A stretch of DNA of 64,000 nucleotides, from the NCBI GenBank assembly GCA_038212015.1, contig JBBQUY010000003.1, positions 4,237 to 68,236 of the forward strand, written 5' to 3'. Origin of the DNA: Gaiellales bacterium. Lineage in GTDB: Bacteria > Actinomycetota > Thermoleophilia > Gaiellales > SKUG01. The notes beneath the pieces are model-generated. The model did not search any database, was not told the DNA's origin, and was given only the letters and a program-made list of their open reading frames with translations. Made by a program: the position numbers and the translations under genes. Positions 1 to 64,000 of the stretch are shown one piece after another; positions within the stretch are counted from its first letter, which is position 1, and the number at the start of each line of letters is the position of its first letter.

Positions 1-966
1 GGCACGATCCGAGTCGTCCGGTATCGAGGGACTGCGACGTCCGCCCAGGTCGAGCGGTACTCGACCGATGGCACGCGCCTTGCCGATGTCGATGTCGCAT
101 CCGGCACGTTTGATCCCGTGACAGGAACGACCCTTCACTCAGGACACGCATGGGGCGGCATGGTGTTGTCGCGGTCTAGTTTCGATGGGACGCCCGACGA
201 CACATTCGGGGTGAACGGCCGGTTGGTGGTGTGCCCAACTACCCAGAACTTTCCGATGCCGGACTCCGCAGGTACGCCTCGGAGCATGGTTATCGACGGC
301 GGGATCATCACGGTCCGCACGTCGTTGAGCAGCATAGGTACGTCGGGGCCGGCAGTATTGGTGCGTGTCGCGCCGGATGGGAGAGCGTCTGAACCCCCGG
401 GCGTGTTCCTCTGGCGGATGCTCCCGTACCAAGATACGTTGCGCTATCCCATTAACGAAGTCGCGTACATCGGACGTGGCGTGCGACTGCGCATCGCTAC
501 GCGCGACTGCAACGGGCCGGGAACCGTGTCCACGCACGCAACGTGGCAAGGGCAAACCTTTGAGGGCGGGACGCTCGAGTCGGCCGGGGTGCTCCGACAA
601 GGCCGTGGGACGATGGAGTTGGAGGCACGGGCGCGCGACGGGTTGGTAGGTCGATCTTCAATGTCAGTCGTCGTGGACTACATCGCCCCGGTGGTGTCCG
701 TCCGGCGGAACCGGATGGGGGATCTCTACCTGGTTGGCACCGACCGCCCTGCTGGCGTCGCCGCTCCGATACGTCTCATACCGCCGCGCAGGCGCGAATG
801 CTTCCAGCATCGGTACACGATGTGGGACCGAGCCGGCAATGCGAGCTACGTTCTTGTGCGCGCGCGATCGGGACAGGCTCGGATCGAACGACGTGGGGCC
901 GTCACGCTTCGCGCGGCCGCCAACGGGTGGACTCGGTGTCGAGCACTCATATCGCCTACCCGCTAG
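1..966 (+). CDS. hypothetical protein (5'-truncated), beta-rich, possible Ig-like segment
   Basis: Frame is open from base 1 to TAG at 966; the 'VVVDYIAPVV' motif resembles the end of Ig-like modules; codon usage looks less GC3-biased than neighbours. Confidence 0.55.
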   Translation, partial: GTIRVVRYRGTATSAQVERYSTDGTRLADVDVASGTFDPVTGTTLHSGHAWGGMVLSRSSFDGTPDDTFGVNGRLVVCPTTQNFPMPDSAGTPRSMVIDGGIITVRTSLSSIGTSGPAVLVRVAPDGRASEPPGVFLWRMLPYQDTLRYPINEVAYIGRGVRLRIATRDCNGPGTVSTHATWQGQTFEGGTLESAGVLRQGRGTMELEARARDGLVGRSSMSVVVDYIAPVVSVRRNRMGDLYLVGTDRPAGVAAPIRLIPPRRRECFQHRYTMWDRAGNASYVLVRARSGQARIERRGAVTLRAAANGWTRCRALISPTR

Positions 967-1076
967 GCGCAGTCGACTTGCAGCGAGGGGGCGCGCGTCA
1001 GCATAAGTCTCGAAACGCCGAGCCGCGCTTCCCGCCAGAATTCTGCTGACGGTGCCATGTGCGGTGCCATAGCGAC

Positions 1077-1117
1077 AAAAGATCCCCCTGCGAATCATGG
1101 TGATTTGCAGGGGGATC
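1077..1117 (-). terminator. intrinsic terminator downstream of tRNA-Glu
   Basis: GATCCCCCTGCGAATCA-tgg-TGATTTGCAGGGGGATC inverted repeat followed by TTTT on the minus strand. Confidence 0.75.
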
Positions 1118-1124
1118 GTGTAGG

Positions 1125-1197
1125 TACTCCGTACGGGATTTGAACCCGTGCTACCGCCGTGAGAGGGCGGCGTCCTAGGCCACTAGACGAACGGAGC
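1125..1197 (-). tRNA. tRNA-Glu (anticodon CTC)
   Basis: Cloverleaf GCTCCGT..GTCTAGTGGCCTAGGAC..CCGCC-CT-CTC-AC-GGCGG..GGTTCAAATCC..ACGGAGT-A; CCA not fully encoded. Confidence 0.95.
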
Positions 1198-1276
1198 AGG
1201 CCCGGAGAATGGTACCGGTTCGGCGCAATCGACGCAACACGTTGCTCTCGTCCGCGCGACCAGACAGAATGCGCCC

Positions 1277-1690
1277 ATGTCGCATGACTCCACATTCCCC
1301 GATTCGTCCGAGTCCCCCGCCCAGCGCACCGACCGTGCGCTCGAGGCGCTGCAGTACGAGGAGAAGGCGGGGCTGGGATTCCGGCGCCGTGAGCGCGCCC
1401 CGATCGGCAACGTCTACGCGGAGCCTGAGCGCTTCCAGGTGGACCGCGAGCCGACCAGTGGCGAGCTGTGGGCGGGCATGCTGGCTGGCATCGGCGCGGT
1501 GCTCGGCTTCGGCGCGATCTTCTACAAGCCGCTGCTGCTCGGTTTCGTCGCGGTGCTCTTCACGATCATCGGTTCGCTCGGTGACGGCGCTGCCGCCCGC
1601 GTATCCAAGTGGGCGTTCGTGATGGTGCTCATCGGCGTGACGCTCGGCATGCTCATCGCGATCTTCGTCACCAAGGCCTCGGTCTTCTAG
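1277..1690 (+). CDS. hypothetical membrane protein (about 3 TM)
   Basis: High GC3 ORF with hydrophobic C-terminal helices; CAGAAT-6nt-ATG leaderless-type start. Confidence 0.75.
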   Translation: MSHDSTFPDSSESPAQRTDRALEALQYEEKAGLGFRRRERAPIGNVYAEPERFQVDREPTSGELWAGMLAGIGAVLGFGAIFYKPLLLGFVAVLFTIIGSLGDGAAARVSKWAFVMVLIGVTLGMLIAIFVTKASVF

Positions 1691-2039
1691 GACGGTACGC
1701 TGCGCGTCTGGCGCGCCGTGGATATCCGGATACACTTGGAGCGATCGTCTCGTAGCGACGCTGCCACGAGCTTTCCTTGACGCCGGTGGCCTCGACCTGG
1801 GTGCCGTTGCCATCCGCACTCGCCGATGCGTCCTTGATCTGCACCGGGTCCAGCCCGGAGATGCGCTCGACGCCCCACTTCCGTTCCCAGATCGGCGTGA
1901 GGAGCTTCGTCGCTCGGAAGGCATCGCCTTCGCGGACGATGCCGTAGACCTCGTACGCACGCTGGCGGTAGCCCCCGGTACCGTCCTTGGCGGTATTCGA
2001 CATGAACGCCGCGCCCGCCACACGGCCCGCGAAGGACAC
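1668..2039 (-). CDS. hypothetical protein or truncated paralog of the N-terminal domain of 3307-4305
   Basis: VYGIVREGDAFRATKLLTPIWERKW aligns by eye with AFAVTRQGDTFSAHELMQPVWTKRF; start uncertain (GTG 2039 or ATG 2003); 3' end overlaps the neighbour. Confidence 0.5.
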   Translation of the reverse strand: MSFAGRVAGAAFMSNTAKDGTGGYRQRAYEVYGIVREGDAFRATKLLTPIWERKWGVERISGLDPVQIKDASASADGNGTQVEATGVKESSWQRRYETIAPSVSGYPRRARRAAYRPRRPRPW

Positions 2040-2117
2040 GACGACGGGCCGGCGCTGGCCCTCCGAATGGAGGGGGCGTCGGCCCGTCGGGTCTGGTAGT
2101 CCTGTCAGTCGCCCGGC

Positions 2118-3047
2118 CTAGAAATCATCGTAGTCCGGGTTGCCGTTGGAGCTCGAGTTGCCGCCACCGTAGTCGTAGCTCGGCGGGTCGTACGACGGTG
2201 GGTCGTAGCTCGGCGGGTCGTACGACGGCGGGTCGTAGCTCGGCGGGTCGTACGACGGTGGGTCGTACGAAGACGGCGGCGGGTTGTAGCTGCCGCCTCC
2301 ATCGTCGCCGCGGCTCGTGCCGCCGCTGCCCGTGCTCGGGTAGCTCGGCGAGTAGTCGTAGTCGTCACCGCGGCTCGTCGAACCACCGCTCGGAATCGGG
2401 TACCACGGGTCGGGGTACGACGTCGGGTAGTCAGGGTAGTACCGGTCGTAGTTGTGTCCCGGGTAGTACGGCTCGTAGTGGCCGTGGGTCCGGTAGTAGT
2501 CGTCGTAATGGCTGCCGTGGCCATAGCTGTGCCCGCGGCCGTACTCGTAGCCCCGCGTGTTCTTCAGCGGACCCTCGTCGAACACCGCCCACTTGCCCTT
2601 GGTGTCCTGCTCGATCGAGTACTCGCGACCGACCATCTTGCCGGCGAACTCGCCAGCCTTGGCGCGAGTCGGCAGGCCGGACGCGACCGCAATCTTCGTC
2701 TTGGGTGGAAGCAGCTCGGCCCCGATGACGCTCGCTGCGCCAGCACCGATCAGTCCGCCACCGATCATGAGCGGTGACGCAAGCAGGCGTGACTCGGCAG
2801 CGCCGGGTGGGCGGCGGCTCAGCAGCGAGATGCCCAGCAGCGCCGCACCGCCGAGCGCCATCAGGCCACCCGGAATCTGAAGCCCGAGCTTGAGGCCCTT
2901 CCGCTCCAGCTCGACCGGTCCAGCCGGATACTGAGTCGCGAAAGCGATCTCCTCAGCGGTCGGCTCCGTCTTCGTTGCCTCCTCCGCCGCGCGGTTGGCA
3001 TAGACGACCGGCAGGTTCGTGTACGGCCCGACGTTTCCAGTGCTCAT
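2118..3047 (-). CDS. orphan membrane protein with Gly-rich TM hairpin and Tyr/Pro-rich tail with tandem PPSYD repeats
   Basis: ATG 3047 preceded by GGGAG; two hydrophobic Gly-rich segments; (PPSYD)x6. Confidence 0.75.
   Translation of the reverse strand: MSTGNVGPYTNLPVVYANRAAEEATKTEPTAEEIAFATQYPAGPVELERKGLKLGLQIPGGLMALGGAALLGISLLSRRPPGAAESRLLASPLMIGGGLIGAGAASVIGAELLPPKTKIAVASGLPTRAKAGEFAGKMVGREYSIEQDTKGKWAVFDEGPLKNTRGYEYGRGHSYGHGSHYDDYYRTHGHYEPYYPGHNYDRYYPDYPTSYPDPWYPIPSGGSTSRGDDYDYSPSYPSTGSGGTSRGDDGGGSYNPPPSSYDPPSYDPPSYDPPSYDPPSYDPPSYDPPSYDYGGGNSSSNGNPDYDDF
2172..2261 (-). repeat. coding tandem repeat, 30-bp unit x3 encoding (PPSYD)6
   Basis: Alternating 15-mers gtcgtagctcggcgg / gtcgtacgacggYgg on the plus strand. 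Confidence 0.9.
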
Positions 3048-3131
3048 GCGAGTGCTCCCGTCCCAAGGTCTCCCGGAGGGCCTCGGTGCGCGTCCCGGCG
3101 CACGTATTCGAGGCAGTCCTGAGTTGCCGGG

Positions 3132-3159
3132 ATATCGGGGCGGCAGACGATCATGTTGC
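3132..3159 (-). promoter_or_regulatory. sigma-28-like promoter
   Basis: GCAA-N16-CCCGATAT upstream of 2118-3047. Confidence 0.55.
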
Positions 3160-3306
3160 AGTCGAAGCGACTGCAGCACGAAGAGCTGCGGCCGGCACGA
3201 GGGAGTCGTGTCGGCCGCAGCGGGGGGAGGTCGTGCCGCTTCAAGGGGAAGGGGGAGGCGGCACGGAGGGGTTCCGACGCGGGAAACGCCGGAATGTGTC
3301 AGCGGG

Positions 3307-4305
3307 TCATGCCGCGGGCGGGTTCACCGGCTCCTTCGAGCCACCGTCGGCGCGACCGGCCACGAGCGTGTCGAGCAGCGTGTCGAGCAGGTCGACCGCC
3401 TTCTGCGTGTCGCGAGCTGCGCCGGGAACGTCGACGCCGTTGAAGCGTCCGTCAGGGCTCGGCTTCTTCGCGAGCTGCCAGTTGGCGTCCTCGAGCGATG
3501 CGTCCGCAGCGCGCAGCGTCGAGACGACGTCCGCGGGGGTGGACTGCATCTGGCGCTCAAGGCGCTCCTGCGCCGCCATGTTCGTCTTGAAGGCCTTGAT
3601 GCGCACGGCCTTGGAGCTCTCGTCACCCTTGTCGGTGGGGGAGACGGTGCTGATGATGCGCGCCGCCTCGCTGGCCAGGCGCAGGCCCTCGGTGACGTCC
3701 TCGACGAGCGTGCGGCTGCTGACCGGCGGCTTTGGATCGACGGGAGGCTTGGGTTCGACCGGCGGGCGAGGATCGACGGGCGGCTTCGGGTCGATCGGCG
3801 GCTTGGGCCGCACTGCCTGCACGTCGCGGATCACGCCGTCGACGAGCGCCCAGCTGCCGCCGACGATGGCTTCGACGCCGGAGTTGGCGTCGAGCTTGAT
3901 GCTGCCCGTGCGGGGCTGGTCGGCTCGACCGTACTCGTTGGTGCGGTACTTGAAGAAGCCGAACTCCGGCTTGTCGGCGCGGCCGAGCACCTCGATCTGT
4001 GCGCGGTCGGCACCGAACGAGTCCTCGCGGACGAAGCGCTTCGTCCAGACCGGCTGCATGAGCTCGTGCGCGGAGAACGTGTCGCCCTGACGGGTGACGG
4101 CGAACGCGCCGCCCTGCTGCTGCGACAGGCCGGCGGCCCCGCTCAGTGCGTCGTCGAGCGACGTGAAGCCGGTGCCGGCCTGCGAGCCGAGGTAGAGCGG
4201 CTCGTCACGCTTGAAGCGGATCTCGAGCTCGCCGACCTTCTGGCCAGCGCCAGGCAGGTTGGTGGTGACGGTACGGACTGCGGCGGAGGAGAGGGAGGCA
4301 ATCAT
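3307..4305 (-). CDS. orphan two-domain protein (unknown alpha/beta domain, PKPPVD linker, helical domain)
   Basis: High GC3 ORF; C-terminal domain is closely similar to that of 19724-20563 (LEDANWQLAKKPSPDGRFNGVD identical). Confidence 0.85.
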   Translation of the reverse strand: MIASLSSAAVRTVTTNLPGAGQKVGELEIRFKRDEPLYLGSQAGTGFTSLDDALSGAAGLSQQQGGAFAVTRQGDTFSAHELMQPVWTKRFVREDSFGADRAQIEVLGRADKPEFGFFKYRTNEYGRADQPRTGSIKLDANSGVEAIVGGSWALVDGVIRDVQAVRPKPPIDPKPPVDPRPPVEPKPPVDPKPPVSSRTLVEDVTEGLRLASEAARIISTVSPTDKGDESSKAVRIKAFKTNMAAQERLERQMQSTPADVVSTLRAADASLEDANWQLAKKPSPDGRFNGVDVPGAARDTQKAVDLLDTLLDTLVAGRADGGSKEPVNPPAA

Positions 4306-4412
4306 GCCGCCAATGGTCCCCTGTGACGGTGCGGCTCTGCAGTACGACGGCCGAACGGCGGCCCGCGCGGGCCGCGCCGGTGGCCCGCTGCGACGGTGTA
4401 TCGCCGGACGCG

Positions 4413-4443
4413 TGCTACGAATGTGCTACACAGATGCTACGAT
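4413..4443 (+). promoter_or_regulatory. TA operon promoter/operator: TGCTAC x3 at 11-bp spacing, the last forming an extended -10 (TGcTACGAT)
   Basis: TGCTAC at 4413, 4424 and 4435; ATG 6 nt after TACGAT. Confidence 0.6.
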
Positions 4444-4449
4444 GAACTC

Positions 4450-4716
4450 ATGGAGCCGACCAGCATCCCTCAGCGCGAGCTGCGCAATGACAGTTCCCGA
4501 ATCCTGCGGGAGGTGCAGGAGGGCAAGGAGTTCGTGATCACGGTTCGTGGCAAGCCGGTGGCGCGGATCGTGCCTGAGCGACCTGCGCATCGGGGACCGC
4601 GCACGCTCGTTCCCCGGGACGAGGCCTTGCCCATCATCATGCGCGCTCGTGCTGCGTTTGCCGGGATGACGATGCGTGATCTTCGGGATCCCGACGAGAA
4701 CGAGCCGCGGTACTGA
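4450..4716 (+). CDS. Phd/YefM-family antitoxin (VapB-type)
   Basis: IPQRELRNDSSRILREVQEGKEFVITVRGKPVARIVP Phd motif; directly upstream of a PIN toxin. Confidence 0.9.
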   Translation: MEPTSIPQRELRNDSSRILREVQEGKEFVITVRGKPVARIVPERPAHRGPRTLVPRDEALPIIMRARAAFAGMTMRDLRDPDENEPRY

Positions 4717-4717
4717 C

Positions 4718-5098
4718 ATGGCCTGGCTCTACGACACCTCCGTGATCGTCGCGATGGAAACCGGTGAATCGATGGACGAGTTTCCCATGGGTGACGTTGC
4801 GGTCTCGGTCATGACGATCGGCGAGCTGGAGCTCGGGCTCCATCGTTCCGCAGCCCAGGATCTATCGCTGCGCATCGAGACCATCGCCGACGTGGAGCAC
4901 TCATGGAACCCGTTGCCGGTCGATCTGCGCGTGATTCGGCGCTACGCGACGCTGGTGGCAGATTGCCGGCGACGTGGCGTGCGCGCCGGCGTTGCGGACG
5001 GCATCATCGCGGCGACCGCGTCAGTACATGGCTACGGCGTGGTCACGCGGGATCGGGACTTCACGCGATTCGAAGGCATCGAGGTCGTCCTCGTCTGA
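4718..5098 (+). CDS. vapC: PIN-domain toxin (VapC family)
   Basis: LYDTSVIV, SVMTIGEL, DGIIAATA, VVTRDRDF PIN motifs. Confidence 0.9.
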   Translation: MAWLYDTSVIVAMETGESMDEFPMGDVAVSVMTIGELELGLHRSAAQDLSLRIETIADVEHSWNPLPVDLRVIRRYATLVADCRRRGVRAGVADGIIAATASVHGYGVVTRDRDFTRFEGIEVVLV

Positions 5099-5104
5099 CG
5101 CTGG

Positions 5105-7183
<2,079 letters not shown>

Positions 7184-7312
7184 GGCGAGGAGGCAGTCTA
7201 TCGGGGTTGACGAGGTTCACCCGGCAGCCACCCGTAGCCCTCACACGGCCACTCGCTGGCCGTCAGTGATACGCGCTCGGCCAATTTCCCGACATCACAG
7301 GCAGGAGGACCT

Positions 7313-8995
7313 GTGGGACCGGGACGGACGAGCATCTTCAAGCGCCTTGCAGCGCACGCACTGGCATTGATCGCTGTCGCGATCCTGGTGTCCGGTTGCG
7401 GCGGGAGCGCGGATTCGGCTGCGGCCGATCCCGACGCGCCAAAGCAGCACGGCGGATCGGTGACGATCGGCATGGATCAGGAACCCGCGTGTCTCAACTC
7501 CAAGATCCAGTGTGGATCGATGGCCGCCACCTCGATGATCAGTGCGTCGCTGTTCGACGGCCTGCTCATGATCGACGGCGACGGCAACTACGCGCCCCTC
7601 ATCGCCACGGAAGTTCCCACCAAGGAGAACGGCGCGGTCGTCGACACACCCAACGGCGGCATGACGGTGAAGATGCAGCTCAATCCGGGAGCGCGCTGGT
7701 CTGACGGACAGCCGATCACGTGCGCCGACGTGGCCTTCAACTGGTCGACGACGATGGATGAGCGCTGGCAGGTCGTCTCACGCAAGGGGTGGGAGCTCAT
7801 CTCCGACGTGCAGTGTCCTGCGCCGACCACCGCGGTGTTCGTGTTCAGCGAGCGCTATGCGCCGTACCTGAGCCTGGTCGGCGCCGCGCCGCTGCCCAAG
7901 CACGTACTCGACGGCAAGGACTTCAACAAGTACTTCAACGAGGCGATCCCGATCTCGAGCGGACCGTTCCTGCTGCACAAGTGGAACCGTGCTGTCGACG
8001 TGCAGCTCAAGCGCAACCCCAAGTACTGGAACGCCGGCAATGATGATCGCCCCTGGCTCGACACGATCCGGTACGTGTTCGTCGCTGACACGAACACCCT
8101 CAAGATCCAGCTGCGCACCGGCGAGGTGGACATCATCAGCCCGCCGCCCGACAGCACGCTCAAGCAGGAGCTCGAAGGTTTCCCGCGTGGCGGGTTCCAG
8201 ATCGAGCCGGGCATCTACTGGGAGCAGATCGCGTTCAACAACGCGAAGGCACCGACCAACGACATCAACGTACGCAAGGCGATCGCGTACTCGATCGACC
8301 GCGACCAGATCACCGACGTGGTGCTCAAGGGGCAGGTCGAGCGACTGGACTCGACACTGCTTCCGGCCAAGAAGGAGTACTACATCCCCGCCTGGGAGCA
8401 CGTGACGTACGACACGAAGAAGGCCGAGGAATACCTGACCAAGGCCGGCTACAAGCGCAACGGTCAGTACTTCGAGAAGGGCGGCAAGCCGCTCACCGTG
8501 CAGTTCAAGTCGACCGCGGGCAACGATCTGCGCCTCAAGGTGGCGCAGCTCCTGCAGCAGCGCCTCAAGGCGAGCGGCATCAAGATGGACATCGCGCTGG
8601 AACCGCCGAACGTGTTCTTCGGTCAGAGCACCCCGGCCGGCAACTTCCACATGGGCCTGTGGGCCTGGTCGAGCGGCATCGATCCGTCGCAGGAAACGAT
8701 GTTCCCGTGCGACCAGATCCCGAGCGAGGCCAACGAGTTCTCCGGCCAGAACAACTACCGCTACTGCAACGAGCGTGTCAGCGCGCTCATCAAGCAGGGC
8801 AACGTCACGACCGACCAGGCGGAACGCATCAAGATCACGCACGAGATCCAGACCCTCATGGCGGAGGACATGCCGCTGCTGCCGCTGTTCCAGCGACCGG
8901 AAACGCTCGCGTACACCGATCGCACGCAGGGCATGGAATCGAATCCGCTCGGCGGACTGGTGTGGAACGCAGCTGACTGGGCGGTGGCGAAATGA
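7313..8995 (+). CDS. peptide ABC transporter substrate-binding lipoprotein (family 5)
   Basis: Lipobox LVSGC; WSDGQPITCADV; NVRKAIAYSIDR. Confidence 0.93.
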   Translation: MGPGRTSIFKRLAAHALALIAVAILVSGCGGSADSAAADPDAPKQHGGSVTIGMDQEPACLNSKIQCGSMAATSMISASLFDGLLMIDGDGNYAPLIATEVPTKENGAVVDTPNGGMTVKMQLNPGARWSDGQPITCADVAFNWSTTMDERWQVVSRKGWELISDVQCPAPTTAVFVFSERYAPYLSLVGAAPLPKHVLDGKDFNKYFNEAIPISSGPFLLHKWNRAVDVQLKRNPKYWNAGNDDRPWLDTIRYVFVADTNTLKIQLRTGEVDIISPPPDSTLKQELEGFPRGGFQIEPGIYWEQIAFNNAKAPTNDINVRKAIAYSIDRDQITDVVLKGQVERLDSTLLPAKKEYYIPAWEHVTYDTKKAEEYLTKAGYKRNGQYFEKGGKPLTVQFKSTAGNDLRLKVAQLLQQRLKASGIKMDIALEPPNVFFGQSTPAGNFHMGLWAWSSGIDPSQETMFPCDQIPSEANEFSGQNNYRYCNERVSALIKQGNVTTDQAERIKITHEIQTLMAEDMPLLPLFQRPETLAYTDRTQGMESNPLGGLVWNAADWAVAK

Positions 8996-9996
8996 CAGGT
9001 CTCGCACTCAGGCGAATGCTGGAAGCGATCCCGGCCCTCATCGTGGTGAGCATCATCATGTTCGGCCTGCTCGCGCTCGGTCCGAACCCGCTCGAACTGC
9101 TCAAGCAGAACCCGAACATCACGAGCGAGGACGTCGAACGTCTCACGAAGATGAACGGGTGGGACAAGCCCGTCACCGAGCAGTACGTACACTGGGCGAG
9201 CAACTTCGTGAAGGGCGACCTGGGAACGTCGACGGTCGACCAGCGCCCCGCGTGGGACAAGATCAAGGAACGCCTGCCGCTGACGCTCATGATCACCGGC
9301 ATGTCGATGGTGCTGTCGCTGTCGATTGCACTGCCGATCGGGGCGTACGTCGCGGTGCGCAAGTACTCGAAGGCCGACTATGCGGCAACGCTCACGACGT
9401 TCGCGATGATGGCGTCTCCATCGTTCTTCGTCGGACTGCTGCTGCAGCTGTTCGCCCTGAAGCTCCAGGACGCGCTCGGTGGAACGCTCCTCGTCTACAC
9501 GGCCGGTGCACCACAGTGCGTGGCATCGAGCAGCGGATTCTTCGGCACGATGTTCGGCTGCCTGTCAACACCGTTCGAGGTGTTCCAGCGACTGGCGCTG
9601 CCGGTGTTCGCGCTGTCGATCCTGCAGATCGCCGGATGGTCTCGCTACATGCGCAGCGAGCTGCTCGGCGTGCTCAACCAGGAGTACATCCGCAGCGCGA
9701 TGGCCAAGGGCCTGCCCGGCAAGCTCGTGTTCATGCGGCATGCGATGCGCAACGCGCTGCTGCCGATCGTGACGATCGTCGCGCTCGACATCGCCGGACT
9801 GTTCGGCGGTGCCGTCATCACCGAGCGCGTCTTCGGACTGCCGGGAATGGGCAACCTGCTGCTCGACTCGCTCGGCCAGAAGGACATCGCCGTGGTGCTC
9901 GCGATCGTGATGATCGGAGCTGCCCTGGTGCTCTTCATGAACATGGTCGCCGACGTGCTGTACGGCGTACTGGATCCACGGGTGAGGGTCGGCTGA
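8992..9996 (+). CDS. peptide ABC transporter permease (OppB/DppB)
   Basis: EYIRSAMAKGL..HAMRNALLP, FGLPGMG, LDPRV motifs. Confidence 0.93.
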   Translation: MTGLALRRMLEAIPALIVVSIIMFGLLALGPNPLELLKQNPNITSEDVERLTKMNGWDKPVTEQYVHWASNFVKGDLGTSTVDQRPAWDKIKERLPLTLMITGMSMVLSLSIALPIGAYVAVRKYSKADYAATLTTFAMMASPSFFVGLLLQLFALKLQDALGGTLLVYTAGAPQCVASSSGFFGTMFGCLSTPFEVFQRLALPVFALSILQIAGWSRYMRSELLGVLNQEYIRSAMAKGLPGKLVFMRHAMRNALLPIVTIVALDIAGLFGGAVITERVFGLPGMGNLLLDSLGQKDIAVVLAIVMIGAALVLFMNMVADVLYGVLDPRVRVG

Positions 9997-9997
9997 C

Positions 9998-11029
9998 ATG
10001 AGTGCTGCACAGAACGCCAGCTCTTCGCTGCCGACACCGTTCGGCAAGGCAACTGCCGCCGCCGGTTCACTGACGAACGCCGGCACGCTCAACCTGCCGA
10101 ACCGCGGCAACACCGACGCGCAGCCCATGAGCGCGCCACCGCGCACGCAGATCCAGCAGACGTGGGACAGCTTCCGCGCGCACCGCGCCGCCTTCATCGG
10201 ACTGTGCGTGCTCATGACGATGATCGTCGTCTGCACGCTCGGCCCGTTCGTGCTGCAGGACCCCGACGCGATCGACATGCAGGTGCTCGGCTATCAGGCA
10301 CCGAGCGCGTCGCATCCGCTCGGTACCGACGCGATCGGTCGCGACGTGCTGTCGCGCCTGGTCAACGCAGGGCGCACGTCGCTGGCGATCGGTTTCAGCG
10401 TCGCGATGGGCGCCGCACTGATCGGGTCGATGGTCGGTGTCAGTGCGGGCTACTTCGGCGGGCGGATCGACTCCGGGCTGATGTGGTTCGCGAACGTGAT
10501 GATGTCGATCCCGTCGATGCCGCTGCTGCTGACCGTGGCGGTCATCGTCGCGAACGAAGAATCCAAGGTCGGGCCAGTCATCCAGAAGGTCCCGGAGTGG
10601 GCGCGCATCGCGCTGGTGCTCATCATCCTGGGATGGATGGGTGTCAGTCGCGTCGTGCGCTCGCAGGTGGTGAGCCTGCGCAACCAGGAGTTCGTGGAAG
10701 CCGCGCTCGCGCTCGGCGGCACGCACAAGCGAGTGATGGTCGTGCACATCCTACCGAACTGCGTGAGCGTGCTCGCGGTGTTCACCACCCTCGCCGTGTC
10801 AGGCGCCATCATCGCCGAGAGCGCACTGAGCTTCCTCGGTTTCGGCGTGCAGCCGCCGACCGCTACGTGGGGCAACATGCTCGCGGAGGGCAAGGGGCTC
10901 ATCACGATTCTGCAGTACTGGTGGGCGGTCTGGTTCCCGGCACTGGCGATCTTCGCCACCGTGCTGAGCGTCAACTTCATCGGCGACGGCGTCCGCGACG
11001 CGCTCGATCCCAAGGCGCAGAAGAAGTAG
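9998..11029 (+). CDS. peptide ABC transporter permease (OppC/DppC)
   Basis: HPLGTDAIGRDVLSR, EFVEAALALG, ESALSFLGFG, GDGVRDALDPK. Confidence 0.93.
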   Translation: MSAAQNASSSLPTPFGKATAAAGSLTNAGTLNLPNRGNTDAQPMSAPPRTQIQQTWDSFRAHRAAFIGLCVLMTMIVVCTLGPFVLQDPDAIDMQVLGYQAPSASHPLGTDAIGRDVLSRLVNAGRTSLAIGFSVAMGAALIGSMVGVSAGYFGGRIDSGLMWFANVMMSIPSMPLLLTVAVIVANEESKVGPVIQKVPEWARIALVLIILGWMGVSRVVRSQVVSLRNQEFVEAALALGGTHKRVMVVHILPNCVSVLAVFTTLAVSGAIIAESALSFLGFGVQPPTATWGNMLAEGKGLITILQYWWAVWFPALAIFATVLSVNFIGDGVRDALDPKAQKK

Positions 11030-11078
11030 CACCGCCGGTCGCCGCGCGCGAGCGCGTGCACCGATCGATCCGCATTCC

Positions 11079-11110
11079 CGAAAGGCGCACGGTCTCGTGC
11101 GCCTTTCGAG
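11079..11110 (+). terminator. hairpin, probable terminator of the opp operon
   Basis: CGAAAGGCGCAC-ggtctc-GTGCGCCTTTCG. Confidence 0.6.
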
Positions 11111-11226
11111 TGCCGTCGAACGGTGGGTGGGCTTCCTGGGACCTGCGGCGTGCGGAAGTCGTGACGAAGTGGTGTGTCACTCGTGGCATTCGTGACACTT
11201 TCGTGACGAAATGGACGGCACGCTGG

Positions 11227-11275
11227 GAGGTGAAGCAATCCACTATCCCAGAGGGACAGTAGATGACCACACCTG
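11227..11275. repeat. 49-bp palindromic repeat family A, copy 1 (contains the ATG of the AbiEi-DUF559 gene)
   Basis: GAGGTGAAGCAATCCACTATCCCAGAGGGACAGTAGATGACCACACCTG; 41/49 identical to the reverse complement of 12847-12895. Confidence 0.85.
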
Positions 11276-12174
11276 CCAGTCGAGACGCCCGAATCGCTGC
11301 GATTGCGCACAGGCAGCACGGACTGATCACGACGGCGCAGCTGCGCGAGTGTGGTCTGAACGACTCCTCGATCTGCAAGCGCGTCCAGTCCGGCCGACTG
11401 CACCGTCTGCACCGTGGCGTGTACGCGGTCGGCCATGGGTCCGTCTCGCGCGACGCAACATGGACGGCCGCCGTACTGGCTGCGGGCGGTGACGCCGCGT
11501 TGAGTCATGTGGCAGCGGCGGCACACTGGCGGATCTGGCGACGGGGCGGTGCCGTCGAGACGACGCTGGTCGCGTCCCGACGCGCTCGGGGGATCGTCGG
11601 CGTGCGAGTCATCATGACGCGCACGCTCCATCGTCGGGACGTGCGCGTGCGCTTCGACATTCGCGTCACGAGCGTCGAGCGAACGATCGTCGACCTGGGC
11701 TCGATCCTGTCGCCGTGGCAGCTTGCCAACGTCATCCACGAGGCCGAGTTCCGTAATCGCCTGTCCCTGCGCGAGCTGGACCGCGTGCTGGTTCGCAATC
11801 GGGGGCGTGGTGCGGTGACGACGGTACGGCGCGCACTCGAGATTCGCTCGAGAGGAAGCTGGGGAACGCTCAGCGACCTTGAGGACGCGTTCCTGGCGAA
11901 GGCACACGGCCGCGGCCTCGATCCGCTCGTCAACTGTGCAGTCGACGTACTGGAAGGAACGGTCCGTCCGGACTTCTGCCGGCCGGAAGCCATGATCGCG
12001 ATCGAGGTGGACGGCTCACCGCACGGACGGGTCCGAACGAAGCGCGAGGACCGGGGTCGGGCAGCACAGCTCCGAGAAGCGGGATATGTGGTCATTCGGT
12101 GTGGTGCTGACGACATGGATGCATGTCTCGACGAGGTCGAGCGGCTGATGCGTGAGGCCGGCGTGCTCGTCTAA
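11263..12174 (+). CDS. AbiEi-family wHTH plus DUF559 (Vsr-like PD-(D/E)XK) domain protein
   Basis: IAHRQHGLITTAQL, LHRLHRGVYAVG, SHVAAA, VTSVERTIVDL, RPDF..IAIEVDGSPH..DR.R..LREAGYVVIR. Confidence 0.85.
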   Translation: MTTPASRDARIAAIAHRQHGLITTAQLRECGLNDSSICKRVQSGRLHRLHRGVYAVGHGSVSRDATWTAAVLAAGGDAALSHVAAAAHWRIWRRGGAVETTLVASRRARGIVGVRVIMTRTLHRRDVRVRFDIRVTSVERTIVDLGSILSPWQLANVIHEAEFRNRLSLRELDRVLVRNRGRGAVTTVRRALEIRSRGSWGTLSDLEDAFLAKAHGRGLDPLVNCAVDVLEGTVRPDFCRPEAMIAIEVDGSPHGRVRTKREDRGRAAQLREAGYVVIRCGADDMDACLDEVERLMREAGVLV

Positions 12175-12226
12175 CCGTGCGCAGCACGGGAACATGCAGG
12201 GATCTCGAGCGAGACCGGAGATCGCC

Positions 12227-12838
12227 ATGATCGACACGTCGACCTATCACCATCCTGCGACGCTGGAACTGACACGGCACCCGGAGGCGAACGAACTCAT
12301 CGCTCGCGATCCGGCAGCGCTGCTCATCGGATGGATCTGCGACCAGCAGGTACGAGTGCAGCAGGCATTCTCGGCTCCGTGGCACCTGGCCGAGCGGCTC
12401 GGCACGATCGAGCCGTCTGACATCGCAGCGATGCCGGTCGAACGGATCGTGGAGGCCTTCACCGAGCAGCCGCCGCTGCATCGATACGGACGTTCGATGG
12501 CGCAGCGCGTGCACGCCTGCATGAACGTAGTGGTCGACGAGTACGGCGGCGATGTCGAACGCGTCTGGCTTGAGGCAGAGGACTATGAGGACCTCGCGCA
12601 GCGGATCCAGGCGCTTCCGGGATTCGGCATCACGAAGGTGCCGGCGTTCATCGCGATGCTGGCGCGGCGGTTCGGGCTCGAGGTGAGCGGATTCGAGGGC
12701 GCGCTGCCGAGTTATGGCAGCCTGTCGGAGGTCGAGACATACGACGACCTGAAGACGTACCAGGCGCGCAAGCACGAGTGGAAGCAGGCACGCGTGCAGC
12801 GCCCCACCGGGGTGCGACACGTCACGCGTCTCGAGTAG
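12227..12838 (+). CDS. HhH-GPD-type base excision repair protein (actinobacterial family)
   Basis: DPAALLIGWICDQQV..AF.AP, PPLHRYGRSMA, ALPGFG..K..FIAMLARRFG. Confidence 0.85.
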   Translation: MIDTSTYHHPATLELTRHPEANELIARDPAALLIGWICDQQVRVQQAFSAPWHLAERLGTIEPSDIAAMPVERIVEAFTEQPPLHRYGRSMAQRVHACMNVVVDEYGGDVERVWLEAEDYEDLAQRIQALPGFGITKVPAFIAMLARRFGLEVSGFEGALPSYGSLSEVETYDDLKTYQARKHEWKQARVQRPTGVRHVTRLE

Positions 12839-12846
12839 TCGGGCGC

Positions 12847-12895
12847 GAGGTGTAGTCATCTGCTGTCCCAGTGGGAAAGCGGATTGCTACACCTC
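12847..12895. repeat. palindromic repeat family A, copy 2 (inverted relative to copy 1)
   Basis: GAGGTGTAGTCATCTGCTGTCCCAGTGGGAAAGCGGATTGCTACACCTC. Confidence 0.85.
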
Positions 12896-13058
12896 GCGAA
12901 AAAGCTCGCACGGAGCGAACTTCTGGTGAGGGCACGGCGCGCTGGCGCGCGCGGAATTGCATCGGGGGCCCCTGGCGTGGGCCCCCGACTGGCGTAGCTA
13001 CTACCTTCGCAATGTGTATGTGTGCGGCGCGTGGCGCCGTGGCACTGCGGCGTATGCG

Positions 13059-13472
13059 TCAGACCGCGACGGGCAGCAGGACGGGCAGGACGCCGTCGGC
13101 GGTGGCGACGCTGACGATGCGCGGTGAGTACTCACCCGGTTCCAGGCGCATGGCGGCGGCCCAGTCGAGCTCGGGGCCGACGGTCGCGACGAGGTAGCCG
13201 GTCGAGCTGGCGAGCACGACATGCTGGATGCCGGAGCGTCCGGCGAGGATCCATGCGACGCGGTCTGCGACAGCAAGGTCGGACGCCTCCTCGAACACCT
13301 GCAGCACGCAGACCTCCACATCCGTGCCGGGCGACATGCCCCGGAGGATGCCGATCGCAAGGCCCTGCAGCGCGTGCCATCCCGTGATGGGCGCGTGCCC
13401 GGGAAGGTCGGCGAGCTCGGCGTGCTCGGTGGTGGGAACGATATGGGCGGCTGCGGCGTGATGGGAGTTCAT
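13059..13472 (-). CDS. hypothetical protein
   Basis: High GC3 ORF preceded by a sigma-28-like motif. Confidence 0.7.
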   Translation of the reverse strand: MNSHHAAAAHIVPTTEHAELADLPGHAPITGWHALQGLAIGILRGMSPGTDVEVCVLQVFEEASDLAVADRVAWILAGRSGIQHVVLASSTGYLVATVGPELDWAAAMRLEPGEYSPRIVSVATADGVLPVLLPVAV

Positions 13473-13503
13473 GCATTGAAGGTACGACGCGACTGCTGAT
13501 CGT

Positions 13504-13530
13504 TGATCGGGGCGAATTACCTACGTTTGC
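13504..13530 (-). promoter_or_regulatory. sigma-28-like promoter
   Basis: GCAA-N15-CCCGATCA. Confidence 0.55.
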
Positions 13531-13574
13531 ACCCAGGTAGGTACGGACCGCACCGTCCCGGGTAGGGGGCATCC

Positions 13575-14681
13575 GTGCCAAACGACGTGGACACGCCACA
13601 AACGCCGCCCTTCGAACCATCAGCCGAGCAGTTTCTGCTCGAGCTGCTCGACGTGCCCGCGCCCTCCGGATTCGAGGACGCGGCAGCTGCGAAATTCGCG
13701 GAATACGCGGCGACGTTCGACGCGGAAACGTCGACCGATCGCGTCGGCACCGCCTTCGCAACCGTCAATCGCGGGAGCGGCCCTCGCATCGCGATCGTCG
13801 GACACGTCGACGAAATCGGGCTCATCGTCACGAAGATCAACGACAAGGGCTTCTGCAAGGTCGGCTCGATCGGTGGCTGGGACGCGGTCGTCCTGCCGGG
13901 CCAGCGGGTCCGCATCATGTCGACCCCCACGGGTGGCACGATCCTCGGCACGATCAGCCGCACCGCGGTCCATGCCCTCGACCAGGCAGCGCGCGAGCGT
14001 GCCCCCAAGATCGACGACCTCTGGGTCGACGTCGGCGCCCGATCCGGCGACGAGGCGCGCAGCCTCGTGCGTGTGGGAGATCCGATGGTCATGGACGTCG
14101 TCCCCCGACGCATCGGCCCACCCGACTCCATGCGCCTCGCCTCGCGCTCGATCGACAACCGCGTCGGCGCGTTCGTCGCACTGGAGGTCGCCCGCATCTG
14201 CAAGGAGCGCGACGTGGCAGCCGAAGTCGTCGCCGTCGGATCCGTGGGCGAGGAGAACGGCATGGGTGGCGCGACCGTCGCCATGTACGGGCTGCAGCCT
14301 GATCGCACCTGCGTGGTCGACGTCACCACGCCCGGTGACACGCCCGGTGCATCGGACCTGGGCGACCTCAGGCTCGGCAAGGGTCCGATCATCTCGCGCG
14401 GAGCGACACTGAGCGCACGCGTCGTCGACGAACTCATCGCCGCGGCCGAGGACGCCGAGATCCCGCACCAGCTGCGTGCCAAGGGACTTCGCACCGCGAC
14501 CGACGCCGACCAGACCATCAAGGCAGGACGAGGCATGGCCACATGCCTGGTGAGCGTGCCGGCGCGCTACCTGCACACGCCGGTCGAGCAGGTCGACCTG
14601 CGTGACGTCCGCGCTTCGATCGACGTGATCGTGGCCTGGGTCGAGCGTGTCGCCGCTGCACACCCAAGGAGCACCACATGA
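13575..14681 (+). CDS. M42 family aminopeptidase
   Basis: APSGFE, GHVDEIG, IGGWD, IDNR, GEENG, RYLHTPVE. Confidence 0.92.
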   Translation: MPNDVDTPQTPPFEPSAEQFLLELLDVPAPSGFEDAAAAKFAEYAATFDAETSTDRVGTAFATVNRGSGPRIAIVGHVDEIGLIVTKINDKGFCKVGSIGGWDAVVLPGQRVRIMSTPTGGTILGTISRTAVHALDQAARERAPKIDDLWVDVGARSGDEARSLVRVGDPMVMDVVPRRIGPPDSMRLASRSIDNRVGAFVALEVARICKERDVAAEVVAVGSVGEENGMGGATVAMYGLQPDRTCVVDVTTPGDTPGASDLGDLRLGKGPIISRGATLSARVVDELIAAAEDAEIPHQLRAKGLRTATDADQTIKAGRGMATCLVSVPARYLHTPVEQVDLRDVRASIDVIVAWVERVAAAHPRSTT

Positions 14682-15775
14682 GCGATACCGGCGCCGACGA
14701 CACGTCGACATCCACCAAGAAGCGACCCGTGCCCTACTACTCCGGTGACGTGCGCGTCGAAGGCGAATCGCTCGACTTCCTGCTGCGCCTGCTCGACACG
14801 CCTGCACCATCAGGCTTCGAGGAACCGGCCGCCGAGGTCGTGTCCGACTACGCGAAGGAATGGGCCGACGACGTCCGCGTCGACGCGATCGGCAACGTCC
14901 ACGTCACCGTGAACAAGGGCGCCGCCGGCGGCCGCGTGATGCTGTCCGGACACATCGACGAGATCGGCTTCGTCGTGACCCGCATCGACGACAAGGGCCT
15001 CGTCCGATTCGAGCAGGTCGGTGGCTGGGACCTGTCGGTCCCCGTCGGACAGCGCGTGCGCATCCTCACGCGCCAGGGCATCGTGCTGGGCACCGTCGGC
15101 AAGCTCGCGCCGCATCAGATGAAGGACCGGGCGAAAGCGCCGACGATCAAGGACATCTGGATCGACATCGGGGTCGCCACTCCCGACGAGGCGAAGGCGA
15201 TGCTGCGCATCGGCGACCCGATCGTGCTCGACACCACGCCGCACGTCTTTCCCAATCGTCGCGTCATGAGCCGCTCCGTCGATGACCGCATCGGCGCGTT
15301 CATCGCACTGGAAGCAGCCCGCCGCGCCAAGGGCTCGAACATCGAAGTCATCGCGATGTGCGCCACCCGGGAGGAGATCGGCTGCATCGGCGCGATGCCC
15401 GGCACCTTCGGTGCGGATCCCGACGAGGCGATCGCCATCGACGTGACCTGGACGTCGGACGTTCCGGGCGACCATCCCGAGGACTCCGACGTCGGCAAGG
15501 GCCCGTCCGTCACGTTCGGCGCGACCACGCGTGCGCGCATCGGTCGCGAGCTCGTGGCGATCGCGGAGGAGGCCGGGATCGACATCCAGATCTCCGCATC
15601 CGGGCGCGCGACGTTCACCGACGCGGACACGATCGTCCGCGCGGGCCGCGGCGTGCCCGTGGGGGTGGTCAGCATCCCGACGCGCTATCTGCACTCGCCC
15701 GGCGAGCTGTTCGCGCTCGAGGATGCCGAAGCCGCGATCGACCTGCTCACACGCTGGGCCACGCGCGATCGTTGA
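14678..15775 (+). CDS. M42 family aminopeptidase (tandem paralog)
   Basis: APSGFE, GHIDEIG, VGGWD, VDDR, REEIG, RYLHSPGE. Confidence 0.92.
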   Translation: MSDTGADDTSTSTKKRPVPYYSGDVRVEGESLDFLLRLLDTPAPSGFEEPAAEVVSDYAKEWADDVRVDAIGNVHVTVNKGAAGGRVMLSGHIDEIGFVVTRIDDKGLVRFEQVGGWDLSVPVGQRVRILTRQGIVLGTVGKLAPHQMKDRAKAPTIKDIWIDIGVATPDEAKAMLRIGDPIVLDTTPHVFPNRRVMSRSVDDRIGAFIALEAARRAKGSNIEVIAMCATREEIGCIGAMPGTFGADPDEAIAIDVTWTSDVPGDHPEDSDVGKGPSVTFGATTRARIGRELVAIAEEAGIDIQISASGRATFTDADTIVRAGRGVPVGVVSIPTRYLHSPGELFALEDAEAAIDLLTRWATRDR

Positions 15776-15910
15776 CGGTTCTCGACCGCGTCGACACGTG
15801 CGTTTCGAGCGCTGAACAGTCGTGGCATCGCGAGGCCGGCGAACTGGCCTCGTAGGGCACCGTTCACCAGAACTGCCTCACGCGTCTGCAGGTCCGGGCA
15901 AGATACGCAC

Positions 15911-16729
15911 ATGCAGATCGCCTCGTTCGCACCCGTTGTGCCCGCCGCCCAGTACCGTCCGGTCAGCCCGACGCTTGCCGACGGCGCGACGTCCGAGCAC
16001 CAGCGCGCCGCTGGCGAGGACCTGTCCCGGTACTACGCACCGGCCCAGGGCAAGGAAGGCGCGGACCTGCTGCGCGCACTGCACCTGATCGTGCGAACCG
16101 GGCACGTCGACCGCGGGTACGCACAGGCGCGCGACGAGCTGTTCGCGGATGTCGCCGACCTGGACAACGACAACCAGATCGAGGACCTGTTCACCGGCGA
16201 GCTGCGCGGACCGATCACGGGTCGCAAGGATGGCTTCGACAAGGGTTTCAACACGGAGCACACCTGGCCGCAGAGCAAGGGTGCCACCGGCATCGCGCAG
16301 AGCGACCTGCACCACCTGCACCCGTCCAACATCACGACCAACGAGCGTCGAGGCAGCCTGCCGTACGGCGAGGTCGTGACGATCGACTGGTCGGTCGGCG
16401 AGGGCACGCGGCAGGCCAAGCGCGGCGTCGACGAGCTCGGGAAGACCGTGTTCGAGCCGCGCGAGGACATCAAGGGTGACATCGCCCGTGGGCTGCTCTA
16501 CTTCTACACGCGCTATGCACAGTCGCGCCCGGGCGACTTCACGCTCGTGAACTTCAGGCACGAGCTGCCGACGCTGCTGCAGTGGCACAAGGCCGACCCG
16601 GTGACGGATGTCGAGCGCCAGCGCAACGACGCGGTGCAGAAGGTCCAGGGCAATCGCAATCCGTTCGTCGACCGCCCCGAGTTCGTCGACCAGATCAAGT
16701 TCTCGGCCCTCGAGCTGGGTCGCGGTTGA
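15911..16729 (+). CDS. endonuclease I family (His-Me finger) nuclease without Sec signal
   Basis: NTEHTWPQS, DLHHLHP, RGSLPYG, KGDIARGLLYFYTRY, QGNRNPFVD. Confidence 0.9.
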   Translation: MQIASFAPVVPAAQYRPVSPTLADGATSEHQRAAGEDLSRYYAPAQGKEGADLLRALHLIVRTGHVDRGYAQARDELFADVADLDNDNQIEDLFTGELRGPITGRKDGFDKGFNTEHTWPQSKGATGIAQSDLHHLHPSNITTNERRGSLPYGEVVTIDWSVGEGTRQAKRGVDELGKTVFEPREDIKGDIARGLLYFYTRYAQSRPGDFTLVNFRHELPTLLQWHKADPVTDVERQRNDAVQKVQGNRNPFVDRPEFVDQIKFSALELGRG

Positions 16730-17361
16730 GCAAGCCCCGCGCGCGACTGGTCGCCGGCAGCATCCTGCTGGCGACGAGCATCATCATCGGCGCGCTCGTC
16801 ACCTTCATCGGCGAGCCCCCGTTCGACCTGCGCATCGTGCTGGAAGCTGCCGCCTGGCGTGACGGAGCAGTCGGGCGCCTCATGGACGGCGCATCGGACG
16901 TCGGCTACGGGCTCTGGCTCGTGCCGGCGTCGCTCGTGATCGCACTGCTGCAGGCCTGGGTGCCGCACTACCGACGCGACGCGACGATCGTCGCGCTGTC
17001 GACCACGACCGCGGTGATCTGCACACGCATCCTCAAGGAGACGTTCGAGCGCACGCGTCCGGAGGATGCCCATGAGCTCGTTGCTGGCTTCTCGATGCCG
17101 AGCGGGCATGCGACGTCCGCGGCAGCGTTCGCCGTGTCGCTGCTGCTCGTGCTGCCGGGCACGCGTGTGGGTAACCTGGCGCGGACAGCGCTTGTCGCCT
17201 TCGCGATCGTCGTCGGCATGTCGCGCGTCGTGCTTGGCGTGCACTACCCGACCGACGTGATCGCCGGGTTCTGCTCCGGCATCGGCGTCACGCTCCTCGT
17301 GTCCGCGCTCGTCGACATGGCGTGGGCGAAGCGCATGCCGGTCGGCACATCGCGCATCTGA
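16726..17361 (+). CDS. PAP2-family membrane phosphatase
   Basis: LKETFERTRP, SMPSGHA, SRVVLGVHYPTDV; TTG start overlaps the upstream stop. Confidence 0.88.
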   Translation: MSKPRARLVAGSILLATSIIIGALVTFIGEPPFDLRIVLEAAAWRDGAVGRLMDGASDVGYGLWLVPASLVIALLQAWVPHYRRDATIVALSTTTAVICTRILKETFERTRPEDAHELVAGFSMPSGHATSAAAFAVSLLLVLPGTRVGNLARTALVAFAIVVGMSRVVLGVHYPTDVIAGFCSGIGVTLLVSALVDMAWAKRMPVGTSRI

Positions 17362-17379
17362 GCGCGGTACGCTTTCGGC

Positions 17380-18147
17380 ATGTGTGGTCGTTATCAGCTC
17401 GCGCTTCCGGGGCGCACCCTCGCCAACCTGCTGGACGCGCAGCTCGCAGCCGTCGGCGTGCAGCCGACGTGGAACGCGGCGCCGACGCAGGTGCTGCCGG
17501 TGCTGGGGCTCGCGGCGGATGGCCGGCGTGTGCTGCAGGGGGCGGAGTGGGGCCTCGTGCCCGGCTGGGCGCGGCTCCCCGGACGCGACCTGCGCCCGCT
17601 CATCAACGCGCGGTCGGAGACCGTCGTCGAGAAACCCGCGTTTCGATCGGCCGTGCGCACGGGGCGCATCCTCGTGCCGGCAACCGCTTTCTACGAATGG
17701 CACGGCCCCAAGGGTGCAAAGGTGCCGCACCTGATCCGCGTGCGGGGCGCAGGAATCGACGAGACGACCGGCACTCGACTGGACCACGACGCCGCGCCGG
17801 GCGAGGTCGTCGAACCGTTCCTGATTGCAGGGTTCGCGGAGGAGTGGACGACCCCCGACAACGTTCCCGAGCTGACCTTCACGATCCTCACGACCACGCC
17901 CAACGAGCTGTGTGAGCCGATCCACGATCGCATGCCCGCGATCCTGGAAGGTGACGATGCGCAGGCGTGGCTGGAGGCGCCGCCGGAGGACACCCAGCTC
18001 GTGCTCGACCTGCTGGGACCGTTCCCGGCCGAGCGCATGGAGGCCTGGCCGGTGTCTCGAGCCGTCAACGACGCGCGCCACGACGGCGCCGGGCTGTCGG
18101 TGCCGGCCGGCGCGGTCGACGCGGTCGACGACGGTCAGCTGTTCTGA
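17380..18147 (+). CDS. SOS response-associated peptidase (SRAP/YedK/HMCES)
   Basis: N-terminal MCGRY, INARSETV, FYEW, IHDRMPAIL. Confidence 0.93.
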   Translation: MCGRYQLALPGRTLANLLDAQLAAVGVQPTWNAAPTQVLPVLGLAADGRRVLQGAEWGLVPGWARLPGRDLRPLINARSETVVEKPAFRSAVRTGRILVPATAFYEWHGPKGAKVPHLIRVRGAGIDETTGTRLDHDAAPGEVVEPFLIAGFAEEWTTPDNVPELTFTILTTTPNELCEPIHDRMPAILEGDDAQAWLEAPPEDTQLVLDLLGPFPAERMEAWPVSRAVNDARHDGAGLSVPAGAVDAVDDGQLF

Positions 18148-19415
18148 TGTCGGTCGTCAGCGCGCAGGCGGTAGTCGACGACGACCGGATGGTGATCGCT
18201 CGAGTCCACGCCGTCGACCACGTGCGTTCCGACGCGCGCCCTGGCGACGTCGAATTGGTCTGAGGCGTACACGCGATCGATCGGCGTGCGCGGGGTCGCG
18301 CTGCCGAACGTACGGCGTGCGGGGTCGTCGAGCGCCATGCCGGAGGCTGTGAAGGCGTCACGCAGCCCGGCGGAACGGAATGCGGCGGCTTCCTTGTCGC
18401 CGTGAGCCGTGTTCGATTTCACGTTGAAATCCCCGCCCACGATGGTCGGGCCATCCCACGCCGCGAGCAGCCCCGCGAGCGGATCGATCTGGCGACGCGG
18501 ATGATCGACTCCATCAGATGCCCAGCTCCAGTGGCCCGAAAGCACGCGGACGTCGGTGCCGCCAGGGGTGGTGATCATCACGTCCGCGGTCGAGCGTGGT
18601 CGATACATCGGCGAGTTGAAGGGATGCCACTCGCGATCGGCGATCTTGTCGGCGAGCAGGCCTGCGACGGCGTCTGCAGCCCCCGCGATGCGGCGCGCTG
18701 GGCCACCGCCGAATGCATCAGGACTGACGATGCCGCGTGCATCCGCGATGGTCACACCGTTGAACGTCAGCACGGCCGTTCCGTTGCGACGTCCGGTGAC
18801 CGAGTGGATCGACGGCGTGTGCACCGCGCCGTCGGCATCGAGGCGGTCGGCAAGGGTTCCAAGGACGTCACGGAAGCCGGACTGGACGGCGTGGTCGTCG
18901 ACTTCCTGCAGGAGCACGACGTCCGGTCGTTCGCGTTCGATCGCACGGGCCACGCGCTCCAGGTCGGCCGCGCCACCGACCAGATCGCCGCCGGGGCCGA
19001 GCGAGCCATGGATGTTGAAGCTCATGACCCGCAGCGACTCGTCCGCGCGAACGTCGCCGCTGGCGACCGATGCTCCTGCTGCTGCGGCGGTCGAGACCGA
19101 ATCGGTTCCGCGGCGTCGCAGCACGTCGAGCAGCACGCCGCCGCCCACGAGCAGCGCGGCGCCACCCATCGCGCCGAGTACACCCATGCCGATGCGTCCA
19201 GCGATGCCGCGACCTGCGCGGGCAGCGAGCAACGCAGTCGTGCCGGCCCCGATTCCAGCGCCGGCGGCGAGTACGCCCCAGCGCTCGTTGAACCGGGTGC
19301 CGATGCGGTCGATCGCCGACGGCTCATGGGGCGCAACACCGTCGAGCGCGGGCAGGGCAACGTCGCGCGTGGGCACGCGCTTGAACACTGCTGCATGGTC
19401 GACTGTGAGGCCCAC
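18135..19415 (-). CDS. endonuclease/exonuclease/phosphatase (EEP) protein with N-terminal Gly-rich TM hairpin
   Basis: LRVMSFNIH, DVVLLQEVD, IVGGDFN, IDRVY, SDHHPV. Confidence 0.88.
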   Translation of the reverse strand: MGLTVDHAAVFKRVPTRDVALPALDGVAPHEPSAIDRIGTRFNERWGVLAAGAGIGAGTTALLAARAGRGIAGRIGMGVLGAMGGAALLVGGGVLLDVLRRRGTDSVSTAAAAGASVASGDVRADESLRVMSFNIHGSLGPGGDLVGGAADLERVARAIERERPDVVLLQEVDDHAVQSGFRDVLGTLADRLDADGAVHTPSIHSVTGRRNGTAVLTFNGVTIADARGIVSPDAFGGGPARRIAGAADAVAGLLADKIADREWHPFNSPMYRPRSTADVMITTPGGTDVRVLSGHWSWASDGVDHPRRQIDPLAGLLAAWDGPTIVGGDFNVKSNTAHGDKEAAAFRSAGLRDAFTASGMALDDPARRTFGSATPRTPIDRVYASDQFDVARARVGTHVVDGVDSSDHHPVVVDYRLRADDRHQNS

Positions 19416-19451
19416 CCGATCCCATCGTCCCGCGTCCGTCCGAACACCTGT

Positions 19452-19478
19452 TCATCGGGTCACGGACCGATCGCGTGC
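19452..19478 (-). promoter_or_regulatory. sigma-28-like promoter of the EEP gene
   Basis: GCAC-N15-CCCGATGA. Confidence 0.45.
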
Positions 19479-19489
19479 CGACCCAGCAC

Positions 19490-19583
19490 AGCAAAAGCCG
19501 CCGACGGGGGCTGATCCGTCGGCGGCTTTCGAAGAGGTCACGGGGGTAACCGGCGGTCGCTGCCGTGGCTGGCGGGCAACCAC
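19490..19583 (-). ncRNA. putative small RNA (about 90 nt)
   Basis: Bounded by TCAG-N16-TCCGATCA and a strong terminator; no convincing ORF between them. Confidence 0.45.
19492..19530 (-). terminator. intrinsic terminator
   Basis: AAAGCCGCCGACGG-loop-CCGTCGGCGGCTTTT on the minus strand. Confidence 0.85.
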
Positions 19584-19588
19584 CCTCA

Positions 19589-19616
19589 TGATCGGAACAT
19601 CACCGTGGGGTCCTGA
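19589..19616 (-). promoter_or_regulatory. sigma-28-like promoter
   Basis: TCAG-N16-TCCGATCA. Confidence 0.55.
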
Positions 19617-19723
19617 CCATCAGCATGTCGATTAGGTCCGGCTGGCCCATCGGCGATGCCGCGATCTGCAGGTTCGAGCCGTGGTGAGGAATCACTACCG
19701 TGATTCGACTCCCAGATCGGGAT

Positions 19724-20563
19724 CTACGAATCACCCTTGAGGATGTCCTCGTCCTTCGGGAATTCGTCCTCGCCGGGGTAGTCCGAATCCGGCGTGCCAC
19801 CCGCGGGCGGGGTCGGTCCCGACGGCGGTACCGGCGGCAGGTCGGGTTCGGTTGGCGGGGCAGGCGGCAGGTCCGGATCGGTGCCACCACCGCCACCGGG
19901 AACCGGCGGCCAGGAGGGGGGCTGTGAGCCGCCGGGTGCCGGCGGCGGGAAGGTCGGACCGCTGGGGGGCGGGGTCGGGCCGCTCGGCGGGTGGACTGGC
20001 GGGTCGGGCGGGCCGGTGGGCGGACCACTCGGCGGATCCACCGGCGGCGGCACGTTCGGCGTGGTCGGCTGACCACCAGCCGCTCGCAGCAGCTCGTCGA
20101 TGATGCGTGCACCTTCGGCGGTGTCGCGAACCGCACCGGGAATGTCCACGCCGTTGAAGCGCCCGTCCGGGCTCGGCTTCTTGGCGAGCTGCCAATTCGC
20201 GTCCTCGAGGTAGGCGTCGGCCTTGCGCAGCTCGCTCACCACTGCCTCGGGGTTGGTCTCGCCCAGCTGCTTCTCGAGCCGCTTCTGCACGGCCATGTTC
20301 GTCTTGAACACGCGGATGCGGATGTCCTTGGTCGCATCGGATCCGCCATCGTCGAGCGGCACGGTGCCCAGCATCTCGACCGCCTTCGCCGCCAGGCGCG
20401 ACGATTCAGTCAGGTCGACGACGAAGTTCGCGGACACGCCGGTGAGCGTCGACCCGGGTGCGGGTGGCGTCGTGGGCGAAGTCGGCGGAGCGGTCGACGG
20501 GCCGGAGGGCGGCACACCGATGTTCGGCACCTGGACAGGGCTGGGGGAGACTCGCGTGAGCAT
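19724..20563 (-). CDS. orphan Pro-rich protein with helical domain paralogous to 3307-4305
   Basis: Shared FKTNMA..LEDANWQLAKKPSPDGRFNGVD.PGA.RDT; start is one of three tandem ATGs (20569-20563). Confidence 0.85.
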   Translation of the reverse strand: MLTRVSPSPVQVPNIGVPPSGPSTAPPTSPTTPPAPGSTLTGVSANFVVDLTESSRLAAKAVEMLGTVPLDDGGSDATKDIRIRVFKTNMAVQKRLEKQLGETNPEAVVSELRKADAYLEDANWQLAKKPSPDGRFNGVDIPGAVRDTAEGARIIDELLRAAGGQPTTPNVPPPVDPPSGPPTGPPDPPVHPPSGPTPPPSGPTFPPPAPGGSQPPSWPPVPGGGGGTDPDLPPAPPTEPDLPPVPPSGPTPPAGGTPDSDYPGEDEFPKDEDILKGDS

Positions 20564-20679
20564 CATCATCGTGTCGAACCATCCCCAGCCGGAAGCGGTT
20601 GGAGTCAGCCGGCATGGACCTATGGGGAGGTGTGGGCCACGGCTCAGGCCCTCAGCGGCGGCGTCTGGGTCGTGCGCCC

Positions 20680-20943
20680 TCAGGCGGTGCCGATGGGTTC
20701 CACATCCGCGCCGATCCGATCACGGAGGCCGTCGTGTCCCGCATGTTCGGCGCAGTTGGCGCAGCAGAAGAATGCTCCGTTCACTTCCATGCCGTGGCCG
20801 ATGATCGAGCAGGAACAATGCTCGCAGCGCGGCGCCATGAGGCTGATCGCGCACTCGAAACTGTCGAACGTGTGACGAACGCCGGCGGCGATCACGTCGA
20901 AGCTCTTGTCGTAGTCGTTGCCGCACTTCTCGCAGATGCCCAT
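20680..20943 (-). CDS. prokaryotic metallothionein-like Cys-rich protein
   Basis: CEKCGNDYDKSF, FDSFECAI, CEHCSC, GHG, FCCANCA. Confidence 0.85.
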   Translation of the reverse strand: MGICEKCGNDYDKSFDVIAAGVRHTFDSFECAISLMAPRCEHCSCSIIGHGMEVNGAFFCCANCAEHAGHDGLRDRIGADVEPIGTA

Positions 20944-21005
20944 GGGTCGCTCCCCGGTGGATTGCCAGTGGTGTCGGAATCCCCGTCCATGAGCTCCTTA
21001 CTCGG

Positions 21006-21476
21006 TCATGTCGACGGCGCGGGCGTGACGCGCAGCGCATCGGCGTCCTCGGCTCGAACTGCGCGGAAGGAGCCGATCCCGACGAGATTGGCGACGTTGC
21101 CGAACACCGACGCATCGGTCGTCCAGCCTCGCTGGTCCAAAAACAGCTGGAGGGCAGACGGCGCATCGGGTGCCCGGAACTCGGCAACGTCGCTCCACGT
21201 GAGGTGCAGGTCGTGTGGACCGATCGGGTCCTGCCGCTGGATCACGAAGTCCAGGCCGGTTGGCTCGTCGGCGGGCAGTGTGGCGCGAAACCATCCGACG
21301 CCATGGACGACGGCCGTGTTGTGGCGCAGCTCGTGGGCGTAATACTGCATCGCGATGCAGAATTCGTGGATCGCGTGGGGCGCATTCGACCCTTCGATCG
21401 AACCGATGACCGTCCAGCGAAGCTCGCCATGGCGTGGATCGCCCGGTTCGCGCTGTTCGATGACGAAGGTCGGCAT
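21006..21476 (-). CDS. hypothetical protein
   Basis: ORF with GAGGGAG SD immediately downstream of the tRNA-Gln hairpin. Confidence 0.65.
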   Translation of the reverse strand: MPTFVIEQREPGDPRHGELRWTVIGSIEGSNAPHAIHEFCIAMQYYAHELRHNTAVVHGVGWFRATLPADEPTGLDFVIQRQDPIGPHDLHLTWSDVAEFRAPDAPSALQLFLDQRGWTTDASVFGNVANLVGIGSFRAVRAEDADALRVTPAPST

Positions 21477-21523
21477 GGCTCCCTCTACGAGGAAACCCCC
21501 GCGCGAGCAGGGGCTTCACATAG

Positions 21524-21594
21524 TTCCGGGACAGGGATTCGAACCCCAACTCCCCGCTCCAGAGGCGGATGTCCTACCGTTAGACGATCCCGGA
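21524..21594 (-). tRNA. tRNA-Gln (anticodon CTG)
   Basis: TCCGGGA-TC-GTCTAACGGTAGGAC-A-TCCGC-CT-CTG-GA-GCGGG..GGTTCGAATCC..TCCCGGA-A. Confidence 0.93.
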
Positions 21595-21944
21595 ATGTAC
21601 CTCGCCGAATCGTATCGGCAATTGCCGGCACGCGCAAGGAGATGGCGCAGGTGCGACGCGTGGCCGCCGTCGTCGTCAGAATCTCGAAGCTGGACCGATC
21701 CATGCACGGGGACGACGTTCTCGCGCCGGAGCAGGAGCGCCTTCTCGTTCGCGAGGTGCGCGGCGAGTCCAGCCTGACCCATGTCCGATGCGTCGACGGT
21801 TCCAAGTCGCACTCCCGCGACGGCTGCCTGGCCGCAGCGCCGAGCGCCTCGCCGACCTGTGGAAACGGTGCATGGAGCTGGCGCAGCGGCGAGCCCTTGG
21901 CTGTCGTCGTGGCTGCGACTGCGTCGACGCTGAAGGCGAGCCGA

Positions 21945-22934
21945 TCAGCCGAAGCTGGTCGAGGCGATGTTCGTGCGGAACATGCGCTCGTCCTCGCCAC
22001 CAGGCGAGTTCACGGCCGAGCCGCCCGTAGCGCGTGCCAGGGCCGCGTGATCTTCGGGACTCGTCTCATAGACGGCGAGCACGTTGTCGCCCGCGCCCGG
22101 GTATGCGCTCAGCACGAGGCCGTCGGGCGCCATCGAGACCTTCGCCTCCGCGACGCCGTACGCCTCGCGCTGCTCGCGCGGCAAGTCGTACTCCGCCATG
22201 CGCGTGTCGCGAACCTCGGTCCGCAGCGTGCCCTTGCGCGCCGCGTCGACGATGACGCCGATCACCTGGTGGTCGGTCATCGTCGGACCCTCGACCGCGT
22301 GCTTGGTCGGCCAGTAGGTCGTCGTGCGCTTGCCACGCGGCTGCGGCGCGGGATCCATGTGGTTCTCGCGAATGTGCAGCCAGCGCTCCTGCGTCAGGTA
22401 CACCGCGTCACCGCGATTGCTCTGCGTGTACGCGACAAGCCCATGGCGCGACGGCATGCGCCACGCGCCTTCCGAAGCGTTCGCGAGCACGTTCGCTTCG
22501 CCGCCCGCGTCGGGCTCCTGCCCCAGCAGCTCGTAGCTGCCGCGTGCCGTGGCGAGACCACCCGGCGACAGCGGCGACGCGCCACCATCGAGCGATCGCG
22601 GCGCGACCATCGGGCCAGCCGGCTTCTTCGGCACTGCGCGAGGCGTGTCGTCGGGGCGCGCAGGCAGCGGCACGCGCGCAAGACCCGGAGCGAAAACGGT
22701 CGCGTTCTGCTCGAGGAGCCGATTGACGACCTTCGAATGTACCTGGGTGCCGACCGCCGAGTCGGACACGTACGACGTGGTCTGCTGGACCGACGGCTTC
22801 GTCGCGCCCGCGTCCTTCGTCGGAGCCTGCGGCAGGCTGGCAGCGGCATCCGCGGCCTGGGATCCGGATGTGACTCCGGGCAGGTTCGACTGCACGCCAG
22901 CGGATGCGCCCTGGATGCCAAAGCCTTCGGCCAC
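21945..22934 (-). CDS. orphan with disordered N-half and C-terminal toxin-like RNase (EndoU/BECR-like) domain
   Basis: GGAGG SD before GTG 22934; YLTQERWLHIRENH..YWP..MTDHQV..DGLVLSAYP resembles polymorphic-toxin RNase tips (function is inference). Confidence 0.7.
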   Translation of the reverse strand: MAEGFGIQGASAGVQSNLPGVTSGSQAADAAASLPQAPTKDAGATKPSVQQTTSYVSDSAVGTQVHSKVVNRLLEQNATVFAPGLARVPLPARPDDTPRAVPKKPAGPMVAPRSLDGGASPLSPGGLATARGSYELLGQEPDAGGEANVLANASEGAWRMPSRHGLVAYTQSNRGDAVYLTQERWLHIRENHMDPAPQPRGKRTTTYWPTKHAVEGPTMTDHQVIGVIVDAARKGTLRTEVRDTRMAEYDLPREQREAYGVAEAKVSMAPDGLVLSAYPGAGDNVLAVYETSPEDHAALARATGGSAVNSPGGEDERMFRTNIASTSFG

Positions 22935-23115
22935 TCGTCTCACCTCCCCCCGGAAGTGCCTCGCCCCCGGAGCGCGCCGCGAAATCTCCCCTTCGCAACG
23001 TGCTCCCTGCTACGTCTCGTCCATCACACGCGAGTCCCCCTGCGCATGGTGCACAGGACCAAGGTACGACGAACGGCGGGTCCGGTCAACGGAATTCCGC
23101 AACCGTTCCGCCCGA

Positions 23116-23143
23116 ATATCGCATGGGGGTCGTCCACGGTTGC
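23116..23143 (-). promoter_or_regulatory. sigma-28-like promoter
   Basis: GCAA-N16-TGCGATAT, same geometry as 3132-3159. Confidence 0.55.
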
Positions 23144-23206
23144 GAATCAAGCCGACGAAAATGCGTCCATTTGTTGGCCGCACCCCGGCCAGCACGCGGC
23201 CGCTTT

Positions 23207-25063
23207 TCAGTCGATGCTGGATGCGAGGCGCGATTCCACGGACGCGTCACCCTCGTCGGGACCCGTCCACGTGCCGTACAGGCCGGCATAGAACCCGCCG
23301 CTGAGGTTCACGAGCTCGTCGTGCGTGCCGGCCTCCACGATGCGCCCGTCGTCGATCACGAGGATGCGATCGGCGCCACGAATCGTCGTCAGGCGGTGCG
23401 CGACGATGAACGACGTGCGCCCGGCAACGAGCGCCCGCAGGCCGTCGCTCAGGCGCAGTTCGGTCTCGACATCCACGCTCGAGGTGGCCTCGTCGAGCAC
23501 GAGGATCGGCGGGTCCACGAGCATCGCCCGCGCGAACGCCACGAGCTGCCGCTGGCCGGCGCTCAGCCGCGAGCCTCGTTCGCCGACCTGCGTGTCGTAG
23601 CCGTCTTCCAGCTCACCGATGAACACGTGTGCACCGACGGCGTTGGCAGCGGCTACGACCTGCTCGTCGCTCGCGTCGGGAGCGCCATAGACGATATTGT
23701 CGCGCACGCTGCCTGCGAACAGGAATCCCTCCTGCGGCACGATGCCCATGCTGCGCCGCAGCCAGTGCTGCTCCAGGTCGCGCAAGTCGTGGCCATCGAG
23801 GCGAATGCTGCCGCGCGTGGGATCGTAGAAGCGGGTCAGCAACTTCACGAACGAGCTCTTACCGGCGCCCGTGTGCCCGACGAGTGCGATCGTCTGCCCC
23901 GCCTCGACGTGGGTGGAGACGCCGTGCAGCACGTCGGGGCCGTCGTCGGTGTAGCGGAACGTGACGTCGTCGAATTGCACCTCGCCACGCACCTGGTCGA
24001 GTGACGTCGCGTCGGCGCTGTCGCGAATCGTGGGCTCGGTCTCCATGACGCCCATGATCTTGTCGAGCGCCGCCATCGCCGCGAGGAACGAGCCGTAGAA
24101 CTGCGACAGCTGCTGGATCGGGTCGAAGAAGTTCTCGAGGTACAGCAGGAACGCGACGATCACGCCGATCTCGACGGCGCCGACGTCTCCGAGCTGGCCG
24201 CCCTGCCAGAGCACGATCGCGGTGCCGACCGACGCGAGCAGCTCGACGCCCGGGAAGTAGGCGGCGCTCAGCCAGATCGTCTCCATGTTCGCGCGTCGAT
24301 AGTGCGTATTGGTCTCCTCGAACTCGGCGTCCGCTCGTTCCTCGGCGGCGAATGCCTGCAGCACGCGCATGCCGCCGAGCGATTCGGCCAGGTAGGCGGT
24401 GACGAGCGCCATGCGCTCGCGCGTGCGGCGATACGCACGGGTGGAGTAGTAGCGGAACGCCATCGTGCCGATGAGCATGATCGGGAAGATGAGGTTCACC
24501 CAGAGCGCGAGCTCCCAGCTGAGCGAGAACAGGAACGCCTCGATGAACACGAGCAGCCCGACGTTGGCGAAGAGCATGAACACGCCCTCGTTGACGAGCT
24601 GCGCGAGCGCTTCCACGTCGTTGGTCAGTCGCGAGATCACCACGCCCGTGCGCTGACGCGAGAAGAAGTCGAGCCCCTGCCGGTTGATGTGCGCGTACAG
24701 GTCGGTGCGCAGGTCGTTGACGACGCGTACGCTCCAGATCGACCAGCGCTGGTTGAGCCGTTCCGCCACGAAGTCGATGAAGGCGACGACGACCGCGATC
24801 GCGACCCAGAAGGAGACGGCGTCGAAGTCCACCCCGCCCGGCCGGCCGCCGAGGTTGCCCTCGTCGATCGCGTGCTTGAACAGGAACGGGATGAGCGCCA
24901 CGCAGATCGTGATGAGGACCGTCGTGATGATCGCGAGGATGCACTCGCGCAGGTGCGGTCGCACGTAGCCGACGAGCACGCGCAGGCGGCGACGCTGCAG
25001 GTCGCGTGCCGGCAACGGTACGGCGTTGGAGGAGACGGACGCTGCGTCGCGATCGTTCGTCAC
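23207..25063 (-). CDS. ABC exporter, fused permease/ATPase (heterodimer subunit 2)
   Basis: TM domain plus GHTGAGKS, LSAGQRQ, ILVLDEATS. Confidence 0.93.
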   Translation of the reverse strand: MTNDRDAASVSSNAVPLPARDLQRRRLRVLVGYVRPHLRECILAIITTVLITICVALIPFLFKHAIDEGNLGGRPGGVDFDAVSFWVAIAVVVAFIDFVAERLNQRWSIWSVRVVNDLRTDLYAHINRQGLDFFSRQRTGVVISRLTNDVEALAQLVNEGVFMLFANVGLLVFIEAFLFSLSWELALWVNLIFPIMLIGTMAFRYYSTRAYRRTRERMALVTAYLAESLGGMRVLQAFAAEERADAEFEETNTHYRRANMETIWLSAAYFPGVELLASVGTAIVLWQGGQLGDVGAVEIGVIVAFLLYLENFFDPIQQLSQFYGSFLAAMAALDKIMGVMETEPTIRDSADATSLDQVRGEVQFDDVTFRYTDDGPDVLHGVSTHVEAGQTIALVGHTGAGKSSFVKLLTRFYDPTRGSIRLDGHDLRDLEQHWLRRSMGIVPQEGFLFAGSVRDNIVYGAPDASDEQVVAAANAVGAHVFIGELEDGYDTQVGERGSRLSAGQRQLVAFARAMLVDPPILVLDEATSSVDVETELRLSDGLRALVAGRTSFIVAHRLTTIRGADRILVIDDGRIVEAGTHDELVNLSGGFYAGLYGTWTGPDEGDASVESRLASSID

Positions 25064-26907
25064 GCGAGCCCTCCCGTCCGCTCGGTATCGTCCTGTTCCT
25101 GTTCCTCGTCGAGCAGGAATTCGCGGCGCGCCGCGCGCTGTTCGTGCACGAGCTGGTACGTGGCGTTGCGCGCGATCAGCTCGTCGTGGGTGCCGACGTC
25201 CTCGATGCGTCCCTGGCCCATGACGACGACGCGGTCGGCGAGCGCGATCGTGCTCGGGCGGTGCGCGATGACGATCGTCGTCCGCTGGCCGCCGATGTCG
25301 GACAGCGCGGAGGAGATGCGTTCTTCGACCTGGCTGTCCACGCTTGCGGTGGCGTCGTCGAGGATGAGGATGCGCGGGTCGACGACGAGTGCGCGTGCGA
25401 TCGCGAGGCGTTGGCGCTGTCCGCCCGAGAGCGTCAGACCACGTTCGCCGACGACCGTCTCGACGCCGTTGGGGAGCTTGTCGACGAACTCGCCGGCCTG
25501 GGCGGCGTCGATCGCCGTGCGGATGTCATCGTCGGTCGCGTCGGGATTGCCGAAGCGCAGGTTGTCGGCGATCGTCGCACTGAACAGGAACGGCTCCTGG
25601 TCGACGATGCCGATCGAACGGCGCAGTTCGTGCAGCGACAGGTCGCGCAGGTCGACGCCGTCGAGCAGCACGCGACCGTGCTCTGGGTCGTAGAAACGCG
25701 GCACCAGCGAACCAAGCGTGGTCTTGCCGCAGCCGGTCGCGCCGATGAGCGCGATCGTCTCGCCGGGTTGGATCTCGAGCGACAGGTCGTCGATCACAGG
25801 ACGCCCGTCGCGATAGCCGAACGTGACGTCCTCGAACTGCAGGCGCGAGCCTGCTCCACTGCGCGGCGGCAGCTCCAGCGGATCGTCGCGCTGCGGGATG
25901 CGGTCATCGGCATCGAGCAGCTCGAACAGGCGGTCGCTCGAGGCAGTCGCGCGCTGCGCGCGGTTGAGCAGGTTGCCGATGATTCGCAGCGGCGAGGTGA
26001 TGAGCAGCACCTGGAAGAAGAACTCGACGAACTCGCCCGTGCTGATCGCGCCGCTGTCGATCCGCTGCGCCCCGACGATGAGCAGGGCAGCAAGCGTCAG
26101 GTTCGGGATGAACGTGTACAGCGGCTTGAACGTGCCCTGGATGCGCATGACCTCGCGCTCGCGTTCGACGACGTCGTCGGTCAGCGAACGAAAGCGTGCG
26201 ACCTCGCGATCTTCCTGACCAAACGATCGAACGACGCGCGCGCCGACGATCGTCTCCTCGCCATGTGCGGTGACGTGCGCCAGCTTCTGCTGGGCTTCGC
26301 GCATGACCGGATGCGAACGGCGCGAGTACCGAACGCTGACGAACACGATGATTGGCATCATCACGAACACGACGAGCGCGAGCTGCCAGTCGATCGTGAG
26401 CAGGATGATCGGCACCACGAAGAGCTTGGTCAGGTGCATGAACGAGTACGTGAGGCCGTAGCCGAGAAAGAACCGGACCTGCGACACGTCGCTCGTCACG
26501 CGCGAGAGCAGCTGCCCGGTCTGCTGCTTGTCGAAGAAGCGGAACCCGAGGCCCGTCAGGTGCGAGAAGAGCCGCTCCCGGATCGACTGTTCCATGCCGA
26601 GACTCATCACGCCTGCCGCGATGCGTCGCGACGCGCTGAGCACCGCGATGAGGGCGGCAACCTGGAGCAGGTCGATCGCATCGCCGGGCGTAGCGTCGAA
26701 CTGGCCCTCTCGGAAGTGGTCGACGGCGTTGCCGATGATGTGCGGAATCCGGGTGGCCAGTACCGACAGTGCGACTCCCGCGATGACGCTCACCGCGAGC
26801 TGTCGCTTGAACGGGGCGAAGAACGTCAGCAGTCGGCGAAAGCTCTTCCAGCCGCCATCGGAGGGGGCTGCCTGCTGTACGGGTGCTGGACTCACGCGCG
26901 TGAGCAT
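25060..26907 (-). CDS. ABC exporter, fused permease/ATPase (heterodimer subunit 1)
   Basis: TM domain plus GATGCGKT, LSGGQRQR, ILILDDATA (degenerate Walker B typical of heterodimers). Confidence 0.93.
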   Translation of the reverse strand: MLTRVSPAPVQQAAPSDGGWKSFRRLLTFFAPFKRQLAVSVIAGVALSVLATRIPHIIGNAVDHFREGQFDATPGDAIDLLQVAALIAVLSASRRIAAGVMSLGMEQSIRERLFSHLTGLGFRFFDKQQTGQLLSRVTSDVSQVRFFLGYGLTYSFMHLTKLFVVPIILLTIDWQLALVVFVMMPIIVFVSVRYSRRSHPVMREAQQKLAHVTAHGEETIVGARVVRSFGQEDREVARFRSLTDDVVEREREVMRIQGTFKPLYTFIPNLTLAALLIVGAQRIDSGAISTGEFVEFFFQVLLITSPLRIIGNLLNRAQRATASSDRLFELLDADDRIPQRDDPLELPPRSGAGSRLQFEDVTFGYRDGRPVIDDLSLEIQPGETIALIGATGCGKTTLGSLVPRFYDPEHGRVLLDGVDLRDLSLHELRRSIGIVDQEPFLFSATIADNLRFGNPDATDDDIRTAIDAAQAGEFVDKLPNGVETVVGERGLTLSGGQRQRLAIARALVVDPRILILDDATASVDSQVEERISSALSDIGGQRTTIVIAHRPSTIALADRVVVMGQGRIEDVGTHDELIARNATYQLVHEQRAARREFLLDEEQEQDDTERTGGLA

Positions 26908-26935
26908 CGCAGGTGAATCGGGTACTCACCAGACG

Positions 26936-27337
26936 ATGCGTCGTCTAACGGTCAGATTCGCCACCGCAGCTGCGGCATTCGGCCTGCTGCTGGTTCCAGT
27001 CGGGTTCCTCCTGGCTCCGGCCACTGCGCACGCCGCGGGCTGCGAGGTGCTCGGTGATCCCCGCGATCGCGCCGAGTGCGAAGCGCGCGCGGTGGCACGC
27101 GAGGAAGCACGCAACGAGGTCGAGCGCCAGATGCGGGGCGGCGAGCCAGCCTCGTCGAACGCCACGAGCTCCTCGCGCAGCGCCGACTGGCAGGCCGCAG
27201 TCGACGAGGCCAACGGCGTCGATCCGGGCGCACTGCTCGAACCACGCCCGCTCGCGGCGATCGGCGGGACCCTCTGGTTCCTGCTTGCGGTGCGTTCGCG
27301 CAGGCGTGCGCGCTCCGGCGGCACGAGTCGCGCGTGA
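26936..27337 (+). CDS. hypothetical exported protein with C-terminal membrane anchor
   Basis: Signal peptide ending AHA; C-terminal hydrophobic stretch followed by an Arg cluster. Confidence 0.7.
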   Translation: MRRLTVRFATAAAAFGLLLVPVGFLLAPATAHAAGCEVLGDPRDRAECEARAVAREEARNEVERQMRGGEPASSNATSSSRSADWQAAVDEANGVDPGALLEPRPLAAIGGTLWFLLAVRSRRRARSGGTSRA

Positions 27338-27368
27338 GCAGTCGCGGCCTGGTCGCCTGAGGTCGCCT

Positions 27369-27475
27369 GACTGTTGGCGAACGGCACTCAGCGCAGTCGT
27401 TCATCAACACTCGCCCGAATCAGATTGCGCGACTGTTGGTCAACGGCATCCTGAAGGAGCGTTCAGCATCACTCG
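27369..27475. repeat. doublet of about 42-bp imperfect palindromes (family C), 62-bp period
   Basis: GACTGTTGGCGAACGGCA..CGTTCATCAACACTCG at 27369 and GACTGTTGGTCAACGGCA..CGTTCAGCATCACTCG at 27431. Confidence 0.7.
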
Positions 27476-27501
27476 GCGCCACGTGCCGCGCAGCATGCTC
27501 G

Positions 27502-28956
27502 CTACGCGCGAGCTGCCGCGCGTCCGCCGACACGAGCGTGCTGCTCGGCCGCACGCAGGTCGTCGTCCTGTTCCATGAGCTCGACCATGCGCGTCCACAC
27601 TTCGCTGCGCGTGGGAAACGGTGCGACGCAGTGACGCAGGCGCTCGAGCGGCACGCGTCCCACGATCGCGATCGTCGCGGAGTGGAGGAGTTCGGCAACG
27701 TCGGGGGCCACGAACGTGGCACCGACCATGCATCCGGAATCGAGGTCCACCACGAATCGTGCGAACCCCGTGGTTCCGCGCCCGTAGAAGCTACCTGCGG
27801 CCACGCGCTGCGGGTCGCGATCGAACGCCCGTACCCGCAGCCCCGCTGCGCGCGCTGATTCCAGCGTGTGCCCGACCGCACACAGGTTCGGCTCGGTATA
27901 GACCACGCGCGGTGCGGCCACGTTGTCTTCGACGCAGTGTGTTTCCAGACCCAGCGCGTTGCGGGCGGCGACCTTCGCCTGGTACACCGCGGTATGCGTC
28001 AGCTGCGCCCGCCCGTTTGCGTCGCCGACCACGAACAGCCACGGATGGTTCGGCACCTGCATGCAGTCGGTCGTTTCCAGGACGCCGCCTCGACCCGGCG
28101 TCACGCCGACCGTCTCGAGCCCGAGCTCTTCGGCGTTCACCGCGCGCCCGGTCGCCACGAGCACTTCATCGGCGACGATGTCGTCACCCGACTCGAATGT
28201 CAGTCGCACGCCCTCGTCACCGCGCGACACGTTCGTCGTCGAGCTGGAGCAGCGCACCGTCACGCCAACGCGGCGGAGGGCGTCGGTCACGAGCTGTGCG
28301 GCTTCGGGCTCCTCGCGCAGCAGCAGCCGATCGGCGAACTCGACGATCGTCACGTCGCTCCCGAAGGATGCGTACGCCTGCGCGAGCTCCACGGCGATCA
28401 CGCCGCCGCCGATGATCACGATGCTGCGCGGCATCACCTTCACGAGCGTCGCCTCCCGGTTGGTCCACGGGCGCGCTTCGACGAGCCCGGGGATCGGTGG
28501 CATCGCGGCGCGACTGCCGGGCGCGAGGATCACGGCCTTGGTGGCGACGAGCGTGCGAGTCGCGCCATCCACGGCTTCGACCGTCACGCGTCGCTCACCA
28601 TCCAGACGACCGTGTCCACGCACGATCTCGATGCCGTGCTTTTCGATCCGCCCGGCGTGCGAATCGTCGTTGAGATGCCGCACGACGTCGTCGCGCCGAG
28701 CGAGCGCCGCGTCCACGTCGAAGGCACCGGTCAGCATCTCGGCCGCGCCCGGAAGGCGCAGCACCTCCGCGACGGCCTGGCCCGGTCGCAGCAGCGCCTT
28801 GGACGGCATGCACCCCCAATACGGGCATTCCCCGCCGACGAGGTCTCGTTCGACCATCGCCACCGTTGCACCCGCACGTGCCAACGCGGCCGATGCCGCC
28901 TCGCCACCCGGACCACCACCAATTACTACGACGTCGAACTCGCTCGTGTCTCCCAT
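27502..28956 (-). CDS. pyridine nucleotide-disulfide oxidoreductase (dihydrolipoyl dehydrogenase-like)
   Basis: VIGGGPGG, GGECPYWGCMPSK redox pair, IIGGGVIAVE, PFPTRSE. Confidence 0.9.
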   Translation of the reverse strand: MGDTSEFDVVVIGGGPGGEAASAALARAGATVAMVERDLVGGECPYWGCMPSKALLRPGQAVAEVLRLPGAAEMLTGAFDVDAALARRDDVVRHLNDDSHAGRIEKHGIEIVRGHGRLDGERRVTVEAVDGATRTLVATKAVILAPGSRAAMPPIPGLVEARPWTNREATLVKVMPRSIVIIGGGVIAVELAQAYASFGSDVTIVEFADRLLLREEPEAAQLVTDALRRVGVTVRCSSSTTNVSRGDEGVRLTFESGDDIVADEVLVATGRAVNAEELGLETVGVTPGRGGVLETTDCMQVPNHPWLFVVGDANGRAQLTHTAVYQAKVAARNALGLETHCVEDNVAAPRVVYTEPNLCAVGHTLESARAAGLRVRAFDRDPQRVAAGSFYGRGTTGFARFVVDLDSGCMVGATFVAPDVAELLHSATIAIVGRVPLERLRHCVAPFPTRSEVWTRMVELMEQDDDLRAAEQHARVGGRAAARA

Positions 28957-29007
28957 GCGGGCCCTATGCCCGGGTTCGGTCGCTGGCGCACGTGTCAGGA
29001 TGCACCC

Positions 29008-29400
29008 ATGCGCAGCAGCGACCCCGGCAGCTACGACCACGACGAGCTCGAAGCGAGCATCCTGCGTGGACGCCTCGACGTCGGGCTGCTCCGCGCGCGA
29101 GCCTGGTGCGACGATCCCCAGGCGATGTGCATGTACGCCGACTGGCTCCTGCACCGCGCACTCGCACCCGGCGACGGCGAGCACGCCGACCAGCTCGTCG
29201 ACGAGGCCCGCTCCTGGCTGCGTCGTGCGGTGCAGTCCGGATCGATGCACGCAGCCGGCATGCTCGGGGACACGCTGAGCCTCGAGGTCGACGGGCGCCT
29301 CGATACCAATCCGGCCGAGGCGCGACGCTGGCTCATGCGCGCCGCCGCCCGTGGCGACGAGCGCAGCGCCGAGCTGCTCGCACTGCTGCCCGAGGGCTGA
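29008..29400 (+). CDS. Sel1-like repeat protein
   Basis: ARSWLRRAVQSGSMHAAGMLG and EARRWLMRAAARGDERS. Confidence 0.7.
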   Translation: MRSSDPGSYDHDELEASILRGRLDVGLLRARAWCDDPQAMCMYADWLLHRALAPGDGEHADQLVDEARSWLRRAVQSGSMHAAGMLGDTLSLEVDGRLDTNPAEARRWLMRAAARGDERSAELLALLPEG

Positions 29401-29532
29401 ACGCAGGGCCACACGCGGCCACGGCTCGCGGCACGGGCGGCCACCTCATGGGGGGTCGGGGTTGACGTGGCCGGCGCGATGACGACAGACGGGCGCCTCC
29501 AAACTCCCCCCAGCCCAGAGGAATCCATTTTC

Positions 29533-30297
29533 ATGATCGTCGCCACCCCGATCCCCACCGCTGTTCCCAAGCCCACGCCGACCGCCCCGCCGACCGCTCC
29601 CGTCGCGACGGCGCCGGCAGGCGCGCCGTCCGCGACGCCCAAGGTCGATGACGCGCCGGCCGTTCCCGCCGGTCAGGCTGCCGACGGGGCCAAGCAGCAG
29701 ACGCCCGCCCCAGGTGGTGCAGCTGCGCCGGTCGACGCCGCCGCTGCCAAGCAGTCGATCATCGAGAAGCTGCAGTCCACGAGCGCGGCCGATGCGATCG
29801 CGCAGGTCGACAGCCACCTCGAGAAGCTGTCCGCGCTCAGCGTCGGAGGTGGCACGCCGGAAGGTCAGCAGACCACCAAGATCGCCAGCGCCCTGCTGAC
29901 GGATTCGTCGATGCTGCTGCAGCATGCGCACGTGAAGGCGATGGAGCAGCTGCGCGACATGGCCACCGAACTGCAGATGCGCGTGATGAGCAGCGTGTCG
30001 GGCCTCGCCTACATGGGTGGCCAGGTCGCGATCGCCGGGCAGTCGAAGACGCCGGTCAAGCTCGCCGACATCGCTGGCGGTCCGATCACCGAGACCAAGG
30101 CCACGATGGGTGACGTCATCGCCGCGATCACGCCGAAGGATGCGCCACAGGCCGACGCGCCGGCGCCGGACGCAAAGACCGTCCCGGTCCCCACTGCACC
30201 GAATGGCAACACCGGCGTCGCCGGCGCGATTCCGCCGAAGGGCCTCCAGCACGTCACGCCCGGCCCCGGCGCCGGTCGCGGCCCGAATCCGGCGTAA
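29533..30297 (+). CDS. orphan Pro/Ala-rich protein with central helical region
   Basis: High GC3 ORF, GAGGA SD, N-terminus MIVATPIPTAVP, no signal peptide. Confidence 0.8.
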   Translation: MIVATPIPTAVPKPTPTAPPTAPVATAPAGAPSATPKVDDAPAVPAGQAADGAKQQTPAPGGAAAPVDAAAAKQSIIEKLQSTSAADAIAQVDSHLEKLSALSVGGGTPEGQQTTKIASALLTDSSMLLQHAHVKAMEQLRDMATELQMRVMSSVSGLAYMGGQVAIAGQSKTPVKLADIAGGPITETKATMGDVIAAITPKDAPQADAPAPDAKTVPVPTAPNGNTGVAGAIPPKGLQHVTPGPGAGRGPNPA

Positions 30298-30468
30298 CGC
30301 CGGCAGGCACCGGCTCCGGCCGACCAAAGGATCGTCCCACCACGCGGCTCGCGCACGGATGCGCACCACGTCGCGACAAGGACGACGACGCATCGTTCCC
30401 CCTCTTCGATGCGACTCGAGACGGATGGCCGGGACCGCACGGATGCGGCCCGGCCGTCTCGACTCCGT

Positions 30469-31359
30469 CTACGGACGGCGCACGAACGTCATCGCCGCCG
30501 TGAACGCCTCGCCGCTCGTCGACGCGATCGCCGCGTGGTTGCTCAGCCGCGGGCCGGCGCGCAGCGCCACGTTCGCTACGTTCGCGGCCGCGGGCAGGTC
30601 GGCTGATCCGAACGGAACGACGCCATCCCACTTCGAGCGGACCGCCAGGTACTCCGTTGGCCCGTCGGGTACCTCGGTGCCGAGCGTCTCCATGAACTCG
30701 CTGCCGCGCAGCATCTGGCGCAGCGCGACGCTCGCCATCGGCATCACCGTCCGATTCGCGACCGTGTCGACGAGCTTGTGCACGCGACGTGCGGTGGAGT
30801 AGCGCTCCAGCCACGGGTAATCCTCGATGCGCACCGGCAGCCCACGATTCGGCGTGGCGAGCGTCACGACGTGACGCACGACCGCGTCGCCGCCGAGCTC
30901 CTTCACGAACCACCGCGCCATGAGCCCGCCCTCGCTGTGGCCGACGATGTCGACTTCCCCGCCAAGCAGGTCGACCATCGTCGCCAGACGCTCTGCGCTC
31001 TCGCGAATGTCGGCGAACGCGTTGTCGACGGGCGGCATCACCGCGACGCGGCGAATGCCGGCGCCTTCGTAGGAGCGACGCAGCAGGCTGTAGAAGTCGA
31101 TGCTGCCGGCGAACCCACCCACGATCACGAGCGCGCGATCGTGGGTCACGCGTGCACCGTCCCATGGATGGATGGGATGCCTGGCCCACGCGCGAGCGCT
31201 CAGCCGCACGCCATGGACGGTCGCGCCACGCAGCATGCGCATCGCACGCTCGAGACGAACGTCGACCGGTGCCTGACCGTCGACGCTCTGGTCCGGTCGC
31301 CGCGGCGCGGAACGGTCGCTGTCGGGGGAGCGCGTCACCGCGGCCGCACCTCGATCCAT
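30469..31359 (-). CDS. alpha/beta hydrolase, lipase/esterase family
   Basis: VDIVGHSEGGL nucleophile elbow, VTLATPNRG, DGVV, NH. Confidence 0.85.
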   Translation of the reverse strand: MDRGAAAVTRSPDSDRSAPRRPDQSVDGQAPVDVRLERAMRMLRGATVHGVRLSARAWARHPIHPWDGARVTHDRALVIVGGFAGSIDFYSLLRRSYEGAGIRRVAVMPPVDNAFADIRESAERLATMVDLLGGEVDIVGHSEGGLMARWFVKELGGDAVVRHVVTLATPNRGLPVRIEDYPWLERYSTARRVHKLVDTVANRTVMPMASVALRQMLRGSEFMETLGTEVPDGPTEYLAVRSKWDGVVPFGSADLPAAANVANVALRAGPRLSNHAAIASTSGEAFTAAMTFVRRP

Positions 31360-32102
31360 AGCGCGTCGGCAATGCCGAGCACCTCGCCGCCCTCACGCAG
31401 CAGGACGCTGCGTGTGAAGTGCTTGCGGCCGTCCTCCCGCACCTGCCACGCCGCGGTGAGGAGTGGCTCGCCGACGAACGCTTCGCGTTGGATCCATGCC
31501 GCAATCCGCGCAAGCACGATCGGGTACTCGGCGTCCGGATCGGCGACAGGCGCCGCGCTGGGGCAGTCGAGCGCTGCCCAGCAGGCAACGGCGGAGATCG
31601 CCTCGGGATCGTCCGGGCGGGTCGGATCGTGGAGCGACGGGTCGGGCGTCCATGCGTCGGCGAACACTGGTGCTCCGTCGACATCGAGGCCATCGACTGG
31701 TCCGCAGTGCAGGTGGAAAGCGGGCTGGCCGTCGGTGCGGGCGGTCCCGCACACGAGGCAACGGGGAAACGGGTGCGAATCGCGGAACGGGAAGCCATCG
31801 CGCGCCGCATGCGCCTGCTTCCGCGTCAGTTCGCGCACCGCGCGCGGTACGTGCCGGTCTATCTCCGTGGGGGCGGCATCCGCTATGAGCAGCTCACCGT
31901 CGCGCAGCTCGAACCGGTCCTGTCCGAGAGGCACAATCTGCAGCGCGCGTCCGAGCGGCGGCGGGACCCGTAGCGAGACCGCCATCGCGGTGGCATGGTC
32001 GGCATGCTCTGCAAGCAGGCCGGCGCTCCAGCCGCCGTTGCCGGACCCGTCGGGTCCGTTCGCCCATGTCGGGATGACCAGCTGCTCGTCGCGTGCGTCC
32101 AC
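31335..32102 (-). CDS. double hotdog-fold (thioesterase-like) protein
   Basis: NGPDGSGNGGW, HPFPRCLVCG, WAALDCP, GRKHFT. Confidence 0.8.
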   Translation of the reverse strand: MDARDEQLVIPTWANGPDGSGNGGWSAGLLAEHADHATAMAVSLRVPPPLGRALQIVPLGQDRFELRDGELLIADAAPTEIDRHVPRAVRELTRKQAHAARDGFPFRDSHPFPRCLVCGTARTDGQPAFHLHCGPVDGLDVDGAPVFADAWTPDPSLHDPTRPDDPEAISAVACWAALDCPSAAPVADPDAEYPIVLARIAAWIQREAFVGEPLLTAAWQVREDGRKHFTRSVLLREGGEVLGIADALWIEVRPR

Positions 32103-32219
32103 GCCCCGAGCCTATCGCGGTGCGGCGACGTGCTCCGGCTCGGGCGTGGACTCGGCATCGGCCTTGTGTGGTTGCGCCGACTGCGATCCGGTCGCAGTGA
32201 GGACAACCACACGCACGAG

Positions 32220-32813
32220 TCAGCTCATGGACGCGCGATCGACGACCACCTCGGGCCAGGCCTCCGGGTCGAATTCGCTGGCCAGCAGTGCGAACTGCAC
32301 CGCGTCATGGCCCACGCCGTCGCGCCAGATGCGCTGTCCGAGCACGCCCTCTTCGCGGATCCCCGGGAGCTTGCGCATCGCCGCCAGCGAGCGTGGGTTG
32401 TCCGTGCGTGTCAGGAACTCGAGCCGCGCCAGCTCCAAGTGCTCGAACGCGAACGTCACGAGCGCCGCCTTGGATTCCAGGTTGTAGCCCTGCCCCTGGA
32501 ACGGCACGCCGATCCACGTGCCTGCCTCGGCCCGACGATTCGGGCGGTCGATGCCGCTGATGCCGGTGCAGCCCACGAGCTGCTCGCGCTCGTGATCGAA
32601 GATCCCGGGCAGCCACGCTCGGCCGCGCTGCCACAGCGCCCGCGAATCATGGATGTATTCGAGGGAGTCATCGACCGTCTCGTGCGCGCTCCACTGCAGC
32701 TGCTCGGACACGGCCGGATCGCGCGCCAGCGCGAACAGCTGGTGCGCCGCGCGAGGGGTCACGAGCCGCAGCTCGATCGAGCCACAGCGCACTCGGGGTG
32801 ACGGGACGGACAT
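32220..32813 (-). CDS. GNAT acetyltransferase, RimJ/RimL family
   Basis: RAEAGTWIG..FQGQGY, FAFEHLEL, DNPRS, EEGVL. Confidence 0.88.
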   Translation of the reverse strand: MSVPSPRVRCGSIELRLVTPRAAHQLFALARDPAVSEQLQWSAHETVDDSLEYIHDSRALWQRGRAWLPGIFDHEREQLVGCTGISGIDRPNRRAEAGTWIGVPFQGQGYNLESKAALVTFAFEHLELARLEFLTRTDNPRSLAAMRKLPGIREEGVLGQRIWRDGVGHDAVQFALLASEFDPEAWPEVVVDRASMS

Positions 32814-32833
32814 CGGCGGGCAGGCTACCGGAC

Positions 32834-33808
32834 GTGGCAGCGCCGCTCCTGGAATCGGTCCCCAACATCAGCGTCGGTCGCGACGTGGCGATGGTCGACG
32901 CGATCGTCACCGAGGTGCGCGCAGGCATCGAGCGCGGCGCCGCGCTGGACGACTCCGCAGCCACCATCGCCGACGTGCACCGCGACTCCGACCACGATCG
33001 CAGCGTGCTGACGATCATCGGGCGTGGCGAGGCGCTCGCCGCCGCGCTGGAGGCGCTCGCGCGCGCGTGTGTGAGGCGCATCGACCTGCATGCCGGCCAC
33101 GGCGTGCATCCACGCATCGGTGTGCTCGACGTGCTGCCGATCGTGGCGCTCGAGGAGGGCGACGGCGCACTCGGCGCAGCGCACGAGCTGGTCGTTCGAC
33201 TCGGAACGTTCATCGGCCGCGAGCTCAAGGTCCCGGTAGTGCGCTATGCGCTGGACCGATCAGGCTCGCCGTTGCCGGGCGCGGCCCACACCGGCGAAGT
33301 GCGACGCGGCGGGCCGGCGACGGTCGCAGCGCGCATCGTCAGCGGCGAACTCGAACGCATGTCGGGTCCGGTCGCCCCGCATCCGACCGCCGGCATCACG
33401 ATCTGCGGCGTGCGCGACGTGCTCGTGGCATTCAACGTCGATCTGGACGGCGACGACCTGGATGCCGCCCGCGCGATCGCCGCGCGCGTTCGAGGTACGG
33501 CTGATGGCGACGATGCCCTGCCGGGTATTCGTGCTCTCGGACTGCGGCTCGCGTCGCGCACCGTCACGCAGGTCTCCACCAACATCGACCGGCACCGCGA
33601 ATGCGGCCCCGCGCGCGTGCTGCAGACCGTCGCCCGCCTCGCCGCCGACCACGACTGCGGCATCAGCGCCGCCGAGCTCGTGGGGCTCGCACCCGACAGT
33701 GCGCTCGGCCCCCTGCGCTACGCCTGCACCGGGCTCGGGGTCCCGCTGCACGCGAGCGCGAACCCGTCGCTGGACGCGGCGATCGGTCGGCTCGCCGCGT
33801 CGGGCTGA
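32834..33808 (+). CDS. ftcd: glutamate formiminotransferase
   Basis: ESVPNISVGRD, DSDHDRSV, GVHPRIGVLDVLP, PHPTAG..G.R..LVAFNV, ELVGLAP; start uncertain. Confidence 0.85.
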   Translation: MAAPLLESVPNISVGRDVAMVDAIVTEVRAGIERGAALDDSAATIADVHRDSDHDRSVLTIIGRGEALAAALEALARACVRRIDLHAGHGVHPRIGVLDVLPIVALEEGDGALGAAHELVVRLGTFIGRELKVPVVRYALDRSGSPLPGAAHTGEVRRGGPATVAARIVSGELERMSGPVAPHPTAGITICGVRDVLVAFNVDLDGDDLDAARAIAARVRGTADGDDALPGIRALGLRLASRTVTQVSTNIDRHRECGPARVLQTVARLAADHDCGISAAELVGLAPDSALGPLRYACTGLGVPLHASANPSLDAAIGRLAASG

Positions 33809-33886
33809 GCGCTCCTGCCCGAGCTTCGTACGTTGTCGTCGGTATGCGACGACCTTGTACGAAGCGCCGCGGCGGGGCGTCGTGAG

Positions 33887-35218
33887 TCACGCCATCGACT
33901 CGAGGATGCGCCGCACCACCGGCCTGACGACGTCGGAGTTGACGAGGCGCATCTTCCAGTCGTCCATGTCGTCGGCCGTGACGCGGTGCGAGCGCGTCTC
34001 GTCGTGGCGCAGCATCGCCTCGACCTGGTCGAGCAGCTTCGGGTCGTTGCTGAGCACGTTGACCTCGTGATCCGTGTCGAGCGCGCGATAGGTGAGGTTC
34101 GTCGAACCGACGGAGGCCCAGTTCTCCGTCAGCACGATCTTCTCGTGTGACATCTGCGGCTGTTCGAGCACGCGAACCCCACGCGCGGCACCAGCACCGA
34201 GGTCGTCGTAATACGACCGCGACAGCTGCTGGAACATCGGGAACGCGGATTCGTCACCGTTCACCCACAGCCGCGTGTCGACTCCGCGTTCGATCGCCTC
34301 GCGGCTGGCCGCGGCGATGCGCGGCGACCCGAAGTACGGCGTCTGCATCCACAGCCGGCTCTCCGCGGACTCCGCGAGCGCATACGCCGCGCGGGTCGCG
34401 TCGCGCACGGGGCCGTCGTTGGCCACGATGCGGTAGCCCACGTCCACCGGCGTCTGGCCGGCGCGATCGGCGGCGTCGAGCATCTGCCGCTGGAGCGCGC
34501 TGACCTGTCCGCCGTTGTCGACCCAGCGTCCGACGAAGTCGGCGTGCGCCTGCGCGACGATCTCGCGCCCGGTGAGACGGACCATCACGTCGTGCCACGT
34601 CGTGCCGGAGCCGAAGCCCATCCCGCCCACGTATGCGACGTCGTCGTCGATGACGAACAGCTTGCGATGCTCGATCGGGGGATTGAACGGCATGAGCGGG
34701 CTCGCGTGCCGCACCACTCGGATGCCGTCGCGCTCGAGCTCGTCGTAGAAGCGCGTCTGCGGGAAATACGGCAGCAGCGACGTGCCCTGTCGGTCGACGA
34801 GCACGCTCACCTCGATCGGCGCGCGACCATCGGTCGGTTTCGCGCGTGCCCGCAGCGCCTCGAGGATCTGTCGGCCCTCGGCGGTGGGTTTGAGGATGAA
34901 TTCCGCGACCTCGATCGACTGCTTCGCGTTCGCTATGTCCTGCAGCATCCGTGGGACCGCGACGTCCTTGTCGACGAGCAGCTCGCCCGCGCCGACGACG
35001 AGCACGTTCTCGGGCAGGGCGGCATGGCCGTGTACGGCGTTGGCAAGCCTGCCTGCCTCCACCGGTCCACGAATCGCCCGAAGCGCTTCTGCGCCGCCCA
35101 TCCGCATGTCCCACATCTCCCGCGTCGCTGCAGGCTGCGCTGTCCAGGCGCGCCTGCTCCTGTACGTCGGGCGTGGTCGCGTGGCCGTTGCAACGTGATC
35201 GATCACTGGTCCGATCAT
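33887..35218 (-). CDS. phospholipase D / cardiolipin synthase-like protein lacking TM and Sec signal
   Basis: HRKLFVIDD..YVGGMG, WHDVMV, TPYF, HEKIVLTE..VGSTN. Confidence 0.85.
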   Translation of the reverse strand: MIGPVIDHVATATRPRPTYRSRRAWTAQPAATREMWDMRMGGAEALRAIRGPVEAGRLANAVHGHAALPENVLVVGAGELLVDKDVAVPRMLQDIANAKQSIEVAEFILKPTAEGRQILEALRARAKPTDGRAPIEVSVLVDRQGTSLLPYFPQTRFYDELERDGIRVVRHASPLMPFNPPIEHRKLFVIDDDVAYVGGMGFGSGTTWHDVMVRLTGREIVAQAHADFVGRWVDNGGQVSALQRQMLDAADRAGQTPVDVGYRIVANDGPVRDATRAAYALAESAESRLWMQTPYFGSPRIAAASREAIERGVDTRLWVNGDESAFPMFQQLSRSYYDDLGAGAARGVRVLEQPQMSHEKIVLTENWASVGSTNLTYRALDTDHEVNVLSNDPKLLDQVEAMLRHDETRSHRVTADDMDDWKMRLVNSDVVRPVVRRILESMA

Positions 35219-35223
35219 TTGGC

Positions 35224-36270
35224 ATGCTGCATCGCACCCGACTCGCCATCCGTCGTCATCTCAGCTACGCGAACGTCACTTCGACGATCGCCTTGGTGGT
35301 GGTCTGCGTCGGCACTGCGCACGCCGCTGGAATCGGCAGCTCCGGCATCGCCGACAACTCGGTCCTGTCGCGGGACATCCGCAACAACACAATCGCATCG
35401 GTCGACGTCGCCAATGGCGGCGTCGAGCTCGTCGATCTCTCGGTACGCGCCCGACGGGCGCTCGCCAGAGGCACGGGCGCGGCTGGAGCGGTCGGTGCAC
35501 AGGGCGACCCTGGAGCCCAGGGGCCCCAGGGTCCAGCCGGCGCACCGGGTTCGGCCGGTCAGGTGGGTCCAGCGGGACCGGCGGGTCCGGCAGGCCCGGA
35601 GGGCCCGAAGGGTGATACGGGCGCTCCCGGTGCCCCGGGTACTCCAGGTGCTCCGGGTACCGCGATCAGCAGCGTCGCGGTACTTGACGGCATCGGCTGT
35701 TCAGTGGAAGGGCGCGACGGAACGATCGACGTCGTCTACGGAACCGCGGTCGTGAGTGTCGCCACCGTCTCGATCCGCTGCGTGCTCGAACCCGCCACCT
35801 GCAACGACCCTCAACCTGCCGGGCTGCACGTGGCTGTGTGGTCATGTGATCCGCACTCTGGCTCGTGGCTGGTTGACCAATGCGACGCGGGCTGGCAGGA
35901 CTCCGACGACAGTCACGCGACCGGGTGCGAGGACACGGTGTTCTGTCCGACGGTCGACCAATCCGGGGTCCAGAACGGCAGCGTCACCTGTGACGAGTCC
36001 AACGACGCGCTGGACCTCGTCTGCGACGATGGGTACTTCAACGTGGACGACAATTGGGAGAACGGCTGCGAGGGAGTCGACGTGCTGGGCGACTGTCGAG
36101 ACGGCAACGGTGGAATCGATACGGGCGATCTCCCCGTGACCGCGTTCCCCTACGAGGAGACCGGGATGTGCTCGCCGGACGGCACGCCGGGGTACCAATG
36201 TCTGCCTCCCGGCGGGGAACTCCCCGAAAACTACGTCTTCAGCGTCTGCCCGGACTGGCGCGAATTCTGA
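35224..36270 (+). CDS. secreted collagen-like protein with Cys-rich C-terminal repeats
   Basis: Signal peptide SYANVTSTIAL..AHA; about 20 Gly-X-Y triplets; CDAGWQD..GCE and CDDGYFN..GCE repeats. Confidence 0.82.
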   Translation: MLHRTRLAIRRHLSYANVTSTIALVVVCVGTAHAAGIGSSGIADNSVLSRDIRNNTIASVDVANGGVELVDLSVRARRALARGTGAAGAVGAQGDPGAQGPQGPAGAPGSAGQVGPAGPAGPAGPEGPKGDTGAPGAPGTPGAPGTAISSVAVLDGIGCSVEGRDGTIDVVYGTAVVSVATVSIRCVLEPATCNDPQPAGLHVAVWSCDPHSGSWLVDQCDAGWQDSDDSHATGCEDTVFCPTVDQSGVQNGSVTCDESNDALDLVCDDGYFNVDDNWENGCEGVDVLGDCRDGNGGIDTGDLPVTAFPYEETGMCSPDGTPGYQCLPPGGELPENYVFSVCPDWREF

Positions 36271-36305
36271 CACTCGACAGGGGTGCCTGCACTATCATTC
36301 GTCCT

Positions 36306-36334
36306 GCAGCATGCTCCAACGATCGAACCGACAG
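36306..36334 (+). promoter_or_regulatory. possible sigma-28-like promoter, leaderless
   Basis: GCAG-N17-ACCGACAG then 7 nt to ATG 36342. Confidence 0.35.
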
Positions 36335-36341
36335 GATGATC

Positions 36342-36716
36342 ATGAGCGACGGAATCACGGTGACCCCAGTGCAGCCGAAGATGGCACACATCGAGGCGGC
36401 CCACGCCTCCGTCAACGCGGCGTTCAACGCGCTTGCCATGGACCGCACCACCGCGGCGCTGCCACGCGACGTCAAGCTCGCTCGCGGATACGTCGGCGAA
36501 GCACGCCTGGCACTCACCGAACTCGCCGGACACGACGGCCAGGACGATGCCGCCGCTGCCGCTCGCGCCGTGCTGCCGCGCCTGGACCGCGCGATGGCGA
36601 TCCTCGACGAGCTGGGACAGTCGCACGACCCGCGCCTGGTGCAGCCGCTGCTCGACGAGCTCGGAATCGCGATGGACCACGCCGAGGCGGCGCTCGGAGC
36701 AGTCGGCTGGGACTGA
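36342..36716 (+). CDS. orphan small all-helical protein
   Basis: High GC3 ORF, N-terminus MSDGITVTPVQPK. Confidence 0.75.
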   Translation: MSDGITVTPVQPKMAHIEAAHASVNAAFNALAMDRTTAALPRDVKLARGYVGEARLALTELAGHDGQDDAAAAARAVLPRLDRAMAILDELGQSHDPRLVQPLLDELGIAMDHAEAALGAVGWD

Positions 36717-36767
36717 CGATCGTCGTTTCCGGGCCGTAGCGTGCTCCGCGCGTGCGAGACTGCACGC

Positions 36768-38312
36768 ATGGCATTGAAGACCGACAGCTTCCGCATCACC
36801 GGTACCGACCTCCCGATCGAGGAGGTCGAACGCGTCGCGATGGGCGGCGTCAACATCGAGCTGACCGATTCTGCTCGCACGCGGATCGCCGCTGCGCGCG
36901 CCGTCGTCGATTGCGCCGAAAGCGACGAGCTCTCCACGTACGGACTCAACACCGGCGTCGGCCGCTTCGTCGACACGCACATCCCCGCCGGCATGACCGC
37001 CGAACTGCAGAAGCGCGTGCTGCGATCACACGCCGCCGGCGTCGGCGCCCCCTACCCGGACGAAGTCGTGCGCGCCGCGCACCTGCTGCGCATCAACACG
37101 CTCGCGCTCGGCTACTCGGGCGTGCGCGTCGAACTCGTCGAACGCATGGTCGCGATGCTCGACGCGGGCGTGCTGCCGTTCGTACCCGCGCGTGGCAGCG
37201 TCGGCGCGTCTGGTGACCTCGCACCGCTCTCGCACCTGTGCCTGCCGCTCGTGGGGGAGGGCAAGGCATACGTCGACGGCGAGCTGATGCCCGCCGCCGA
37301 CGCGCTCGCCAGGACCGGTCTCGAACCGATCGAGCTTGCGTCGAAGGAAGGGCTGTCACTCATCAACGGCACGCAGTTCATGACCGCGATGGGGATCGTC
37401 TTCGGGCTGCGCGCACGTCGGCTCATGCGCATGGCCGACCTGGTCGCCGCCCTCAGCGTCGAGGCGCTGCGCGGTTCGGACCAGCCGTTCCTGCCGCAGA
37501 TCCACGAGCTGCGCCCGCACGCCGGGCAGAAGACGTCTGCCGCGAACATGTACGCGGCGATGCAGGGGTCGACGATCTCCGATTCGCATCGCTGGTGCGA
37601 CCGCGTGCAGGACGCGTACTCGCTGCGCTGTGCACCACAGGTTCACGGCGCGTCGCGCGACGCGCTCGAGCACGCACTGCGTACCTTCCAGATCGAAGCA
37701 CAGGCCGTCACCGACAATCCGCTCGTGTTCCCGGAAGAAGACCTGCTGCGCTCCAACGGCAACTTCCATGGACAGCCGTGCGCGATCTCGCTCGACCTGA
37801 TGGCGATCGCGGTGGCGGAGATCGCCAACATCTCCGAGCGCCGCGTCGAGCGCCTCGTCAATCCCACGATGAGCGGGCTGCCCGCGTTCCTGGTGGCCGA
37901 GGGTGGACTCAACTCCGGCTACATGATCGCCCAGTACACCGCCGCTGCGCTCGTGTCGGAGAACAAGGTCTACACGCATCCTGCGAGCGTCGATTCGATC
38001 CCCACGAGCGCCGGGCAGGAAGACCACGTGAGCATGGGCAACCACGCCGGGCTCAAGCTGCTGCCGGTGCTCGAGAACGCCGAGCGCGTGCTCGCGATCG
38101 AGCTGCTGTGTGCCACGCAGGGCGTCGACTTTCTTGCGCCGCGTCGCCCGGGCGCCGGCACTCGCGCGCTCCACGCCGCCGTTCGCGAGCGCGTGCCCTA
38201 CCTCAAGGAAGACCGCATCCTCAACGACGAGATCGAGCTCATCACCTCGCTCGTCACCGATCCCGCGTTCATCGCCGAGGTCGAACAGGCAGCTGGCCTG
38301 ACGCTGGCCTGA
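36768..38312 (+). CDS. hutH: histidine ammonia-lyase
   Basis: YGLNTG, RSHAAG, GSVGASGDLAPL (MIO), KEGLSLINGT, QDAYSLRC, QEDHVSM. Confidence 0.97.
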   Translation: MALKTDSFRITGTDLPIEEVERVAMGGVNIELTDSARTRIAAARAVVDCAESDELSTYGLNTGVGRFVDTHIPAGMTAELQKRVLRSHAAGVGAPYPDEVVRAAHLLRINTLALGYSGVRVELVERMVAMLDAGVLPFVPARGSVGASGDLAPLSHLCLPLVGEGKAYVDGELMPAADALARTGLEPIELASKEGLSLINGTQFMTAMGIVFGLRARRLMRMADLVAALSVEALRGSDQPFLPQIHELRPHAGQKTSAANMYAAMQGSTISDSHRWCDRVQDAYSLRCAPQVHGASRDALEHALRTFQIEAQAVTDNPLVFPEEDLLRSNGNFHGQPCAISLDLMAIAVAEIANISERRVERLVNPTMSGLPAFLVAEGGLNSGYMIAQYTAAALVSENKVYTHPASVDSIPTSAGQEDHVSMGNHAGLKLLPVLENAERVLAIELLCATQGVDFLAPRRPGAGTRALHAAVRERVPYLKEDRILNDEIELITSLVTDPAFIAEVEQAAGLTLA

Positions 38313-38346
38313 CGCTGGCCTGACGCTGGCCTGACGCTCGTCTGAC
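38292..38346 (+). repeat. 11-bp tandem repeat GCTGGCCTGAC x4 plus one degenerate copy across the hutH stop
   Basis: Direct reading of the sequence. Confidence 0.9.
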
Positions 38347-38388
38347 GGTCGATTCGTCGTCGAACATCAGTCACCTCCGGGCGGCGAC

Positions 38389-38415
38389 TCAGGGCGTCTC
38401 GTTTGCCGCCGATAC
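38389..38415 (+). promoter_or_regulatory. sigma-28-like promoter
   Basis: TCAG-N15-GCCGATAC. Confidence 0.65.
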
Positions 38416-38469
38416 TGCGTCGGGATGGGACGAATACCCGCATCTGGACGTGGTCACTGCTTCGCACGT

Positions 38470-40593
38470 GTGAGGCGGCGTGCGCGTGCGCTCGCGCCAG
38501 TCCTGACGCTGCTGGTTCTGCTCGTGCTGCCTGCTCCCGCGATCGGGGCGAACGCTCCGTGGACCGCCGCGGCGGACGAGGGGAGCGCGAACACGGCCGT
38601 CAACCCGATCGCCGACATTGCCTGGGACGGCAGTGGGCTGTGGCTGGTCTGGGGCACCGACAACTTCAATGTGCAGGTGCGCCGCTGGAACGGCTCCGCG
38701 TGGGACACGTATCCGGTTCCTGTGAACGAGATCAATCGCAACAAGATGCCGAGCGTGACATGGGACGGCACCAAACCCTGGGTTGCCTGGAACGACGACT
38801 CCCTCAACATGCAGGTTGCCTGGTACGACGGCGCGAGCTGGAACCAGATCACGAGTCCCGGAGGTGGTGGCACGTACTTCTCCACTCCCGACATCCTGTG
38901 GGCCAACGGTGCGCTCCATGCCACGTGGCAGGACTCCACGCGGACCGTGCGGGTCGCGCAGTGGAACGGATCCAGCTGGGTCTCGCTCGGCTCGCCCGGC
39001 ACCGGCGGCGGCGGCAATGCATATCCGAACCTGGGGTGGAACGGGACCGAACTGCACGTCGCGTGGTCCACCCCGAGCCAGGCGAACGTCGCACGACGCG
39101 TCGCCGGCTCCTGGACCGCTCACTCGACGCTTCCCGGCACGGCGAGCAACTCGCTGCCGACCCTCGAGTTCATCGACGGACGCATGTACCTGATGCATGA
39201 CGTGAGTGGCGGCACGGCAATCGCCTGGTGGGACGGCGCGCAATACCGGACCACACCCAGCCCCGGCGGTGGTCCAGCGGCGTTCGGGTACGGATCGCTT
39301 GCCTGGACCGGATCCCGGCTCTGGGCGAGCTATACGATCGATCCGGACTTCGTGGAGGTTGCGTACGTCGACGCGAGCGCGCCAGCTGCACCGACGGGGC
39401 TGCAGCAGTTCCAGGCCGATGGCACCACCACCATCACGGGCGGCGCGTGGACGCCCTTCGGTGGCGCATCCAACCTGATGCTCACGGGCACCATGACCGA
39501 CGCGAACTCGAGCGAGCAGCTCACCCCGTGGATCGAGCTGCGCGCCAACGGAGCCGGGTTCGGTGCGACGTGCGGCCGGCAGACGAGTGGCGTGACCTGG
39601 GTCGGCACCACTGTGGCGGCGCCGACCGGGGGCGTCGGCGTGACGGGCTCGACGAACGTCACCGGGCTCGTGAACGGGTCGAGCTATGCCTGGCGCACGT
39701 GCGTCGTCGACAGGTTCGGGTTTCCGTCCTCGTGGACGGCGCTCGGCGGCACGCCCGACCTGCGGCTGGATACGAGCGTGCCCGCCGCCGCGCCATCGCT
39801 GCCGGCGAACGGCGCGACCGGCGTCGCGACGTCCCCGACGCTCGATGCGAGCTACACGGATCCCGCACCGGCGAACGGGGGCACCGTCGCATTCCAGCTC
39901 TGCACGACATCAGGATGCGGCACCGTGCTGCAGTCCGGCACGAGCGCATCGACGGCGAGCGGAGCGACCGCGTCCTGGAGTCCGCCGACGGCGCTCGCGA
40001 CGAGCACGACGTACTGGTGGCGCGTGCAGCCAACGGACGTGGCCGGCAACGTCGGCGTCTGGAGCGCAGCGCGAAGCTTCACGACAGGTGCGACATCGAT
40101 CACCATCTCGGTCGACCAGCCCACGATCGCGATCGGCACCATCGTCCCCGGCGACGATCGGACGGCGACGAGCGTGATCTCGGTGACGACGAATTCGCCT
40201 GGCGGCTACCAGCTGCTCGCGCGCGACGAGAACGATGCATGGGCTGCGAATTCCGCGGCCGCTCCGACGGTCGCCGACTGGACTGGAACGTCCGCGTCGC
40301 CGACGACGTGGACAGCAGGCGTACCCGGCGGCATGGGCATGACCGTGGTCGCCGTCTCCAGCACCGCTGCGAAGGACACCGCGCGCTGGGGCACCGGCTC
40401 GAGCGCCACCGACTTCGTGGGCAACCGCTACGCCGGCCTCGAAGCGACGACCGACACGCTCGTGCACGAGCGACCCTCGTTCGGTGCAGCCACCGACACG
40501 GTCACCGTCGGATGGCGAGTCAACGTGCCCGGCACGCAGGCAGCCACCAGCTACGACGCCACCATCGCCTGGACCGCGCTCGCCCTGCCCTGA
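38470..40593 (+). CDS. secreted surface protein: Trp-rich beta-propeller-like repeats, FN3/Ig-like domains, C-terminal WxL-like domain
   Basis: Signal peptide; repeated P.l.W.G..l.vaW..v..wnGssW units; YAWR and YWWRV FN3 motifs; C-terminal YDATIAWT. Confidence 0.8.
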   Translation: MRRRARALAPVLTLLVLLVLPAPAIGANAPWTAAADEGSANTAVNPIADIAWDGSGLWLVWGTDNFNVQVRRWNGSAWDTYPVPVNEINRNKMPSVTWDGTKPWVAWNDDSLNMQVAWYDGASWNQITSPGGGGTYFSTPDILWANGALHATWQDSTRTVRVAQWNGSSWVSLGSPGTGGGGNAYPNLGWNGTELHVAWSTPSQANVARRVAGSWTAHSTLPGTASNSLPTLEFIDGRMYLMHDVSGGTAIAWWDGAQYRTTPSPGGGPAAFGYGSLAWTGSRLWASYTIDPDFVEVAYVDASAPAAPTGLQQFQADGTTTITGGAWTPFGGASNLMLTGTMTDANSSEQLTPWIELRANGAGFGATCGRQTSGVTWVGTTVAAPTGGVGVTGSTNVTGLVNGSSYAWRTCVVDRFGFPSSWTALGGTPDLRLDTSVPAAAPSLPANGATGVATSPTLDASYTDPAPANGGTVAFQLCTTSGCGTVLQSGTSASTASGATASWSPPTALATSTTYWWRVQPTDVAGNVGVWSAARSFTTGATSITISVDQPTIAIGTIVPGDDRTATSVISVTTNSPGGYQLLARDENDAWAANSAAAPTVADWTGTSASPTTWTAGVPGGMGMTVVAVSSTAAKDTARWGTGSSATDFVGNRYAGLEATTDTLVHERPSFGAATDTVTVGWRVNVPGTQAATSYDATIAWTALALP

Positions 40594-40631
40594 CGGACCG
40601 TGTGCTGCGCGCAGGCATCTAGGATCGCGCC

Positions 40632-42389
<1,758 letters not shown>

Positions 42390-42464
42390 GCGCACCACGC
42401 CGTCCATTCGATTCGGTAGGGTCCTCGATCGACAGGACGTCACGCGATTTTCGAAGGACTCGAC

Positions 42465-42890
42465 ATGCAGCTCGCACCGCTCACGCCCAGACCCGCTCCG
42501 CACCCCACCTGGACCGGTGTCGCGATCGGCACCGTCCCGCTCTGGAACAACGCGATGGGGTATCACTCGCCGCTCGTGTCGACCGGAGCCGTGGGCCGAG
42601 CCGAGGGATACGACGCGCTCGCAAACGCGATGCGTGCAGCGCGGCAGCTGAGCCGAGGCGAGGAGCAGGGCGCCGTCACGGTGATCGAGCGCGACGCGCG
42701 CTGGTACGTGCAGGGCGTCGTGGCGCAGCTCGACATGCTCAGCGGCGGCGGATCGCGGCGCCTTCACTTCGAGGCGGCGCTTCCGGCACGGGTCGGATAC
42801 GCGACGCTGCGCGAGACAGCCGTCGTCAGTTCCGCGATGAGCGGCGTCGTCGCCCTCGTCGACGGGTCGCGTTCGCTGCGCGTTCGCTGA
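42465..42890 (+). CDS. orphan protein, probable paralog of the N-terminal domain of 3307-4305
   Basis: EGYDALANAMRAARQLS..QGAVTVIERDARW..SGVVALVDG versus TGFTSLDDALSGAAGLS..GGAFAVTRQGDTF..SGVEAIVGG. Confidence 0.75.
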   Translation: MQLAPLTPRPAPHPTWTGVAIGTVPLWNNAMGYHSPLVSTGAVGRAEGYDALANAMRAARQLSRGEEQGAVTVIERDARWYVQGVVAQLDMLSGGGSRRLHFEAALPARVGYATLRETAVVSSAMSGVVALVDGSRSLRVR

Positions 42891-42931
42891 CGCGCGGCGG
42901 CGTGCGCGTGGGGTCGCGGTAGGCTGCGTCC

Positions 42932-44239
42932 ATGAGCACGCCCCGCGCGCAGACGATCATCCACGGCATCGGCACGCTCGTCACGCCGGCGCGCGTTCCT
43001 GCGCCGATTCGCGGGGCCGACGTTGCCGCCGTGGTGGAGGTCGCCGGTGCGGCGATCGCGATCGGCGACGACGGCGCGATCATCGCGAGCGGCGTCGAAG
43101 CGGAGGTGCGAGCCGCTGTCGCCTTCGATGACGACACCGCCTTTCATGATGCGCACGGTGCGCTCGCGATCCCCGGACTCGTCGACTGCCATACACACCC
43201 GGTGTTCTCGGGCGACCGAGCCGCCGAGTTCGAACTGCGCAACCTCGGCGCAGGCTACGAGGAGATCCACGCAGCCGGGGGCGGCATCCGCGCAAGCGTC
43301 GCACGCACGCGCACGGCGCTCGATGACGGCACGATCGCGCCGCAGGTGCGTCGCCACCTCGACTGGATGCTCGCGGCAGGCACCACCACCGCCGAGGGCA
43401 AGTCAGGGTATGCGCTGACGCTCGAACACGAACTCGAGTCGCTGCGCGTCCTGCAGGCCGTCGCCGCGGAGCATCCGCTGCGGATGACGCGCACGCTGCT
43501 GGCGGCGCACACGGTTCCCGTGGAGTACGACGGTCGTGCGGACGAGTACATCGACGAGGTCGCGATCCCGGCCGCCCAGCGCGCGGTGTCGGAGGTGCGC
43601 GCCAGCGCCGCCGACGTGTTCCTCGAACGTGGATCATTCGATGTGGTACAGGCGGAGCGCTACCTGGTGGCAGCGCAGCAGGCGGGGCTGCTCGCACGTC
43701 TGCACGGCGACCAGTTCACCGATCAGGACGGCATCGAACTCGCCGTTCGCATCGGTGCGCGATCGATCGACCACCTCGAGGCGCTGGAACCCGACGCCCC
43801 GCGACTGAAGACGCTCGCGTCGTCGAACGTCGCGGGCGTGCTGCTGCCGCTGTCGTCGCTGTTTCTGGGACGGCCATATGCACCCGGCCGAGAGCTCATC
43901 GACGCGGGAGCGATCGTCGCGCTCGCGTCGGACTTCAATCCCGGCTCGAGCTACGGGGAGTCGCTGACCCTCGCGATGTCGCTCGCGTGCCTGGGGTGTC
44001 GACTGCGCGCGGGCGAGGTGCTCACCGCCACGACCGTCAACGCCGCATGGGTACTCGGCCTCGCCGATCGCGTCGGCCGCCTCGATCCCGGCTACCGCGG
44101 CGACGTGGTGCTGCTGGACCAGCCGTCGCTCGCGCACCTGCCCTACCACGTCGGCTCACCCGCGGTTCGGGCCGTGTTCGTCGGCGGGCTCGAGGTCGGG
44201 GCAGCTGCTGCGGGCACGGGCGCTGGTGTCGGCGCGTGA
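42932..44239 (+). CDS. hutI: imidazolonepropionase
   Basis: PGLVDCHTH, GGGI, GTTTAEGKSGY, LHGDQF, DHLE, ASDFNPGS. Confidence 0.95.
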   Translation: MSTPRAQTIIHGIGTLVTPARVPAPIRGADVAAVVEVAGAAIAIGDDGAIIASGVEAEVRAAVAFDDDTAFHDAHGALAIPGLVDCHTHPVFSGDRAAEFELRNLGAGYEEIHAAGGGIRASVARTRTALDDGTIAPQVRRHLDWMLAAGTTTAEGKSGYALTLEHELESLRVLQAVAAEHPLRMTRTLLAAHTVPVEYDGRADEYIDEVAIPAAQRAVSEVRASAADVFLERGSFDVVQAERYLVAAQQAGLLARLHGDQFTDQDGIELAVRIGARSIDHLEALEPDAPRLKTLASSNVAGVLLPLSSLFLGRPYAPGRELIDAGAIVALASDFNPGSSYGESLTLAMSLACLGCRLRAGEVLTATTVNAAWVLGLADRVGRLDPGYRGDVVLLDQPSLAHLPYHVGSPAVRAVFVGGLEVGAAAAGTGAGVGA

Positions 44240-45732
44240 GCGAGCGGCTCGTGGAGGAGGGCTGGCTCGCGCCGGCACGACCGGGCCCGGGGCGCGTGCA
44301 CGTGGCAATCGCGGTCGTGGCGGGTGTGCTTGCGCTCGCGACGTGGTTTGCCCTGACGATGACGTGGAAGGCGAGCTCCGGTCCCGACGACCTGCAGACC
44401 ACCGTCATCGAGCTCAACGAACGCGGGCGCGCGGCAGTCGGCGGGTCCACGGAGGAGTTGCCCGTCGAGGTTCGCTCCTCGCGCGGTGTCGACTACCTCG
44501 CCGTGGCGCTTCAGGTCGACAACCGCTCGGCCGGTGCACAGCGCGTGTCGGTGCAGCTGCCAGCCGGAGTCGACCCCGAGCGAACGACCTTGCGTGTCGT
44601 GGGATCGCTGGACGAGATCCGCATCCGTCGCGACGAGTTCGGAAAGCCGAGAGCCGATGTCACCGCGGGCGGGCCAAGTGACGACCTGCGCGTGCTGTTC
44701 GTCGCGCCCGCCGAGCTGTTTAACCTGCCGGCGGACAAACGCGAATCGACCGGCGACCTGGCCGACCTCACGCGCCCGATCGACGAGTCAGCGCGCAGCG
44801 AGGAGGATGAGCTCCGAACCCTGAACTGGCTGCGCGATGCGAGCCCATGGCTGCTGCCGCTGCTGCTCGTCGCGTCGGCGGGGGTGCCGCTGCTGCTGTG
44901 GTGGCGTGCACGACAACGCTTCTTCTCGATGCGTCGACCAGGACCCGGCAAGGAGCTCGACTCCGCGCCGCCCTCGAGCCTCGACCCGGTCGGTGCAGCC
45001 GTGCTCGTTGCGGGTGCGCGCGGGGTCGATGCCGCCGCGGCGTTCGCCGGACACGTGCTCGACCTGGTCGAGCGTCGACAGCTGCTCATGCGACGCACGA
45101 TGGACGTCGACCCCGGTGCAGGCGTGCTGATCGGCCTCGGGCACGCCGACGAGCTCGACGACGCAGCGGTGGACGCGCTGCGCGCCGCGGCGCTGCCCGA
45201 CGGGATCACCGCCGCAGTGACCGACAGCCGCGCGAAGCTGCGACGCGTGCCCGAGGCCGAACAGGATGCGTGGCACCTGCACGTTGCCGCGCGCGAACGC
45301 TTCGAAGGGATGGTCGACCGCGTCGACCCGAAACGACTGCTCGGATTCGCGGCCCTGCTCGTCGTGATCGCGATCGTCGCGATCGTCGGCGGTGCCGCCA
45401 CCGAGCTGTACGGTCGTCGCGCCCTGCTGTGGCTCGCCGCCGCCATCGCGCTGCCGAGCGCCCTGACGTTCGGACTGTGGGCACGCGACGCCGCCTCCTG
45501 GCGGATCGTGACGCGTGCGCGACGCACCGAGCGTGCCCAGTGGATCGCGTGGCGCTCGGTCGTGGGAACGAGCAGCGGACCCGCACTCGACCAGCGCAAC
45601 CTGCCGGTGATCGCCGCCACGGGCGCCGACCTGGCCGGAGTTCGCACGTTCACGGGCCCTGACGCCGTCGCGCTCGACGCCGTCACCACCAAGACGATCA
45701 ACGGCCTCAAGGCGATGATCGCCGACGACTGA
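44236..45732 (+). CDS. membrane protein (DUF2207-like architecture)
   Basis: N-terminal TM, extracellular domain, TM, PP..L.P..A..L and DLVERR motifs, then two TM. Confidence 0.65.
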   Translation: MSERLVEEGWLAPARPGPGRVHVAIAVVAGVLALATWFALTMTWKASSGPDDLQTTVIELNERGRAAVGGSTEELPVEVRSSRGVDYLAVALQVDNRSAGAQRVSVQLPAGVDPERTTLRVVGSLDEIRIRRDEFGKPRADVTAGGPSDDLRVLFVAPAELFNLPADKRESTGDLADLTRPIDESARSEEDELRTLNWLRDASPWLLPLLLVASAGVPLLLWWRARQRFFSMRRPGPGKELDSAPPSSLDPVGAAVLVAGARGVDAAAAFAGHVLDLVERRQLLMRRTMDVDPGAGVLIGLGHADELDDAAVDALRAAALPDGITAAVTDSRAKLRRVPEAEQDAWHLHVAARERFEGMVDRVDPKRLLGFAALLVVIAIVAIVGGAATELYGRRALLWLAAAIALPSALTFGLWARDAASWRIVTRARRTERAQWIAWRSVVGTSSGPALDQRNLPVIAATGADLAGVRTFTGPDAVALDAVTTKTINGLKAMIADD

Positions 45733-45736
45733 ACAC

Positions 45737-45786
45737 GAGGTGTAGCAATCTGCTTGCCCACAGGGACAGCAGATTGCTATCACCTC
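45737..45786. repeat. palindromic repeat family A, copy 3
   Basis: GAGGTGTAGCAATCTGCTTGCCCACAGGGACAGCAGATTGCTATCACCTC. Confidence 0.85.
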
Positions 45787-45823
45787 GCATCAACGGCCCA
45801 CCACAAGCGCACAACGGCGCGCA

Positions 45824-45928
45824 CTGGTTGCGATGACTGCGACCAGATCGCACGCAGCGCAACCACATGTCGCTGAGCCGACTGGGTGGTTACACGGACT
45901 GCGATTTCATCGCAGTCAGAACGACCAC
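45824..45928. repeat. doublet of 43-bp palindromes (family B), 62-bp period
   Basis: TGGTT..GACTGCGA..TCGCA..ACCAC units at 45824 and 45886. Confidence 0.8.
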
Positions 45929-46021
45929 ATGCGGGCGCACGGGTCAGGGAGCCGAGGCCAGGAGGTTGACTCGCCATGCACGCCTGCCGCCCGTCGCCGC
46001 TCGCGGTGCTACCCTTTCGGC

Positions 46022-46429
46022 ATGGCTGCCAAGAAGGCGCGCAAGCGCGCATACATCCCCCCAAGTGCCGAAGTCGTGAACCGCAAGGAGCGCACGACGT
46101 CCGCGCCGCGCGTCCAGCGTACGCAGGCGACGCGTGGCGGCGCCGGCGGAGCCCGTGGACAGTACGTCTACCCGCAGCCGAGCCTCAAGCGCACGCTCAA
46201 GCGCCTGCCGGTCTACTTCGTCCTGATCTTCGCGCTCCAGTACTTCTTTGCCGGCCAGGACGCGCGCGGGCTCGACACGCAGGAGCGGCTCATCTTCGCC
46301 GCCGGCTCCGCAGCGTTCGTGACCGTGATCTTCGCGCCGTTCATGCACATCATGGACAAGTTCGCCTACAACCGGTACCTGCGCCGCACCGGTCAGCAGC
46401 CGAAGCCGCCGGCCGACACGAAGTCCTGA
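46022..46429 (+). CDS. hypothetical membrane protein (2 TM, basic N-terminus)
   Basis: TGcTACCCT-6nt-ATG; high GC3. Confidence 0.75.
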   Translation: MAAKKARKRAYIPPSAEVVNRKERTTSAPRVQRTQATRGGAGGARGQYVYPQPSLKRTLKRLPVYFVLIFALQYFFAGQDARGLDTQERLIFAAGSAAFVTVIFAPFMHIMDKFAYNRYLRRTGQQPKPPADTKS

Positions 46430-46431
46430 CC

Positions 46432-47124
46432 GTGAGCTCCGACCGCCCGGTCGCGGGCACGCTGCTCGAGGTCCACGGGCTCTCGCTCGGACCGATCGGC
46501 ACGAACTGTTACCTCGTCAACGAGGCGGGCAGCACCCGCGCGTTCGTCGTCGACCCCGGCGACCAGGCCGACGTCATCCAGGACGTCGCTGCCGACAACG
46601 GCGTGACGATCGAGGCGATCCTCGTCACCCACTGCCACTGGGACCACATCGGTGCCGTCGCCGCACTCGCCGACGCAACCGGCGCGCCGGTCTGGATGAG
46701 CACGACCGAAGCACCCGTGCTCGAGGACCCCACGCAGTTTCCGATGGGCGGACCCGCGCCGATCGCACCCGCTCGCGTCGACCACACGATCGACGGCGGC
46801 GAGCGCATCGAGGTCGCCGGCATCGCGATCGACGTGCTCGACACGCCCGGCCACAGCCCCGGACATCTCACCTTCGTGGTCGACGGCGTCCGCGGTGCGA
46901 GCGAAGACACCTACGACTCTCCGCCCGTGGCATTCGTGGGCGACGTCATCTTCCAGGGCTCGGTCGGCCGCACCGACCTGCCGTTCGCCGACTCCGACAC
47001 GCTCATGTCGACGCTGGACATGCTCGTCGCGCGCTTGCATCCGGACACCGTCCTGCTGAGCGGCCACGGTCCGGTCACCACGATGCGCGCCGAGCTCGCG
47101 TCGAATCCGTTCCTGCGCCGGTAG
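46432..47124 (+). CDS. MBL-fold metallo-hydrolase (glyoxalase II-like)
   Basis: NCYLV, THCHWDH, TPGHSPG, GDVIFQGSVGRTD, SGHG; position before hisS. Confidence 0.92.
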   Translation: MSSDRPVAGTLLEVHGLSLGPIGTNCYLVNEAGSTRAFVVDPGDQADVIQDVAADNGVTIEAILVTHCHWDHIGAVAALADATGAPVWMSTTEAPVLEDPTQFPMGGPAPIAPARVDHTIDGGERIEVAGIAIDVLDTPGHSPGHLTFVVDGVRGASEDTYDSPPVAFVGDVIFQGSVGRTDLPFADSDTLMSTLDMLVARLHPDTVLLSGHGPVTTMRAELASNPFLRR

Positions 47125-47146
47125 GCGCGCGGGGTAGGCTTTCGCC

Positions 47147-48439
47147 ATGAGCGACCAGATCCAGCTTCCCCGCGGCACGCAGGACGTGCTGCCCGCCGAT
47201 TGGCGACTGCGCTTTCGCGTGCTCGACACCGCGCGCCGTCGCTTCGAGGCTGCCGGCTTCGGACGCATCTCGACCCCGACGTTCGAACACACCGAGCTCT
47301 TCCATCGCGGCGTGGGGGAGGCCACCGACATCGTCGGCAAGGAGACCTACACCTTCGAAGACCGCGGCGGGCGATCGCTGACGCTGCGCCCCGAAGGCAC
47401 CGCCGGGGTGAGCCGCGCATTCGTTGCCGGGGGGCTGCATCGCGAACCACTGCCCGTGAAGCTCTGGTATTCGATGGCGATGTTCCGCTACGAGAAGCCG
47501 CAGGCCGGTCGCCTTCGCGAGCACGAACAGCTCGGTTGCGAGGTGCTCGGTTCCGAACGCGCCGCCGTCGATGCGGAGGTCATCGCCGTGCAGGCCGGCA
47601 TCTACCGCGACCTGGGCCTGCCCGACCTGGTGTTGCAGCTCAACTCCGTCGGCTCCACCGAAGCGCGCGCCGCGTATCGCGCCGCGCTCGTCGAGTACCT
47701 GACCCCGTACGCGGCGGAGCTCGACACGGACTCGCAGGACCGGCTCGCCACCAACCCGCTGCGCATCCTCGACTCCAAGGACGAGCGAACCCGCGAGATC
47801 GTCGCCGGCGCGCCCCTGCTGCCCGCATTCCTCACCGACGAGGACCGCGCGCACTTCGATCGCGTGCAGACGCTGCTCGCCGCCGCGGGCATCGAGGTGA
47901 TCGTCGACCCGTTGCTCGTGCGCGGGCTCGACTACTACACGCGTACCGTCTGGGAATTCACGAGCTCGGCACTCGGCGCGCAGTCGACGGTCGGCGCGGG
48001 TGGACGCTACGACGGGCTCGTGGAGCAGCTCGGCGGACCGGCAACGCCCGCGGTCGGGTTCGGTACCGGCATCGAGCGCATCGTGCTGTGTCTGGAAGCG
48101 CTCGGACAGAAGAGCCGCACGCGCCCCGTCGATGCGTACGTGGGCGTCGCGACCGATGCAAGCGACGCTGCGTGGACTCGCGCGTTCCGGATCACGACCC
48201 AGCTGCGCGAGCGCGGCCGCGCGATCGAACTGGATCTCGCGGGTCGCTCCGCGAAGGGGCAGGCCAAGCAGGCATCGAAGCTGGAAGCATCCCTGCGCGT
48301 GCTTGTCGACGACCTCGGCGCACGCATGTTCCTGCGTGGCGACTTCGACGGCTCGGACCTGCCGAGCGACGTGGACGCATCGATCGGCCAGATCGACGCG
48401 CAGCTCGTCGCGCTTGCAACGATGCCCGCGCCCGCATGA
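47147..48439 (+). CDS. hisS: histidine--tRNA ligase
   Basis: PRGTQD, LRPEGTA, FRYEKPQAGR, LVRGLDYY, GGRYD. Confidence 0.97.
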   Translation: MSDQIQLPRGTQDVLPADWRLRFRVLDTARRRFEAAGFGRISTPTFEHTELFHRGVGEATDIVGKETYTFEDRGGRSLTLRPEGTAGVSRAFVAGGLHREPLPVKLWYSMAMFRYEKPQAGRLREHEQLGCEVLGSERAAVDAEVIAVQAGIYRDLGLPDLVLQLNSVGSTEARAAYRAALVEYLTPYAAELDTDSQDRLATNPLRILDSKDERTREIVAGAPLLPAFLTDEDRAHFDRVQTLLAAAGIEVIVDPLLVRGLDYYTRTVWEFTSSALGAQSTVGAGGRYDGLVEQLGGPATPAVGFGTGIERIVLCLEALGQKSRTRPVDAYVGVATDASDAAWTRAFRITTQLRERGRAIELDLAGRSAKGQAKQASKLEASLRVLVDDLGARMFLRGDFDGSDLPSDVDASIGQIDAQLVALATMPAPA

Positions 48440-48489
48440 CCTGAGCGTCTCTCGCACGCGCGGATGCCAGCACGCATAGGATGCTCCGC

Positions 48490-50322
48490 ATGACCCAGAC
48501 GCATGATGCCACCAAGTACCGAACGCACGAATGCGGCCATGTCGGCCTGTCCGACGTGCCCAACGCGCTGTACCGACTCGCGCGCATCGACGACGAGGTG
48601 CGCGTCACCGGCTGGGTCAACTCCGTGCGCGACCACGGTGACCTCATCTTCGTCGACCTGCGCGACCGCACCGGCATCGTGCAGCTCGTCATCGACCCCT
48701 CCGATGCACCCGCAGCGCACAAGGTCGCCGAGGCGCTGCGCAACGAGTTCTGCGTGATGGCCCGCGGCAAGGTCCTGGCACGTGCGACCGAGCTCATCAA
48801 CCCGAACCTCGCCACCGGCGCGGTGGAAGTGCGCGTCGACGAGCTCGAGGTGCTGTCGACGTGCGAGGTGCTGCCCTTCCAGCTCGACGACGACAACGTC
48901 AACGAAGAGGCGCGCCTCAAGTGGCGCTTCCTCGACCTGCGCCGCGAGCGCATGTTCGGCAACCTGCAGCTGCGCTCGCACATCACGCAGGTGATGCGGC
49001 GCTACCTCGACGCGCGCGGCTTCCTCGACGTCGAGACCCCGATCCTCACCAAGTCCACGCCGGAGGGTGCGCGCGACTTCCTCGTGCCGAGCCGTCGCGG
49101 CCCGGGCCAGTTCTTCGCGCTGCCGCAGAGCCCGCAGCTGTTCAAGCAGATGCTCATGGTGGCGGGCATCGAGCGCTATTACCAGATCGCTCGATGCTTC
49201 CGTGACGAGGACCTGCGCGCCGACCGCCAGCTCGAGTTCACGCAGCTCGACGTGGAGATGAGCTTCGTCGAGCAGGAGGACGTGCTCCATCTGATGGAAG
49301 GCCTCATGCGCGAGGTCTGGAAAGAAGTCGCGGGCGTCGAGTTCGACGAGCCGTTCGTTCGACTGCCGTTCCGCGAGTCGATGCTGCGTTTCGGCTCCGA
49401 CAAGCCCGACCTGCGCTTTGACCTGGAGATCGCCGATCTGACCCAGGCGTGGGCCGGCACCGAGTTCGGCGTCGCGCGCGGTGCGATCGACTCAGGTGGC
49501 GCGGTGCGCGTGCTTGCCGCTCCCGGCGGTGGACGCTTCAGCCGCAAGGACATGGACGAGCACACCGAGTTCGCGAAGCAGTTCGGTGCCAAGGGCCTCG
49601 CATGGTTCATCGTGGAGGAGGACGGTGCCCTGCGCTCTCCCGTCACGAAGTTCCTGACCGAGGACGAGCAGACCCAGCTCAAGGGCCTGTCGGGTGCAAA
49701 GCCTGGCGACGCGATCTTCATGATGGCTGACACCGATCACGTCGTGAGCCGCGTGCTCGGTGCCCTGCGCACGCGTCTGATCGAGGAGCTCGAGCTCGTT
49801 CCCGAGCGCGAATGGGTGTTCGCGTGGATCGTCGATGCGCCGCTGTTCGAGCACGACGAGGACCGCAACCGCCTCACGTTCGCGCATCACCCATTCTGCC
49901 AGCCGACGCCCGAGACGCTCGCGCTGCTCGACACCGACCCGGCAGCGGTGGTGGCGCAGGCGTACGACCTCACGCTCAACGGCTGGGAGCTCGCGTCCGG
50001 ATCGATCCGCGTGCACGACTACACAGTGCAGCAGAAGATCTTCAACGTGCTCGGCATGAGCGAGGCAGAGGCGGAGGAGAAGTTCTCGTTCTTCCTGCGC
50101 GCGCTCAAGATGGGTGCACCCCCGCACGGTGGCATCGCCCCGGGCCTCGACCGAATCGTGATGCTGCTCGCGCGCGAGCAGAACATCCGCGAGGTGATCG
50201 CCTTCCCGCGTCAGCAGTCGACGTTCGATCCGCTCACCGAGTCGCCGAGCCTCGTCGACCAGGAGCAGCTCGACGAACTGCACCTGCGCACGGTGCAGCC
50301 GCCCGTGACCGCGAAGGCCTGA
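48490..50322 (+). CDS. aspS: aspartate--tRNA ligase
   Basis: RDHGDLIFVDLRD, TPEGARDF, LPQSPQLFKQ, CFRDED, GAPPHGGIA. Confidence 0.97.
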   Translation: MTQTHDATKYRTHECGHVGLSDVPNALYRLARIDDEVRVTGWVNSVRDHGDLIFVDLRDRTGIVQLVIDPSDAPAAHKVAEALRNEFCVMARGKVLARATELINPNLATGAVEVRVDELEVLSTCEVLPFQLDDDNVNEEARLKWRFLDLRRERMFGNLQLRSHITQVMRRYLDARGFLDVETPILTKSTPEGARDFLVPSRRGPGQFFALPQSPQLFKQMLMVAGIERYYQIARCFRDEDLRADRQLEFTQLDVEMSFVEQEDVLHLMEGLMREVWKEVAGVEFDEPFVRLPFRESMLRFGSDKPDLRFDLEIADLTQAWAGTEFGVARGAIDSGGAVRVLAAPGGGRFSRKDMDEHTEFAKQFGAKGLAWFIVEEDGALRSPVTKFLTEDEQTQLKGLSGAKPGDAIFMMADTDHVVSRVLGALRTRLIEELELVPEREWVFAWIVDAPLFEHDEDRNRLTFAHHPFCQPTPETLALLDTDPAAVVAQAYDLTLNGWELASGSIRVHDYTVQQKIFNVLGMSEAEAEEKFSFFLRALKMGAPPHGGIAPGLDRIVMLLAREQNIREVIAFPRQQSTFDPLTESPSLVDQEQLDELHLRTVQPPVTAKA

Positions 50323-50333
50323 TCCGCGTCAGT

Positions 50334-50438
50334 GTGGTTGTCCTGACTGCGACCAGATCGCAGTCGACGCGACCAGACGCGTGGAAACGCGCCACGTGGT
50401 TGTCCGGACTGCGACCGGATCGCAGTGGTCGTAACCAC
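50334..50438. repeat. doublet of 43-bp palindromes (family B), 62-bp period
   Basis: GTGGTTGTCCTGACTGCGACCAGATCGCAGTC.. at 50334 and GTGGTTGTCCGGACTGCGACCGGATCGCAGT..AACCAC at 50396. Confidence 0.85.
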
Positions 50439-50468
50439 CCACACGCGCCTTTGGGGCATCAACGAATA

Positions 50469-50497
50469 GGGGCGCCGATCGTGAGATCGACGCCCCG
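50469..50497. terminator. hairpin between convergent genes
   Basis: GGGGCGCCGATC-gtga-GATCGACGCCCC. Confidence 0.55.
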
Positions 50498-50535
50498 GGT
50501 GCCTTGCGGCAATGTGCGTGGGATGCGGTGGTTGA

Positions 50536-51726
50536 TCAGCCGTGCTGCTGCGGCTGGCGCTGCAGCTGCACGACGTTCTGCTGCTGGTCTGCCTTCGGCA
50601 TGACCGGCATCATCTGCGTCAGCTGCGAGATGAGCGGCTCGAGGCTCTCGAGCACCTGGCGACGGCGCTCCTCGAGGCGACGGATCTGGTCCTTGAGACG
50701 ATCCTGCTCGCGCATTGCTTCCTGCGCGCGCACGGTCGCGAGGCGGCGCTGCTCCGCGAGCACCTGCTCGCCCTCACGGCGCGCGGTCTCGACGATCGCG
50801 CGCGCCTCCGTCTGTGCCTGCTGGAGCACCGCCGTGGCGTCGCCGCGCAGCGTGCCGGCTTCTTCGTTGGCACGAATCAGGATCTGCTCACCCGTCTGCT
50901 GGGCTTCGCTGATGATCTCCTCGACCTCGCCGAGCAGCACGCGCGCCTGCGCCTGTCCATGCTCACGGATGCGCTCGGCCTCGTCCTCGGCTCGATCGAT
51001 GATCTCCTCAGAGCGCGCGTGCGCCGTGCGCAGCTCGAGCTCCATGCGGTGCTGGACGTTGGAGGCCTCGTCCTCGATGAGCTGCACGAGCCGACTCACG
51101 TCGATGCCGATCGACGCGGCGGCGTTCGCGCCTCCGCTGCCGGGCACGAACGATGCCGTCGACACGGGAGCGGGCTGGGTGGGGGCGAGCTCCGCGGCGG
51201 GCGCGGGCTGGGGCGTCGGGGCCGCGGGCGTCGGCTCGAGCGTGACGGAGCCCGTGGCCTGCGGGGTCGTGGGCTCGGCCGCGGCGGTGGGCACGGAGAC
51301 CGGCTTGAGCGCGGCATCGAGGCGGGCCTCGATGTCGGCGTCGGTCTCGGGTGCGGGGGTGGTGGGCGTGGGCTGCTGCTGCACGGTGGCCTCCGATGCG
51401 GGCGTCGTGGTCGAGGTGGGCGTCGGGACCGACGTGGTGGTGACGGCGGGGGCTCCGGTGGCGGTGGCACCGCTCATTGCCGCGAGGTCGTTGGCACGCG
51501 CGATCACGGCGCGCTGCATGTCGAGCTTGGCGCGATCGGGCTCGTCAGCGACGGCTCGCGCGCCGACCAGCTCATCCATGCGACGAGCCAGGTCATCGAC
51601 GGTCGCGACCGCCTGGGCGGTCGCGTGGGACGTCGTCGTGTCATCGGCATCGTCGGAGCGCTTGCCACGGCGGAACAGGCCGCGGCGAGTGCCCTCGCTA
51701 CCGGTGGCTTCCATGGATCCCTTCAC
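50536..51726 (-). CDS. coiled-coil protein (DivIVA/FilP-like C-terminal half) with Pro/Thr-rich linker
   Basis: GAGGAG SD before GTG 51726; EEIIDRAEDEAERIRE-type repeats. Confidence 0.7.
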   Translation of the reverse strand: MKGSMEATGSEGTRRGLFRRGKRSDDADDTTTSHATAQAVATVDDLARRMDELVGARAVADEPDRAKLDMQRAVIARANDLAAMSGATATGAPAVTTTSVPTPTSTTTPASEATVQQQPTPTTPAPETDADIEARLDAALKPVSVPTAAAEPTTPQATGSVTLEPTPAAPTPQPAPAAELAPTQPAPVSTASFVPGSGGANAAASIGIDVSRLVQLIEDEASNVQHRMELELRTAHARSEEIIDRAEDEAERIREHGQAQARVLLGEVEEIISEAQQTGEQILIRANEEAGTLRGDATAVLQQAQTEARAIVETARREGEQVLAEQRRLATVRAQEAMREQDRLKDQIRRLEERRRQVLESLEPLISQLTQMMPVMPKADQQQNVVQLQRQPQQHG

Positions 51727-51904
51727 GAACTTCTCCTCGCTGCGGTGCGGTGCGTCGGCAGGCCTGTGACGTGCACGGGACGAGTGGGCATCCGAGCACG
51801 TGCGCAGGTCGTGGATTGCGCGACGGTAGCGAGGTTGTACCCCTGCCGACACGGCTTTGAACATGGAGAACCGACTTGCCATTCCTGCCGTATGCCAAGG
51901 CGCG

Positions 51905-51932
51905 TCAAGCGCTCCGGAAGTCGTGCCGATAG
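51905..51932 (+). promoter_or_regulatory. near-consensus sigma-28 (FliA/WhiG) promoter
   Basis: TCAAG-N15-GCCGATAG upstream of 51990. Confidence 0.7.
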
Positions 51933-51989
51933 CGCATCGGAACCCGTGCGTCGCAGCTGTGATGCCGGATACGAAGGAGCAATTCGACC

Positions 51990-54089
51990 GTGTCGGTACC
52001 CACGACATTGCAGGGAACTCATGATGGATGCGGCGGAGCAGTCGTGTTCCGTCCCGCCACCCATCGTCGCGAGCTGCTCGCCGGACAAGCTGTCCTGCTG
52101 AGCGCTGCGTGCCGCACCTGCGGCGCCACCCTGACCACCGAATGGCGACTTCCCGATGCGATGGTCGAAGCATTCCGGGCACAGGAAGCTACGACGGTGC
52201 ACGCACACGTCGCTGAAACCGAGTCGCTGCCGATGGCCGCCGGAGCCGAGGACTGGCGCTCGGCGGAAGCGCCCCCGCGACGCGAGGTGCCCGTTGCGCC
52301 GCCTGTGGCGAGCCTCGGCGACTGGCGACTGCGCACCGCGCGACGACCCGCATTCGACCCGCACACCCCCGTCGGCTACGACGAGCCGTCGCTCCAGCCC
52401 GGTTTCACGTCCGAACCTGCTCCCGCCATGGACCCGGCGATGGACGCGTACATGACGCAGTTCTCATCGAAGGTCGAATCCGCCCGCGAGAGCCTGCGTC
52501 GCGCCAGTTCCGGCCTGCCGTCGACGCTCGATGGCTCCGACTCCGGTTTTCGCGCTCCGAACCTGTCCCGGCGCCCCGACCTGGGGGCCTCGACGCTCTC
52601 GCGAACACCGTCGACGCTGCGCCCTGCGGCACCTGAAGCGCCAGCCGCCGCCGAACCTGCCGCCCAGGCCATCGAAGCCGCGATCGCATCACCAACCTTT
52701 GCCGACGACGTCGTGGCGCCGCTCACTGCTCCTGCAGGCATCGCCGTGGTCGAACAGCCCGAGCCGGCAGTTCAGCCCGAGCCGGTGGCGCAGCCCGAGC
52801 CGGTCGTGCAGCCCGAGTACGTCGAGCCTGCGCCGCAGCCCGAAGCTGTCGCACCCGCCGCCCCCGAGTTCGTCGAAGCACCCGTGCCAGCTGCCCCGAC
52901 ACCCGAGCCGGCCCCGGCGGTCGCCGCCCCCGCGCCGGCTGCCCCCGCCGCCCCCGCGCCGGAGATCGCACCCACCGACGCGGACGTGTTCCCGCCCCTC
53001 GAGCCGCCCGCGCCACTCGCCGCAGCCCCCGAAGCGGCTGCAGCACCCGCCGCGGATGCCGCTGCTGGCGTGTGGACCGAACTGCCCGTTTCTGCACCCG
53101 CCGCTCCGGCCCTGGCCGCTCCGCCAGCTCCGGCTGCCGTGCCCGCCTCGTTTGCGCCTCCCGCGCCAGCCCCGCTGGCTGCCGCGCCCGCGGCCTCGGC
53201 ATCACCGGACGCCCCTCAGGCCGAGCCAGAGGCCCCTGCAAGCTTCGCCGACGCCTTCGGTGAGGCGACCGTCGCCGCACCCCAGCTCGTCGAGCCTGCA
53301 CTGAGCGCCCTTGCTGGTGGTGCCCCTGCCGCAGCTCCGGCACCCGCCGCCGCTCCCGCAGTCGCAGTCGCCGCTGCCCCCGCGATGCCCGCGGCGCCAG
53401 CCGAGCCCGACGCTTCCGTCGCGTTCGAGCCCGATCGTGGCTTCGATTGGGGCAGCGAGGATCCGAACGCGCCCGCCACCAGGAAGCGCGGCCTGCGTCT
53501 GGGACGAAAGGCCAGGACCGCCACGCCGGTCGATCCAGCCGCGGGCCCGGAAGTCGTGTTCGAGCCGGCGCCCGACGCCGACCTCGCCGGTACGCGATCA
53601 CGATCGCTGATCGGCCTGCCCGCCGTCGTGCTGGTCGTGCTGCTCGCCGCGATCGGCGGATTCGCCGCCAAGGAAGTCTTCACCACCGACACGGCGGCCC
53701 TCCAGCAGCAGAGCGCCGCGCTGCTGACCGATACCACCACCGAGATTCCCCCGGCCGACAGCGTGGTCCCGCCCGCCGACCCCGCCGCTGCCCCGAAGAC
53801 CGCGGCCCCCAAGGCCGGCGCCGCCAAGGGCACCACCAAGCAGGCCGCCACCACGGCCAAGACCCCGCCCGCCACCGCGACCACTACGACCCCCACGACA
53901 CCTCCCGGCAACGCCGTCGCCGACACCGGCGGCGCACTCGCCGATGCCGCGGCGGGTGCGGGAACCACCGCTCCCGCGGCTGCGTCCAACGCTGCAACCG
54001 CTCAGGTTCCCGCCGACGCTGCCGATACGGCTGTCGTGACGGCGTCGGCTGCCCAGTCCTCGTCCAACCCGTTCGCCCGTCCGCAGTGA
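51990..54089 (+). CDS. large Pro/Ala-rich bitopic membrane protein with N-terminal Zn-ribbon-like motif
   Basis: AAGGAG SD; HDGC..CRTC; long low-complexity region; single TM near residue 545. Confidence 0.75.
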   Translation: MSVPTTLQGTHDGCGGAVVFRPATHRRELLAGQAVLLSAACRTCGATLTTEWRLPDAMVEAFRAQEATTVHAHVAETESLPMAAGAEDWRSAEAPPRREVPVAPPVASLGDWRLRTARRPAFDPHTPVGYDEPSLQPGFTSEPAPAMDPAMDAYMTQFSSKVESARESLRRASSGLPSTLDGSDSGFRAPNLSRRPDLGASTLSRTPSTLRPAAPEAPAAAEPAAQAIEAAIASPTFADDVVAPLTAPAGIAVVEQPEPAVQPEPVAQPEPVVQPEYVEPAPQPEAVAPAAPEFVEAPVPAAPTPEPAPAVAAPAPAAPAAPAPEIAPTDADVFPPLEPPAPLAAAPEAAAAPAADAAAGVWTELPVSAPAAPALAAPPAPAAVPASFAPPAPAPLAAAPAASASPDAPQAEPEAPASFADAFGEATVAAPQLVEPALSALAGGAPAAAPAPAAAPAVAVAAAPAMPAAPAEPDASVAFEPDRGFDWGSEDPNAPATRKRGLRLGRKARTATPVDPAAGPEVVFEPAPDADLAGTRSRSLIGLPAVVLVVLLAAIGGFAAKEVFTTDTAALQQQSAALLTDTTTEIPPADSVVPPADPAAAPKTAAPKAGAAKGTTKQAATTAKTPPATATTTTPTTPPGNAVADTGGALADAAAGAGTTAPAAASNAATAQVPADAADTAVVTASAAQSSSNPFARPQ

Positions 54090-54343
54090 GGAATCCCATG
54101 TCCCACGAAACCGACCCGAAGCGAGGCCCATGGTCAGCGGCTGAAGCCGCTGCTATGGTGGGTGCAGACCCGGCCCAGCGAGCGGCGCAAACCGTCGAAG
54201 GGCCAACACTTCACGATCGGGAGATCGGGTTCGGCCGCGGCCTTGCTTCGTCCGACAGGTCACCCACCTGCAATTGCAGGTCCTCACGAGCGTCTGCACG
54301 TTCGTTCGGGCCGGGTCGACTTTCCACACGCCTTGGAGCACGC

Positions 54344-55102
54344 ATGCTCGGCGTCGTGGCACTCGCGCTCGTCGCCGCCGGTTGTGGCGGCAGCCCCGAC
54401 GCACTGCTCAACACGCCGACCGAGAACGCCATCGGCACGCCCGCACCCGCCGATACGACACCGCTCGTCGCCAACGAAGAGCAGCCCGGCGTCAACGAGA
54501 TCGGCTCCGCGGACGCCAAGGTCGGTGCCCCGGTCAAGGTGTCCGCGATCACCCCCAAGAAGTTCGCCAAGGCGCACTGCTCCAAGCCGATCATGGTCGT
54601 CTTCTACCAGCCCGAGTCGATCCTCGATTCGAACCTGTTCGGCCAGGCCAAGGCCGCGACCAGGGGCGTCGATGACGTCGTGACGCTCGTCTACACGCCC
54701 CGCGACGTGAAGACGTTCGGTGACCTGCCGGCCAAGCTCGGCCTGCTCACCACGCCCGGAATCGCCACCATCGGCCGCGACGGCACGATCGAGAACTTCT
54801 GGACGACGTACGTCGACAGCGCGCTCATCAAGCGCTCGCTCCAGAACGCCGAACGATCCAAGCCGTGCAAGGTGAGCAACGACGACGTGCCTGCCGCAGG
54901 TTCCGCACTCGTGGATGCGACGACCGTCGCCAACGGCGGCACCGTCGCCAACACGACCGCTGATCCGCTCGCCGGTTCGCCGCCGAACACCCCGGCCGTC
55001 GACGCCGCCCCATCCTGCACCGACGCCTCAGTCGGCACGGGTGTCTGCACCGGCACCAGCGCCAGTACTGATCCGCTCGGTGGAATCACGCCCGGCGTCT
55101 GA
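54344..55102 (+). CDS. lipoprotein with thioredoxin-like fold lacking CxxC
   Basis: Lipobox AAGC; KPIMVVFY..LGLLTTP..IGRDGTI; start uncertain (alternative ATG 54098). Confidence 0.65.
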   Translation: MLGVVALALVAAGCGGSPDALLNTPTENAIGTPAPADTTPLVANEEQPGVNEIGSADAKVGAPVKVSAITPKKFAKAHCSKPIMVVFYQPESILDSNLFGQAKAATRGVDDVVTLVYTPRDVKTFGDLPAKLGLLTTPGIATIGRDGTIENFWTTYVDSALIKRSLQNAERSKPCKVSNDDVPAAGSALVDATTVANGGTVANTTADPLAGSPPNTPAVDAAPSCTDASVGTGVCTGTSASTDPLGGITPGV

Positions 55103-55152
55103 ACCGACGCTGACGCGACGCCTGCTCCGCACGTTCGCGTGTACGCTGTCGC

Positions 55153-56706
55153 GTGATGCGCAGCGTCCGACAGCACCTCGACGACCCCAGCCTGGGGGAC
55201 GGCTTCATGGCTCCCGGCGACGCTGCGGCTGACGGCTGCGCCGGCGGCTCCTGCGGCGTGCTCGCGCACTACCTGCTCGACGTCGACGCCAACGGCGTGA
55301 TCGTCGACTGCTCCGCGCGCGTCCGCGGCCGTGCATCAGCCTTCGCGACCGCCAGCGCGCTGTGCGAGGCAGCTCGCGGTCGCACCGTCGTCGACGCCGC
55401 CCGCCTCGGCCTCAGCACGCTCCATCCCAGCTTCGCCGACTTCGATGACGAAGACCGCGAACGCGCACTCGTCGCCGAAGACGGCTTCCACCACGCACTC
55501 GGCCGTTGGCTGCTCACCCGCATGCAGGCCGCGCCCGACGGCACCGGCGCGCTGCGCCCGCAGATCCCGCCTGCGATCACCGACACCTCCGAGCGACCGA
55601 ACGTCGTCGTCGGCATGAGCGGTGGCGTCGACTCCGCCGTCGCGCTGCATCGCCTGCTCGACGCCCACGACGGTCGCGTGATCGGTGCCACCCTGCGCCT
55701 GTGGATCGACCCGCGCGCGCCAGACCCCGAAGCGGCCTGCTGCAGCCCCGACTCCGTGCGCCGCGCCCGCGAGACGTGCCACGCAGCCGGCGCGCCCCAC
55801 CTGTCGATCGACTTGCGCGAATCCTTTGCCCGCGCGGTCGTCGTGCCGTTCGTGACCGATTATGCCAACGGCAGCACCCCGAACCCGTGCGTGCGCTGCA
55901 ACGGGCGCTTCCGCCTCGACGAGCTCGTCCGCCTGGCAGACGTCGTCGGCGCGCAGCGCGTCGCCACCGGCCACTACGCACGCACCGTGACCCGCCACGG
56001 CACCACCCTGCTCGCGCGCGGTGACGACTCCACCAAGGACCAGTCGTACATGCTCGCCCAGGTCGAGCCCGCCACCGCCGCACGACTGGAGTTCCCGCTC
56101 GCGCACGAGCACAAGGTCCGCGTGCGCGCCGAAGCCGCCGGCCTCGGGCTCGAGCAGGCGACGACGGCCGAGAGCCAGGAAGTCTGTTTCCTCGGCGGCG
56201 GCGACTACCGCCAGTTCCTGTCGCGCGCGGGTGCGATGGGAACGCCCGGCGAGATCGTCGTCGAGCGCGATGGAGTCGACGAGGTCGTCGGCACCCACGA
56301 CGGCGTCGCACGCTTCACGCCCGGCCAGCGCAAGGGCATCGGCATCGCCGCGCCCCACCCGCTGTACGTGCTCGACGTCGACCCGAAGTCGGGCCGCGTG
56401 CTCGTCGGTCCGGAGGATGGTTCCCTGGCGCGCACGCGCGTACGCGTGGACGACCTCGTCTGGCACGACCCGATCCCGCCTGAGCGCGTGCACGTGCAGC
56501 TGCGCTATCGAGCCCGCGACGGCGCCGCTCCCGCACGCGTGCTCGACCTCGCAGGCGACGGCACCGCGACGCTCGAATTCGAGGGTTCTCAGCGCGCACC
56601 GGCACCCGGCCAGGCCGCCGTGCTCTACGACGATGACGGTGTCGTGCTCGGAGTCGCACGTATCGTGCGCGATCCTGATGTGGCGCGCGCCCGATCCGGG
56701 CGCTAG
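55153..56706 (+). CDS. mnmA: tRNA 2-thiouridine synthase MnmA with N-terminal IscU/NifU-like domain
   Basis: GMSGGVDS, CC, PNPCVRCN, ATGHYA, KDQSY, ESQEVCF, TPGQRKG, PGQAAVLY. Confidence 0.93.
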   Translation: MMRSVRQHLDDPSLGDGFMAPGDAAADGCAGGSCGVLAHYLLDVDANGVIVDCSARVRGRASAFATASALCEAARGRTVVDAARLGLSTLHPSFADFDDEDRERALVAEDGFHHALGRWLLTRMQAAPDGTGALRPQIPPAITDTSERPNVVVGMSGGVDSAVALHRLLDAHDGRVIGATLRLWIDPRAPDPEAACCSPDSVRRARETCHAAGAPHLSIDLRESFARAVVVPFVTDYANGSTPNPCVRCNGRFRLDELVRLADVVGAQRVATGHYARTVTRHGTTLLARGDDSTKDQSYMLAQVEPATAARLEFPLAHEHKVRVRAEAAGLGLEQATTAESQEVCFLGGGDYRQFLSRAGAMGTPGEIVVERDGVDEVVGTHDGVARFTPGQRKGIGIAAPHPLYVLDVDPKSGRVLVGPEDGSLARTRVRVDDLVWHDPIPPERVHVQLRYRARDGAAPARVLDLAGDGTATLEFEGSQRAPAPGQAAVLYDDDGVVLGVARIVRDPDVARARSGR

Positions 56707-56742
56707 GCTGGCCCGAACCACGGCGTGTCGAGGGAGGCCACG

Positions 56743-57192
56743 GTGGACGGGGAAACCGCGAAGGCGATCATGTGGCTCGGCCTTGCGCTGCTGTTCGCGC
56801 TCGCGGGCATCGGCACCGGCTACGTGCTTTGGCGCGTCGGTCGACTGCTGCGCCGCACCGAGCATGACCTGCATCGTACGGTCGACGAGGTCGTGCCGAT
56901 CATGGCCAAGGCCGGCGTGAGCATGGATCGAGTCAACGACCAGCTCGGCAAGGTCGACCTGATGATGGACAGTGCCGTCGACATGGCCGACGCGCTCGAT
57001 TCCACCGTCCGCGCCGTCTCCCACGCCGTCACCGAGCCGGTACGCGCAGTCTCCTCGACGTTCGCTGGAGCCGCCGAAGCCGCTCGCAGCTTCCGCGATC
57101 GCGTCGGCGACGACGAACGCTTCGACGATGCACCCAGCGCCGATGAGGACGCCGACGACCGTGCACCCGAACCGGCGGGAAGTGCCTCGTGA
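56743..57192 (+). CDS. DUF948/YoxC-like membrane-anchored protein
   Basis: N-terminal TM followed by an amphipathic coiled coil; GGAGG SD before GTG. Confidence 0.7.
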   Translation: MDGETAKAIMWLGLALLFALAGIGTGYVLWRVGRLLRRTEHDLHRTVDEVVPIMAKAGVSMDRVNDQLGKVDLMMDSAVDMADALDSTVRAVSHAVTEPVRAVSSTFAGAAEAARSFRDRVGDDERFDDAPSADEDADDRAPEPAGSAS

Positions 57193-57461
57193 GCGTCGTG
57201 CGCGGGATCGTCGGAGCAGCACTGGGCGCAGCCACGGCTGGCATCGCGATGCGGGTTCGTTCCGTCGCCAAGGAACGCGACCAGTCGCTCCTGGACGTAG
57301 CCGGCGACCTGCCTGGAATCCTCGCCGAGGACGCCACGCGGATCGCCGACGCAGCCCGTCATGCGCTGGAAGACGGGCGCGAAGCGTCACGGACTGCCAG
57401 AATCGACTTCGACGAGCAGGTTGCCAGCCGTTCTCGTCGAACGAAGGGGAACGATGTCTGA
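57189..57461 (+). CDS. YtxH-like small protein
   Basis: GIVGAALGAATAG N-terminus; translationally coupled to both neighbours. Confidence 0.6.
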   Translation: MSVVRGIVGAALGAATAGIAMRVRSVAKERDQSLLDVAGDLPGILAEDATRIADAARHALEDGREASRTARIDFDEQVASRSRRTKGNDV

Positions 57462-57867
57462 CACTGTTGCTTTGAGCTTTCCGCGCGATTCGCGCTACTA
57501 CGCCGTCGCTCGACTGGTGGTGGGCGGCATGGCCGCGCCACTGCAGATGAGCTACGACGCACTCGACGACCTGCAGCTCGCCATCTCGAGCCTGCTCGAC
57601 CATGAGGAGCTCGCCACGCAGGGCGCCACGGTCGACGGCCTCGGCGACGTGCAGCTGCGACTCGAGGTCGACGAGCACCAGCTCGTGGCCGGACTCGGGG
57701 CGTTCGCGACGGGCAGCCTCGACCGCGCGTTCCAGCGCTCTGCCGAGCAGGGTGGCGAGATGGGCCTGCAGCGCCTGCTCGACACGATCGTCGACGACGT
57801 CAGCGTCGGGGCCGAGGATGATGGCGAGTGGGTCACGCTCACCAAGCGCGTGAAGGCGCTCGCATGA
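57454..57867 (+). CDS. anti-sigma factor (RsbW-like, degenerate)
   Basis: VARLVVGGMA..YDALDDLQLAIS..MGL..L..IVDDV..VTLTK; directly upstream of a SigB/F gene. Confidence 0.75.
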   Translation: MSDTVALSFPRDSRYYAVARLVVGGMAAPLQMSYDALDDLQLAISSLLDHEELATQGATVDGLGDVQLRLEVDEHQLVAGLGAFATGSLDRAFQRSAEQGGEMGLQRLLDTIVDDVSVGAEDDGEWVTLTKRVKALA

Positions 57868-58712
57868 ATCGTCGTCCCGAGGACATCATCGTCACGGCGG
57901 GTCTCGACCCTGCGATCCAGCAGGACATCGAGGAGAACCTCAACGAGCCGGTTCGTCGTCCCACGGCCGACGACAAGGTCGACCACCAGCTGCTGTACGC
58001 CTATCACCACGACGGCAGCATGAAGGCGCGCGAGCAGCTCATCGAGCTGTACCTGCCGCTCGTGCGCTCGCTCGCGCGCCGCTACTCCTACCGCGGCGAG
58101 CAGCTCGAGGACCTCGTCCAGGTGGGCTGCATCGGTCTCATCAAGGCGATCGACCGCTTCGACATCGAGCGTGGCGTGGAGCTCACGACCTACGCCACGC
58201 CGAACATCATCGGCGAGATCAAGCGCCATTTCCGCGACAAGGGCTGGGCCGTGCGCGTGCCGCGCGGCTTGCAGGAGCTCAACGTCCGCCTGAGCAAGCT
58301 CATCGAGGAACTGACCGTCCAGCTCGAGCGCTCGCCGACGATCGCCGAGCTCGCCAAGGCATCGGGCGCGACCGAGGAAGAAGTCCTCGAAGCGCTCGAG
58401 ACCGGCCAGGCCTACTCGAGCGTGTCGCTCTCTTCCGGCCCGTCAGGTGGCGACGACGATGGTGATCTCGATCCGCTCGAGTCGCTCGGCTCGATCGAGG
58501 AGAACTACGCGATCACCGAGGACCGTGCCGTGCTCGCTCCGGGCTTCGCCGCGCTCGACGATCGCGAACGATTCATCCTGCACCTGCGCTTCTTCGAGGG
58601 CCTCACGCAGTCGCAGATCGCCTCGCGCGTCGGCATCTCCCAGATGCACGTGTCGCGCCTGATCCGCCGCTCGCTCCAGAAGATCAAGGACGAGATCGGC
58701 ACTGCTGAGTAA
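57864..58712 (+). CDS. SigB/SigF/SigG family RNA polymerase sigma factor
   Basis: EDLVQVGCIGLIKAIDRFD, GEIKRHFRDKGWAVRVPR, TQSQIA..GISQMHVSRL. Confidence 0.95.
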   Translation: MNRRPEDIIVTAGLDPAIQQDIEENLNEPVRRPTADDKVDHQLLYAYHHDGSMKAREQLIELYLPLVRSLARRYSYRGEQLEDLVQVGCIGLIKAIDRFDIERGVELTTYATPNIIGEIKRHFRDKGWAVRVPRGLQELNVRLSKLIEELTVQLERSPTIAELAKASGATEEEVLEALETGQAYSSVSLSSGPSGGDDDGDLDPLESLGSIEENYAITEDRAVLAPGFAALDDRERFILHLRFFEGLTQSQIASRVGISQMHVSRLIRRSLQKIKDEIGTAE

Positions 58713-59598
58713 GGACCGATCGGACGTGTTCGACGCACCCGGATGGGTCGACGATCGGCAGCTCGTGCCCGGCATCTGGCACGAGCTCGAACCGAATCAT
58801 TGACGACCGTTGCGCCCACGCGTTCATCAGCTCCTGATCGATCACTCGATCCTGTGCGCCGGCGACGAGGTGGATGGGGATCTCGGCGTCGATGAGCGGG
58901 CCCATCGCGGACTGCCACGGCGTGTCCAGGATGATGCTGTGCATCGCCCCGATGTAGGACCACCACGAATGCTCCATGGCGCCTTCGAGCACGGGGATCG
59001 GCATGGTCGGGCGAACGGCGCGGTAGACCGGGCGTGCCAGGCGCGGTCGAGGGCACAGCAGCCGGCAGGTGATCTGCGCCAGCGGCGTGTCGAGCCCGGT
59101 GAGGGCGTTCACGCGACCCATCGCACGGACATGGTCGCGGGCCGACTGCGCGGATCGATGCAGGGGCGCGCCCCAGGTCACGATCCCTCCGACGCGATCC
59201 GCATGACGCGATGCCAGGCACACGCCGAGTGCCCCGCCAAGGGAATGTCCTGCGATGAAGAGTGGTCCTGATCCACGACCGACGACGTCGAGCAGGTCGT
59301 CGAGCGCGTGCAGGTGGTCGTCGAGCGTGAACTCCCGGCGACCGCGATCCAGCGAGGCTCCGAAACCGAGGAGGTCCGGGATCACGACGGTGCCGCACGA
59401 GGCGAGCGCATCCCATGTCGCGTCGAACTGCGCCTGCGTGCTGGCGATGCCGTGGAGCAGCAGGATCGTCACGTCGGATGAGTCGTCGATCGATTCGATG
59501 ACGCGTCCGGCGAGCAGTTCCCCACGACGGATCGATCCGCGCCCGGGCTGCCACGCGATGCGCTTCGGCCGAGCGATGGTCATGCGGGAACGAGGCAT
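58684..59598 (-). CDS. alpha/beta fold hydrolase
   Basis: LLLHG, PDLLGFGAS, AGHSLGG, GAQD, AGH. Confidence 0.85.
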   Translation of the reverse strand: MPRSRMTIARPKRIAWQPGRGSIRRGELLAGRVIESIDDSSDVTILLLHGIASTQAQFDATWDALASCGTVVIPDLLGFGASLDRGRREFTLDDHLHALDDLLDVVGRGSGPLFIAGHSLGGALGVCLASRHADRVGGIVTWGAPLHRSAQSARDHVRAMGRVNALTGLDTPLAQITCRLLCPRPRLARPVYRAVRPTMPIPVLEGAMEHSWWSYIGAMHSIILDTPWQSAMGPLIDAEIPIHLVAGAQDRVIDQELMNAWAQRSSMIRFELVPDAGHELPIVDPSGCVEHVRSVLTQQCRSRP

Positions 59599-59678
59599 CG
59601 GTGCAGGATAGCTGTGTACGAGGACTGCTGGTTGCCGGTGTCGTGACTGGGGATCGTTCCCCGTGGGAAGGCCCCCGT

Positions 59679-60689
59679 ATGCTCTGTCGTACCCGAAACG
59701 CCTCGCTGCTCGCCGTGTTCGTCGTGGGCGCGTGCCTGCCCTCGACCGCATCGGCCGCGCTCGACGTCACGCGCAACCCCACGACCGGCGGCTTCAATGT
59801 CACCGCCAACGGCGACGTCACCGAGCACGTGACGATCGATCGATCGGCCGACGGATCGCTGCGGATCGCCGACACCACCGCGCCCGTCACGTCATCCGAC
59901 GCCGTGTGCGCTGCAGACGCGTCGACCGGGACCGTCGCGTGTGCGACCTCTTCCGGAATGTCGGTCACTGTCGCGCTCGGCGGTGGCGCGGACACGTTCG
60001 ATGCTCGCGCCGCGACCGGCATCGCCCTGCGCGTCGACGGAGGAGCCGGTGCCGATCGGCTGCGCCTGGGCTCCAGCGGCATGACGGTCGCCACCGGCAC
60101 GGATCGGCTCGACACGTACGACCTGTCCCATGCCGACTCGAGCGTTCGCGTGCGCTATGAGACGCGTGCCCGCCGGGTCGTTGCGCGATGCGGGGGCTGC
60201 ACGGGCGCGTGGGCCGTCGCGCTGCCCCTGAATCCCAAGGCGGTACTGCTCGGCACCGGCGACGACGACATCGACCTGCGTGCATGGGCGACCCGCGGCC
60301 TGACGAGCTGGATCACCGGCGCCGGGCGCGACCGCGCGATCGGGTCGAAGTACCGCCGCTCCGTGTTCAACACGGGAGCCGACGCCGACGTGCTGGTCAG
60401 CTGGGGGCCCGCCGACCGTCTCCTCGGTGGCGCCGGCGCGGACAAGCTCGCCGACCTCGGTGGCTCCGGCGACTTCCTTGACGGCGGTCCCGATACCGAC
60501 GTGATGGCGTCCCTCGATGGCGGCCGCGACACGATGCGTGGGGGCTCCGGCCGCGACATGTGCCCGTCGCTGCGCGCGGGGATGTCCACGTGCGACTCGA
60601 GCGGTCGCGTCAGCGGCTTCGAGATGAACCTGTACCTGCCGGTCCCGTCGCAGCAGTCGGTGCTGCGCGTCGTCGGCATCTTCCTCTGA
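59679..60689 (+). CDS. secreted protein with RTX-like Ca-binding GGxGxD repeats
   Basis: Signal peptide ending ASA; GGAGADRL, GGAGADKL, GGPDTD, GGSGRD. Confidence 0.8.
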   Translation: MLCRTRNASLLAVFVVGACLPSTASAALDVTRNPTTGGFNVTANGDVTEHVTIDRSADGSLRIADTTAPVTSSDAVCAADASTGTVACATSSGMSVTVALGGGADTFDARAATGIALRVDGGAGADRLRLGSSGMTVATGTDRLDTYDLSHADSSVRVRYETRARRVVARCGGCTGAWAVALPLNPKAVLLGTGDDDIDLRAWATRGLTSWITGAGRDRAIGSKYRRSVFNTGADADVLVSWGPADRLLGGAGADKLADLGGSGDFLDGGPDTDVMASLDGGRDTMRGGSGRDMCPSLRAGMSTCDSSGRVSGFEMNLYLPVPSQQSVLRVVGIFL

Positions 60690-60698
60690 CGCGAGACC

Positions 60699-61376
60699 TC
60701 AGCGGGAGACGAGTGCACCCGCGTACATGCCCTGCACTGCGCGGATCGCGCCGTGCGCGGCGTCGAACGTGGCCGGACCGGCCTCGGGGAACTCGTCGAG
60801 CAGCGCGACGATCGCCGCGCGAAGTGCGCGGGCATGGGACTCGGACTGGAAGCCCACGACCTCGAAGAACTGCACGCCGGGTCCGGAGGTCAGGTCGTAG
60901 TGCTCGGCAAGCGCGAGCTGCATCGTGCGGGTCGACCTGGGCAGTCGCGTGATCCATGCGTACAGCGCCGCGAGGCCCTGCGCACAGCCGCTCTGGCACA
61001 GGTACTCGAAGTCATCCAGGCACACCGACGTCGCGACGTTCGGTTCGGACTTGCGCACCGTGTCGCTGAACAGGCCAAGCGCCGCGCACGTCTGCAGCCA
61101 CAGGTCGGCGATGCTCGGCGGATTCAGCTCCATCGGCACGAGCATGTTGAGCAGCGATCGACGAATTGCGGGATGGTTGCGCGTGACCGAGTGCACGGTG
61201 CTCACGAATCGGGGGAGGGCGTCGACGAGCTGGAAGTACTGCGCAGCGAATGCACGGACCTCGTCGCGGCTCAGCTCGCCTGCCGACATCGCCTGCAGCA
61301 GCGGCGTGTGCGCCGGATCGTTTGCCGCGCGCATCTCGTCGATCTGCTCAAGCACGGAAGCACTGGTGGTCGTCAT
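60699..61376 (-). CDS. heme-oxygenase-like (CADD/PqqC/TenA) protein with degenerate metal site
   Basis: PLLQAM.AGEL..FAAQYF..LPRFVS, LW..C.ALG, GLAALYA, L.EHY, FF..H pattern. Confidence 0.7.
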   Translation of the reverse strand: MTTTSASVLEQIDEMRAANDPAHTPLLQAMSAGELSRDEVRAFAAQYFQLVDALPRFVSTVHSVTRNHPAIRRSLLNMLVPMELNPPSIADLWLQTCAALGLFSDTVRKSEPNVATSVCLDDFEYLCQSGCAQGLAALYAWITRLPRSTRTMQLALAEHYDLTSGPGVQFFEVVGFQSESHARALRAAIVALLDEFPEAGPATFDAAHGAIRAVQGMYAGALVSR

Positions 61377-61653
61377 CCTGGCCACGTCTCCTCGTTCGGC
61401 CGACGTCCTGTCGGCGGTAACCCACACTCACCATCTCCGGGTCCCAACCCGGGGAAGGCGAGATGGTAGCACGCAGCTACCGCCGCGGCGGTGGGTTCGA
61501 ACGGACTCGGCCGACTCGGGCCGCTCGCGCGCGCAGGTAGTATTCGCCCATGACGAATCGACGAAGTGAGCGACCGAGCTCCGCTCGGGTGCCCGTAGGG
61601 CTCATGGCCGAACGAGGAGCATTCGCACGACGCGCTCCCGAAGGGAGCGTTTC

Positions 61654-64000
61654 GTGAAGAGCGCCGAGATCCGCCAGACCTTCCTCGATCACTTCGCCGT
61701 GGACCACGGCCATCTCGAGGTGCCGAGCGCATCGCTCATCCCGAGTGCGTACGACCCGTCGATCCTGCTCAACACGGCCGGCATGCAGCCGTTCATGCCG
61801 TACTTCCTCGGTCAGGACACGCCGCCCGCATCGAAGCTCACGTCGTGCCAGAAGTGCTTCCGGACCGTCGACATCGACGAAGTCGGCCTCACCGCGCGCC
61901 ACATGACGTTCTTCGAGATGCTCGGCAACTTCTCGTTCGGCGACTACTTCAAGCGCGACGCCATCCAGATGGCGTGGGACCTGATCATCGACAAGTTCCA
62001 GATCCCGCTCGACAAGCTCTGGGTCACCGTCCACGAAGGCAACGACGAGCTCGGCCTCGGCCTCGACACCGAAGCGCGCGACCTGTGGATCGAAGTCGGC
62101 ATGCCGGCAGACCGCATCGTCGCGCTCGGCGACGACAACTTCTGGAAGGCCGGCGCCACCGGACCCTGTGGTCCGTGCAGCGAGATCTTCTACGATCGCG
62201 GCCCCGACTGGGGCCCCGACGGCAAGCCCGGCGACGAGGGTGACCGCTACCTCGAGTTCTACAACCTCGTGTTCATGCAGTACCGACGCGACTCCGCCGG
62301 CAAGCTCCACGAGCTGCCCAACAAGAACATCGACACGGGGATGGGCCTGGAGCGCATCACGTCGATCCTGCAGGACAACGTCTCGATCTTCGAGATCGAC
62401 TCGGTACTGCCGATCACGCGCTGGGCCGAGCAGCACTCCGGTCTCACCTACGGCGAAGACGATGCCGTCACCAAGGCGATGCGCGTGCTCATCGACCACG
62501 GCCGCGGCATGACGTTCCTGGCGAGCGACGGCGTCCAGCCCTCCAACGAAGGACGCGGCTACGTGCTGCGGCGCGTCATCCGCCGCGCGATCCAGCACGC
62601 CGATCGCATCGGCCTGTACCCGAATCGTGAGGCGGGCCCGCTCACGGACCTGCACGCGCTCGTCGTCGACATGTTCGGCCCGCAGCATCCGGCGCTCGTC
62701 GAGCAGCGAAGCTTCGTCGCCGACCTGCTGCGTGCCGAGGAGGAGCGCTTCCTGCGCAGTCTCGATACCGGCACGAAGCTGCTCGAGGGCGTGCTCGCCG
62801 AGACGCCGGCTGGGGGAGTCGTGGCGGGAGACGCCGCATTCCAGCTGCATGACACCCACGGCTTCCCGGTCGAGCTCACCGAGGAGCTGGCGGGGGAGCG
62901 CGGCTTCACCGTCGACCGAGGACGGTTCGACGAGCTCATGCAGCAGCAGCGCGAACGTGCACGGGCGGCCGGTGGATCTGGCACGTTGCCGACCGAGCAG
63001 GCCGCGACGTTCGTGCGAAGCGCGCCCGCCGGCGAGTTCGTCGGCTATGACTCCCTCGAGGTCGAAACGCGCATCGCGGCGCTCGAGCCGATCACCGGTG
63101 ACGAGGCGGGCCAGCGGGTGCTCATCAAGCTCGAGCAGACGCCGTTCTATGCCGAAGGCGGTGGCCAGGTCGCCGACGCGGGCGACGTGGTCGGCCCCCA
63201 CGGCATCGCAGTGGTCGAAGCCGTGATGCGCTTCGACGGCGACCAGGTGATCGTCGCCACCGTCGACGGCGTCCTGGCCACAGGCGATGCGGTTGCCGCG
63301 AAGGTCTATCCCGAACATCGCCTGCCGACCCAGTCCAACCACACAGCCACGCACCTGCTGCACAAGGCGCTGCAGGACGTGCTCGGCGATCACGTGCGTC
63401 AGGCCGGTTCGCTCGTGGAGCCCGGCCGCCTGCGCTTCGACTTCTCGCACACGTCCGGCATGACCGCGGAAGAGATCGCCCAGGTCGAGCGAATCGCGAA
63501 CGAGCGTGTCGCCGCGGCCGAACCGGTGACGTGGGAGGAGGTCGACATCGACACCGCCCGCGAGCGTGGCGCGACGATGCTCTTCGGTGAGAAGTACGGC
63601 GACGTGGTTCGCATGGTCGGCGTCGGCGACGGATCCTGGTCGCTCGAGCTGTGCGGTGGAACGCACGTGGAGAACACCGGGCAGATCGGCACCGTGCTCG
63701 TGCTCGGTGAATCGAGCATCGGCTCCAACACGCGCCGCATCGAGGCACTCACGGGAGAGGGCGCGATCAGCTGGCTGCGCGAGCGTGCCGATGCGGCCGA
63801 TGCCGCGGCGCGAACGCTCGGGGTCGACATCGATCGCCTGCAGGAGCGCGCCGACGAGCTGCAGAAGGCCAATCGCCGGCTCGAGAAGGAGCTGTCGGCG
63901 CTGCGCAGCGGCGGAGCGCTCGATGCTGCGCTCGCCGAGCGGGTCGATGCCGGCCCGTTCGCCGTGGTCGCCTACCGCGACGACTCGCTCGGTGGCGACG
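61654..64000 (+). CDS. alaS: alanine--tRNA ligase (3'-truncated by window)
   Basis: MKSAEIRQTFL, NTAGMQPF, CQKCFR, HMTFFEMLGNFSFGDYFK, GPCGPCSEI, DTGMGLER, NHTATHLL, ELCGGTHV. Confidence 0.97.
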   Translation, partial: MKSAEIRQTFLDHFAVDHGHLEVPSASLIPSAYDPSILLNTAGMQPFMPYFLGQDTPPASKLTSCQKCFRTVDIDEVGLTARHMTFFEMLGNFSFGDYFKRDAIQMAWDLIIDKFQIPLDKLWVTVHEGNDELGLGLDTEARDLWIEVGMPADRIVALGDDNFWKAGATGPCGPCSEIFYDRGPDWGPDGKPGDEGDRYLEFYNLVFMQYRRDSAGKLHELPNKNIDTGMGLERITSILQDNVSIFEIDSVLPITRWAEQHSGLTYGEDDAVTKAMRVLIDHGRGMTFLASDGVQPSNEGRGYVLRRVIRRAIQHADRIGLYPNREAGPLTDLHALVVDMFGPQHPALVEQRSFVADLLRAEEERFLRSLDTGTKLLEGVLAETPAGGVVAGDAAFQLHDTHGFPVELTEELAGERGFTVDRGRFDELMQQQRERARAAGGSGTLPTEQAATFVRSAPAGEFVGYDSLEVETRIAALEPITGDEAGQRVLIKLEQTPFYAEGGGQVADAGDVVGPHGIAVVEAVMRFDGDQVIVATVDGVLATGDAVAAKVYPEHRLPTQSNHTATHLLHKALQDVLGDHVRQAGSLVEPGRLRFDFSHTSGMTAEEIAQVERIANERVAAAEPVTWEEVDIDTARERGATMLFGEKYGDVVRMVGVGDGSWSLELCGGTHVENTGQIGTVLVLGESSIGSNTRRIEALTGEGAISWLRERADAADAAARTLGVDIDRLQERADELQKANRRLEKELSALRSGGALDAALAERVDAGPFAVVAYRDDSLGGD

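Follow-up and report, generated by a model that had tools for sequence, protein, structure and literature searches.

Two predicted alternative-sigma promoter classes, one of them family-specific, in a flagellated Gaiellales bacterium

Eight intergenic motifs in a 64,000-nucleotide stretch of a Gaiellales genome (the whole stretch is called the window below) had been described as a single sigma-28 regulon of orphan, effector-like genes. We conclude instead, at a probability of about 80%, that they are two separate alternative-sigma promoter classes merged with chance matches. Class 1 has the sigma-28-type form TCAAG-N15(14-16)-GCCGAT(A/G) and class 2 the form TG(C/A)AAC-N17-CGA(T/C)A..C.GG; since both contain a CAA-N18-CGAT skeleton, a single loose pattern caught both. 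Class 2 is confined to one uncultured soil actinobacterial family within Gaiellales. We infer from sequence that both motifs are promoters, and likewise which sigma factor would read each.

Results

The eight motifs taken as one set

As in the preliminary description, all eight motif strings (sites 1 to 8, numbered by position) are present at the coordinates and strands given there, and each lies upstream of, and is oriented toward, a gene or a structured RNA. They do not form an enriched set. The loose pattern that joins them, [TG]CA[AGC]-N15-17-NNCGA[TC]NN, has 258 matches on both strands of the window, versus 199 ± 14 in first-order Markov simulations of it, and is equally frequent between and inside genes: 27 of the 258 matches (10.5%) lie mostly between genes, and 10.0% of the window is intergenic. 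The eight sites are therefore a selection from 27 equivalent intergenic matches.

The sites were scored with position weight matrices (PWMs) learned genome-wide, one per class. On the sigma-28 matrix five of the eight score between -1.4 and 5.9 bits. What is left of the proposed regulon is one strong, one probable and one weak site; two others are strong members of the other class, and three are unsupported. A scan of 57 window genes bears out the statement that the window holds no flagellar or export genes. Intergenic labels and gene calls come from a simple in-house codon-score caller, and the assembly is a metagenome-assembled genome (MAG) in 176 contigs, with a completeness of 86.7% and a contamination of 4.15%. 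For both motifs we determined directly how far they are enriched, how they are spaced and oriented, how they are conserved across genomes, which genes follow them and how they are distributed phyletically.

Class 1 across the genome

The form T(C/A)AAG-N15-(G/T)CCGAT stands upstream of three flagellin genes, and the class 1 motif precedes all four flagellin genes of the genome. The pattern T[AC]AA-N17-CCGAT has 91 matches, 65 of them intergenic in a genome that is 89% coding, while neighbouring spacings give 1-16 intergenic matches. With the PWM we found 202 intergenic sites at 14 bits or more (19-34 with wrong spacers), 132 at 16 bits (4-14) and 91 at 18 bits (1-6). A gene start in the same direction follows within 400 nt at 180 of 200 sites, versus 61% of off-spacer matches. 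At 31 sites the start codon comes 0-10 nt past the motif, and many class 1 transcripts look leaderless.

Targets were scanned as the first gene after 120 of the 122 sites of at least 16 bits. These 120 genes include four flagellins, FliD, FliM, FliL, FliJ and two rod proteins, together with FapA; four N_methyl pilins, PilM, two T2SSE ATPases, Flp, TadE and RcpC; three GGDEF+HD-GYP proteins, three HD_5 proteins and an HDOD protein; and M23 and NlpC/P60 hydrolases. The expectation that sigma-28 targets would be rich in orphans was not borne out, 45 of the 120 being unannotated versus 22 of the 57 window genes (Fisher p = 1.0). A strict class 1 pattern has 26-52 matches per genome in the organism's family and 1-19 in sister families.

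Class 1 sites in the window

In the window, site 8 and a site at 54002 would belong to class 1, as probably would site 7 and perhaps site 4.

51905..51932, forward strand: site 8, predicted class 1 promoter; -35 TCAAG at 51905-51909, -10 GCCGATAG at 51925-51932
51990..54089, forward strand: site 8 target gene, 699 aa, GTG start preceded by the RBS GAAGGAG
54002..54028, forward strand: predicted class 1 promoter absent from the earlier list; TCAGG-N14-GCCGATAC, 19.1 bits
54344..55102, forward strand: lipoprotein-like gene downstream of the 54002 promoter, 252 aa, lipobox LVAAGC
38389..38415, forward strand: site 7, probable class 1 promoter; TCAGG-N14-GCCGATAC, 15.1 bits
38425..40593, forward strand: site 7 target, 722-aa surface protein with an Ig-like Big_5 domain, from ATG 38425
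19589..19616, reverse strand: site 4, weak class 1-like site; TCAGG-N15-TCCGATCA, 13.3 bits
19488..19585, reverse strand: candidate structured RNA (~95 nt), flanked by site 4 and the EEP nuclease gene (18135-19415)

Site 8 scores 22.7 bits on the class 1 matrix and its form matches that of three flagellin promoters of the same genome. Upstream of the orthologue in all six relatives the boxes are kept and the spacer is variable (20.3-22.7 bits). The target matches no Pfam or NCBIfam family and is present in 5/5 genomes of the genus and in 1/3 of the family's other genera. Its N-terminus has four Cys residues and its C-terminus is rich in Thr and Ala; it also has a long stretch rich in Pro and Ala and a single membrane segment. 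The 54002 promoter sits within the 3' end of this preceding gene; identical boxes with a different spacer occupy the equivalent position in the three relatives L219, L220 and L222 (17.9-19.1 bits). No family match was found for the lipoprotein-like gene.

At site 7 the ATG at 38425 comes 11 nt past the T of GCCGAT, as expected of a leaderless transcript. The closest relative (G003) has TCAGG-N14-GCCGATAG at this locus (14.9 bits), with the ATG 9 nt past that T; at the two other orthologous loci nothing exceeds 11 bits, so that the site is conserved in one of three. Site 4 lies at a score where most intergenic class 1 matches are due to chance, and although its boxes are kept and its spacer changed in G003, the entire region is ~83% identical. 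The structured RNA candidate comprises three hairpins, the third of them a terminator that is rich in GC and bears a U-run; its minimum free energy is -65.2 kcal/mol (z = -5.6; 0/200 shuffles equally stable). Its best Rfam match has E = 0.4, and a DNA match was found in one of eight family relatives.

Class 2 across the genome

GCAAC-N17-CGAT is intergenic in 37 of 98 matches, versus 3-9 intergenic matches at other spacings, and G[CT]AAC-N17-CGATA in 23 of 26. The PWM yields 171 intergenic sites at 16 bits (null 8-17) and 137 at 18 bits (null 1-4), and a co-oriented gene lies within 400 nt of 156 of 170 sites, versus 63% of the null. The two classes hardly overlap: five of 170 class 2 sites are also class 1 sites, and the target lists share two genes.

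Among the best 60 class 2 targets, 47 have no Pfam family, a share higher than that of class 1 targets (45/120, p = 2.6e-7) or window genes (22/57, p = 1.4e-5). Of the large sigma-28 regulon of non-flagellar orphans that had been proposed, the size and the mostly non-flagellar membership hold for the predicted class 1 regulon, but the orphans belong to class 2. Annotated targets include Lgt, LysM, a PLD/cardiolipin-synthase-like protein, solute-binding proteins and FabH. An N-terminal hydrophobic segment is present in 25% of class 2 targets versus 28% of genes genome-wide, and no recognisable flagellar gene was found among the 60 scanned.

A strict class 2 pattern has 19-45 matches per genome within the family versus 0-5 elsewhere, the level of a reversed-pattern control. 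By this measure class 2 occurs in 9/9 genomes of the family and in 0/22 from sister families, which carry class 1 without class 2.

Class 2 and rejected sites in the window

Class 2 in the window would consist of sites 1 and 5 and two divergent promoters at ~35190.

3127..3160, reverse strand: site 1, predicted class 2 promoter; TGCAAC-N17-CGATATCCCGG, 23.4 bits
2118..3047, reverse strand: site 1 target, 309 aa, membrane hairpin and Tyr/Asp/Pro-rich tail (SYDPP repeats)
23111..23144, reverse strand: site 5, predicted class 2 promoter; CGCAAC-N17-CGATATTCGGG, 19.3 bits
21945..22934, reverse strand: site 5 target, 329 aa, disordered N-terminal half and conserved C-terminal domain (alignment of 7)
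35189..35222, forward strand: predicted class 2 promoter absent from the earlier list, 20.4 bits
35224-36270: collagen-repeat gene directly after the preceding promoter
35159..35192, reverse strand: predicted class 2 promoter absent from the earlier list, 22.7 bits, divergent from 35189..35222
33887-35116: PLD-domain gene (PLDc_2) downstream of 35159..35192

On the class 1 matrix sites 1 and 5 score 5.9 and -1.4 bits. A counterpart of site 1 (20.5 bits) occupies the equivalent position upstream of its one clear orthologue, in G003 (1/1); the target has no family match. Class 2 sites of 17.9-24.0 bits with unrelated spacers stand upstream of five of six orthologues of the site 5 gene. The -35 boxes of the two divergent promoters share the palindrome GTTGCAAC.

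The effector-like genes named earlier as sigma-28 targets fare differently: the membrane-hairpin protein and the toxin-like RNase follow predicted class 2 promoters instead, and the EEP nuclease has just an 11.8-bit class 2 match, with the terminator between site 4 and the gene.

Three sites were rejected.

13504..13530, reverse strand: site 2; class 1 3.1 bits, class 2 below 11 bits
19452..19478, reverse strand: site 3; class 1 1.7 bits, class 2 11.8 bits
36306..36334, forward strand: site 6; class 1 1.0 bit, class 2 below 11 bits

Sites 2 and 6 belong to neither class. Site 3 has no real support, its 11.8 bits falling below the class 2 score range that exceeds the off-spacer null.

The toxin-like target of site 5

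The C-terminal domain of the site 5 target is predicted to have a BECR-type RNase-toxin fold. The best structural match of the modelled domain (pLDDT 76.4) is to the CdiA-CT toxin 7m5f_C (Z 9.3, rmsd 3.7 Å, 104/119 residues), and those ranking next, at Z 5-6, are without exception RNase toxins. The predicted fold of the C-terminal 130 residues thus resembles CdiA-CT of Serratia marcescens BWH57, although the protein has no Pfam match even at E <= 1. The toxin-like domain is C-terminal, as in polymorphic toxins. Unlike the BECR toxins (CdiA-CT, EndoU_bacteria, colicin D, RelE/BrnT), a comparison set that concerns this gene only, the protein has no known N-terminal trafficking domain, and no immunity gene was identified for it. 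For the attack or secretion programme suggested earlier, the analysis yielded no supporting evidence.

Sigma genes and flagellar gene sets

As anticipated, the genome encodes a FliA/WhiG sigma, on contig C24 (TIGR02479, 282.6 bits versus a cut-off of 189.6), as well as flagellar export genes and flagellins. The genome, a Gaiellales MAG, is that of a flagellated organism, whose sigma-28 is therefore not an orphan regulator. The genome holds 22 sigma genes, at least 13 of them ECF-type, and no clear autoregulation by the class 2 motif was seen among them. No match to the FlgM family was found in the genome, nor an RsiG-type motif near whiG. One sigma gene lies in the window and had been missed.

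57472-58712: SigB/F/G-family sigma and RsbW-like partner

There are two export-gate gene sets (FliP, FlhB, FlhA). The second flagellar-type set, family-specific within the order, is headed by a divergent sigma-28-like sigma of 245 aa (C71:6308-7045), directly upstream of FlgB- and FlgC-like genes. Regions 2 and 4 of this C71 sigma match the FliA/WhiG model with 121 bits, under the cut-off, and the protein is 33% identical to WhiG. It is present in 9/9 family genomes (68-96% identity) and in 0/22 genomes of four sister families (E <= 1e-20); in G004 its orthologue and the second FlhA are on one contig.

Discussion

That all eight sites form one sigma-28 regulon of orphan, effector-like genes is barely credible. 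In its favour, sigma-28 is encoded in the genome, its predicted regulon is large and includes site 8, and the CGAT core is common to both classes. Against this, five of the eight sites score poorly on the sigma-28 matrix, the degenerate pattern is not enriched, the -35 boxes differ between classes whose targets are almost disjoint, and sister families have class 1 without class 2. It is also very improbable that one or both motifs are transcription-factor binding sites or repeat remnants. Class 2 has an extra conserved C.GG 4-7 nt past CGAT, an uncommon feature in a -10 box, but both motifs are two-block with a sharp spacing optimum, and ~90% of sites are co-oriented with the next gene versus ~62% of controls. 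Class 1, moreover, has a start-codon peak 0-10 nt downstream and is identical to the sigma-28 consensus of the textbooks. Neither among copies nor among orthologous loci are the spacers related, which argues against repeats.

Within the two-class reading, class 2 might be a diverged sigma-28 regulon read by the C71 sigma, a tentative proposal at somewhat under even odds. This sigma and the strict class 2 pattern have the same phyletic distribution, the sigma resembles FliA/WhiG in regions 2 and 4 and keeps company with FlgB-, FlgC- and FlhA-type genes, and the skeleton common to both matrices favours a sigma-28-like reader. However, the joint occurrence of sigma and pattern counts as one event in one lineage and not as an independent replicate; an ECF sigma at C2:87011 is also family-restricted (5 genomes tested), and the phyletic profiling covered six of the 22 sigma genes. 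All four flagellin genes are under class 1 and none under class 2, the scanned class 2 targets lack a recognisable flagellar gene, and the motif was not found upstream of the C71 sigma or its seven orthologues. The motif is equally compatible with ECF promoters, and we would give a little less than half a chance to a lineage-specific envelope/stress regulon of an ordinary ECF sigma. The -35 ending in AAC, the N17 spacer and the -10 CGA(T/C) are an ECF signature, at least 13 ECF-type genes are possible readers, and the annotated targets listed above fit. A 15.5-bit class 2-like site also precedes an operon on C67 in which an ECF sigma is encoded together with a small gene and a 520-aa protein, but this ECF belongs to a paralogue set and has a clear orthologue in just one relative. 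No ECF gene is preceded by a strong class 2 site, and among the targets neither signal peptides nor membrane segments are overrepresented.

Dual flagellar systems, polar and lateral, with the sigma-28 paralogues FliA and LafS are known in Vibrio parahaemolyticus. The present genome likewise has two export-gate sets, one encoded with a second, divergent sigma-28-like sigma; in contrast to V. parahaemolyticus, this is a monoderm actinobacterium whose second set is family-specific and whose flagellin genes all carry the class 1 motif.

Published WhiG/FliA motif queries are T(A/C)AA-N16-GCCGA and TAAA/GCCGATAA (PMC8325347; bioRxiv 10.64898/2026.01.14.699351). The Actinomycetota motif of these sources is the same as class 1, TCAA-N16-GCCGAT, and the regulons share with class 1 flagellar genes, chemotaxis/motility, type IV pili, DGC/PDE enzymes, regulators and sigma factors. 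For WhiG of Rubrobacter radiotolerans 12 promoters were validated (Schumacher et al. 2021, PMC8325347), versus ~120-170 predicted class 1 units here. Unlike in the WhiG systems described there, no RsiG-type motif was seen beside whiG here, and flagella, type IV pili and Tad pili fall under one predicted regulon. The main text of the phylum-wide WhiG/FliA regulon prediction (Denis et al. 2026, bioRxiv 10.64898/2026.01.14.699351) has no mention of Thermoleophilia, Gaiellales, Conexibacter or Solirubrobacter; its supplementary tables may list such genomes.

Sigma-D of C. glutamicum recognises a -35 GTAAC(A/G) and a -10 GAT, with 11 confirmed sites (PMC6338062), and S. coelicolor sigma-E targets have xGxAAC-N17-CGTCT (PMC6767563). 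Class 2 resembles such promoters in its -35 ending in AAC, its spacer of ~17 nt and its -10 (C)GA(T), and its few annotated targets (Lgt, LysM, PLD, solute-binding proteins) are envelope-flavoured as in ECF regulons. It differs in preferring TG(C/A)AAC, in adding A..C.GG past CGAT, in its predicted size (~140-170 sites versus 11), in the ~78% of targets without a family, in its limitation to one Gaiellales family and in that no autoregulated sigma/anti-sigma pair was identified for it.

Class 1 would most likely be read by the single bona fide FliA/WhiG of the genome, on C24, and would drive ~120-170 transcription units. Their products range over late flagellar components, pili of the type IV and Tad kinds, enzymes of c-di-GMP metabolism, hydrolases of the cell wall, surface proteins and regulators. 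Because each matrix was learned from this one genome, absolute regulon sizes depend on the threshold. Class 2 would be an ECF-like promoter read by a sigma other than that of class 1, and would drive ~140-170 units across the genome, of which about three quarters lack annotation.

Two Predicted Promoter Classes in the Window

The preliminary description had singled out eight intergenic motifs (sites 1 to 8) and had read them as one sigma-28 regulon of orphan, effector-like genes scattered between housekeeping genes. All eight strings were found in the window as described. The pattern that unites them, [TG]CA[AGC]-N15-17-NNCGA[TC]NN, was not above chance, with 258 matches in the window and 199 ± 14 in first-order Markov simulations. 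Only 27 of the 258 matches (10.5%) were mostly intergenic, intergenic DNA being 10.0% of the window, and the eight sites are thus a hand-picked third of 27 equivalent intergenic matches. The pattern is too loose to be informative and does no more than chance.

As judged from position weight matrices learned genome-wide, the window nevertheless appears to contain members of two genuine, large alternative-sigma regulons. One would be a greatly expanded, otherwise familiar WhiG/FliA programme, whose predicted promoters have the form TCAAG-N15-GCCGAT(A/G) (class 1); the other, with predicted promoters of the form TG(C/A)AAC-N17-CGA(T/C)A..C.GG (class 2), would be a family-specific, orphan-rich class. 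The observation behind the preliminary description is therefore partly confirmed and its interpretation partly supported. Both matrices were trained and tested on one genome, the controls being wrong spacers, orientation, conservation elsewhere and strict-string counts; gene calls and the label "intergenic" are those of our own caller.

Sites in the window and their scores on the class 1 and class 2 matrices
3132-3159 (-), site 1, ahead of the membrane-hairpin gene 2118-3047 (-): class 1, 5.9 bits; class 2 site, 23.4 bits
13504-13530 (-), site 2: class 1, 3.1 bits; class 2, below 11 bits
19452-19478 (-), site 3: class 1, 1.7 bits; class 2, 11.8 bits, not significant
19589-19616 (-), site 4: class 1, 13.3 bits, borderline
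23116-23143 (-), site 5, ahead of the RNase-like gene 21945-22934 (-): class 1, -1.4 bits; class 2 site, 19.3 bits
35159-35192 (-), not among the eight, ahead of a PLD-domain gene: class 2 site, 22.7 bits
35189-35222 (+), not among the eight, ahead of a collagen-repeat gene: class 2 site, 20.4 bits
36306-36334 (+), site 6: class 1, 1.0 bits; class 2, below 11 bits
38389-38415 (+), site 7: class 1, 15.1 bits, borderline
51905-51932 (+), site 8, TCAAG-N15-GCCGATAG: class 1 site, 22.7 bits
54002-54028 (+), not among the eight, TCAGG-N14-GCCGATAC: class 1 site, 19.1 bits, conserved in three relatives

The eight sites do not hold together as one sigma-28 regulon, sites 1, 2, 3, 5 and 6 scoring from -1.4 to 5.9 bits on the class 1 matrix. 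Site 8 and the site at 54002-54028 have the features of sigma-28 promoters, and sites 4 and 7 are borderline. Nor do the proposed effectors lie behind such promoters: the membrane-hairpin and RNase-like genes have class 2 sites, and the EEP nuclease gene at 18135-19415 (-) has a site of neither class.

The Class 1 Programme

The sigma-28 consensus has a -35 element T(A/C)AA and a -10 element GCCGA(TAA), written TAAA-N15-GCCGATAA or, equivalently, T(A/C)AA-N16-GCCGA (as quoted in Denis 2026, 10.64898/2026.01.14.699351). Upstream of three flagellin genes in the genome we found T(C/A)AAG-N15-(G/T)CCGAT, the same form as site 8. The string T[AC]AA-N17-CCGAT has 91 matches genome-wide, 65 of them intergenic in a genome that is 89% coding; at spacings of 14, 15, 16, 18 and 20 the intergenic matches number 2, 1, 16, 8 and 7. 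With a two-block matrix trained iteratively on intergenic matches, 202 intergenic sites scored at least 14 bits (19-34 with a wrong spacer), 132 at least 16 bits (4-14) and 91 at least 18 bits (1-6). Subtracting the wrong-spacer counts gives an estimate of about 120-170 true sites genome-wide, of which a few may be counted twice, as one site with identical flanks lies both at a contig end (C44:28853-28878) and at the start of another contig (C81:70-95), probably an assembly overlap. The sites are strongly oriented, 180 of 200 facing a gene start within 400 nt compared with 61% of off-spacer matches. In 31 genes the start codon follows the motif by 0-10 nt, as would be expected of leaderless mRNAs.

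The strict string TCAAG-N15-GCCGAT has 52 matches in this genome, 26-47 in each of eight family relatives, all of which are incomplete metagenome-assembled genomes, and 1-19 in each of the 22 sister-family genomes compared, which come from four families. With the spacer set to N18 as a control, each of the 31 genomes gave 0-7 matches.

To survey the targets, we scanned with Pfam the first gene behind the site for 120 of the 122 distinct targets at 16 bits or more.

Pfam families among the class 1 targets
Flagellar: 4 flagellins, FliD, FliM, FliL, FliJ, two FlgEFG-type rod proteins, FapA
Pili: 4 N_methyl pilins, PilM, two T2SSE ATPases, Flp, TadE, RcpC
c-di-GMP and signalling: three GGDEF+HD-GYP proteins, three further HD_5 proteins, an HDOD protein, adenylate/guanylate cyclase
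Cell wall: M23 and NlpC/P60 hydrolases
Surface or secreted: two subtilases, five DUF5122 propellers, three Laminin_G_3, two fn3, three giant Ig/PA14 proteins, an RTX protein
Other: four TerB, three DUF2510, response regulators, a group-2-like sigma, a ribosome hibernation factor

Class 1 thus reads, from its predicted targets, as a motility, pilus, c-di-GMP and surface programme. N-terminal hydrophobic segments are enriched, being present in 52% of the targets compared with 28% genome-wide. Orphans are not enriched: 45 of the 120 targets lack a family, compared with 22 of 57 window genes (p = 1.0). Class 1 promoters also precede each of three giant ORFs (C17:32809-50310, C15:30428-47797 and C18:16643-23386), which are ~2,200-5,800 aa long and encode Ig-like, PA14 or propeller domains.

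The theme is already known for actinobacterial WhiG. In Schumacher 2021 (PMC8325347), WhiG of Rubrobacter radiotolerans has 12 validated promoters, at type IV pilus and DGC/PDE genes, and Denis 2026 makes phylum-wide WhiG predictions using T(A/C)AA-N16-GCCGA; what is new here is the scale and the lineage. Neither regulon was found described for this lineage in the literature on Gaiellales/Thermoleophilia flagella and sigma factors or on the TGCAAC/CGAT motif, the Denis supplements being outside the scope of that search.

Class 1 Sites in the Window

Site 8 lies 58 nt upstream of a GTG with a good RBS. The encoded protein of 699 aa is Cys-rich at its N-terminus, contains a stretch rich in Pro and Ala and has one membrane span; it belongs to no family. 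In 6 of 6 relatives the site is found upstream of the orthologue, with TCAAGC and GCCGAT(A/G) kept and an unrelated spacer. The same cross-relative comparison brought out the site at 54002-54028, ahead of a lipoprotein-like gene. Site 7 shares the TCAGG-N14 form of the latter, and its ATG lies 11 nt after the T of GCCGAT; both boxes are kept in the closest relative, with the ATG at 9 nt, while two further orthologous loci score below 11 bits. We regard site 7 as a probable class 1 promoter. Between hutH and this site, directly after hutH, a tandem repeat CTGGCCTGACG is present in about four copies (~38310-38360, +).

The score of site 4 falls in the range where chance matches predominate. It is followed by a strongly structured element of ~95 nt (19488-19585, -; z = -5.6) with C-rich loops, which ends in an intrinsic terminator. 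Rfam gave no match to this RNA better than E = 0.4, and 6C RNA was rejected; in the scan of the whole window nothing but 2 tRNAs reached the gathering score. The region of site 4 and the RNA as a whole is conserved in only one of eight relatives (G003). If real, site 4 would drive a small RNA rather than the EEP nuclease gene.

The window also encodes an RsbW-like anti-sigma factor (131 aa) overlapping the start of a SigB/SigF/SigG-family sigma of 282 aa (57472-58712, +; TIGR02980, 280 bits, cut-off 234), which shows 83-87% identity to proteins of two other family genera and 45% to that of one sister-family genome. A PhdYefM antitoxin and PIN-domain toxin pair is found at 4450-5098 (+) and an AbiEi_4/DUF559 protein at 11263-12174 (+).

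Sigma-28 and Flagellar Genes of the Genome

The assembly (3.49 Mb in 176 contigs, 69% G+C) is 86.7% complete with 4.15% contamination. A sigma-28 gene and a flagellar-type export apparatus, on which the preliminary description depended, are both present. A single FliA/WhiG sigma exceeds the model cut-off (C24:22892-23683; TIGR02479, 282.6 bits, cut-off 189.6). It shares 85% identity with a sigma of an "uncultured Gaiellales bacterium" and 60-75% with those of other Gaiellales and Solirubrobacterales metagenome-assembled genomes, and these identities indicate that the host is an uncultured member of the Gaiellales (class Thermoleophilia, Actinomycetota). AspS, at about 50% identity to proteins of many phyla, gave no information on the placement. 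The flagellar genes include two FlhA, two FliP, two FlhB, one FliF and five flagellin-family matches; none lies in the window, as the preliminary description had stated.

We also looked for the regulators of WhiG. In the WhiG2-RsiG c-di-GMP switch the anti-sigma RsiG is usually encoded near whiG. Its motif, E(X)3S(X)2R(X)3Q(X)3D, had two exact matches in a six-frame search, none of them near whiG or in a plausible small gene; only the exact motif was sought, in a genome with ~13% missing, and a diverged motif could escape. The whiG neighbours match no Pfam family. For the anti-sigma FlgM (PF04316), a short and divergent protein, a search of this 86.7%-complete genome at E ≤ 0.01 found nothing.

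Several further genes were observed. The gene of a group-2-like sigma with regions 1.2 to 4 (C20:14416-15447) is preceded by a class 1 promoter of 22.1 bits, and a sigma cascade below WhiG is therefore suggested. In the first flagellar cluster of this genome, the place behind flhA and three further genes, at which fliA is often found, is occupied by a 323-aa RpoD/RpoS-like sigma and not by a FliA-type one (C61:17828-18799). In two adjacent ORFs of 381 and 386 aa (C4:16270-17818) the similarity to FlhA is confined to its C-terminal cytoplasmic portion (FHIPEP positions ~458-655). Finally, a sigma at C67:11376-12059 passes the NCBIfam "sporulation sigma factor SigH" model (NF006148, 243.7 bits, cut-off 208) and is conserved in all five Gaiellales genomes tested at 62-72% identity; to our knowledge, a SigH-type sporulation sigma is unexpected outside Firmicutes.

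The Class 2 Motif and Its Targets

Because sites 1 and 5 both read GCAAC-N17-CGATAT, we tested this string genome-wide. Intergenic matches make up 37 of the 98 to GCAAC-N17-CGAT, compared with 3-9 at spacings of 12-16 and 19-22, and 23 of the 26 to G[CT]AAC-N17-CGATA. Refinement on 273 intergenic training sites, with a spacing optimum of 17, led to the class 2 motif. Intergenic sites number 171 from 16 bits upwards (8-17 with a wrong spacer) and 137 from 18 bits upwards (1-4). Co-oriented sites with a gene start within 400 nt number 156 of 170, compared with 63% in the null, and the start codon is mostly 20-60 nt away. The two classes are nearly disjoint, with 5 of 170 sites coinciding and two genes common to both target lists. 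Across three genera the class 2 boxes are kept and the spacers changed upstream of the one orthologue of the site 1 gene and of 5 of 6 orthologues of the site 5 gene.

At 35159-35222 two divergent class 2 promoters have a common palindromic -35 core, GTTGCAAC, so that one 8-bp element serves both strands.

In a Pfam scan (E ≤ 1e-5) of the 60 best of 128 targets scoring at least 18 bits, 47 had no Pfam family (p = 2.6e-7 against class 1 and p = 1.4e-5 against the window). The idea of a regulon made up of orphan genes dispersed between housekeeping genes therefore stands for class 2 and fails for sigma-28. Among the 13 targets with an annotation are Lgt, LysM, PLD, two solute-binding proteins, FabH, an alpha-amylase/maltokinase pair and a C39-like peptidase. 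The targets are spread over many contigs and are somewhat rich in small polar residues; no enrichment of signal peptides was found among them. They are mostly singletons: a paralogue within the target list exists for just 20 of 154, and we therefore rejected the explanation that class 2 is a gene-family artefact.

The site 5 gene, just downstream of which lies a tRNA gene (21524-21594), encodes a protein with a disordered N-terminal half and a C-terminal domain conserved in an alignment of seven seq­uences. The AlphaFold model built from these seven sequences has a mean pLDDT of 76.4, with a core above 90. In a wide VIA-align search its best structural match was the CdiA-CT toxin 7m5f_C (Z 9.3, rmsd 3.7 Å, 104 of 119 residues), followed about 3 units lower, at Z 5-6, by the RNase toxins CdiA-CT, YxiD, BrnT, colicin D and RelE/ParE. 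This search was clearer than Foldseek, which alone gave nothing for the domain at E ≤ 0.001 (E = 8.5e-3). By sequence the protein belongs to no Pfam family at E ≤ 1, PF14436 (EndoU_bacteria) included, and the EndoU_bacteria clusters of the Atlas, with a feature score of 0.86, are a weak lead. On the predicted model, the assignment of a BECR-type RNase-toxin fold to the C-terminal domain holds, as a claim at the level of the fold.

Candidate Sigmas for Class 2

In this genome the strict class 2 string has 45 matches, in eight family relatives 19-42 and in 22 sister-family genomes 0-5, the last being the level of the reversed-pattern control. A sigma-28-like paralogue of 245 aa (C71:6308-7045) is distributed identically: 9 of 9 family genomes have it, at 68-96% identity, compared with 0 of 22 others at E ≤ 1e-20. 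Its regions 2 and 4 match the FliA/WhiG model with 121 bits, below the cut-off, and it is 33% identical to WhiG. Its gene lies directly ahead of FlgB- and FlgC-like genes. Another FlhA, more divergent than the first (~750 bits, compared with ~860), is also found in the family: a second long FHIPEP match on a separate contig is present in at least 6 of 9 family genomes, while none of the 22 other genomes has two intact FlhA copies and 15 have none. In one relative (G004) the second FlhA and the orthologue of the C71 sigma lie on one contig. Three family-restricted traits thus occur together, namely a second set of flagellar-type genes, the sigma that goes with it and the class 2 motif; CAA-N18-CGAT is common to the class 1 and class 2 motifs. 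We put the probability that the C71 sigma reads class 2 at roughly 0.4. The co-occurrence amounts to one evolutionary event, however, and the phyletic profiling covered 6 of 22 sigma genes; an ECF sigma (C2:87011) is likewise family-restricted among five genomes tested, and the SigF-like sigma of the window is nearly so. Moreover, all flagellins lie behind class 1 and none behind class 2, and the C71 sigma and its orthologues have no class 2 site upstream at any of 8 loci. Autoregulation of this sigma was set aside, as these loci have no class 1 site either. What is conserved upstream of the gene in most of the 8 genomes (upstream of 7045 on C71) is an element TTGCC(A)-N18-TTCACT/TTATAT, which looks like a housekeeping-type promoter.

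The shape of the motif itself speaks for an ECF sigma instead. Class 2 has the textbook ECF form, with a -35 element ending in AAC, a -10 element CG(A/T)n and a spacer of 16-18. Its AAC and CGAT boxes resemble the GTAAC(A/G) and GAT of Corynebacterium glutamicum sigma-D (PMC6338062), and the sigma-E targets of Streptomyces coelicolor (PMC6767563) have a similar ECF shape. Reading by an ECF sigma is a tentative proposal that we rate somewhat short of an even chance. In the search for an autoregulated ECF sigma gene with an adjacent anti-sigma, a single class 2 site, of 15.5 bits, was found ahead of the C67:14570-17118 operon, and none of at least 16 bits lies within 1.5 kb of any sigma gene. 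Among individual candidates, the C67 ECF sigma was set aside as the sole class 2 sigma, having a clear orthologue in G002 only and being a member of a paralogue set. Two others were rejected as family-specific candidates: the ECF sigma at C77:574 was not found in either of two family genomes tested, and the SigH-like sigma was present in all five genomes tested.

If the C71 sigma does read class 2, a broader scenario can be drawn, which we consider unlikely: one uncultured Gaiellales family would have acquired a second flagellar-type type III export set whose own diverged sigma-28-like sigma drives the family-specific class 2 regulon (~140-170 promoters, mostly of unannotated genes without signal peptides, including at least one protein with a C-terminal RNase-toxin fold) as a programme of secretion or antagonism that a monoderm actinobacterium has derived from the flagellum. 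This comes close to what the preliminary description had guessed, with a different sigma and a different motif.

Significance

Actinobacteria of the class Thermoleophilia, above all the Gaiellales, abound in soil; hardly any have been cultured, and we know of no experimental genetics in them. Two sharply defined predicted promoter classes, covering ~300 transcription units, provide a map of co-regulated genes in an organism of this uncultured lineage. Class 1 widens the WhiG/FliA theme of motility, pili and c-di-GMP to about ten times the one validated actinobacterial unicellular case, and its predicted targets suggest a common switch for flagella, type IV pili and Tad pili. Class 2 unites well over 100 otherwise uninterpretable genes in one programme and so turns "hypothetical proteins" into a testable unit. 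By its predicted distribution, this programme arose in one family along with a new sigma-28-like sigma and a duplicate set of flagellar genes, and it may serve as a concrete case for the origin of a new sigma-promoter pair and its regulon.

Follow-up and report, generated by a model that had tools for sequence, protein, structure and literature searches.

We identified a domain of about 125 residues, modeled as an independently folding up-down four-helix bundle, that is joined to different modules in at least five protein architectures and that has so far been found only in one family of uncultured soil Thermoleophilia. Two of the genes that encode this domain lie in the stretch of 64,000 nucleotides analyzed here (i.e., the window), which covers positions 4,237 to 68,236 of contig JBBQUY010000003.1 from a Gaiellales bacterium (GCA_038212015.1) whose genome is 87% complete. 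We tentatively propose that the bundle may be a docking module for a membrane hub with two transmembrane helices (i.e., the 2-TM protein), a reading that we regard as possible, if somewhat short of probable.

Two orphan genes and their shared domain

The sequence-only reading that preceded this work had pointed to P0001 (332 aa; 3307-4305) and P0002 (281 aa; 19724-20569) as orphans that share a domain. Both are confirmed as open reading frames of the minus strand, with codon-position GC contents that are coding-like (0.70, 0.50, and 0.90 at the first, second, and third positions of P0001 and 0.84 at the third position of P0002). P0001 is further supported by an orthologue at locus L006 (78% identity, dN/dS of 0.28) and by an AlphaFold2 model with a pLDDT of 87.6, and P0002 is supported by an orthologue at locus L010 (75% identity, dN/dS of 0.13).

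The translation of P0001 (architecture A) consists of a disordered S/T-rich N-terminus, a β-rich N-domain (residues 23-161; 3823-4239), a polyproline-type linker (residues 166-196, PKPPIDPKPPVDPRPPVEPKPPVDPKPPV; 3718-3810) and the C-terminal bundle (residues 197-322; 3340-3717), all on the minus strand. The linker repeats the pattern P-x-P-P-V/I-D/E and has no secondary structure in the model (pLDDT of 65-73), while the N-domain modeled alone reached a pLDDT of 85.2 and a pTM of 0.76. In P0002 (architecture B), a Pro-rich N-terminus is followed by the bundle (residues 46-166; 20072-20434, minus strand) and by a long Pro-rich tail with the acidic end ..DEFPKDEDILKGDS. The domain of P0002 is thus flanked by Pro-rich sequence on both sides, as had been claimed for both proteins; in P0001 this is true only of the side before the domain, which is followed by a short Pro-containing tail.

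BLASTP aligned residues 197-322 of P0001 with residues 46-166 of P0002 (71 of 127 positions or 56% identical, E = 7e-42), a likeness that, judged from the sequences, is far beyond chance, and the alignment extends the domain from the roughly 110 residues first suggested to about 125. It contains the identical run of 22 residues that had been noticed, LEDANWQLAKKPSPDGRFNGVD (3430-3495 in P0001 and 20144-20209 in P0002, minus strand), as well as the other motifs that had been cited. Rather than being confined to two genes, the domain is present in five intact copies and one relic in this genome; the other three intact copies are arranged in tandem on a separate contig (C16), and two of them also carry the run. 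The codon table of the five paralogues shows that, of the 20 codons of the run whose amino acid never changes, 11 differ synonymously, and two additional codons switch between A and V or L and V. Given these synonymous differences, the identity of the run is kept at the protein level.

The five copies fall into five separate clades in the tree, each with orthologues from other assemblies, which indicates that the paralogues are old. The dN/dS of the domain, compared to the orthologues, varies from 0.065 (P0002) to 0.25, indicating that all the paralogues evolve under purifying selection. The proposal of a shuffled module is borne out: the architectures, at least five in number, each form their own clade together with their orthologues, and the modules joined to the bundle include the β-rich domain, helical domains, long Pro-rich tails, a second bundle (P0078 and P0109) and, once, a TM anchor. 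The helical N-domain of architectures C and D was considered as a diverged bundle and rejected (hhalign probability of 6%).

No recognizable family accounts for the domain. A confident Pfam match had been named beforehand as the result that would speak against a new family, and the best matches of P0001 and P0002 had an E-value of 0.05 in Pfam, well short of the cut-off, and 0.14 in NCBIfam. Over 77 members, no Pfam family recurred in the domain region, and the few matches found were in the Pro-rich linkers. The PHROGs and PADLOC collections returned no family, a search of PDB sequences with the domain profile gave at best a designed filament (E = 0.63), and neither the bundle nor the N-domain had a usable match in the ESM Atlas. 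A full-text search of the literature with three motif strings of the family also found no match. Judged from this full-text search and the family libraries alone, the bundle family appears to be undescribed.

Among 1.84 billion representative sequences, 40 matched the domain at E ≤ 0.001, and all the named homologues are proteins of Thermoleophilia metagenome-assembled genomes. The lineage specificity that had been suggested is thus supported. The bundle was found in five of the nine genomes of the GTDB family and in none of the 300 other genomes of the class, so that the window's own genome was the only one of the 301 in the class-level sample to contain it.

Predicted fold and the conserved tip

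In the AlphaFold2 model of P0001, DSSP assigned four helices to the domain (residues 197-218, 229-253, 258-278, and 293-321), and the domain is also evident from the BLASTP alignment and the invariant columns. The proposed check by AlphaFold and Foldseek thus yielded a modeled four-helix bundle, while its fold matches in the PDB were generic helical bundles: no Foldseek match in PDB or BFVD reached E ≤ 0.001, and VIA-align placed 187 chains at Z ≥ 8 with a top Z of 13.3. A fold this generic, if modeled correctly, tells nothing of function. The N-domain of P0001 had no comparable matches (best VIA-align Z of 3.8, with none of 48161 chains at Z ≥ 5; best Foldseek E of 0.25); its model matched SPOR domains at low scores (Z of 3.2 for RlpA and 2.6 for CwlC), and no Pfam match was found for it or for the small module of the 2-TM protein, which had been considered as a SPOR domain as well.

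The alignment of 77 sequences revealed invariant or near-invariant columns in loop 1, on one face of helix 2, in the C-terminal half of helix 3, in the 14-residue loop 3 and in the first turn of helix 4; the 22-residue run covers the end of helix 3 and loop 3. Because loops 1 and 3 are at the same end of an up-down bundle, the conserved positions gather at one tip of the model. This tip is nearly invariant in all the paralogues, while the remainder of the bundle drifts. Its invariant charged or polar residues are D268, E272, D273, K281, D285, R287, and D292 (P0001 numbering), accompanied by W276 and F288. We infer that the conserved tip is a contact surface. The sequence-only reading had taken the invariant loop as a binding or catalytic surface. 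The binding part is consistent with the position of the conserved residues in the model and with the candidate partner described below, which was recognized from gene adjacency and distribution; for catalysis, no pointer was found.

A role of the tip in catalysis or in the binding of an ion or small ligand, with the bundle acting as a sensor or enzyme module, would fit the many invariant charged and polar residues next to W276 and F288, and the fold matches do include the ligand-binding four-helix-bundle sensors PcaY, McpS, and KinB. These sensors, together with OspC/Vsp of Borrelia, are the best Foldseek matches (1yjg_D, E = 3.9e-3, target-normalized TM-score of 0.58; 6s1a, E = 0.014). They have, however, lipoprotein signals or, in the case of the sensors, flanking TM helices, which are missing in 102 of the 104 bundle members, and they belong to the same generic background of folds. 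Neither His nor Cys is invariant in the domain alignment, which also lacks motifs for the binding of nucleotides or metals, and much of loop 3 is altered in the distant relatives P0100, P0107, and P0109. We therefore consider a ligand-binding or catalytic role improbable.

The tip could also serve for self-association, with the paralogues forming homo- or hetero-oligomers through it and needing no other partner. If co-expressed paralogues shared a self-complementary interface, it would be locked in every one of them simultaneously, in agreement with the near-identical tip in five diverged copies, and both the chains with two bundles and the tandem of three paralogues on C16 are consistent with it. 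Self-association would, however, leave unexplained the repeated adjacency of the 2-TM genes and the distribution that the two families share, and we regard it as rather unlikely.

Four-helix bundles of similar size are known as docking domains. The FAT domain of FAK/Pyk2 and the paxillin-binding domain of GIT1 are also up-down four-helix bundles, and they bind short LD-motif peptides, to which the bundle-peptide logic proposed here would be analogous. They are among the Foldseek matches (4xek, 3gm1, 6iuh, and 6jmu; E of 0.016-0.04, and Z of 10.2 for 6jmu), no better than unrelated bundles. They differ from the domain studied here in being eukaryotic, in lacking any sequence relationship to it (9-16% identity in the structural alignments) and in binding along the grooves between helices, whereas conservation here is at the loop end.

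FliS is a four-helix bundle that holds the disordered C-terminal segment of its client. At about 120-130 residues it is also similar in size, and FliS structures are among the fold matches (Z of 10.2-11.9; e.g., 3iqc at 11.9, 1orj at 10.9, and 6ch3 at 10.4), where they merge with dozens of unrelated bundles. The organism is flagellated, and in one metagenomic open reading frame, P0098, the C-terminal half of the bundle is fused to the N-terminus of a flagellin. A flagellar family, i.e., a FliS-like chaperone or a substrate of the flagellar exporter, is nevertheless very improbable. None of the 77 members matched FliS or another flagellar Pfam family, no flagellar genes are near any bundle gene, and flagellin is found in all nine genomes of the family compared to five for the bundle. 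Inspection by eye found σ28-like boxes ahead of three flagellin genes and no convincing one ahead of the bundle genes. P0098 is probably an assembly chimera, because it is a singleton on a contig of 794 nt with an N-terminus unlike the genome's own flagellins. The bundle proteins differ further from FliS in their own invariant loop 3 and in their Pro-linker fusions.

A candidate membrane partner

Directly downstream of P0001, both here and in L006, is a gene for a 2-TM protein. In the window this is P0111 (2118-3050, minus strand), which has 309 aa when read from the ATG at 3050. Its translation and its alignment with homologues revealed a conserved N-terminal tail and a pair of Gly-rich TM helices, followed by a small module that is also conserved, a stretch rich in Tyr, Gly, His, and Pro, the motif PPSYD repeated seven times and the invariant C-terminus NSSSNGNPDYDDF. 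Throughout the family, the C-terminus is invariant and acidic-aromatic (..SNGNP.YDDF) and follows a low-complexity tail rich in Tyr, Pro, and Asp. Homology of the small module to the N-domain core of P0001 was considered but found no support (hhalign probability of 1%, pairwise E of 0.055).

A related genome has three bundle genes with a 2-TM paralogue after each of them. The third of these bundle/2-TM pairs is missing as a unit from the window, where a relic that covers only part of the N-domain of an architecture-A paralogue remains (1668-2039, minus strand; tblastn with the protein encoded at 9950-10942 of L006, E = 9e-12, 31% identity over 86 aa). Neither the bundle nor the paired 2-TM gene found at this position of L006 is present at the relic, and blastn indicated that about 1.8 kb of L006 are replaced by about 0.3 kb in the window. 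The 2-TM neighbors are limited to the architecture-A and two-domain members, while P0002 and the three copies on C16 are found among housekeeping genes; the neighbors of P0001, P0002, and the C16 copies include transporters, peptidases, TCA-cycle enzymes, and orphans. No neighbor theme other than the 2-TM genes recurred among the window genes and loci L006-L011, and a promoter and terminator scan of positions 1900-4600 of the window returned no sites.

The two families also have similar distributions. Both were found in four genomes (G000, G302, G305, and G306) and neither in four others (G301, G304, G307, and G308), while G303 (81% complete) has bundle copies without a 2-TM match; it should be noted that the compared genomes are few, 52-88% complete and closely related, so that the shared distribution is statistically weak. 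Like the bundle, the 2-TM family was not found in the 300 other genomes of the class.

Complex prediction for P0111 and the domain gave a median ipSAE of 0.33 (runs of 0.23, 0.56, and 0.33; best of three controls 0.00), with at least 12% of contacts in agreement between runs and a partner pLDDT of at least 81, and with no interface given. Of 157 solved complexes, 116 reach the pass mark used, as do 2 of 215 mismatched pairs, but at scores of up to 0.60 the passes comprise just 18 of the 157 solved complexes and both of the passing mismatches, so that a pass at 0.33 is wrong more often than right unless the pairing is likely beforehand. The prediction thus backs the pairing weakly.

Given that the tip is nearly invariant while the rest of the bundle drifts, we infer a common partner for all the paralogues. 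According to the docking reading, each paralogue would use its tip to bind this one partner, and the bundle would bring the differing modules to one place. The best candidate partner would be the equally restricted 2-TM family encoded next to the bundle genes, with the tip as the presumed contact. How a tail of this kind might be held can be pictured from SSB, in which a disordered linker and an acidic C-terminal tip (..DDDIPF) form a hub for partner proteins. The 2-TM protein likewise ends in a Tyr/Pro/Gly-rich stretch and an acidic tip whose last residue is aromatic (..NPDYDDF-COOH). The two are not homologous, and the 2-TM protein is a membrane protein whereas SSB binds DNA; a grip of the bundle on the tip is thus proposed by analogy.

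The side of the membrane on which such docking would occur bears on another explanation, in which the bundle proteins are exported non-classically, with the type III apparatus of the flagellum as the route or the Gly-rich 2-TM neighbor as a holin-like channel, and the bundle anchors them to the wall or to the Tyr-rich tails outside. A lipoprotein-like protein with a lipobox-type signal, encoded elsewhere in this genome (contig C42), shares the tail and C-terminal tip of the 2-TM proteins, which suggests that the tail is outside the cell, and with the tail there, the bundle proteins, being without signals, would need an export route. Also consistent with export are the absence of Cys from 91 of the 104 members, the five flagellin-like genes of the genome, the Pro-rich linkers, which from general knowledge may be likened to rigid spacers across the envelope, and the similar uncharged, S/T/P/I-rich N-termini (M-[IQLM]-[LAV]-[ST]) of all the architectures, in which D, E, and K are depleted compared to the whole proteins. 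The N-terminal similarity may, however, reflect common descent, and the presence of flagellin in all nine genomes argues against a specific link between the bundle and the flagellar apparatus. Furthermore, the 102 members noted above have no hydrophobic segment suitable for a signal peptide or an anchor (only two reach 1.6 in a 19-aa window, and none has a receptor layout). Counts of positive charges by eye favor the inside for both ends of P0111 and for the bundle of P0079, the sole TM-anchored member.

Type VII secretion found no support as a route. The WXG100 profile PF06013 matched neither the 77 members nor any other protein of the 87%-complete genome, and the conserved W of helix 3 is followed by QLAKK and not by xG. 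No multi-domain ATPase of the EccC/EssC type was found in the same genome, in which PF01580 gave one FtsK-like open reading frame above the cut-off and three P-loop matches below it; as the genome is incomplete, such an ATPase may have been missed. Taken with these results, non-classical export appears unlikely.

Export could be combined with docking if the bundle and 2-TM proteins formed a hitherto undescribed, Thermoleophilia-specific envelope system, in which the dedicated 2-TM partner would serve as the exit for the modular proteins, which have no signal, or would capture them. Its extensin-like, Tyr-rich tail would then display these proteins by a grip of the bundle tip on the acidic-aromatic C-terminus. 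We regard this as a long shot. If true, it would be a new pairing of cargo and anchor and a new way to build a monoderm cell surface, and the N-domain of P0001 would be a new fold on display.

Significance of the bundle family

As it stands, the bundle is a well-delimited new domain family from organisms that are not yet culturable. If the docking reading holds, one poorly known actinobacterial lineage would have invented a self-contained docking system, which consists of a conserved four-helix grip on differently equipped proteins and a membrane hub with a Tyr-rich tail. It would also provide a compact peptide-binding module that might be used as a tag, together with a β-rich domain without a structural match, and it would be the first functional handle on the conserved multi-copy orphans of uncultured soil Thermoleophilia.

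The shared domain and the limits of its family

The two orphan genes that had been read from sequence as sharing a segment are both present on the minus strand of the window, namely P0001 (332 aa, 3307-4305) and P0002 (281 aa, 19724-20569), and BLASTP confirmed the shared domain, with P0001 residues 197-322 and P0002 residues 46-166 identical at 71 of 127 positions (56%, E 7e-42). Their GC contents at the three codon positions (0.70/0.50/0.90 for P0001 and 0.71/0.59/0.84 for P0002) fit what is expected of real genes at the 68% GC of the genome. The 22-residue stretch described as identical, LEDANWQLAKKPSPDGRFNGVD, is the same in both proteins. The domain is about 125 residues long rather than about 110, and the Pro-rich flanks proposed for both copies are found on both sides in P0002 and only N-terminal to the domain in P0001. 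Nor is the domain limited to a duplication in two orphans. A six-frame search of the genome (3.49 Mb in 176 contigs, 86.7% complete) found five copies, two within the window (contig C3, 4237-68236) and a tandem array of three on contig C16 (27069-29696, minus strand), where they are flanked by a long 2-oxoglutarate-dehydrogenase-like gene and an aconitase-like gene, both named by eye from their translations.

Among the five copies, synonymous codon differences occur at 11 of the 20 fully invariant codons of the 22-residue run, two more codons of the run switch between A and V or L and V, and third-position identity between copies ranges from 0.59 to 0.86. Relative to the orthologues at loci L006 and L010 of a related assembly, dN/dS was 0.28 for P0001 (0.25 in its bundle domain) and 0.13 for P0002 (0.065 in its bundle domain). 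Judged from these substitution patterns, the identity of the run is kept at the protein level, the bundle genes are selected and of expressed type, and recent gene-conversion copies are excluded.

The bundle constitutes a real domain family with sharp limits that had not been annotated before. A word-seeded search returned 77 proteins at E<=0.001, every one of them hypothetical or nameless; all ten that carried an NCBI organism name came from Thermoleophilia MAGs. A profile built from the genome's five domains scored only 40 hits at E<=0.001 (34 at <=1e-10 and 25 at <=1e-30) among 1,835,955,588 representatives. Three of these hits were set aside, i.e., P0098 (see below) and the chance hits P0102 and P0106, which are long repeat proteins with an FNGVDIPGA-like stretch, while the distant relatives were treated separately. 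The latter (P0100, P0103, P0104, P0107 and P0099) are true relatives whose loop 3 is partly different and which retain R..AY..NM.AQ, ADA.LE.ANW and GK.P; P0109, a cluster-mate of P0107, shows the same divergence and the same retained motifs. The bundle was found in five of nine genomes of the window's GTDB family and in one of 301 genomes sampled across the class, that one being the window's own, and an exact-pattern scan of species-representative genomes gave nine loci in three Thermoleophilia MAGs. Since the GTDB-family genomes are all 52-88% complete, a missing hit is no proof of absence. No Pfam, NCBIfam, PHROGs or PADLOC family matched the domain in single proteins or across the 77 members, the best E in a PDB sequence search was 0.63, the ESM Atlas gave no usable match, and a full-text literature search with three motif strings returned no paper on the domain.

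Predicted fold, conserved tip and modular layouts

AlphaFold2, run on P0001 with the 77-sequence alignment (pLDDT 87.6), predicted a disordered N-terminus (residues 1-22), a beta-rich domain (23-161; window 3823-4239, minus strand), an unstructured Pro-rich linker (166-196) and four helices (197-218, 229-253, 258-278 and 293-321). Loop 3 comprises 14 residues, of which a 10-residue block has a mean pLDDT of about 70. Foldseek against the PDB gave nothing for the bundle at E<=0.001, its best rows being Borrelia Vsp/OspC, PcaY-type sensor domains and FAT/GIT1 domains. VIA-align reached a top Z of 13.3, and every one of its 187 chains at Z>=8 is a simple bundle; designed proteins, BRIL fusions, FliS and PsbQ are among them. 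Given that this is the tool's stated behaviour for generic helical bundles, the fold is uninformative on function; a BFVD search added nothing. When folded alone, the N-domain of P0001 reached a pLDDT of 85.2 and a pTM of 0.76, a confident model for which the PDB holds no structural match (best VIA Z 3.8, with none of 48161 chains at Z>=5; best Foldseek E 0.25). As modeled, this beta-rich domain may be a new fold.

The invariant or near-invariant columns fall in loop 1 (P222, D225, G227), in helix 2 at its start and along one face (K232, R235, N242, Q246, E250), in helix 3 over its second half (S262 to K281), in loop 3 (P282 to D292) and in the first turn of helix 4 (G295, A296, D299). Because an up-down bundle has loops 1 and 3 at one and the same end, these positions would form one tip surface, as deduced from topology and not from inspected coordinates. 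The many conserved charged residues are the sole point in favor of a ligand-binding or catalytic tip. Self-association of the bundle is another possible reading.

At least five layouts are found in the family: beta domain, linker and bundle (architecture A, P0001); Pro-rich N-terminus, bundle and a long Pro-rich tail with a conserved acidic end motif (B, P0002); helical N-domain, linker and bundle with or without a C-terminal extension (C and D, P0043 and P0070); and bundle first with an extension after it (E, P0076). Two-bundle proteins (P0078, P0109), a Gly/Tyr-rich N-terminus (P0088 and its cluster-mate P0110) and one TM-anchored form (P0079) also occur. The helical N-domain of C and D is not detectable as a bundle copy (hhalign probability 6%). 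In a maximum-likelihood tree of 98 domain sequences, each of the five own copies belongs to a different clade that also contains orthologues from other assemblies, and the P0001 and P0002 groups are sisters (support 99/99). Thus, the modules were joined long ago and have been retained since, a reading that rests on the clades and not on label statistics, as the automatic architecture labels are crude. The family's fold is common, its tip is unusually invariant and its modular paralogues are old.

Nearly all full-length members start with M-[IQLM]-[LAV]-[ST], followed by an S/T/P/A-rich, D/E/K-poor stretch, and Cys is absent in 91 of 104 members. Bundle-last proteins often end in Ala (46/68) or Ala-Ala (22/68), e.g., ..PAAA, ..TTAA and ..PPAA; these ends could reflect composition and shared descent or a C-terminal degradation-tag-like feature.

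Gene neighborhoods and a candidate 2-TM partner

Directly downstream of P0001 lies P0111 (309 aa, window 2118-3050, minus strand). Its N-tail is conserved and its two TM helices are Gly-rich; it also has a small module that is conserved (..IAVASGLPTRA.AGEFAGKMVGR.YSIEQD..GKWAVFDEGP), a stretch rich in Tyr, Gly, His and Pro, seven PPSYD repeats and the invariant C-terminus ..NSSSNGNPDYDDF. Besides the window's own, seven homologues of similar length were found, only in Thermoleophilia or unnamed metagenomes. The P0001/P0111 pair is syntenic in L006, and the related assembly has a paralogous 2-TM gene after each of two more bundle genes: the 842-aa P0108 (L010 3702-6230) follows a two-bundle protein, and a 215-aa ORF (L006 11081-11728) follows an architecture-A paralogue. 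In both P0108 and the 215-aa ORF the TM hairpin and the small module are kept, as is the ..S(S/T)SNGN.. C-terminus. In P0108, a small G-Y-x-S...AV...GG(R/K)(T/G)YA(F/Y) module also occurs in three repeats, and the SSSNGNADW end is preceded by a long, charged segment of RQRELERQRE type. The same three pairs with matching spacing are found on contig C12 of genome G306, which is possibly the same assembly and was counted once.

The third pair is the unit deleted in the window. An ORF at 1668-2039 (minus strand) is a relic of a sixth copy, matching part of the N-domain of the architecture-A paralogue (tblastn E 9e-12) that is intact at the same position in L006. DNA comparison showed that about 1.8 kb in L006, containing this paralogue and the 2-TM gene after it, is replaced by about 0.3 kb in the window, implying that the two genes were lost together here or gained together in the relative. 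Within the GTDB family, bundle and 2-TM protein occur together in G000, G305, G306 and G302, the bundle alone in G303, and neither in G304, G307, G301 and G308; among the 301 class-level genomes the 2-TM protein, as the bundle, is found only in the window's own. This co-distribution is suggestive and not statistical, the genomes being few, related and incomplete.

One complex prediction, of full P0111 with its alignment against the bundle alignment, gave a median ipSAE of 0.33 (runs 0.23, 0.56 and 0.33) versus 0.00 for the best of three controls, with contact agreement between runs of at least 12% and a partner pLDDT of no less than 81. Among 157 solved complexes 116 reach the pass mark, and so do 2 of 215 mismatched pairs; with scores <=0.60, only 18 of the 157 pass, together with both of those mismatched pairs. 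The prediction weakly supports the pairing. Docking of the bundle proteins onto this co-restricted 2-TM hub is the best-supported mechanism, and we propose it tentatively, as possible rather than probable. The bundle tip would grip the acidic-aromatic C-terminus of P0111, a step that we infer ourselves, as the prediction reported no interface.

Other genes around the two orphans were also noted. Between P0001 and an ABC-F-type ATPase gene, a small ORF overlaps a PIN-domain gene (4396-5098, plus strand; Pfam PIN, E 8.1e-11), and the two look like a VapBC-type toxin-antitoxin pair. Upstream of P0002 are three conserved orphans on the minus strand: a Cys-rich 87-aa protein (20680-20943, 86% identical to its L010 orthologue), a 156-aa protein (21006-21476) and a 332-aa protein containing ..YLTQERWLHIRENH.. 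(21945-22943). In L010, the two-bundle protein and P0108 are inserted between the counterparts of the latter two.

Membrane side and other proposed roles

The evidence on the membrane side of P0111 and the bundle conflicts. By our own count, the TM hairpin of P0111 has six K/R in its flanks versus three in the inter-helix loop, a bias that favors cytoplasmic location of both ends, and the positive loop of P0079 likewise favors a cytoplasmic bundle. Such a location would fit bundle proteins without signal peptides: a 19-residue hydrophobic window >=1.6 was found in only two of 104 members, P0079 (real TM helices) and P0097 (a strand region), which indicates no Sec-type signal. The main alternative is that the bundle proteins are exported envelope proteins. 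In its favor, a P0111-type tail and tip are also found on a lipoprotein-like protein of the same genome (C42 22750-23523, minus strand). Its lipobox-like signal reads LALAAC, it contains an EF-hand-like DKDGNGTLSRDE, and it shares with the 2-TM partner both the GGSTSPGDD-type low-complexity tail and the tip ..NSTDNGNPSEDDF. Its neighbor (C42 23684-24556, plus strand) has an N-terminal TM anchor, TSPGDD repeats and the end ..GPGDDYPVF. The presence of the tail on lipobox- or TM-anchored proteins suggests that this tail class works outside the cell, and the envelope proteins of this organism seem to include a broader class with Tyr/Pro/Asp tails.

A link between the bundle family and flagella was also considered, as the genome has five flagellin or FlgL-like genes (contigs C19, C30 and C52). 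However, flagellin is found in all nine genomes of the GTDB family, whereas the bundle is in five, no bundle gene is near flagellar genes, and the FliS rows in VIA-align are not distinctive. Upstream of three of the flagellin genes, sigma-28-like boxes (..TAAAGG/TCAAGG.. and, after them, ..GCCGATG/GTCCGATG..) were seen, by eye only. The metagenomic P0098 (150 aa) joins a flagellin N-terminal region (PF00669, E 1.5e-16) to the C-terminal half of the bundle. It was rejected as a flagellin-bundle fusion, since this singleton comes from a 794-nt contig and its N-terminus does not resemble that of the own-genome flagellins; the join falls where both families read ..A.DASL.., and P0098 is probably an assembly chimera. 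Type VII secretion was likewise rejected, as this 86.7% complete genome yielded no WXG100 gene and a single FtsK-type ATPase.

The bundle lies outside every family tested; as a sequence family it is new, yet its class is familiar, that of four-helix-bundle interaction modules tethered by Pro-rich linkers.

Follow-up and report, generated by a model that had tools for sequence, protein, structure and literature searches.

REP elements rank with the most frequent repeats of bacteria, and many genomes carry REP-like repeats without a RAYT gene. To our knowledge, the RAYT transposase is the only enzyme ever tied to REP elements; these REP-associated tyrosine transposases were reportedly described by Nunvar in 2010. 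Among selfish nucleases, I-Bth0305I is encoded inside a group I intron of a phage and has a single cognate gene as its homing target. The fusion of an AbiEi-like domain to a DUF559 domain is widespread and has, as far as we know, no known role; more broadly, Actinobacteria abound in DUF559 and 'orphan AbiEi' genes, for which we know of no function. REP and REPIN families and their RAYT genes are described by Bertels and Rainey 2011 (PMC3116915, PMC3337134), a conserved GTAG or CGTC tag at one end of the REP in PMC3733652, and insertion sequences that target REP elements, such as ISPpu9, in PMC8450116.

The locus examined here lies in a 64,000-nucleotide window (the whole stretch of DNA that was analysed) on contig C3 of a Thermoleophilia-type soil actinobacterium, a host unlike the proteobacteria of the REP/RAYT systems. 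The genome under study (G000) is a 3.49-Mb draft, 86.7% complete, in 176 contigs. The features of the locus, together with one distant palindrome, are as follows.

11077–11110 (C3:15313–15346), + strand: G+C-rich hairpin found by the hairpin scan, about 50 nt past the stop of an OppC-type permease gene (ORF 9998–11029)
11158–11210, + strand: cluster of CGTGAC/GTCAC hexamers (11160–11165, 11176–11180, 11191–11196 and 11202–11207)
11227–11275, + strand: family A palindrome, copy 1, decayed, with a GAGGG Shine-Dalgarno-like stretch and the nuclease ATG in its 3' arm
11263–12174, + strand: AbiEi-DUF559 gene, 303 amino acids, its ATG within copy 1
12227–12838, + strand: HhH-GPD-type base-excision repair gene, 203 amino acids from the ATG at 12227, cargo inside the bracket
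12847–12895, − strand (best strand): family A palindrome, copy 2, starting 8 nt past the HhH-GPD stop and inverted relative to copy 1
45737–45786, + strand: family A palindrome, copy 3, scattered and solitary, 4 nt past a TGA stop and followed by two family B palindromes

The first-pass annotation had placed three copies of the palindrome at these positions, with copy 1 holding the ATG of the AbiEi-DUF559 gene and copies 1 and 2 inverted around that gene and the HhH-GPD gene, and we found this arrangement in the sequence as described. The repeat search of the window placed the three copies in repeat families D12 and I4, and the 11263–12174 reading frame starts inside copy 1. Copies 1 and 2 are called inverted because their scores differ by strand: with nhmmer, copy 1 scored 54.8 bits on the + strand and 24.0 on the − strand, and copy 2 scored 61.9 bits on the − strand and 42.2 on the + strand, while a covariance model gave 70.9/42.6 bits for copy 1 and 77.3/63.3 bits for copy 2 (better/worse strand). 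The cargo gene falls below the Pfam cut-off for HhH-GPD (22.8 versus 26.2 bits) and matches TIGR03252 above its cut-off (147.7 versus 136.5 bits). Upstream, the hairpin at 11077–11110 is kept at the orthologous locus of G003, the sister species; it is probably the permease terminator and hence outside the unit. A scan for consensus promoters and terminators returned 0 sites, the terminator scan missing this hairpin because it has no T run, and the sole Rfam match over 10900–13100 was a chance miRNA below threshold (18.8 versus 100 bits).

The palindrome itself behaves as a dispersed, structured repeat. For copies 2 and 3 the folding energies are −20.3 and −22.6 kcal/mol (z −8.4 and −8.7), far below the shuffles, of which 0 of 200 reach them; copy 1 folds at −8.6 kcal/mol (z −1.8), and 13 of 200 shuffles do equally well. 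The compensatory stem change proposed earlier is also there: in alignment columns 20/38 the pair is A-T for copy 1 and G-C for copy 2, and across 10 aligned copies this column pair reads AU in three, GC in three, GU in three and AC in one. A genome-wide search, which the first-pass annotation had suggested, found 8 family A loci in the draft genome, all between ORFs (iterated nhmmer, third-round E-values 1e-10 to 1e-15), and family A exceeds chance. Its copies are all singletons and sit mostly right behind stop codons, between convergent genes or within an operon; five of the eight are found either within about 50 nt past a stop codon or where two genes converge, and not in promoters. Family A, whose stems contain conserved mismatches, for that reason escaped a strict hairpin census (stem ≥16, no more than 2 mismatches), which did uncover families B, C and H; family H was defined by self-BLAST. 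Two intergenic regions host two families each, A and B at 45737–45932 of the window and A and H on contig C27; the ORFs adjoining copy 3 have no Pfam match. None of the six remaining family A copies, those apart from copies 1 and 2, has a DUF559 gene nearby. Copies unrelated to DUF559 loci had been named beforehand as grounds for refuting a link, and for these six that is literally the case; they do not refute it, because a REP-like family consists of scattered copies away from its gene.

The 303-residue protein divides into two parts. Residues 1 to about 200 form an AbiEi-like winged-helix plus C-domain that corresponds to the AbiEi fold in its entirety; the remainder, from about residue 200 to residue 303, forms a Vsr/I-Bth0305I-like nuclease. 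Pfam reported AbiEi_4 (PF13338, E 9.1e-12) and DUF559 (PF04480, 23.5 bits against a cut-off of 20.6) and no other match, PADLOC matched AbiEi over residues 7–184 (2.1e-26), and NCBIfam has no family for the protein. In a structure model with a pLDDT of 94.3, Foldseek related the N-terminal part to 6y8q (E 5.5e-6) and the C-terminal 100 or so residues to 3r3p (TM 0.66 on target), 1cw0 and 1vsr; a PDB profile search returned 3hrl (E 6.6e-9) and, weakly, 3r3p (E 0.17). Judged by sequence profiles and the model, the protein is a complete AbiEi-like predicted DNA binder fused to a Vsr/I-Bth0305I-like nuclease. E207, D237, E248, D250, H254 and D263 are invariant among 24 aligned paralogs that are 23–38% identical to the window's protein, and by analogy these E/D/E-x-D/H residues are likely catalytic. 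The C-terminal 100 residues thus share the fold of I-Bth0305I, a selfish-DNA nuclease on a Vsr scaffold (the EDxHD/Vsr-like homing endonucleases, 3r3p), but the gene here is free-standing, fused to AbiEi and tied to a scattered palindrome family, not to one allele. They likewise resemble Vsr and DUF559 proteins (1cw0, 1vsr, 3hrl) and the PvuRts1I nuclease domain in fold and catalytic motif; unlike Vsr, a role in T:G mismatch repair is not implied, an extra DNA-binding module is present, and the gene is multi-copy with private repeat families. The N-terminal 200 residues, and an operator-like motif upstream, recall the AbiE type IV toxin-antitoxin systems (6y8q; Rv2827c, 1zel), from which the locus differs in having no AbiEii partner and a fused nuclease domain instead. 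As the first-pass annotation had noted, no AbiEii toxin is adjacent: the neighbours of the nuclease gene are the OppC-type permease and HhH-GPD genes, no AbiEii nucleotidyltransferase stands beside any of the 10 paralogs of the genome, and the genome's PF08843 matches are only on contigs C94 and C119, neither of which carries a paralog.

The window's gene is one of at least 10 AbiEi-DUF559 paralogs in G000, and the genome holds at least nine REP-like palindrome families, which are intergenic, 45–53 bp long and present in 8–33 copies each (the sister families of A in 19–33). Seven of the 10 paralogs are bracketed on both flanks by a family of their own, and none of the seven families lies near a second paralog; given as family and contig (or paralog), the pairs are A-C3, B-C52, C-C36, D-C4, E-C118, G-C38 and J-C9b. 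An eighth pair, F-C141, shows on the downstream flank only (the contig begins inside the gene), a ninth, K-C17, is weak, paralog C9a has no palindrome family on its flanks, and two or three non-coding families (H, I) are without a gene in the incomplete, 176-contig assembly. When adjacent same-family copies 500–4000 nt apart were collected from 11 non-coding families (233 copies), 7 pairs emerged, and all seven brackets enclose an AbiEi-DUF559 paralog, none some other gene in its place. Comparing flank against flank, we found repeats at 9 of 25 paralog loci from the genus and its family at E≤1e-6 and at 16 of 25 at E≤1e-4, as against 1 of 400 and 7 of 400 for random ORFs. These flank repeats are 25–113 nt long and, with 150 nt of ORF included, reach 7–28 nt into the ORF end, on which ground we dropped the idea that the repeat starts at the stop codon. 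Proteins that are 53–57% identical (C141/C118, L025/L029) carry unrelated palindromes, and the syntenic pair L011/L016, 69% identical, carries homologous palindromes with a compensatory stem change.

This organization parallels REP/RAYT systems in several respects: short, imperfect intergenic palindromes that make up several families in one genome, each family with tens of copies and with one single-copy gene flanked by its members. The palindromes differ from REP elements in being longer (45–53 bp) and in numbering tens, not hundreds, of copies. Families often occur in tandem pairs, and where REPINs are inverted doublets, most clusters here are direct tandem arrays (in family D, 11 of 12 multi-copy clusters are direct by best-strand call, strand calls on near-palindromes being weak), and family A occurs as singletons. 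The bracketing is an association; by itself it does not tell which partner moves the other.

The site on the oppC side is a variable islet across five congeners. G000 and G003 both hold the AbiEi-DUF559 gene and the HhH-GPD gene there; G002 has a different paralog on the opposite strand, with 32% identity to the window's protein, and the place is taken by two Endonuclease_1 genes in G004 and by a DUF5122 gene in G005. Right behind the oppC stop each of these genomes has a palindrome of a kind peculiar to it, a 137-residue ORF that bounds the islet has no Pfam match, and a clean empty allele with a single palindrome was not found at the islet among the five. Such a site, and the presence of different families in common intergenic regions (A with B, A with H), could mean that the link is passive, palindromes acting as terminators, insulators or recombination hot spots that accumulate around horizontally acquired islets, of which nuclease genes would be common cargo; the terminator-like position behind stop codons would fit as well. 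We nevertheless regard this explanation as improbable. It does not predict that seven of seven same-family brackets enclose a single gene family, that each gene has a private family, or that random ORFs show flank repeats in only 1 of 400 cases, and the Endonuclease_1 and DUF5122 cargo of G004 and G005 is without such brackets on the oppC side, where this was examined.

Gene and palindrome family also occur together across genomes. The family A model R1, run against 41 genomes, matches only G000 (8 loci) and G003 (5 loci), and an ortholog of the window's gene is present only in these two; in G003 the gene is broken, yet five copies persist. Family D has about 30 loci in G000 and 12 in G003, two of the latter flanking a 72%-identical ortholog at G003:C16, and its range is likewise limited to the two genomes that carry the ortholog. 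Family G, with about 30 loci, is confined to G000, with matches in 0 of 20 other genomes, and so is its gene, whose best protein match in G001–G005 is 38%. Co-occurrence therefore holds in all three families tested (A, D and G), in a comparison that rests on few, related genomes; shared descent could account for families A and D, G000 and G003 being sister taxa, and family G alone adds information beyond it. Presence and absence in close relatives, a comparison that the first-pass annotation had proposed, bore out mobility of the repeats: scattered copies have been gained or lost between sister species, since the tsaE-tsaB family A copy of G000 is absent at the orthologous site in G003 and G002, and one G003 copy occupies a site that is empty in G000. 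Both G003 flank copies have common variants that differ from the G000 copies. Joint inheritance of gene and family, with scattered copies coming and going between relatives, is again as in REP/RAYT systems. The expectation that paralogs and cognate palindromes would be associated across Thermoleophilia stood within G000 and fared less well at a distance. Related loci were searched for with a 6-sequence paralog alignment. Of the homolog loci in other genomes of the Solirubrobacterales and Thermoleophilia, 76 were usable; 7 of these have flank repeats at E≤1e-6, a number that rises to 10 at E≤1e-4, compared with 1 and 2 of 76 in a mismatched-pair control; 66 of 76 have none at E≤1e-4, so most such genes are without bracketing repeats, and the gene–palindrome link is weak beyond the genus.

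Who moves whom bears on a second alternative, in which the AbiEi-DUF559 gene is a selfish nuclease of the homing or insertion type that lands in pre-existing palindromes and duplicates its target, the palindromes spreading by other means. The flank copies of families B, C, D and G are in direct orientation and near-identical (rank 2–10 of 171–435 pairs), and the C4 flank repeat continues 18 nt beyond the palindrome core into unique sequence; both look like local duplication upon insertion and weigh against the gene and its family being a cognate unit. The tandem palindrome pairs could serve as landing pads, the islet's content varies among congeners, the C-terminal fold resembles the homing endonuclease 3r3p, and most homologs elsewhere, 66 of 76, lack a flank repeat; these points favor the alternative. 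Were the palindromes landing pads, however, gene-less genomes should also carry the family, and families A, D and G speak against this: G and its gene are only in G000, and A and D only alongside an ortholog. Nine genes sit in nine of about twelve families, an outcome with a chance of about 0.015 under random landing with equal family sizes. The best within-genome paralog pair is 57% identical and there are no near-identical gene copies within a genome, hence no sign of recent gene jumps, whereas the repeats do show gains. Nor did the genome offer another candidate enzyme for the repeats in the search for PF01797 (Y1_Tnp), which gave 0 matches in the 86.7%-complete assembly; a RAYT-type gene carrying the same ends, which the first-pass annotation had held out as a contrary finding, was not found in that assembly. 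On balance we think this alternative unlikely. Family A is a small family (8 copies) with a decayed copy 1 and a flank pair only 71% alike (rank 22 of 28 pairs), features that do not favor a cognate unit either.

The first-pass annotation had left two readings side by side, a RAYT-free REP-like system and an operator regulon, and the evidence separates them. In the latter, family A would be the operators of an AbiEi-type regulator controlling both its own gene and those adjoining the other copies, several of which serve DNA repair. As is established, AbiEi-type proteins bind DNA at inverted repeats and regulate their own expression; copy 1 lies across the ATG, and repair genes lie near four of the eight copies (HhH-GPD, a UDG-family gene about 500 nt upstream, xseAB and a Y-family polymerase). 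Against this, the five copies placed behind stops or between convergent genes are not where operators belong, the sister families run to 19–33 copies and often form tandem pairs, and at housekeeping sites sister species differ in whether a copy is present. A motif at operator position is moreover shared by paralogs of only about 30% identity: 15 of 25 paralogs have at least two CGTGAC/GTCAC hexamers within 200 nt upstream, compared with 62 of 2000 random 200-nt windows, and a fuller GTGAC-type motif in 6 of 25 compared with 1 of 2000. The cluster at 11158–11210 thus appears operator- or promoter-like and common to the paralog family, and on these counts the GTGAC-type motif would be a better operator candidate than the palindrome. 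We consider control through family A very improbable and rejected the repair-gene regulon on copy positions, tandem sister families, the GTGAC motif and copy turnover; it is the REP-like reading that the brackets, the co-occurrence and the lack of Y1_Tnp matches support. Integron attC cassettes were set aside from general knowledge, the palindromes being scattered among housekeeping genes.

We therefore lean, with slightly better than even confidence, towards each gene and its family forming a cognate unit, a RAYT/REPIN-like system run by a different nuclease. With confidence just short of even, we tentatively propose further that the REP-like families are created and maintained by the AbiEi-like/Vsr-type PD-(D/E)xK protein, in at least 10 diversifying pairs within one genome. 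Beyond the observed anatomy, one-to-one bracketing, gene–family co-occurrence and conserved nuclease residues, we infer binding, cutting, an enzyme that spreads the repeat and a copying mechanism. The AbiEi-like winged-helix part would recognize its own palindrome, at which the Vsr/I-Bth0305I-like domain would nick or cut; repair or copying of the cut could then seed palindrome copies at further intergenic sites, and the whole bracketed unit may be moved now and then. Expression is probably self-limited through the upstream GTGAC-type candidate operator and, in this subclade, probably a second time by the palindrome lying over the ribosome-binding site and ATG.

An enzyme of this kind, AbiEi-like plus Vsr-like PD-(D/E)xK, is unlike the HUH/Y1 enzyme of RAYTs, PF01797 matching neither the protein nor the genome. 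As with REP-targeting insertion sequences and MITEs, mobile genes would be enclosed by palindromic repeats and outnumbered by short non-autonomous copies; unlike them, the locus has no DDE, HUH or serine transposase and no short target duplications, and each family has one diverged gene where an insertion sequence would have several identical copies. Taken together, the locus looks like a new, transposase-free counterpart of the proteobacterial REP-repeat systems, in which a different nuclease carries the hallmarks of a RAYT: a bracket of its own family, one gene per family, and joint inheritance. We found no publication in the open-access literature that links DUF559 or AbiEi fusions with palindromic repeats. 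Even if the gene were a selfish nuclease landing in palindromes, the finding would be new all the same, namely a homing-type gene with dispersed palindromes as its landing sites. If the cognate-unit reading is true, DUF559 and 'orphan AbiEi' genes would include enzymes of previously unseen mobile DNA, and the AbiEi-DUF559 fusion gains a function that can be tested. It would also offer a reason why some 'orphan antitoxin' annotations stand without a toxin, and the at least 10 diverged protein–palindrome pairs in one genome would be a natural set in which to follow the co-evolution of DNA recognition.

The draft source genome (3.49 Mb in 176 contigs, 68.7% G+C; completeness 86.7%, contamination 4.2%) encodes at least ten AbiEi-DUF559 paralogs, seven of them found by Pfam alone, and on initial inspection each gene was flanked on both sides by a different palindrome. 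We defined non-coding families A to G by nhmmer (8, 19, 23, 30, 33, 29 and 28 copies, respectively) and added H, I, J and K by unbiased self-BLAST. The mapping of families to paralogs, the latter named by contig, is one-to-one:

Both flanks: A-C3 (the window gene), B-C52, C-C36, D-C4, E-C118, G-C38, J-C9b
Downstream flank only: F-C141, whose contig begins inside the gene
Weak pairing: K-C17
Paralog with no palindrome family at its flanks: C9a
Families with no AbiEi-DUF559 gene in the 86.7%-complete assembly: H and I

Self-BLAST yielded 25 and 20 copies of H and I (for example C10:38760-38805 and C2:62400-62474); the gene-less families number two or three, H resembling two joined subfamilies.

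The most telling evidence is a count of enclosures. Among the 233 copies of the 11 non-coding families, neighbouring copies of one family are spaced 500-4000 nt apart in only seven cases, and all seven of these brackets enclose an AbiEi-DUF559 gene. Comparing one flank with the other, we found repeats at 9 of 25 intact paralog loci from our genome and eight relatives (G000-G008) at E<=1e-6 and at 16 of 25 at E<=1e-4; random ORFs of 250-400 aa, put through the identical test, gave 1/400 and 7/400. Excluded beforehand from the 25 were L032, which gave no hit, L023, whose flank was short, and a single pseudogene present as three fragments; the window locus scores as a miss, because its HhH-GPD gene displaces the second palindrome beyond the 700-nt flank. 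Such counts fit poorly with the palindromes being passive hot spots, a reading that we consider improbable.

The window spans C3:4237-68236. At the window locus, family A lies where the first-pass annotation had placed its three copies:

11227-11275: copy 1, containing the ATG (11263) of the 303-aa AbiEi-DUF559 ORF
12847-12895: copy 2, best-scoring on the opposite strand, 8 nt past the stop of the HhH-GPD/TIGR03252 gene
45737-45786: copy 3, 4 nt past a TGA stop

The claims that the gene starts inside copy 1 and, given the strand on which copy 2 scores best, that copies 1 and 2 are inverted around both genes are thus borne out. The proposed compensatory A-T/G-C stem change is likewise real: in 10 aligned copies the column pair reads AU three times, GC three times, GU three times and AC once, and 4 of the 15 predicted pairs carry both-sided changes. 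Hairpin folding is strong in copies 2 and 3 (-20.3 and -22.6 kcal/mol, z about -8.5), and copy 1 is a decayed palindrome (-8.6 kcal/mol, z -1.8). Iterated nhmmer found eight family A loci in the genome, all between ORFs, the other five being:

downstream of xseB
in the tsaE/tsaB-rimI intergenic region
in the gap separating a Y-family polymerase gene from an MFS gene
C58, between convergent ORFs
C27, beside other repeats

A genome-wide search thus extended the family, but none of the six copies away from the bracket has a DUF559 gene nearby; taken alone, these six would have counted against the idea that the nuclease recognizes or spreads its own hairpin. DNA-repair genes adjoin four of the eight copies (UDG-family, xseAB, Y-family polymerase and HhH-GPD, on C5, C56, C11 and at window 12227-12838), which may be chance. 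Elsewhere in the window, tandem repeats with periods of 15 and 18 nt, multiples of three, at 2153-2267 and 3721-3810 are probably a repetitive coding region.

Other families also have copies in the window. Family B (outer arms GTGGTTG/CAACCAC, core GACTGCGAT) contributes five of its 19 copies, at 32165-32214, 45821-45870, 45883-45932, 50331-50380 and 50393-50442; its cognate gene, C52 17122-18075, has one copy upstream and three downstream past a small ORF. A family G copy, whose cognate paralog is on C38, occupies 33823-33863 (C3:38059-38099).

The typical unit consists of one or more palindromes, 80-130 nt with GTGAC/GTCAC hexamers that often surround a GCGCGCA core, the ATG, the ORF, its stop, and again one or more palindromes, the downstream one often covering the final 7-28 nt of the ORF. 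At least two such hexamers occur within 200 nt upstream of 15/25 paralogs, compared with 62/2000 random windows, and the fuller motif upstream of 6/25 compared with 1/2000. As a candidate AbiEi-type operator, this motif ranks ahead of the palindrome. The alternative raised in the first-pass annotation, that the palindromes constitute an AbiEi operator regulon, fits the counts poorly and is very improbable. GTGAC...GCGCGC...GTGAC also stands at the start of contig C119 (C119:1-217 and 1893-2186), on which one of the two AbiEii (PF08843) matches in the genome lies; the motif may have a general role as an AbiEi-type operator.

Within the subclade closest to our protein, the upstream palindrome either separates the motif from the start codon or overlies that codon, a pattern seen at L009, L015, the ortholog in the sister taxon and our own locus. 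The gene start within a palindrome is therefore a recurring design rather than an accident of one locus. Since the 3' arm of copy 1 contains a GAGGG stretch and the ATG, a transcript carrying it could mask its own translation start. In three Solirubrobacterales MAG assemblies (L114, L115, L122), an identical 47-nt palindrome covers both ends of an AbiEi-DUF559 ORF, with the GTG start and the TGA stop in the same loop, GTGA. Downstream of copy 2, the sister taxon has four tandem ~32-nt GC-rich units (L007, about 610-740) against one in our genome (window 12930-12960); similar short arrays follow paralogs C17, C118, L008 and L016.

Of 41 genomes searched, eight, ours included, encode homologs at E<=1e-10, all within one family-level group; the 32 genomes from four other families of the order have none. 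In the closest relative, G003, the order is oppC, hairpin, motif, palindrome, gene, HhH-GPD, palindrome; frameshifts and a TGA interrupt its nuclease gene, and its palindrome pair shares variants distinct from ours. Gene and family co-occur in all three families tested (A, D and G). A family A covariance model matched only our genome and G003 (5 loci) among the 41, two of the G003 copies by construction, having been used to build it, and three independently. Family D occurs in our genome and G003 (12 loci); G005, G006 and G017 each show a single weak match, and G001, G002 and G004 show none. Two G003 copies flank the ortholog of the C4 paralog (72% identity), found only there. The informative case is family G, because it separates our genome from its sister: its roughly 30 loci have no counterpart in 20 other genomes, and G001-G005 lack an ortholog of its gene (best match 38%). 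G003, at 64% completeness, could hide one gene, hardly 30 repeats. Copies also turn over between the sister species: the tsaE-tsaB copy of family A is absent from G003 and G002, and one G003 copy occupies a site empty in our genome.

The site beside oppC is itself variable. The islet, window 11030-13058, extends from the oppC stop to that of a conserved minus-strand ORF of 137 aa (13059-13472); it has four gene contents among five congeners (compared at L046, L047, L048 and L007), and a genome-specific palindrome directly follows the oppC stop in every one:

Our genome and G003: AbiEi-DUF559 gene and HhH-GPD
G002: a different paralog, 32% identical to ours, on the other strand
G004: two Endonuclease_1 genes
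G005: a DUF5122 gene

This behaviour would suit our main rival explanation, a homing-type gene that lands in existing palindromes, as would the near-identical, direct flank copies, an 18-nt unique extension at C4 and the many bracket-free homologs. Random landing among twelve equal families would place nine genes in nine different families with a chance of only about 0.015, and gene and family are found together; we regard homing as unlikely. Beyond the genus, named assemblies of Solirubrobacterales and Thermoleophilia supplied 80 homolog loci, 76 of them usable: flank repeats occur at 7/76 (E<=1e-6) and 10/76 (E<=1e-4), compared with 1 and 2 for mismatched pairs, and most homologs lack a bracket. 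The association is thus strong within the genus and sporadic elsewhere.

The 303-aa protein matches AbiEi_4 (E 9.1e-12) and DUF559 (23.5 bits, cut-off 20.6), and has no NCBIfam family name. In structure comparisons of its AlphaFold model (pLDDT 94.3), residues 1 to about 200 match an AbiEi antitoxin over its whole length (6y8q, E 5.5e-6) as well as Rv2827c, and the final 100 the catalytic domain of the homing endonuclease I-Bth0305I and Vsr; profile searches add the DUF559 structure 3hrl (6.6e-9) and PvuRts1I. E207, D237, E248, D250, H254 and D263 are invariant in 24 paralogs despite 23-38% identity to ours, conservation that points to a functional nuclease under selection. No AbiEii partner gene was found for it, in line with the earlier claim that no toxin adjoins.

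Full-text searches of open-access papers found nothing joining DUF559 and AbiEi, only unrelated papers joining AbiEi and Vsr, and nothing on REPIN/RAYT in Actinobacteria or on repetitive extragenic palindromic elements flanking Vsr endonuclease; the papers mentioning both DUF559 and palindromic sequences were unrelated, and among the listed DUF559 papers none, judged by title and abstract, dealt with repeats.

The system appears RAYT-free as proposed, with no Y1 transposase match in the 86.7%-complete genome. RAYT-REP systems are reportedly marked, in accounts attributed to Nunvar (2010) and to Bertels and Rainey (2011), by a single-copy gene per family, own-family flanks, joint inheritance and turnover of scattered copies. 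All four recur here, whereas the defining RAYT enzyme is absent and a wHTH-Vsr fusion stands in its place; we therefore file the system as one that works like REP-RAYT, not as a member. On balance, we lean towards the view that the nuclease would act on, and propagate, its own palindromes.
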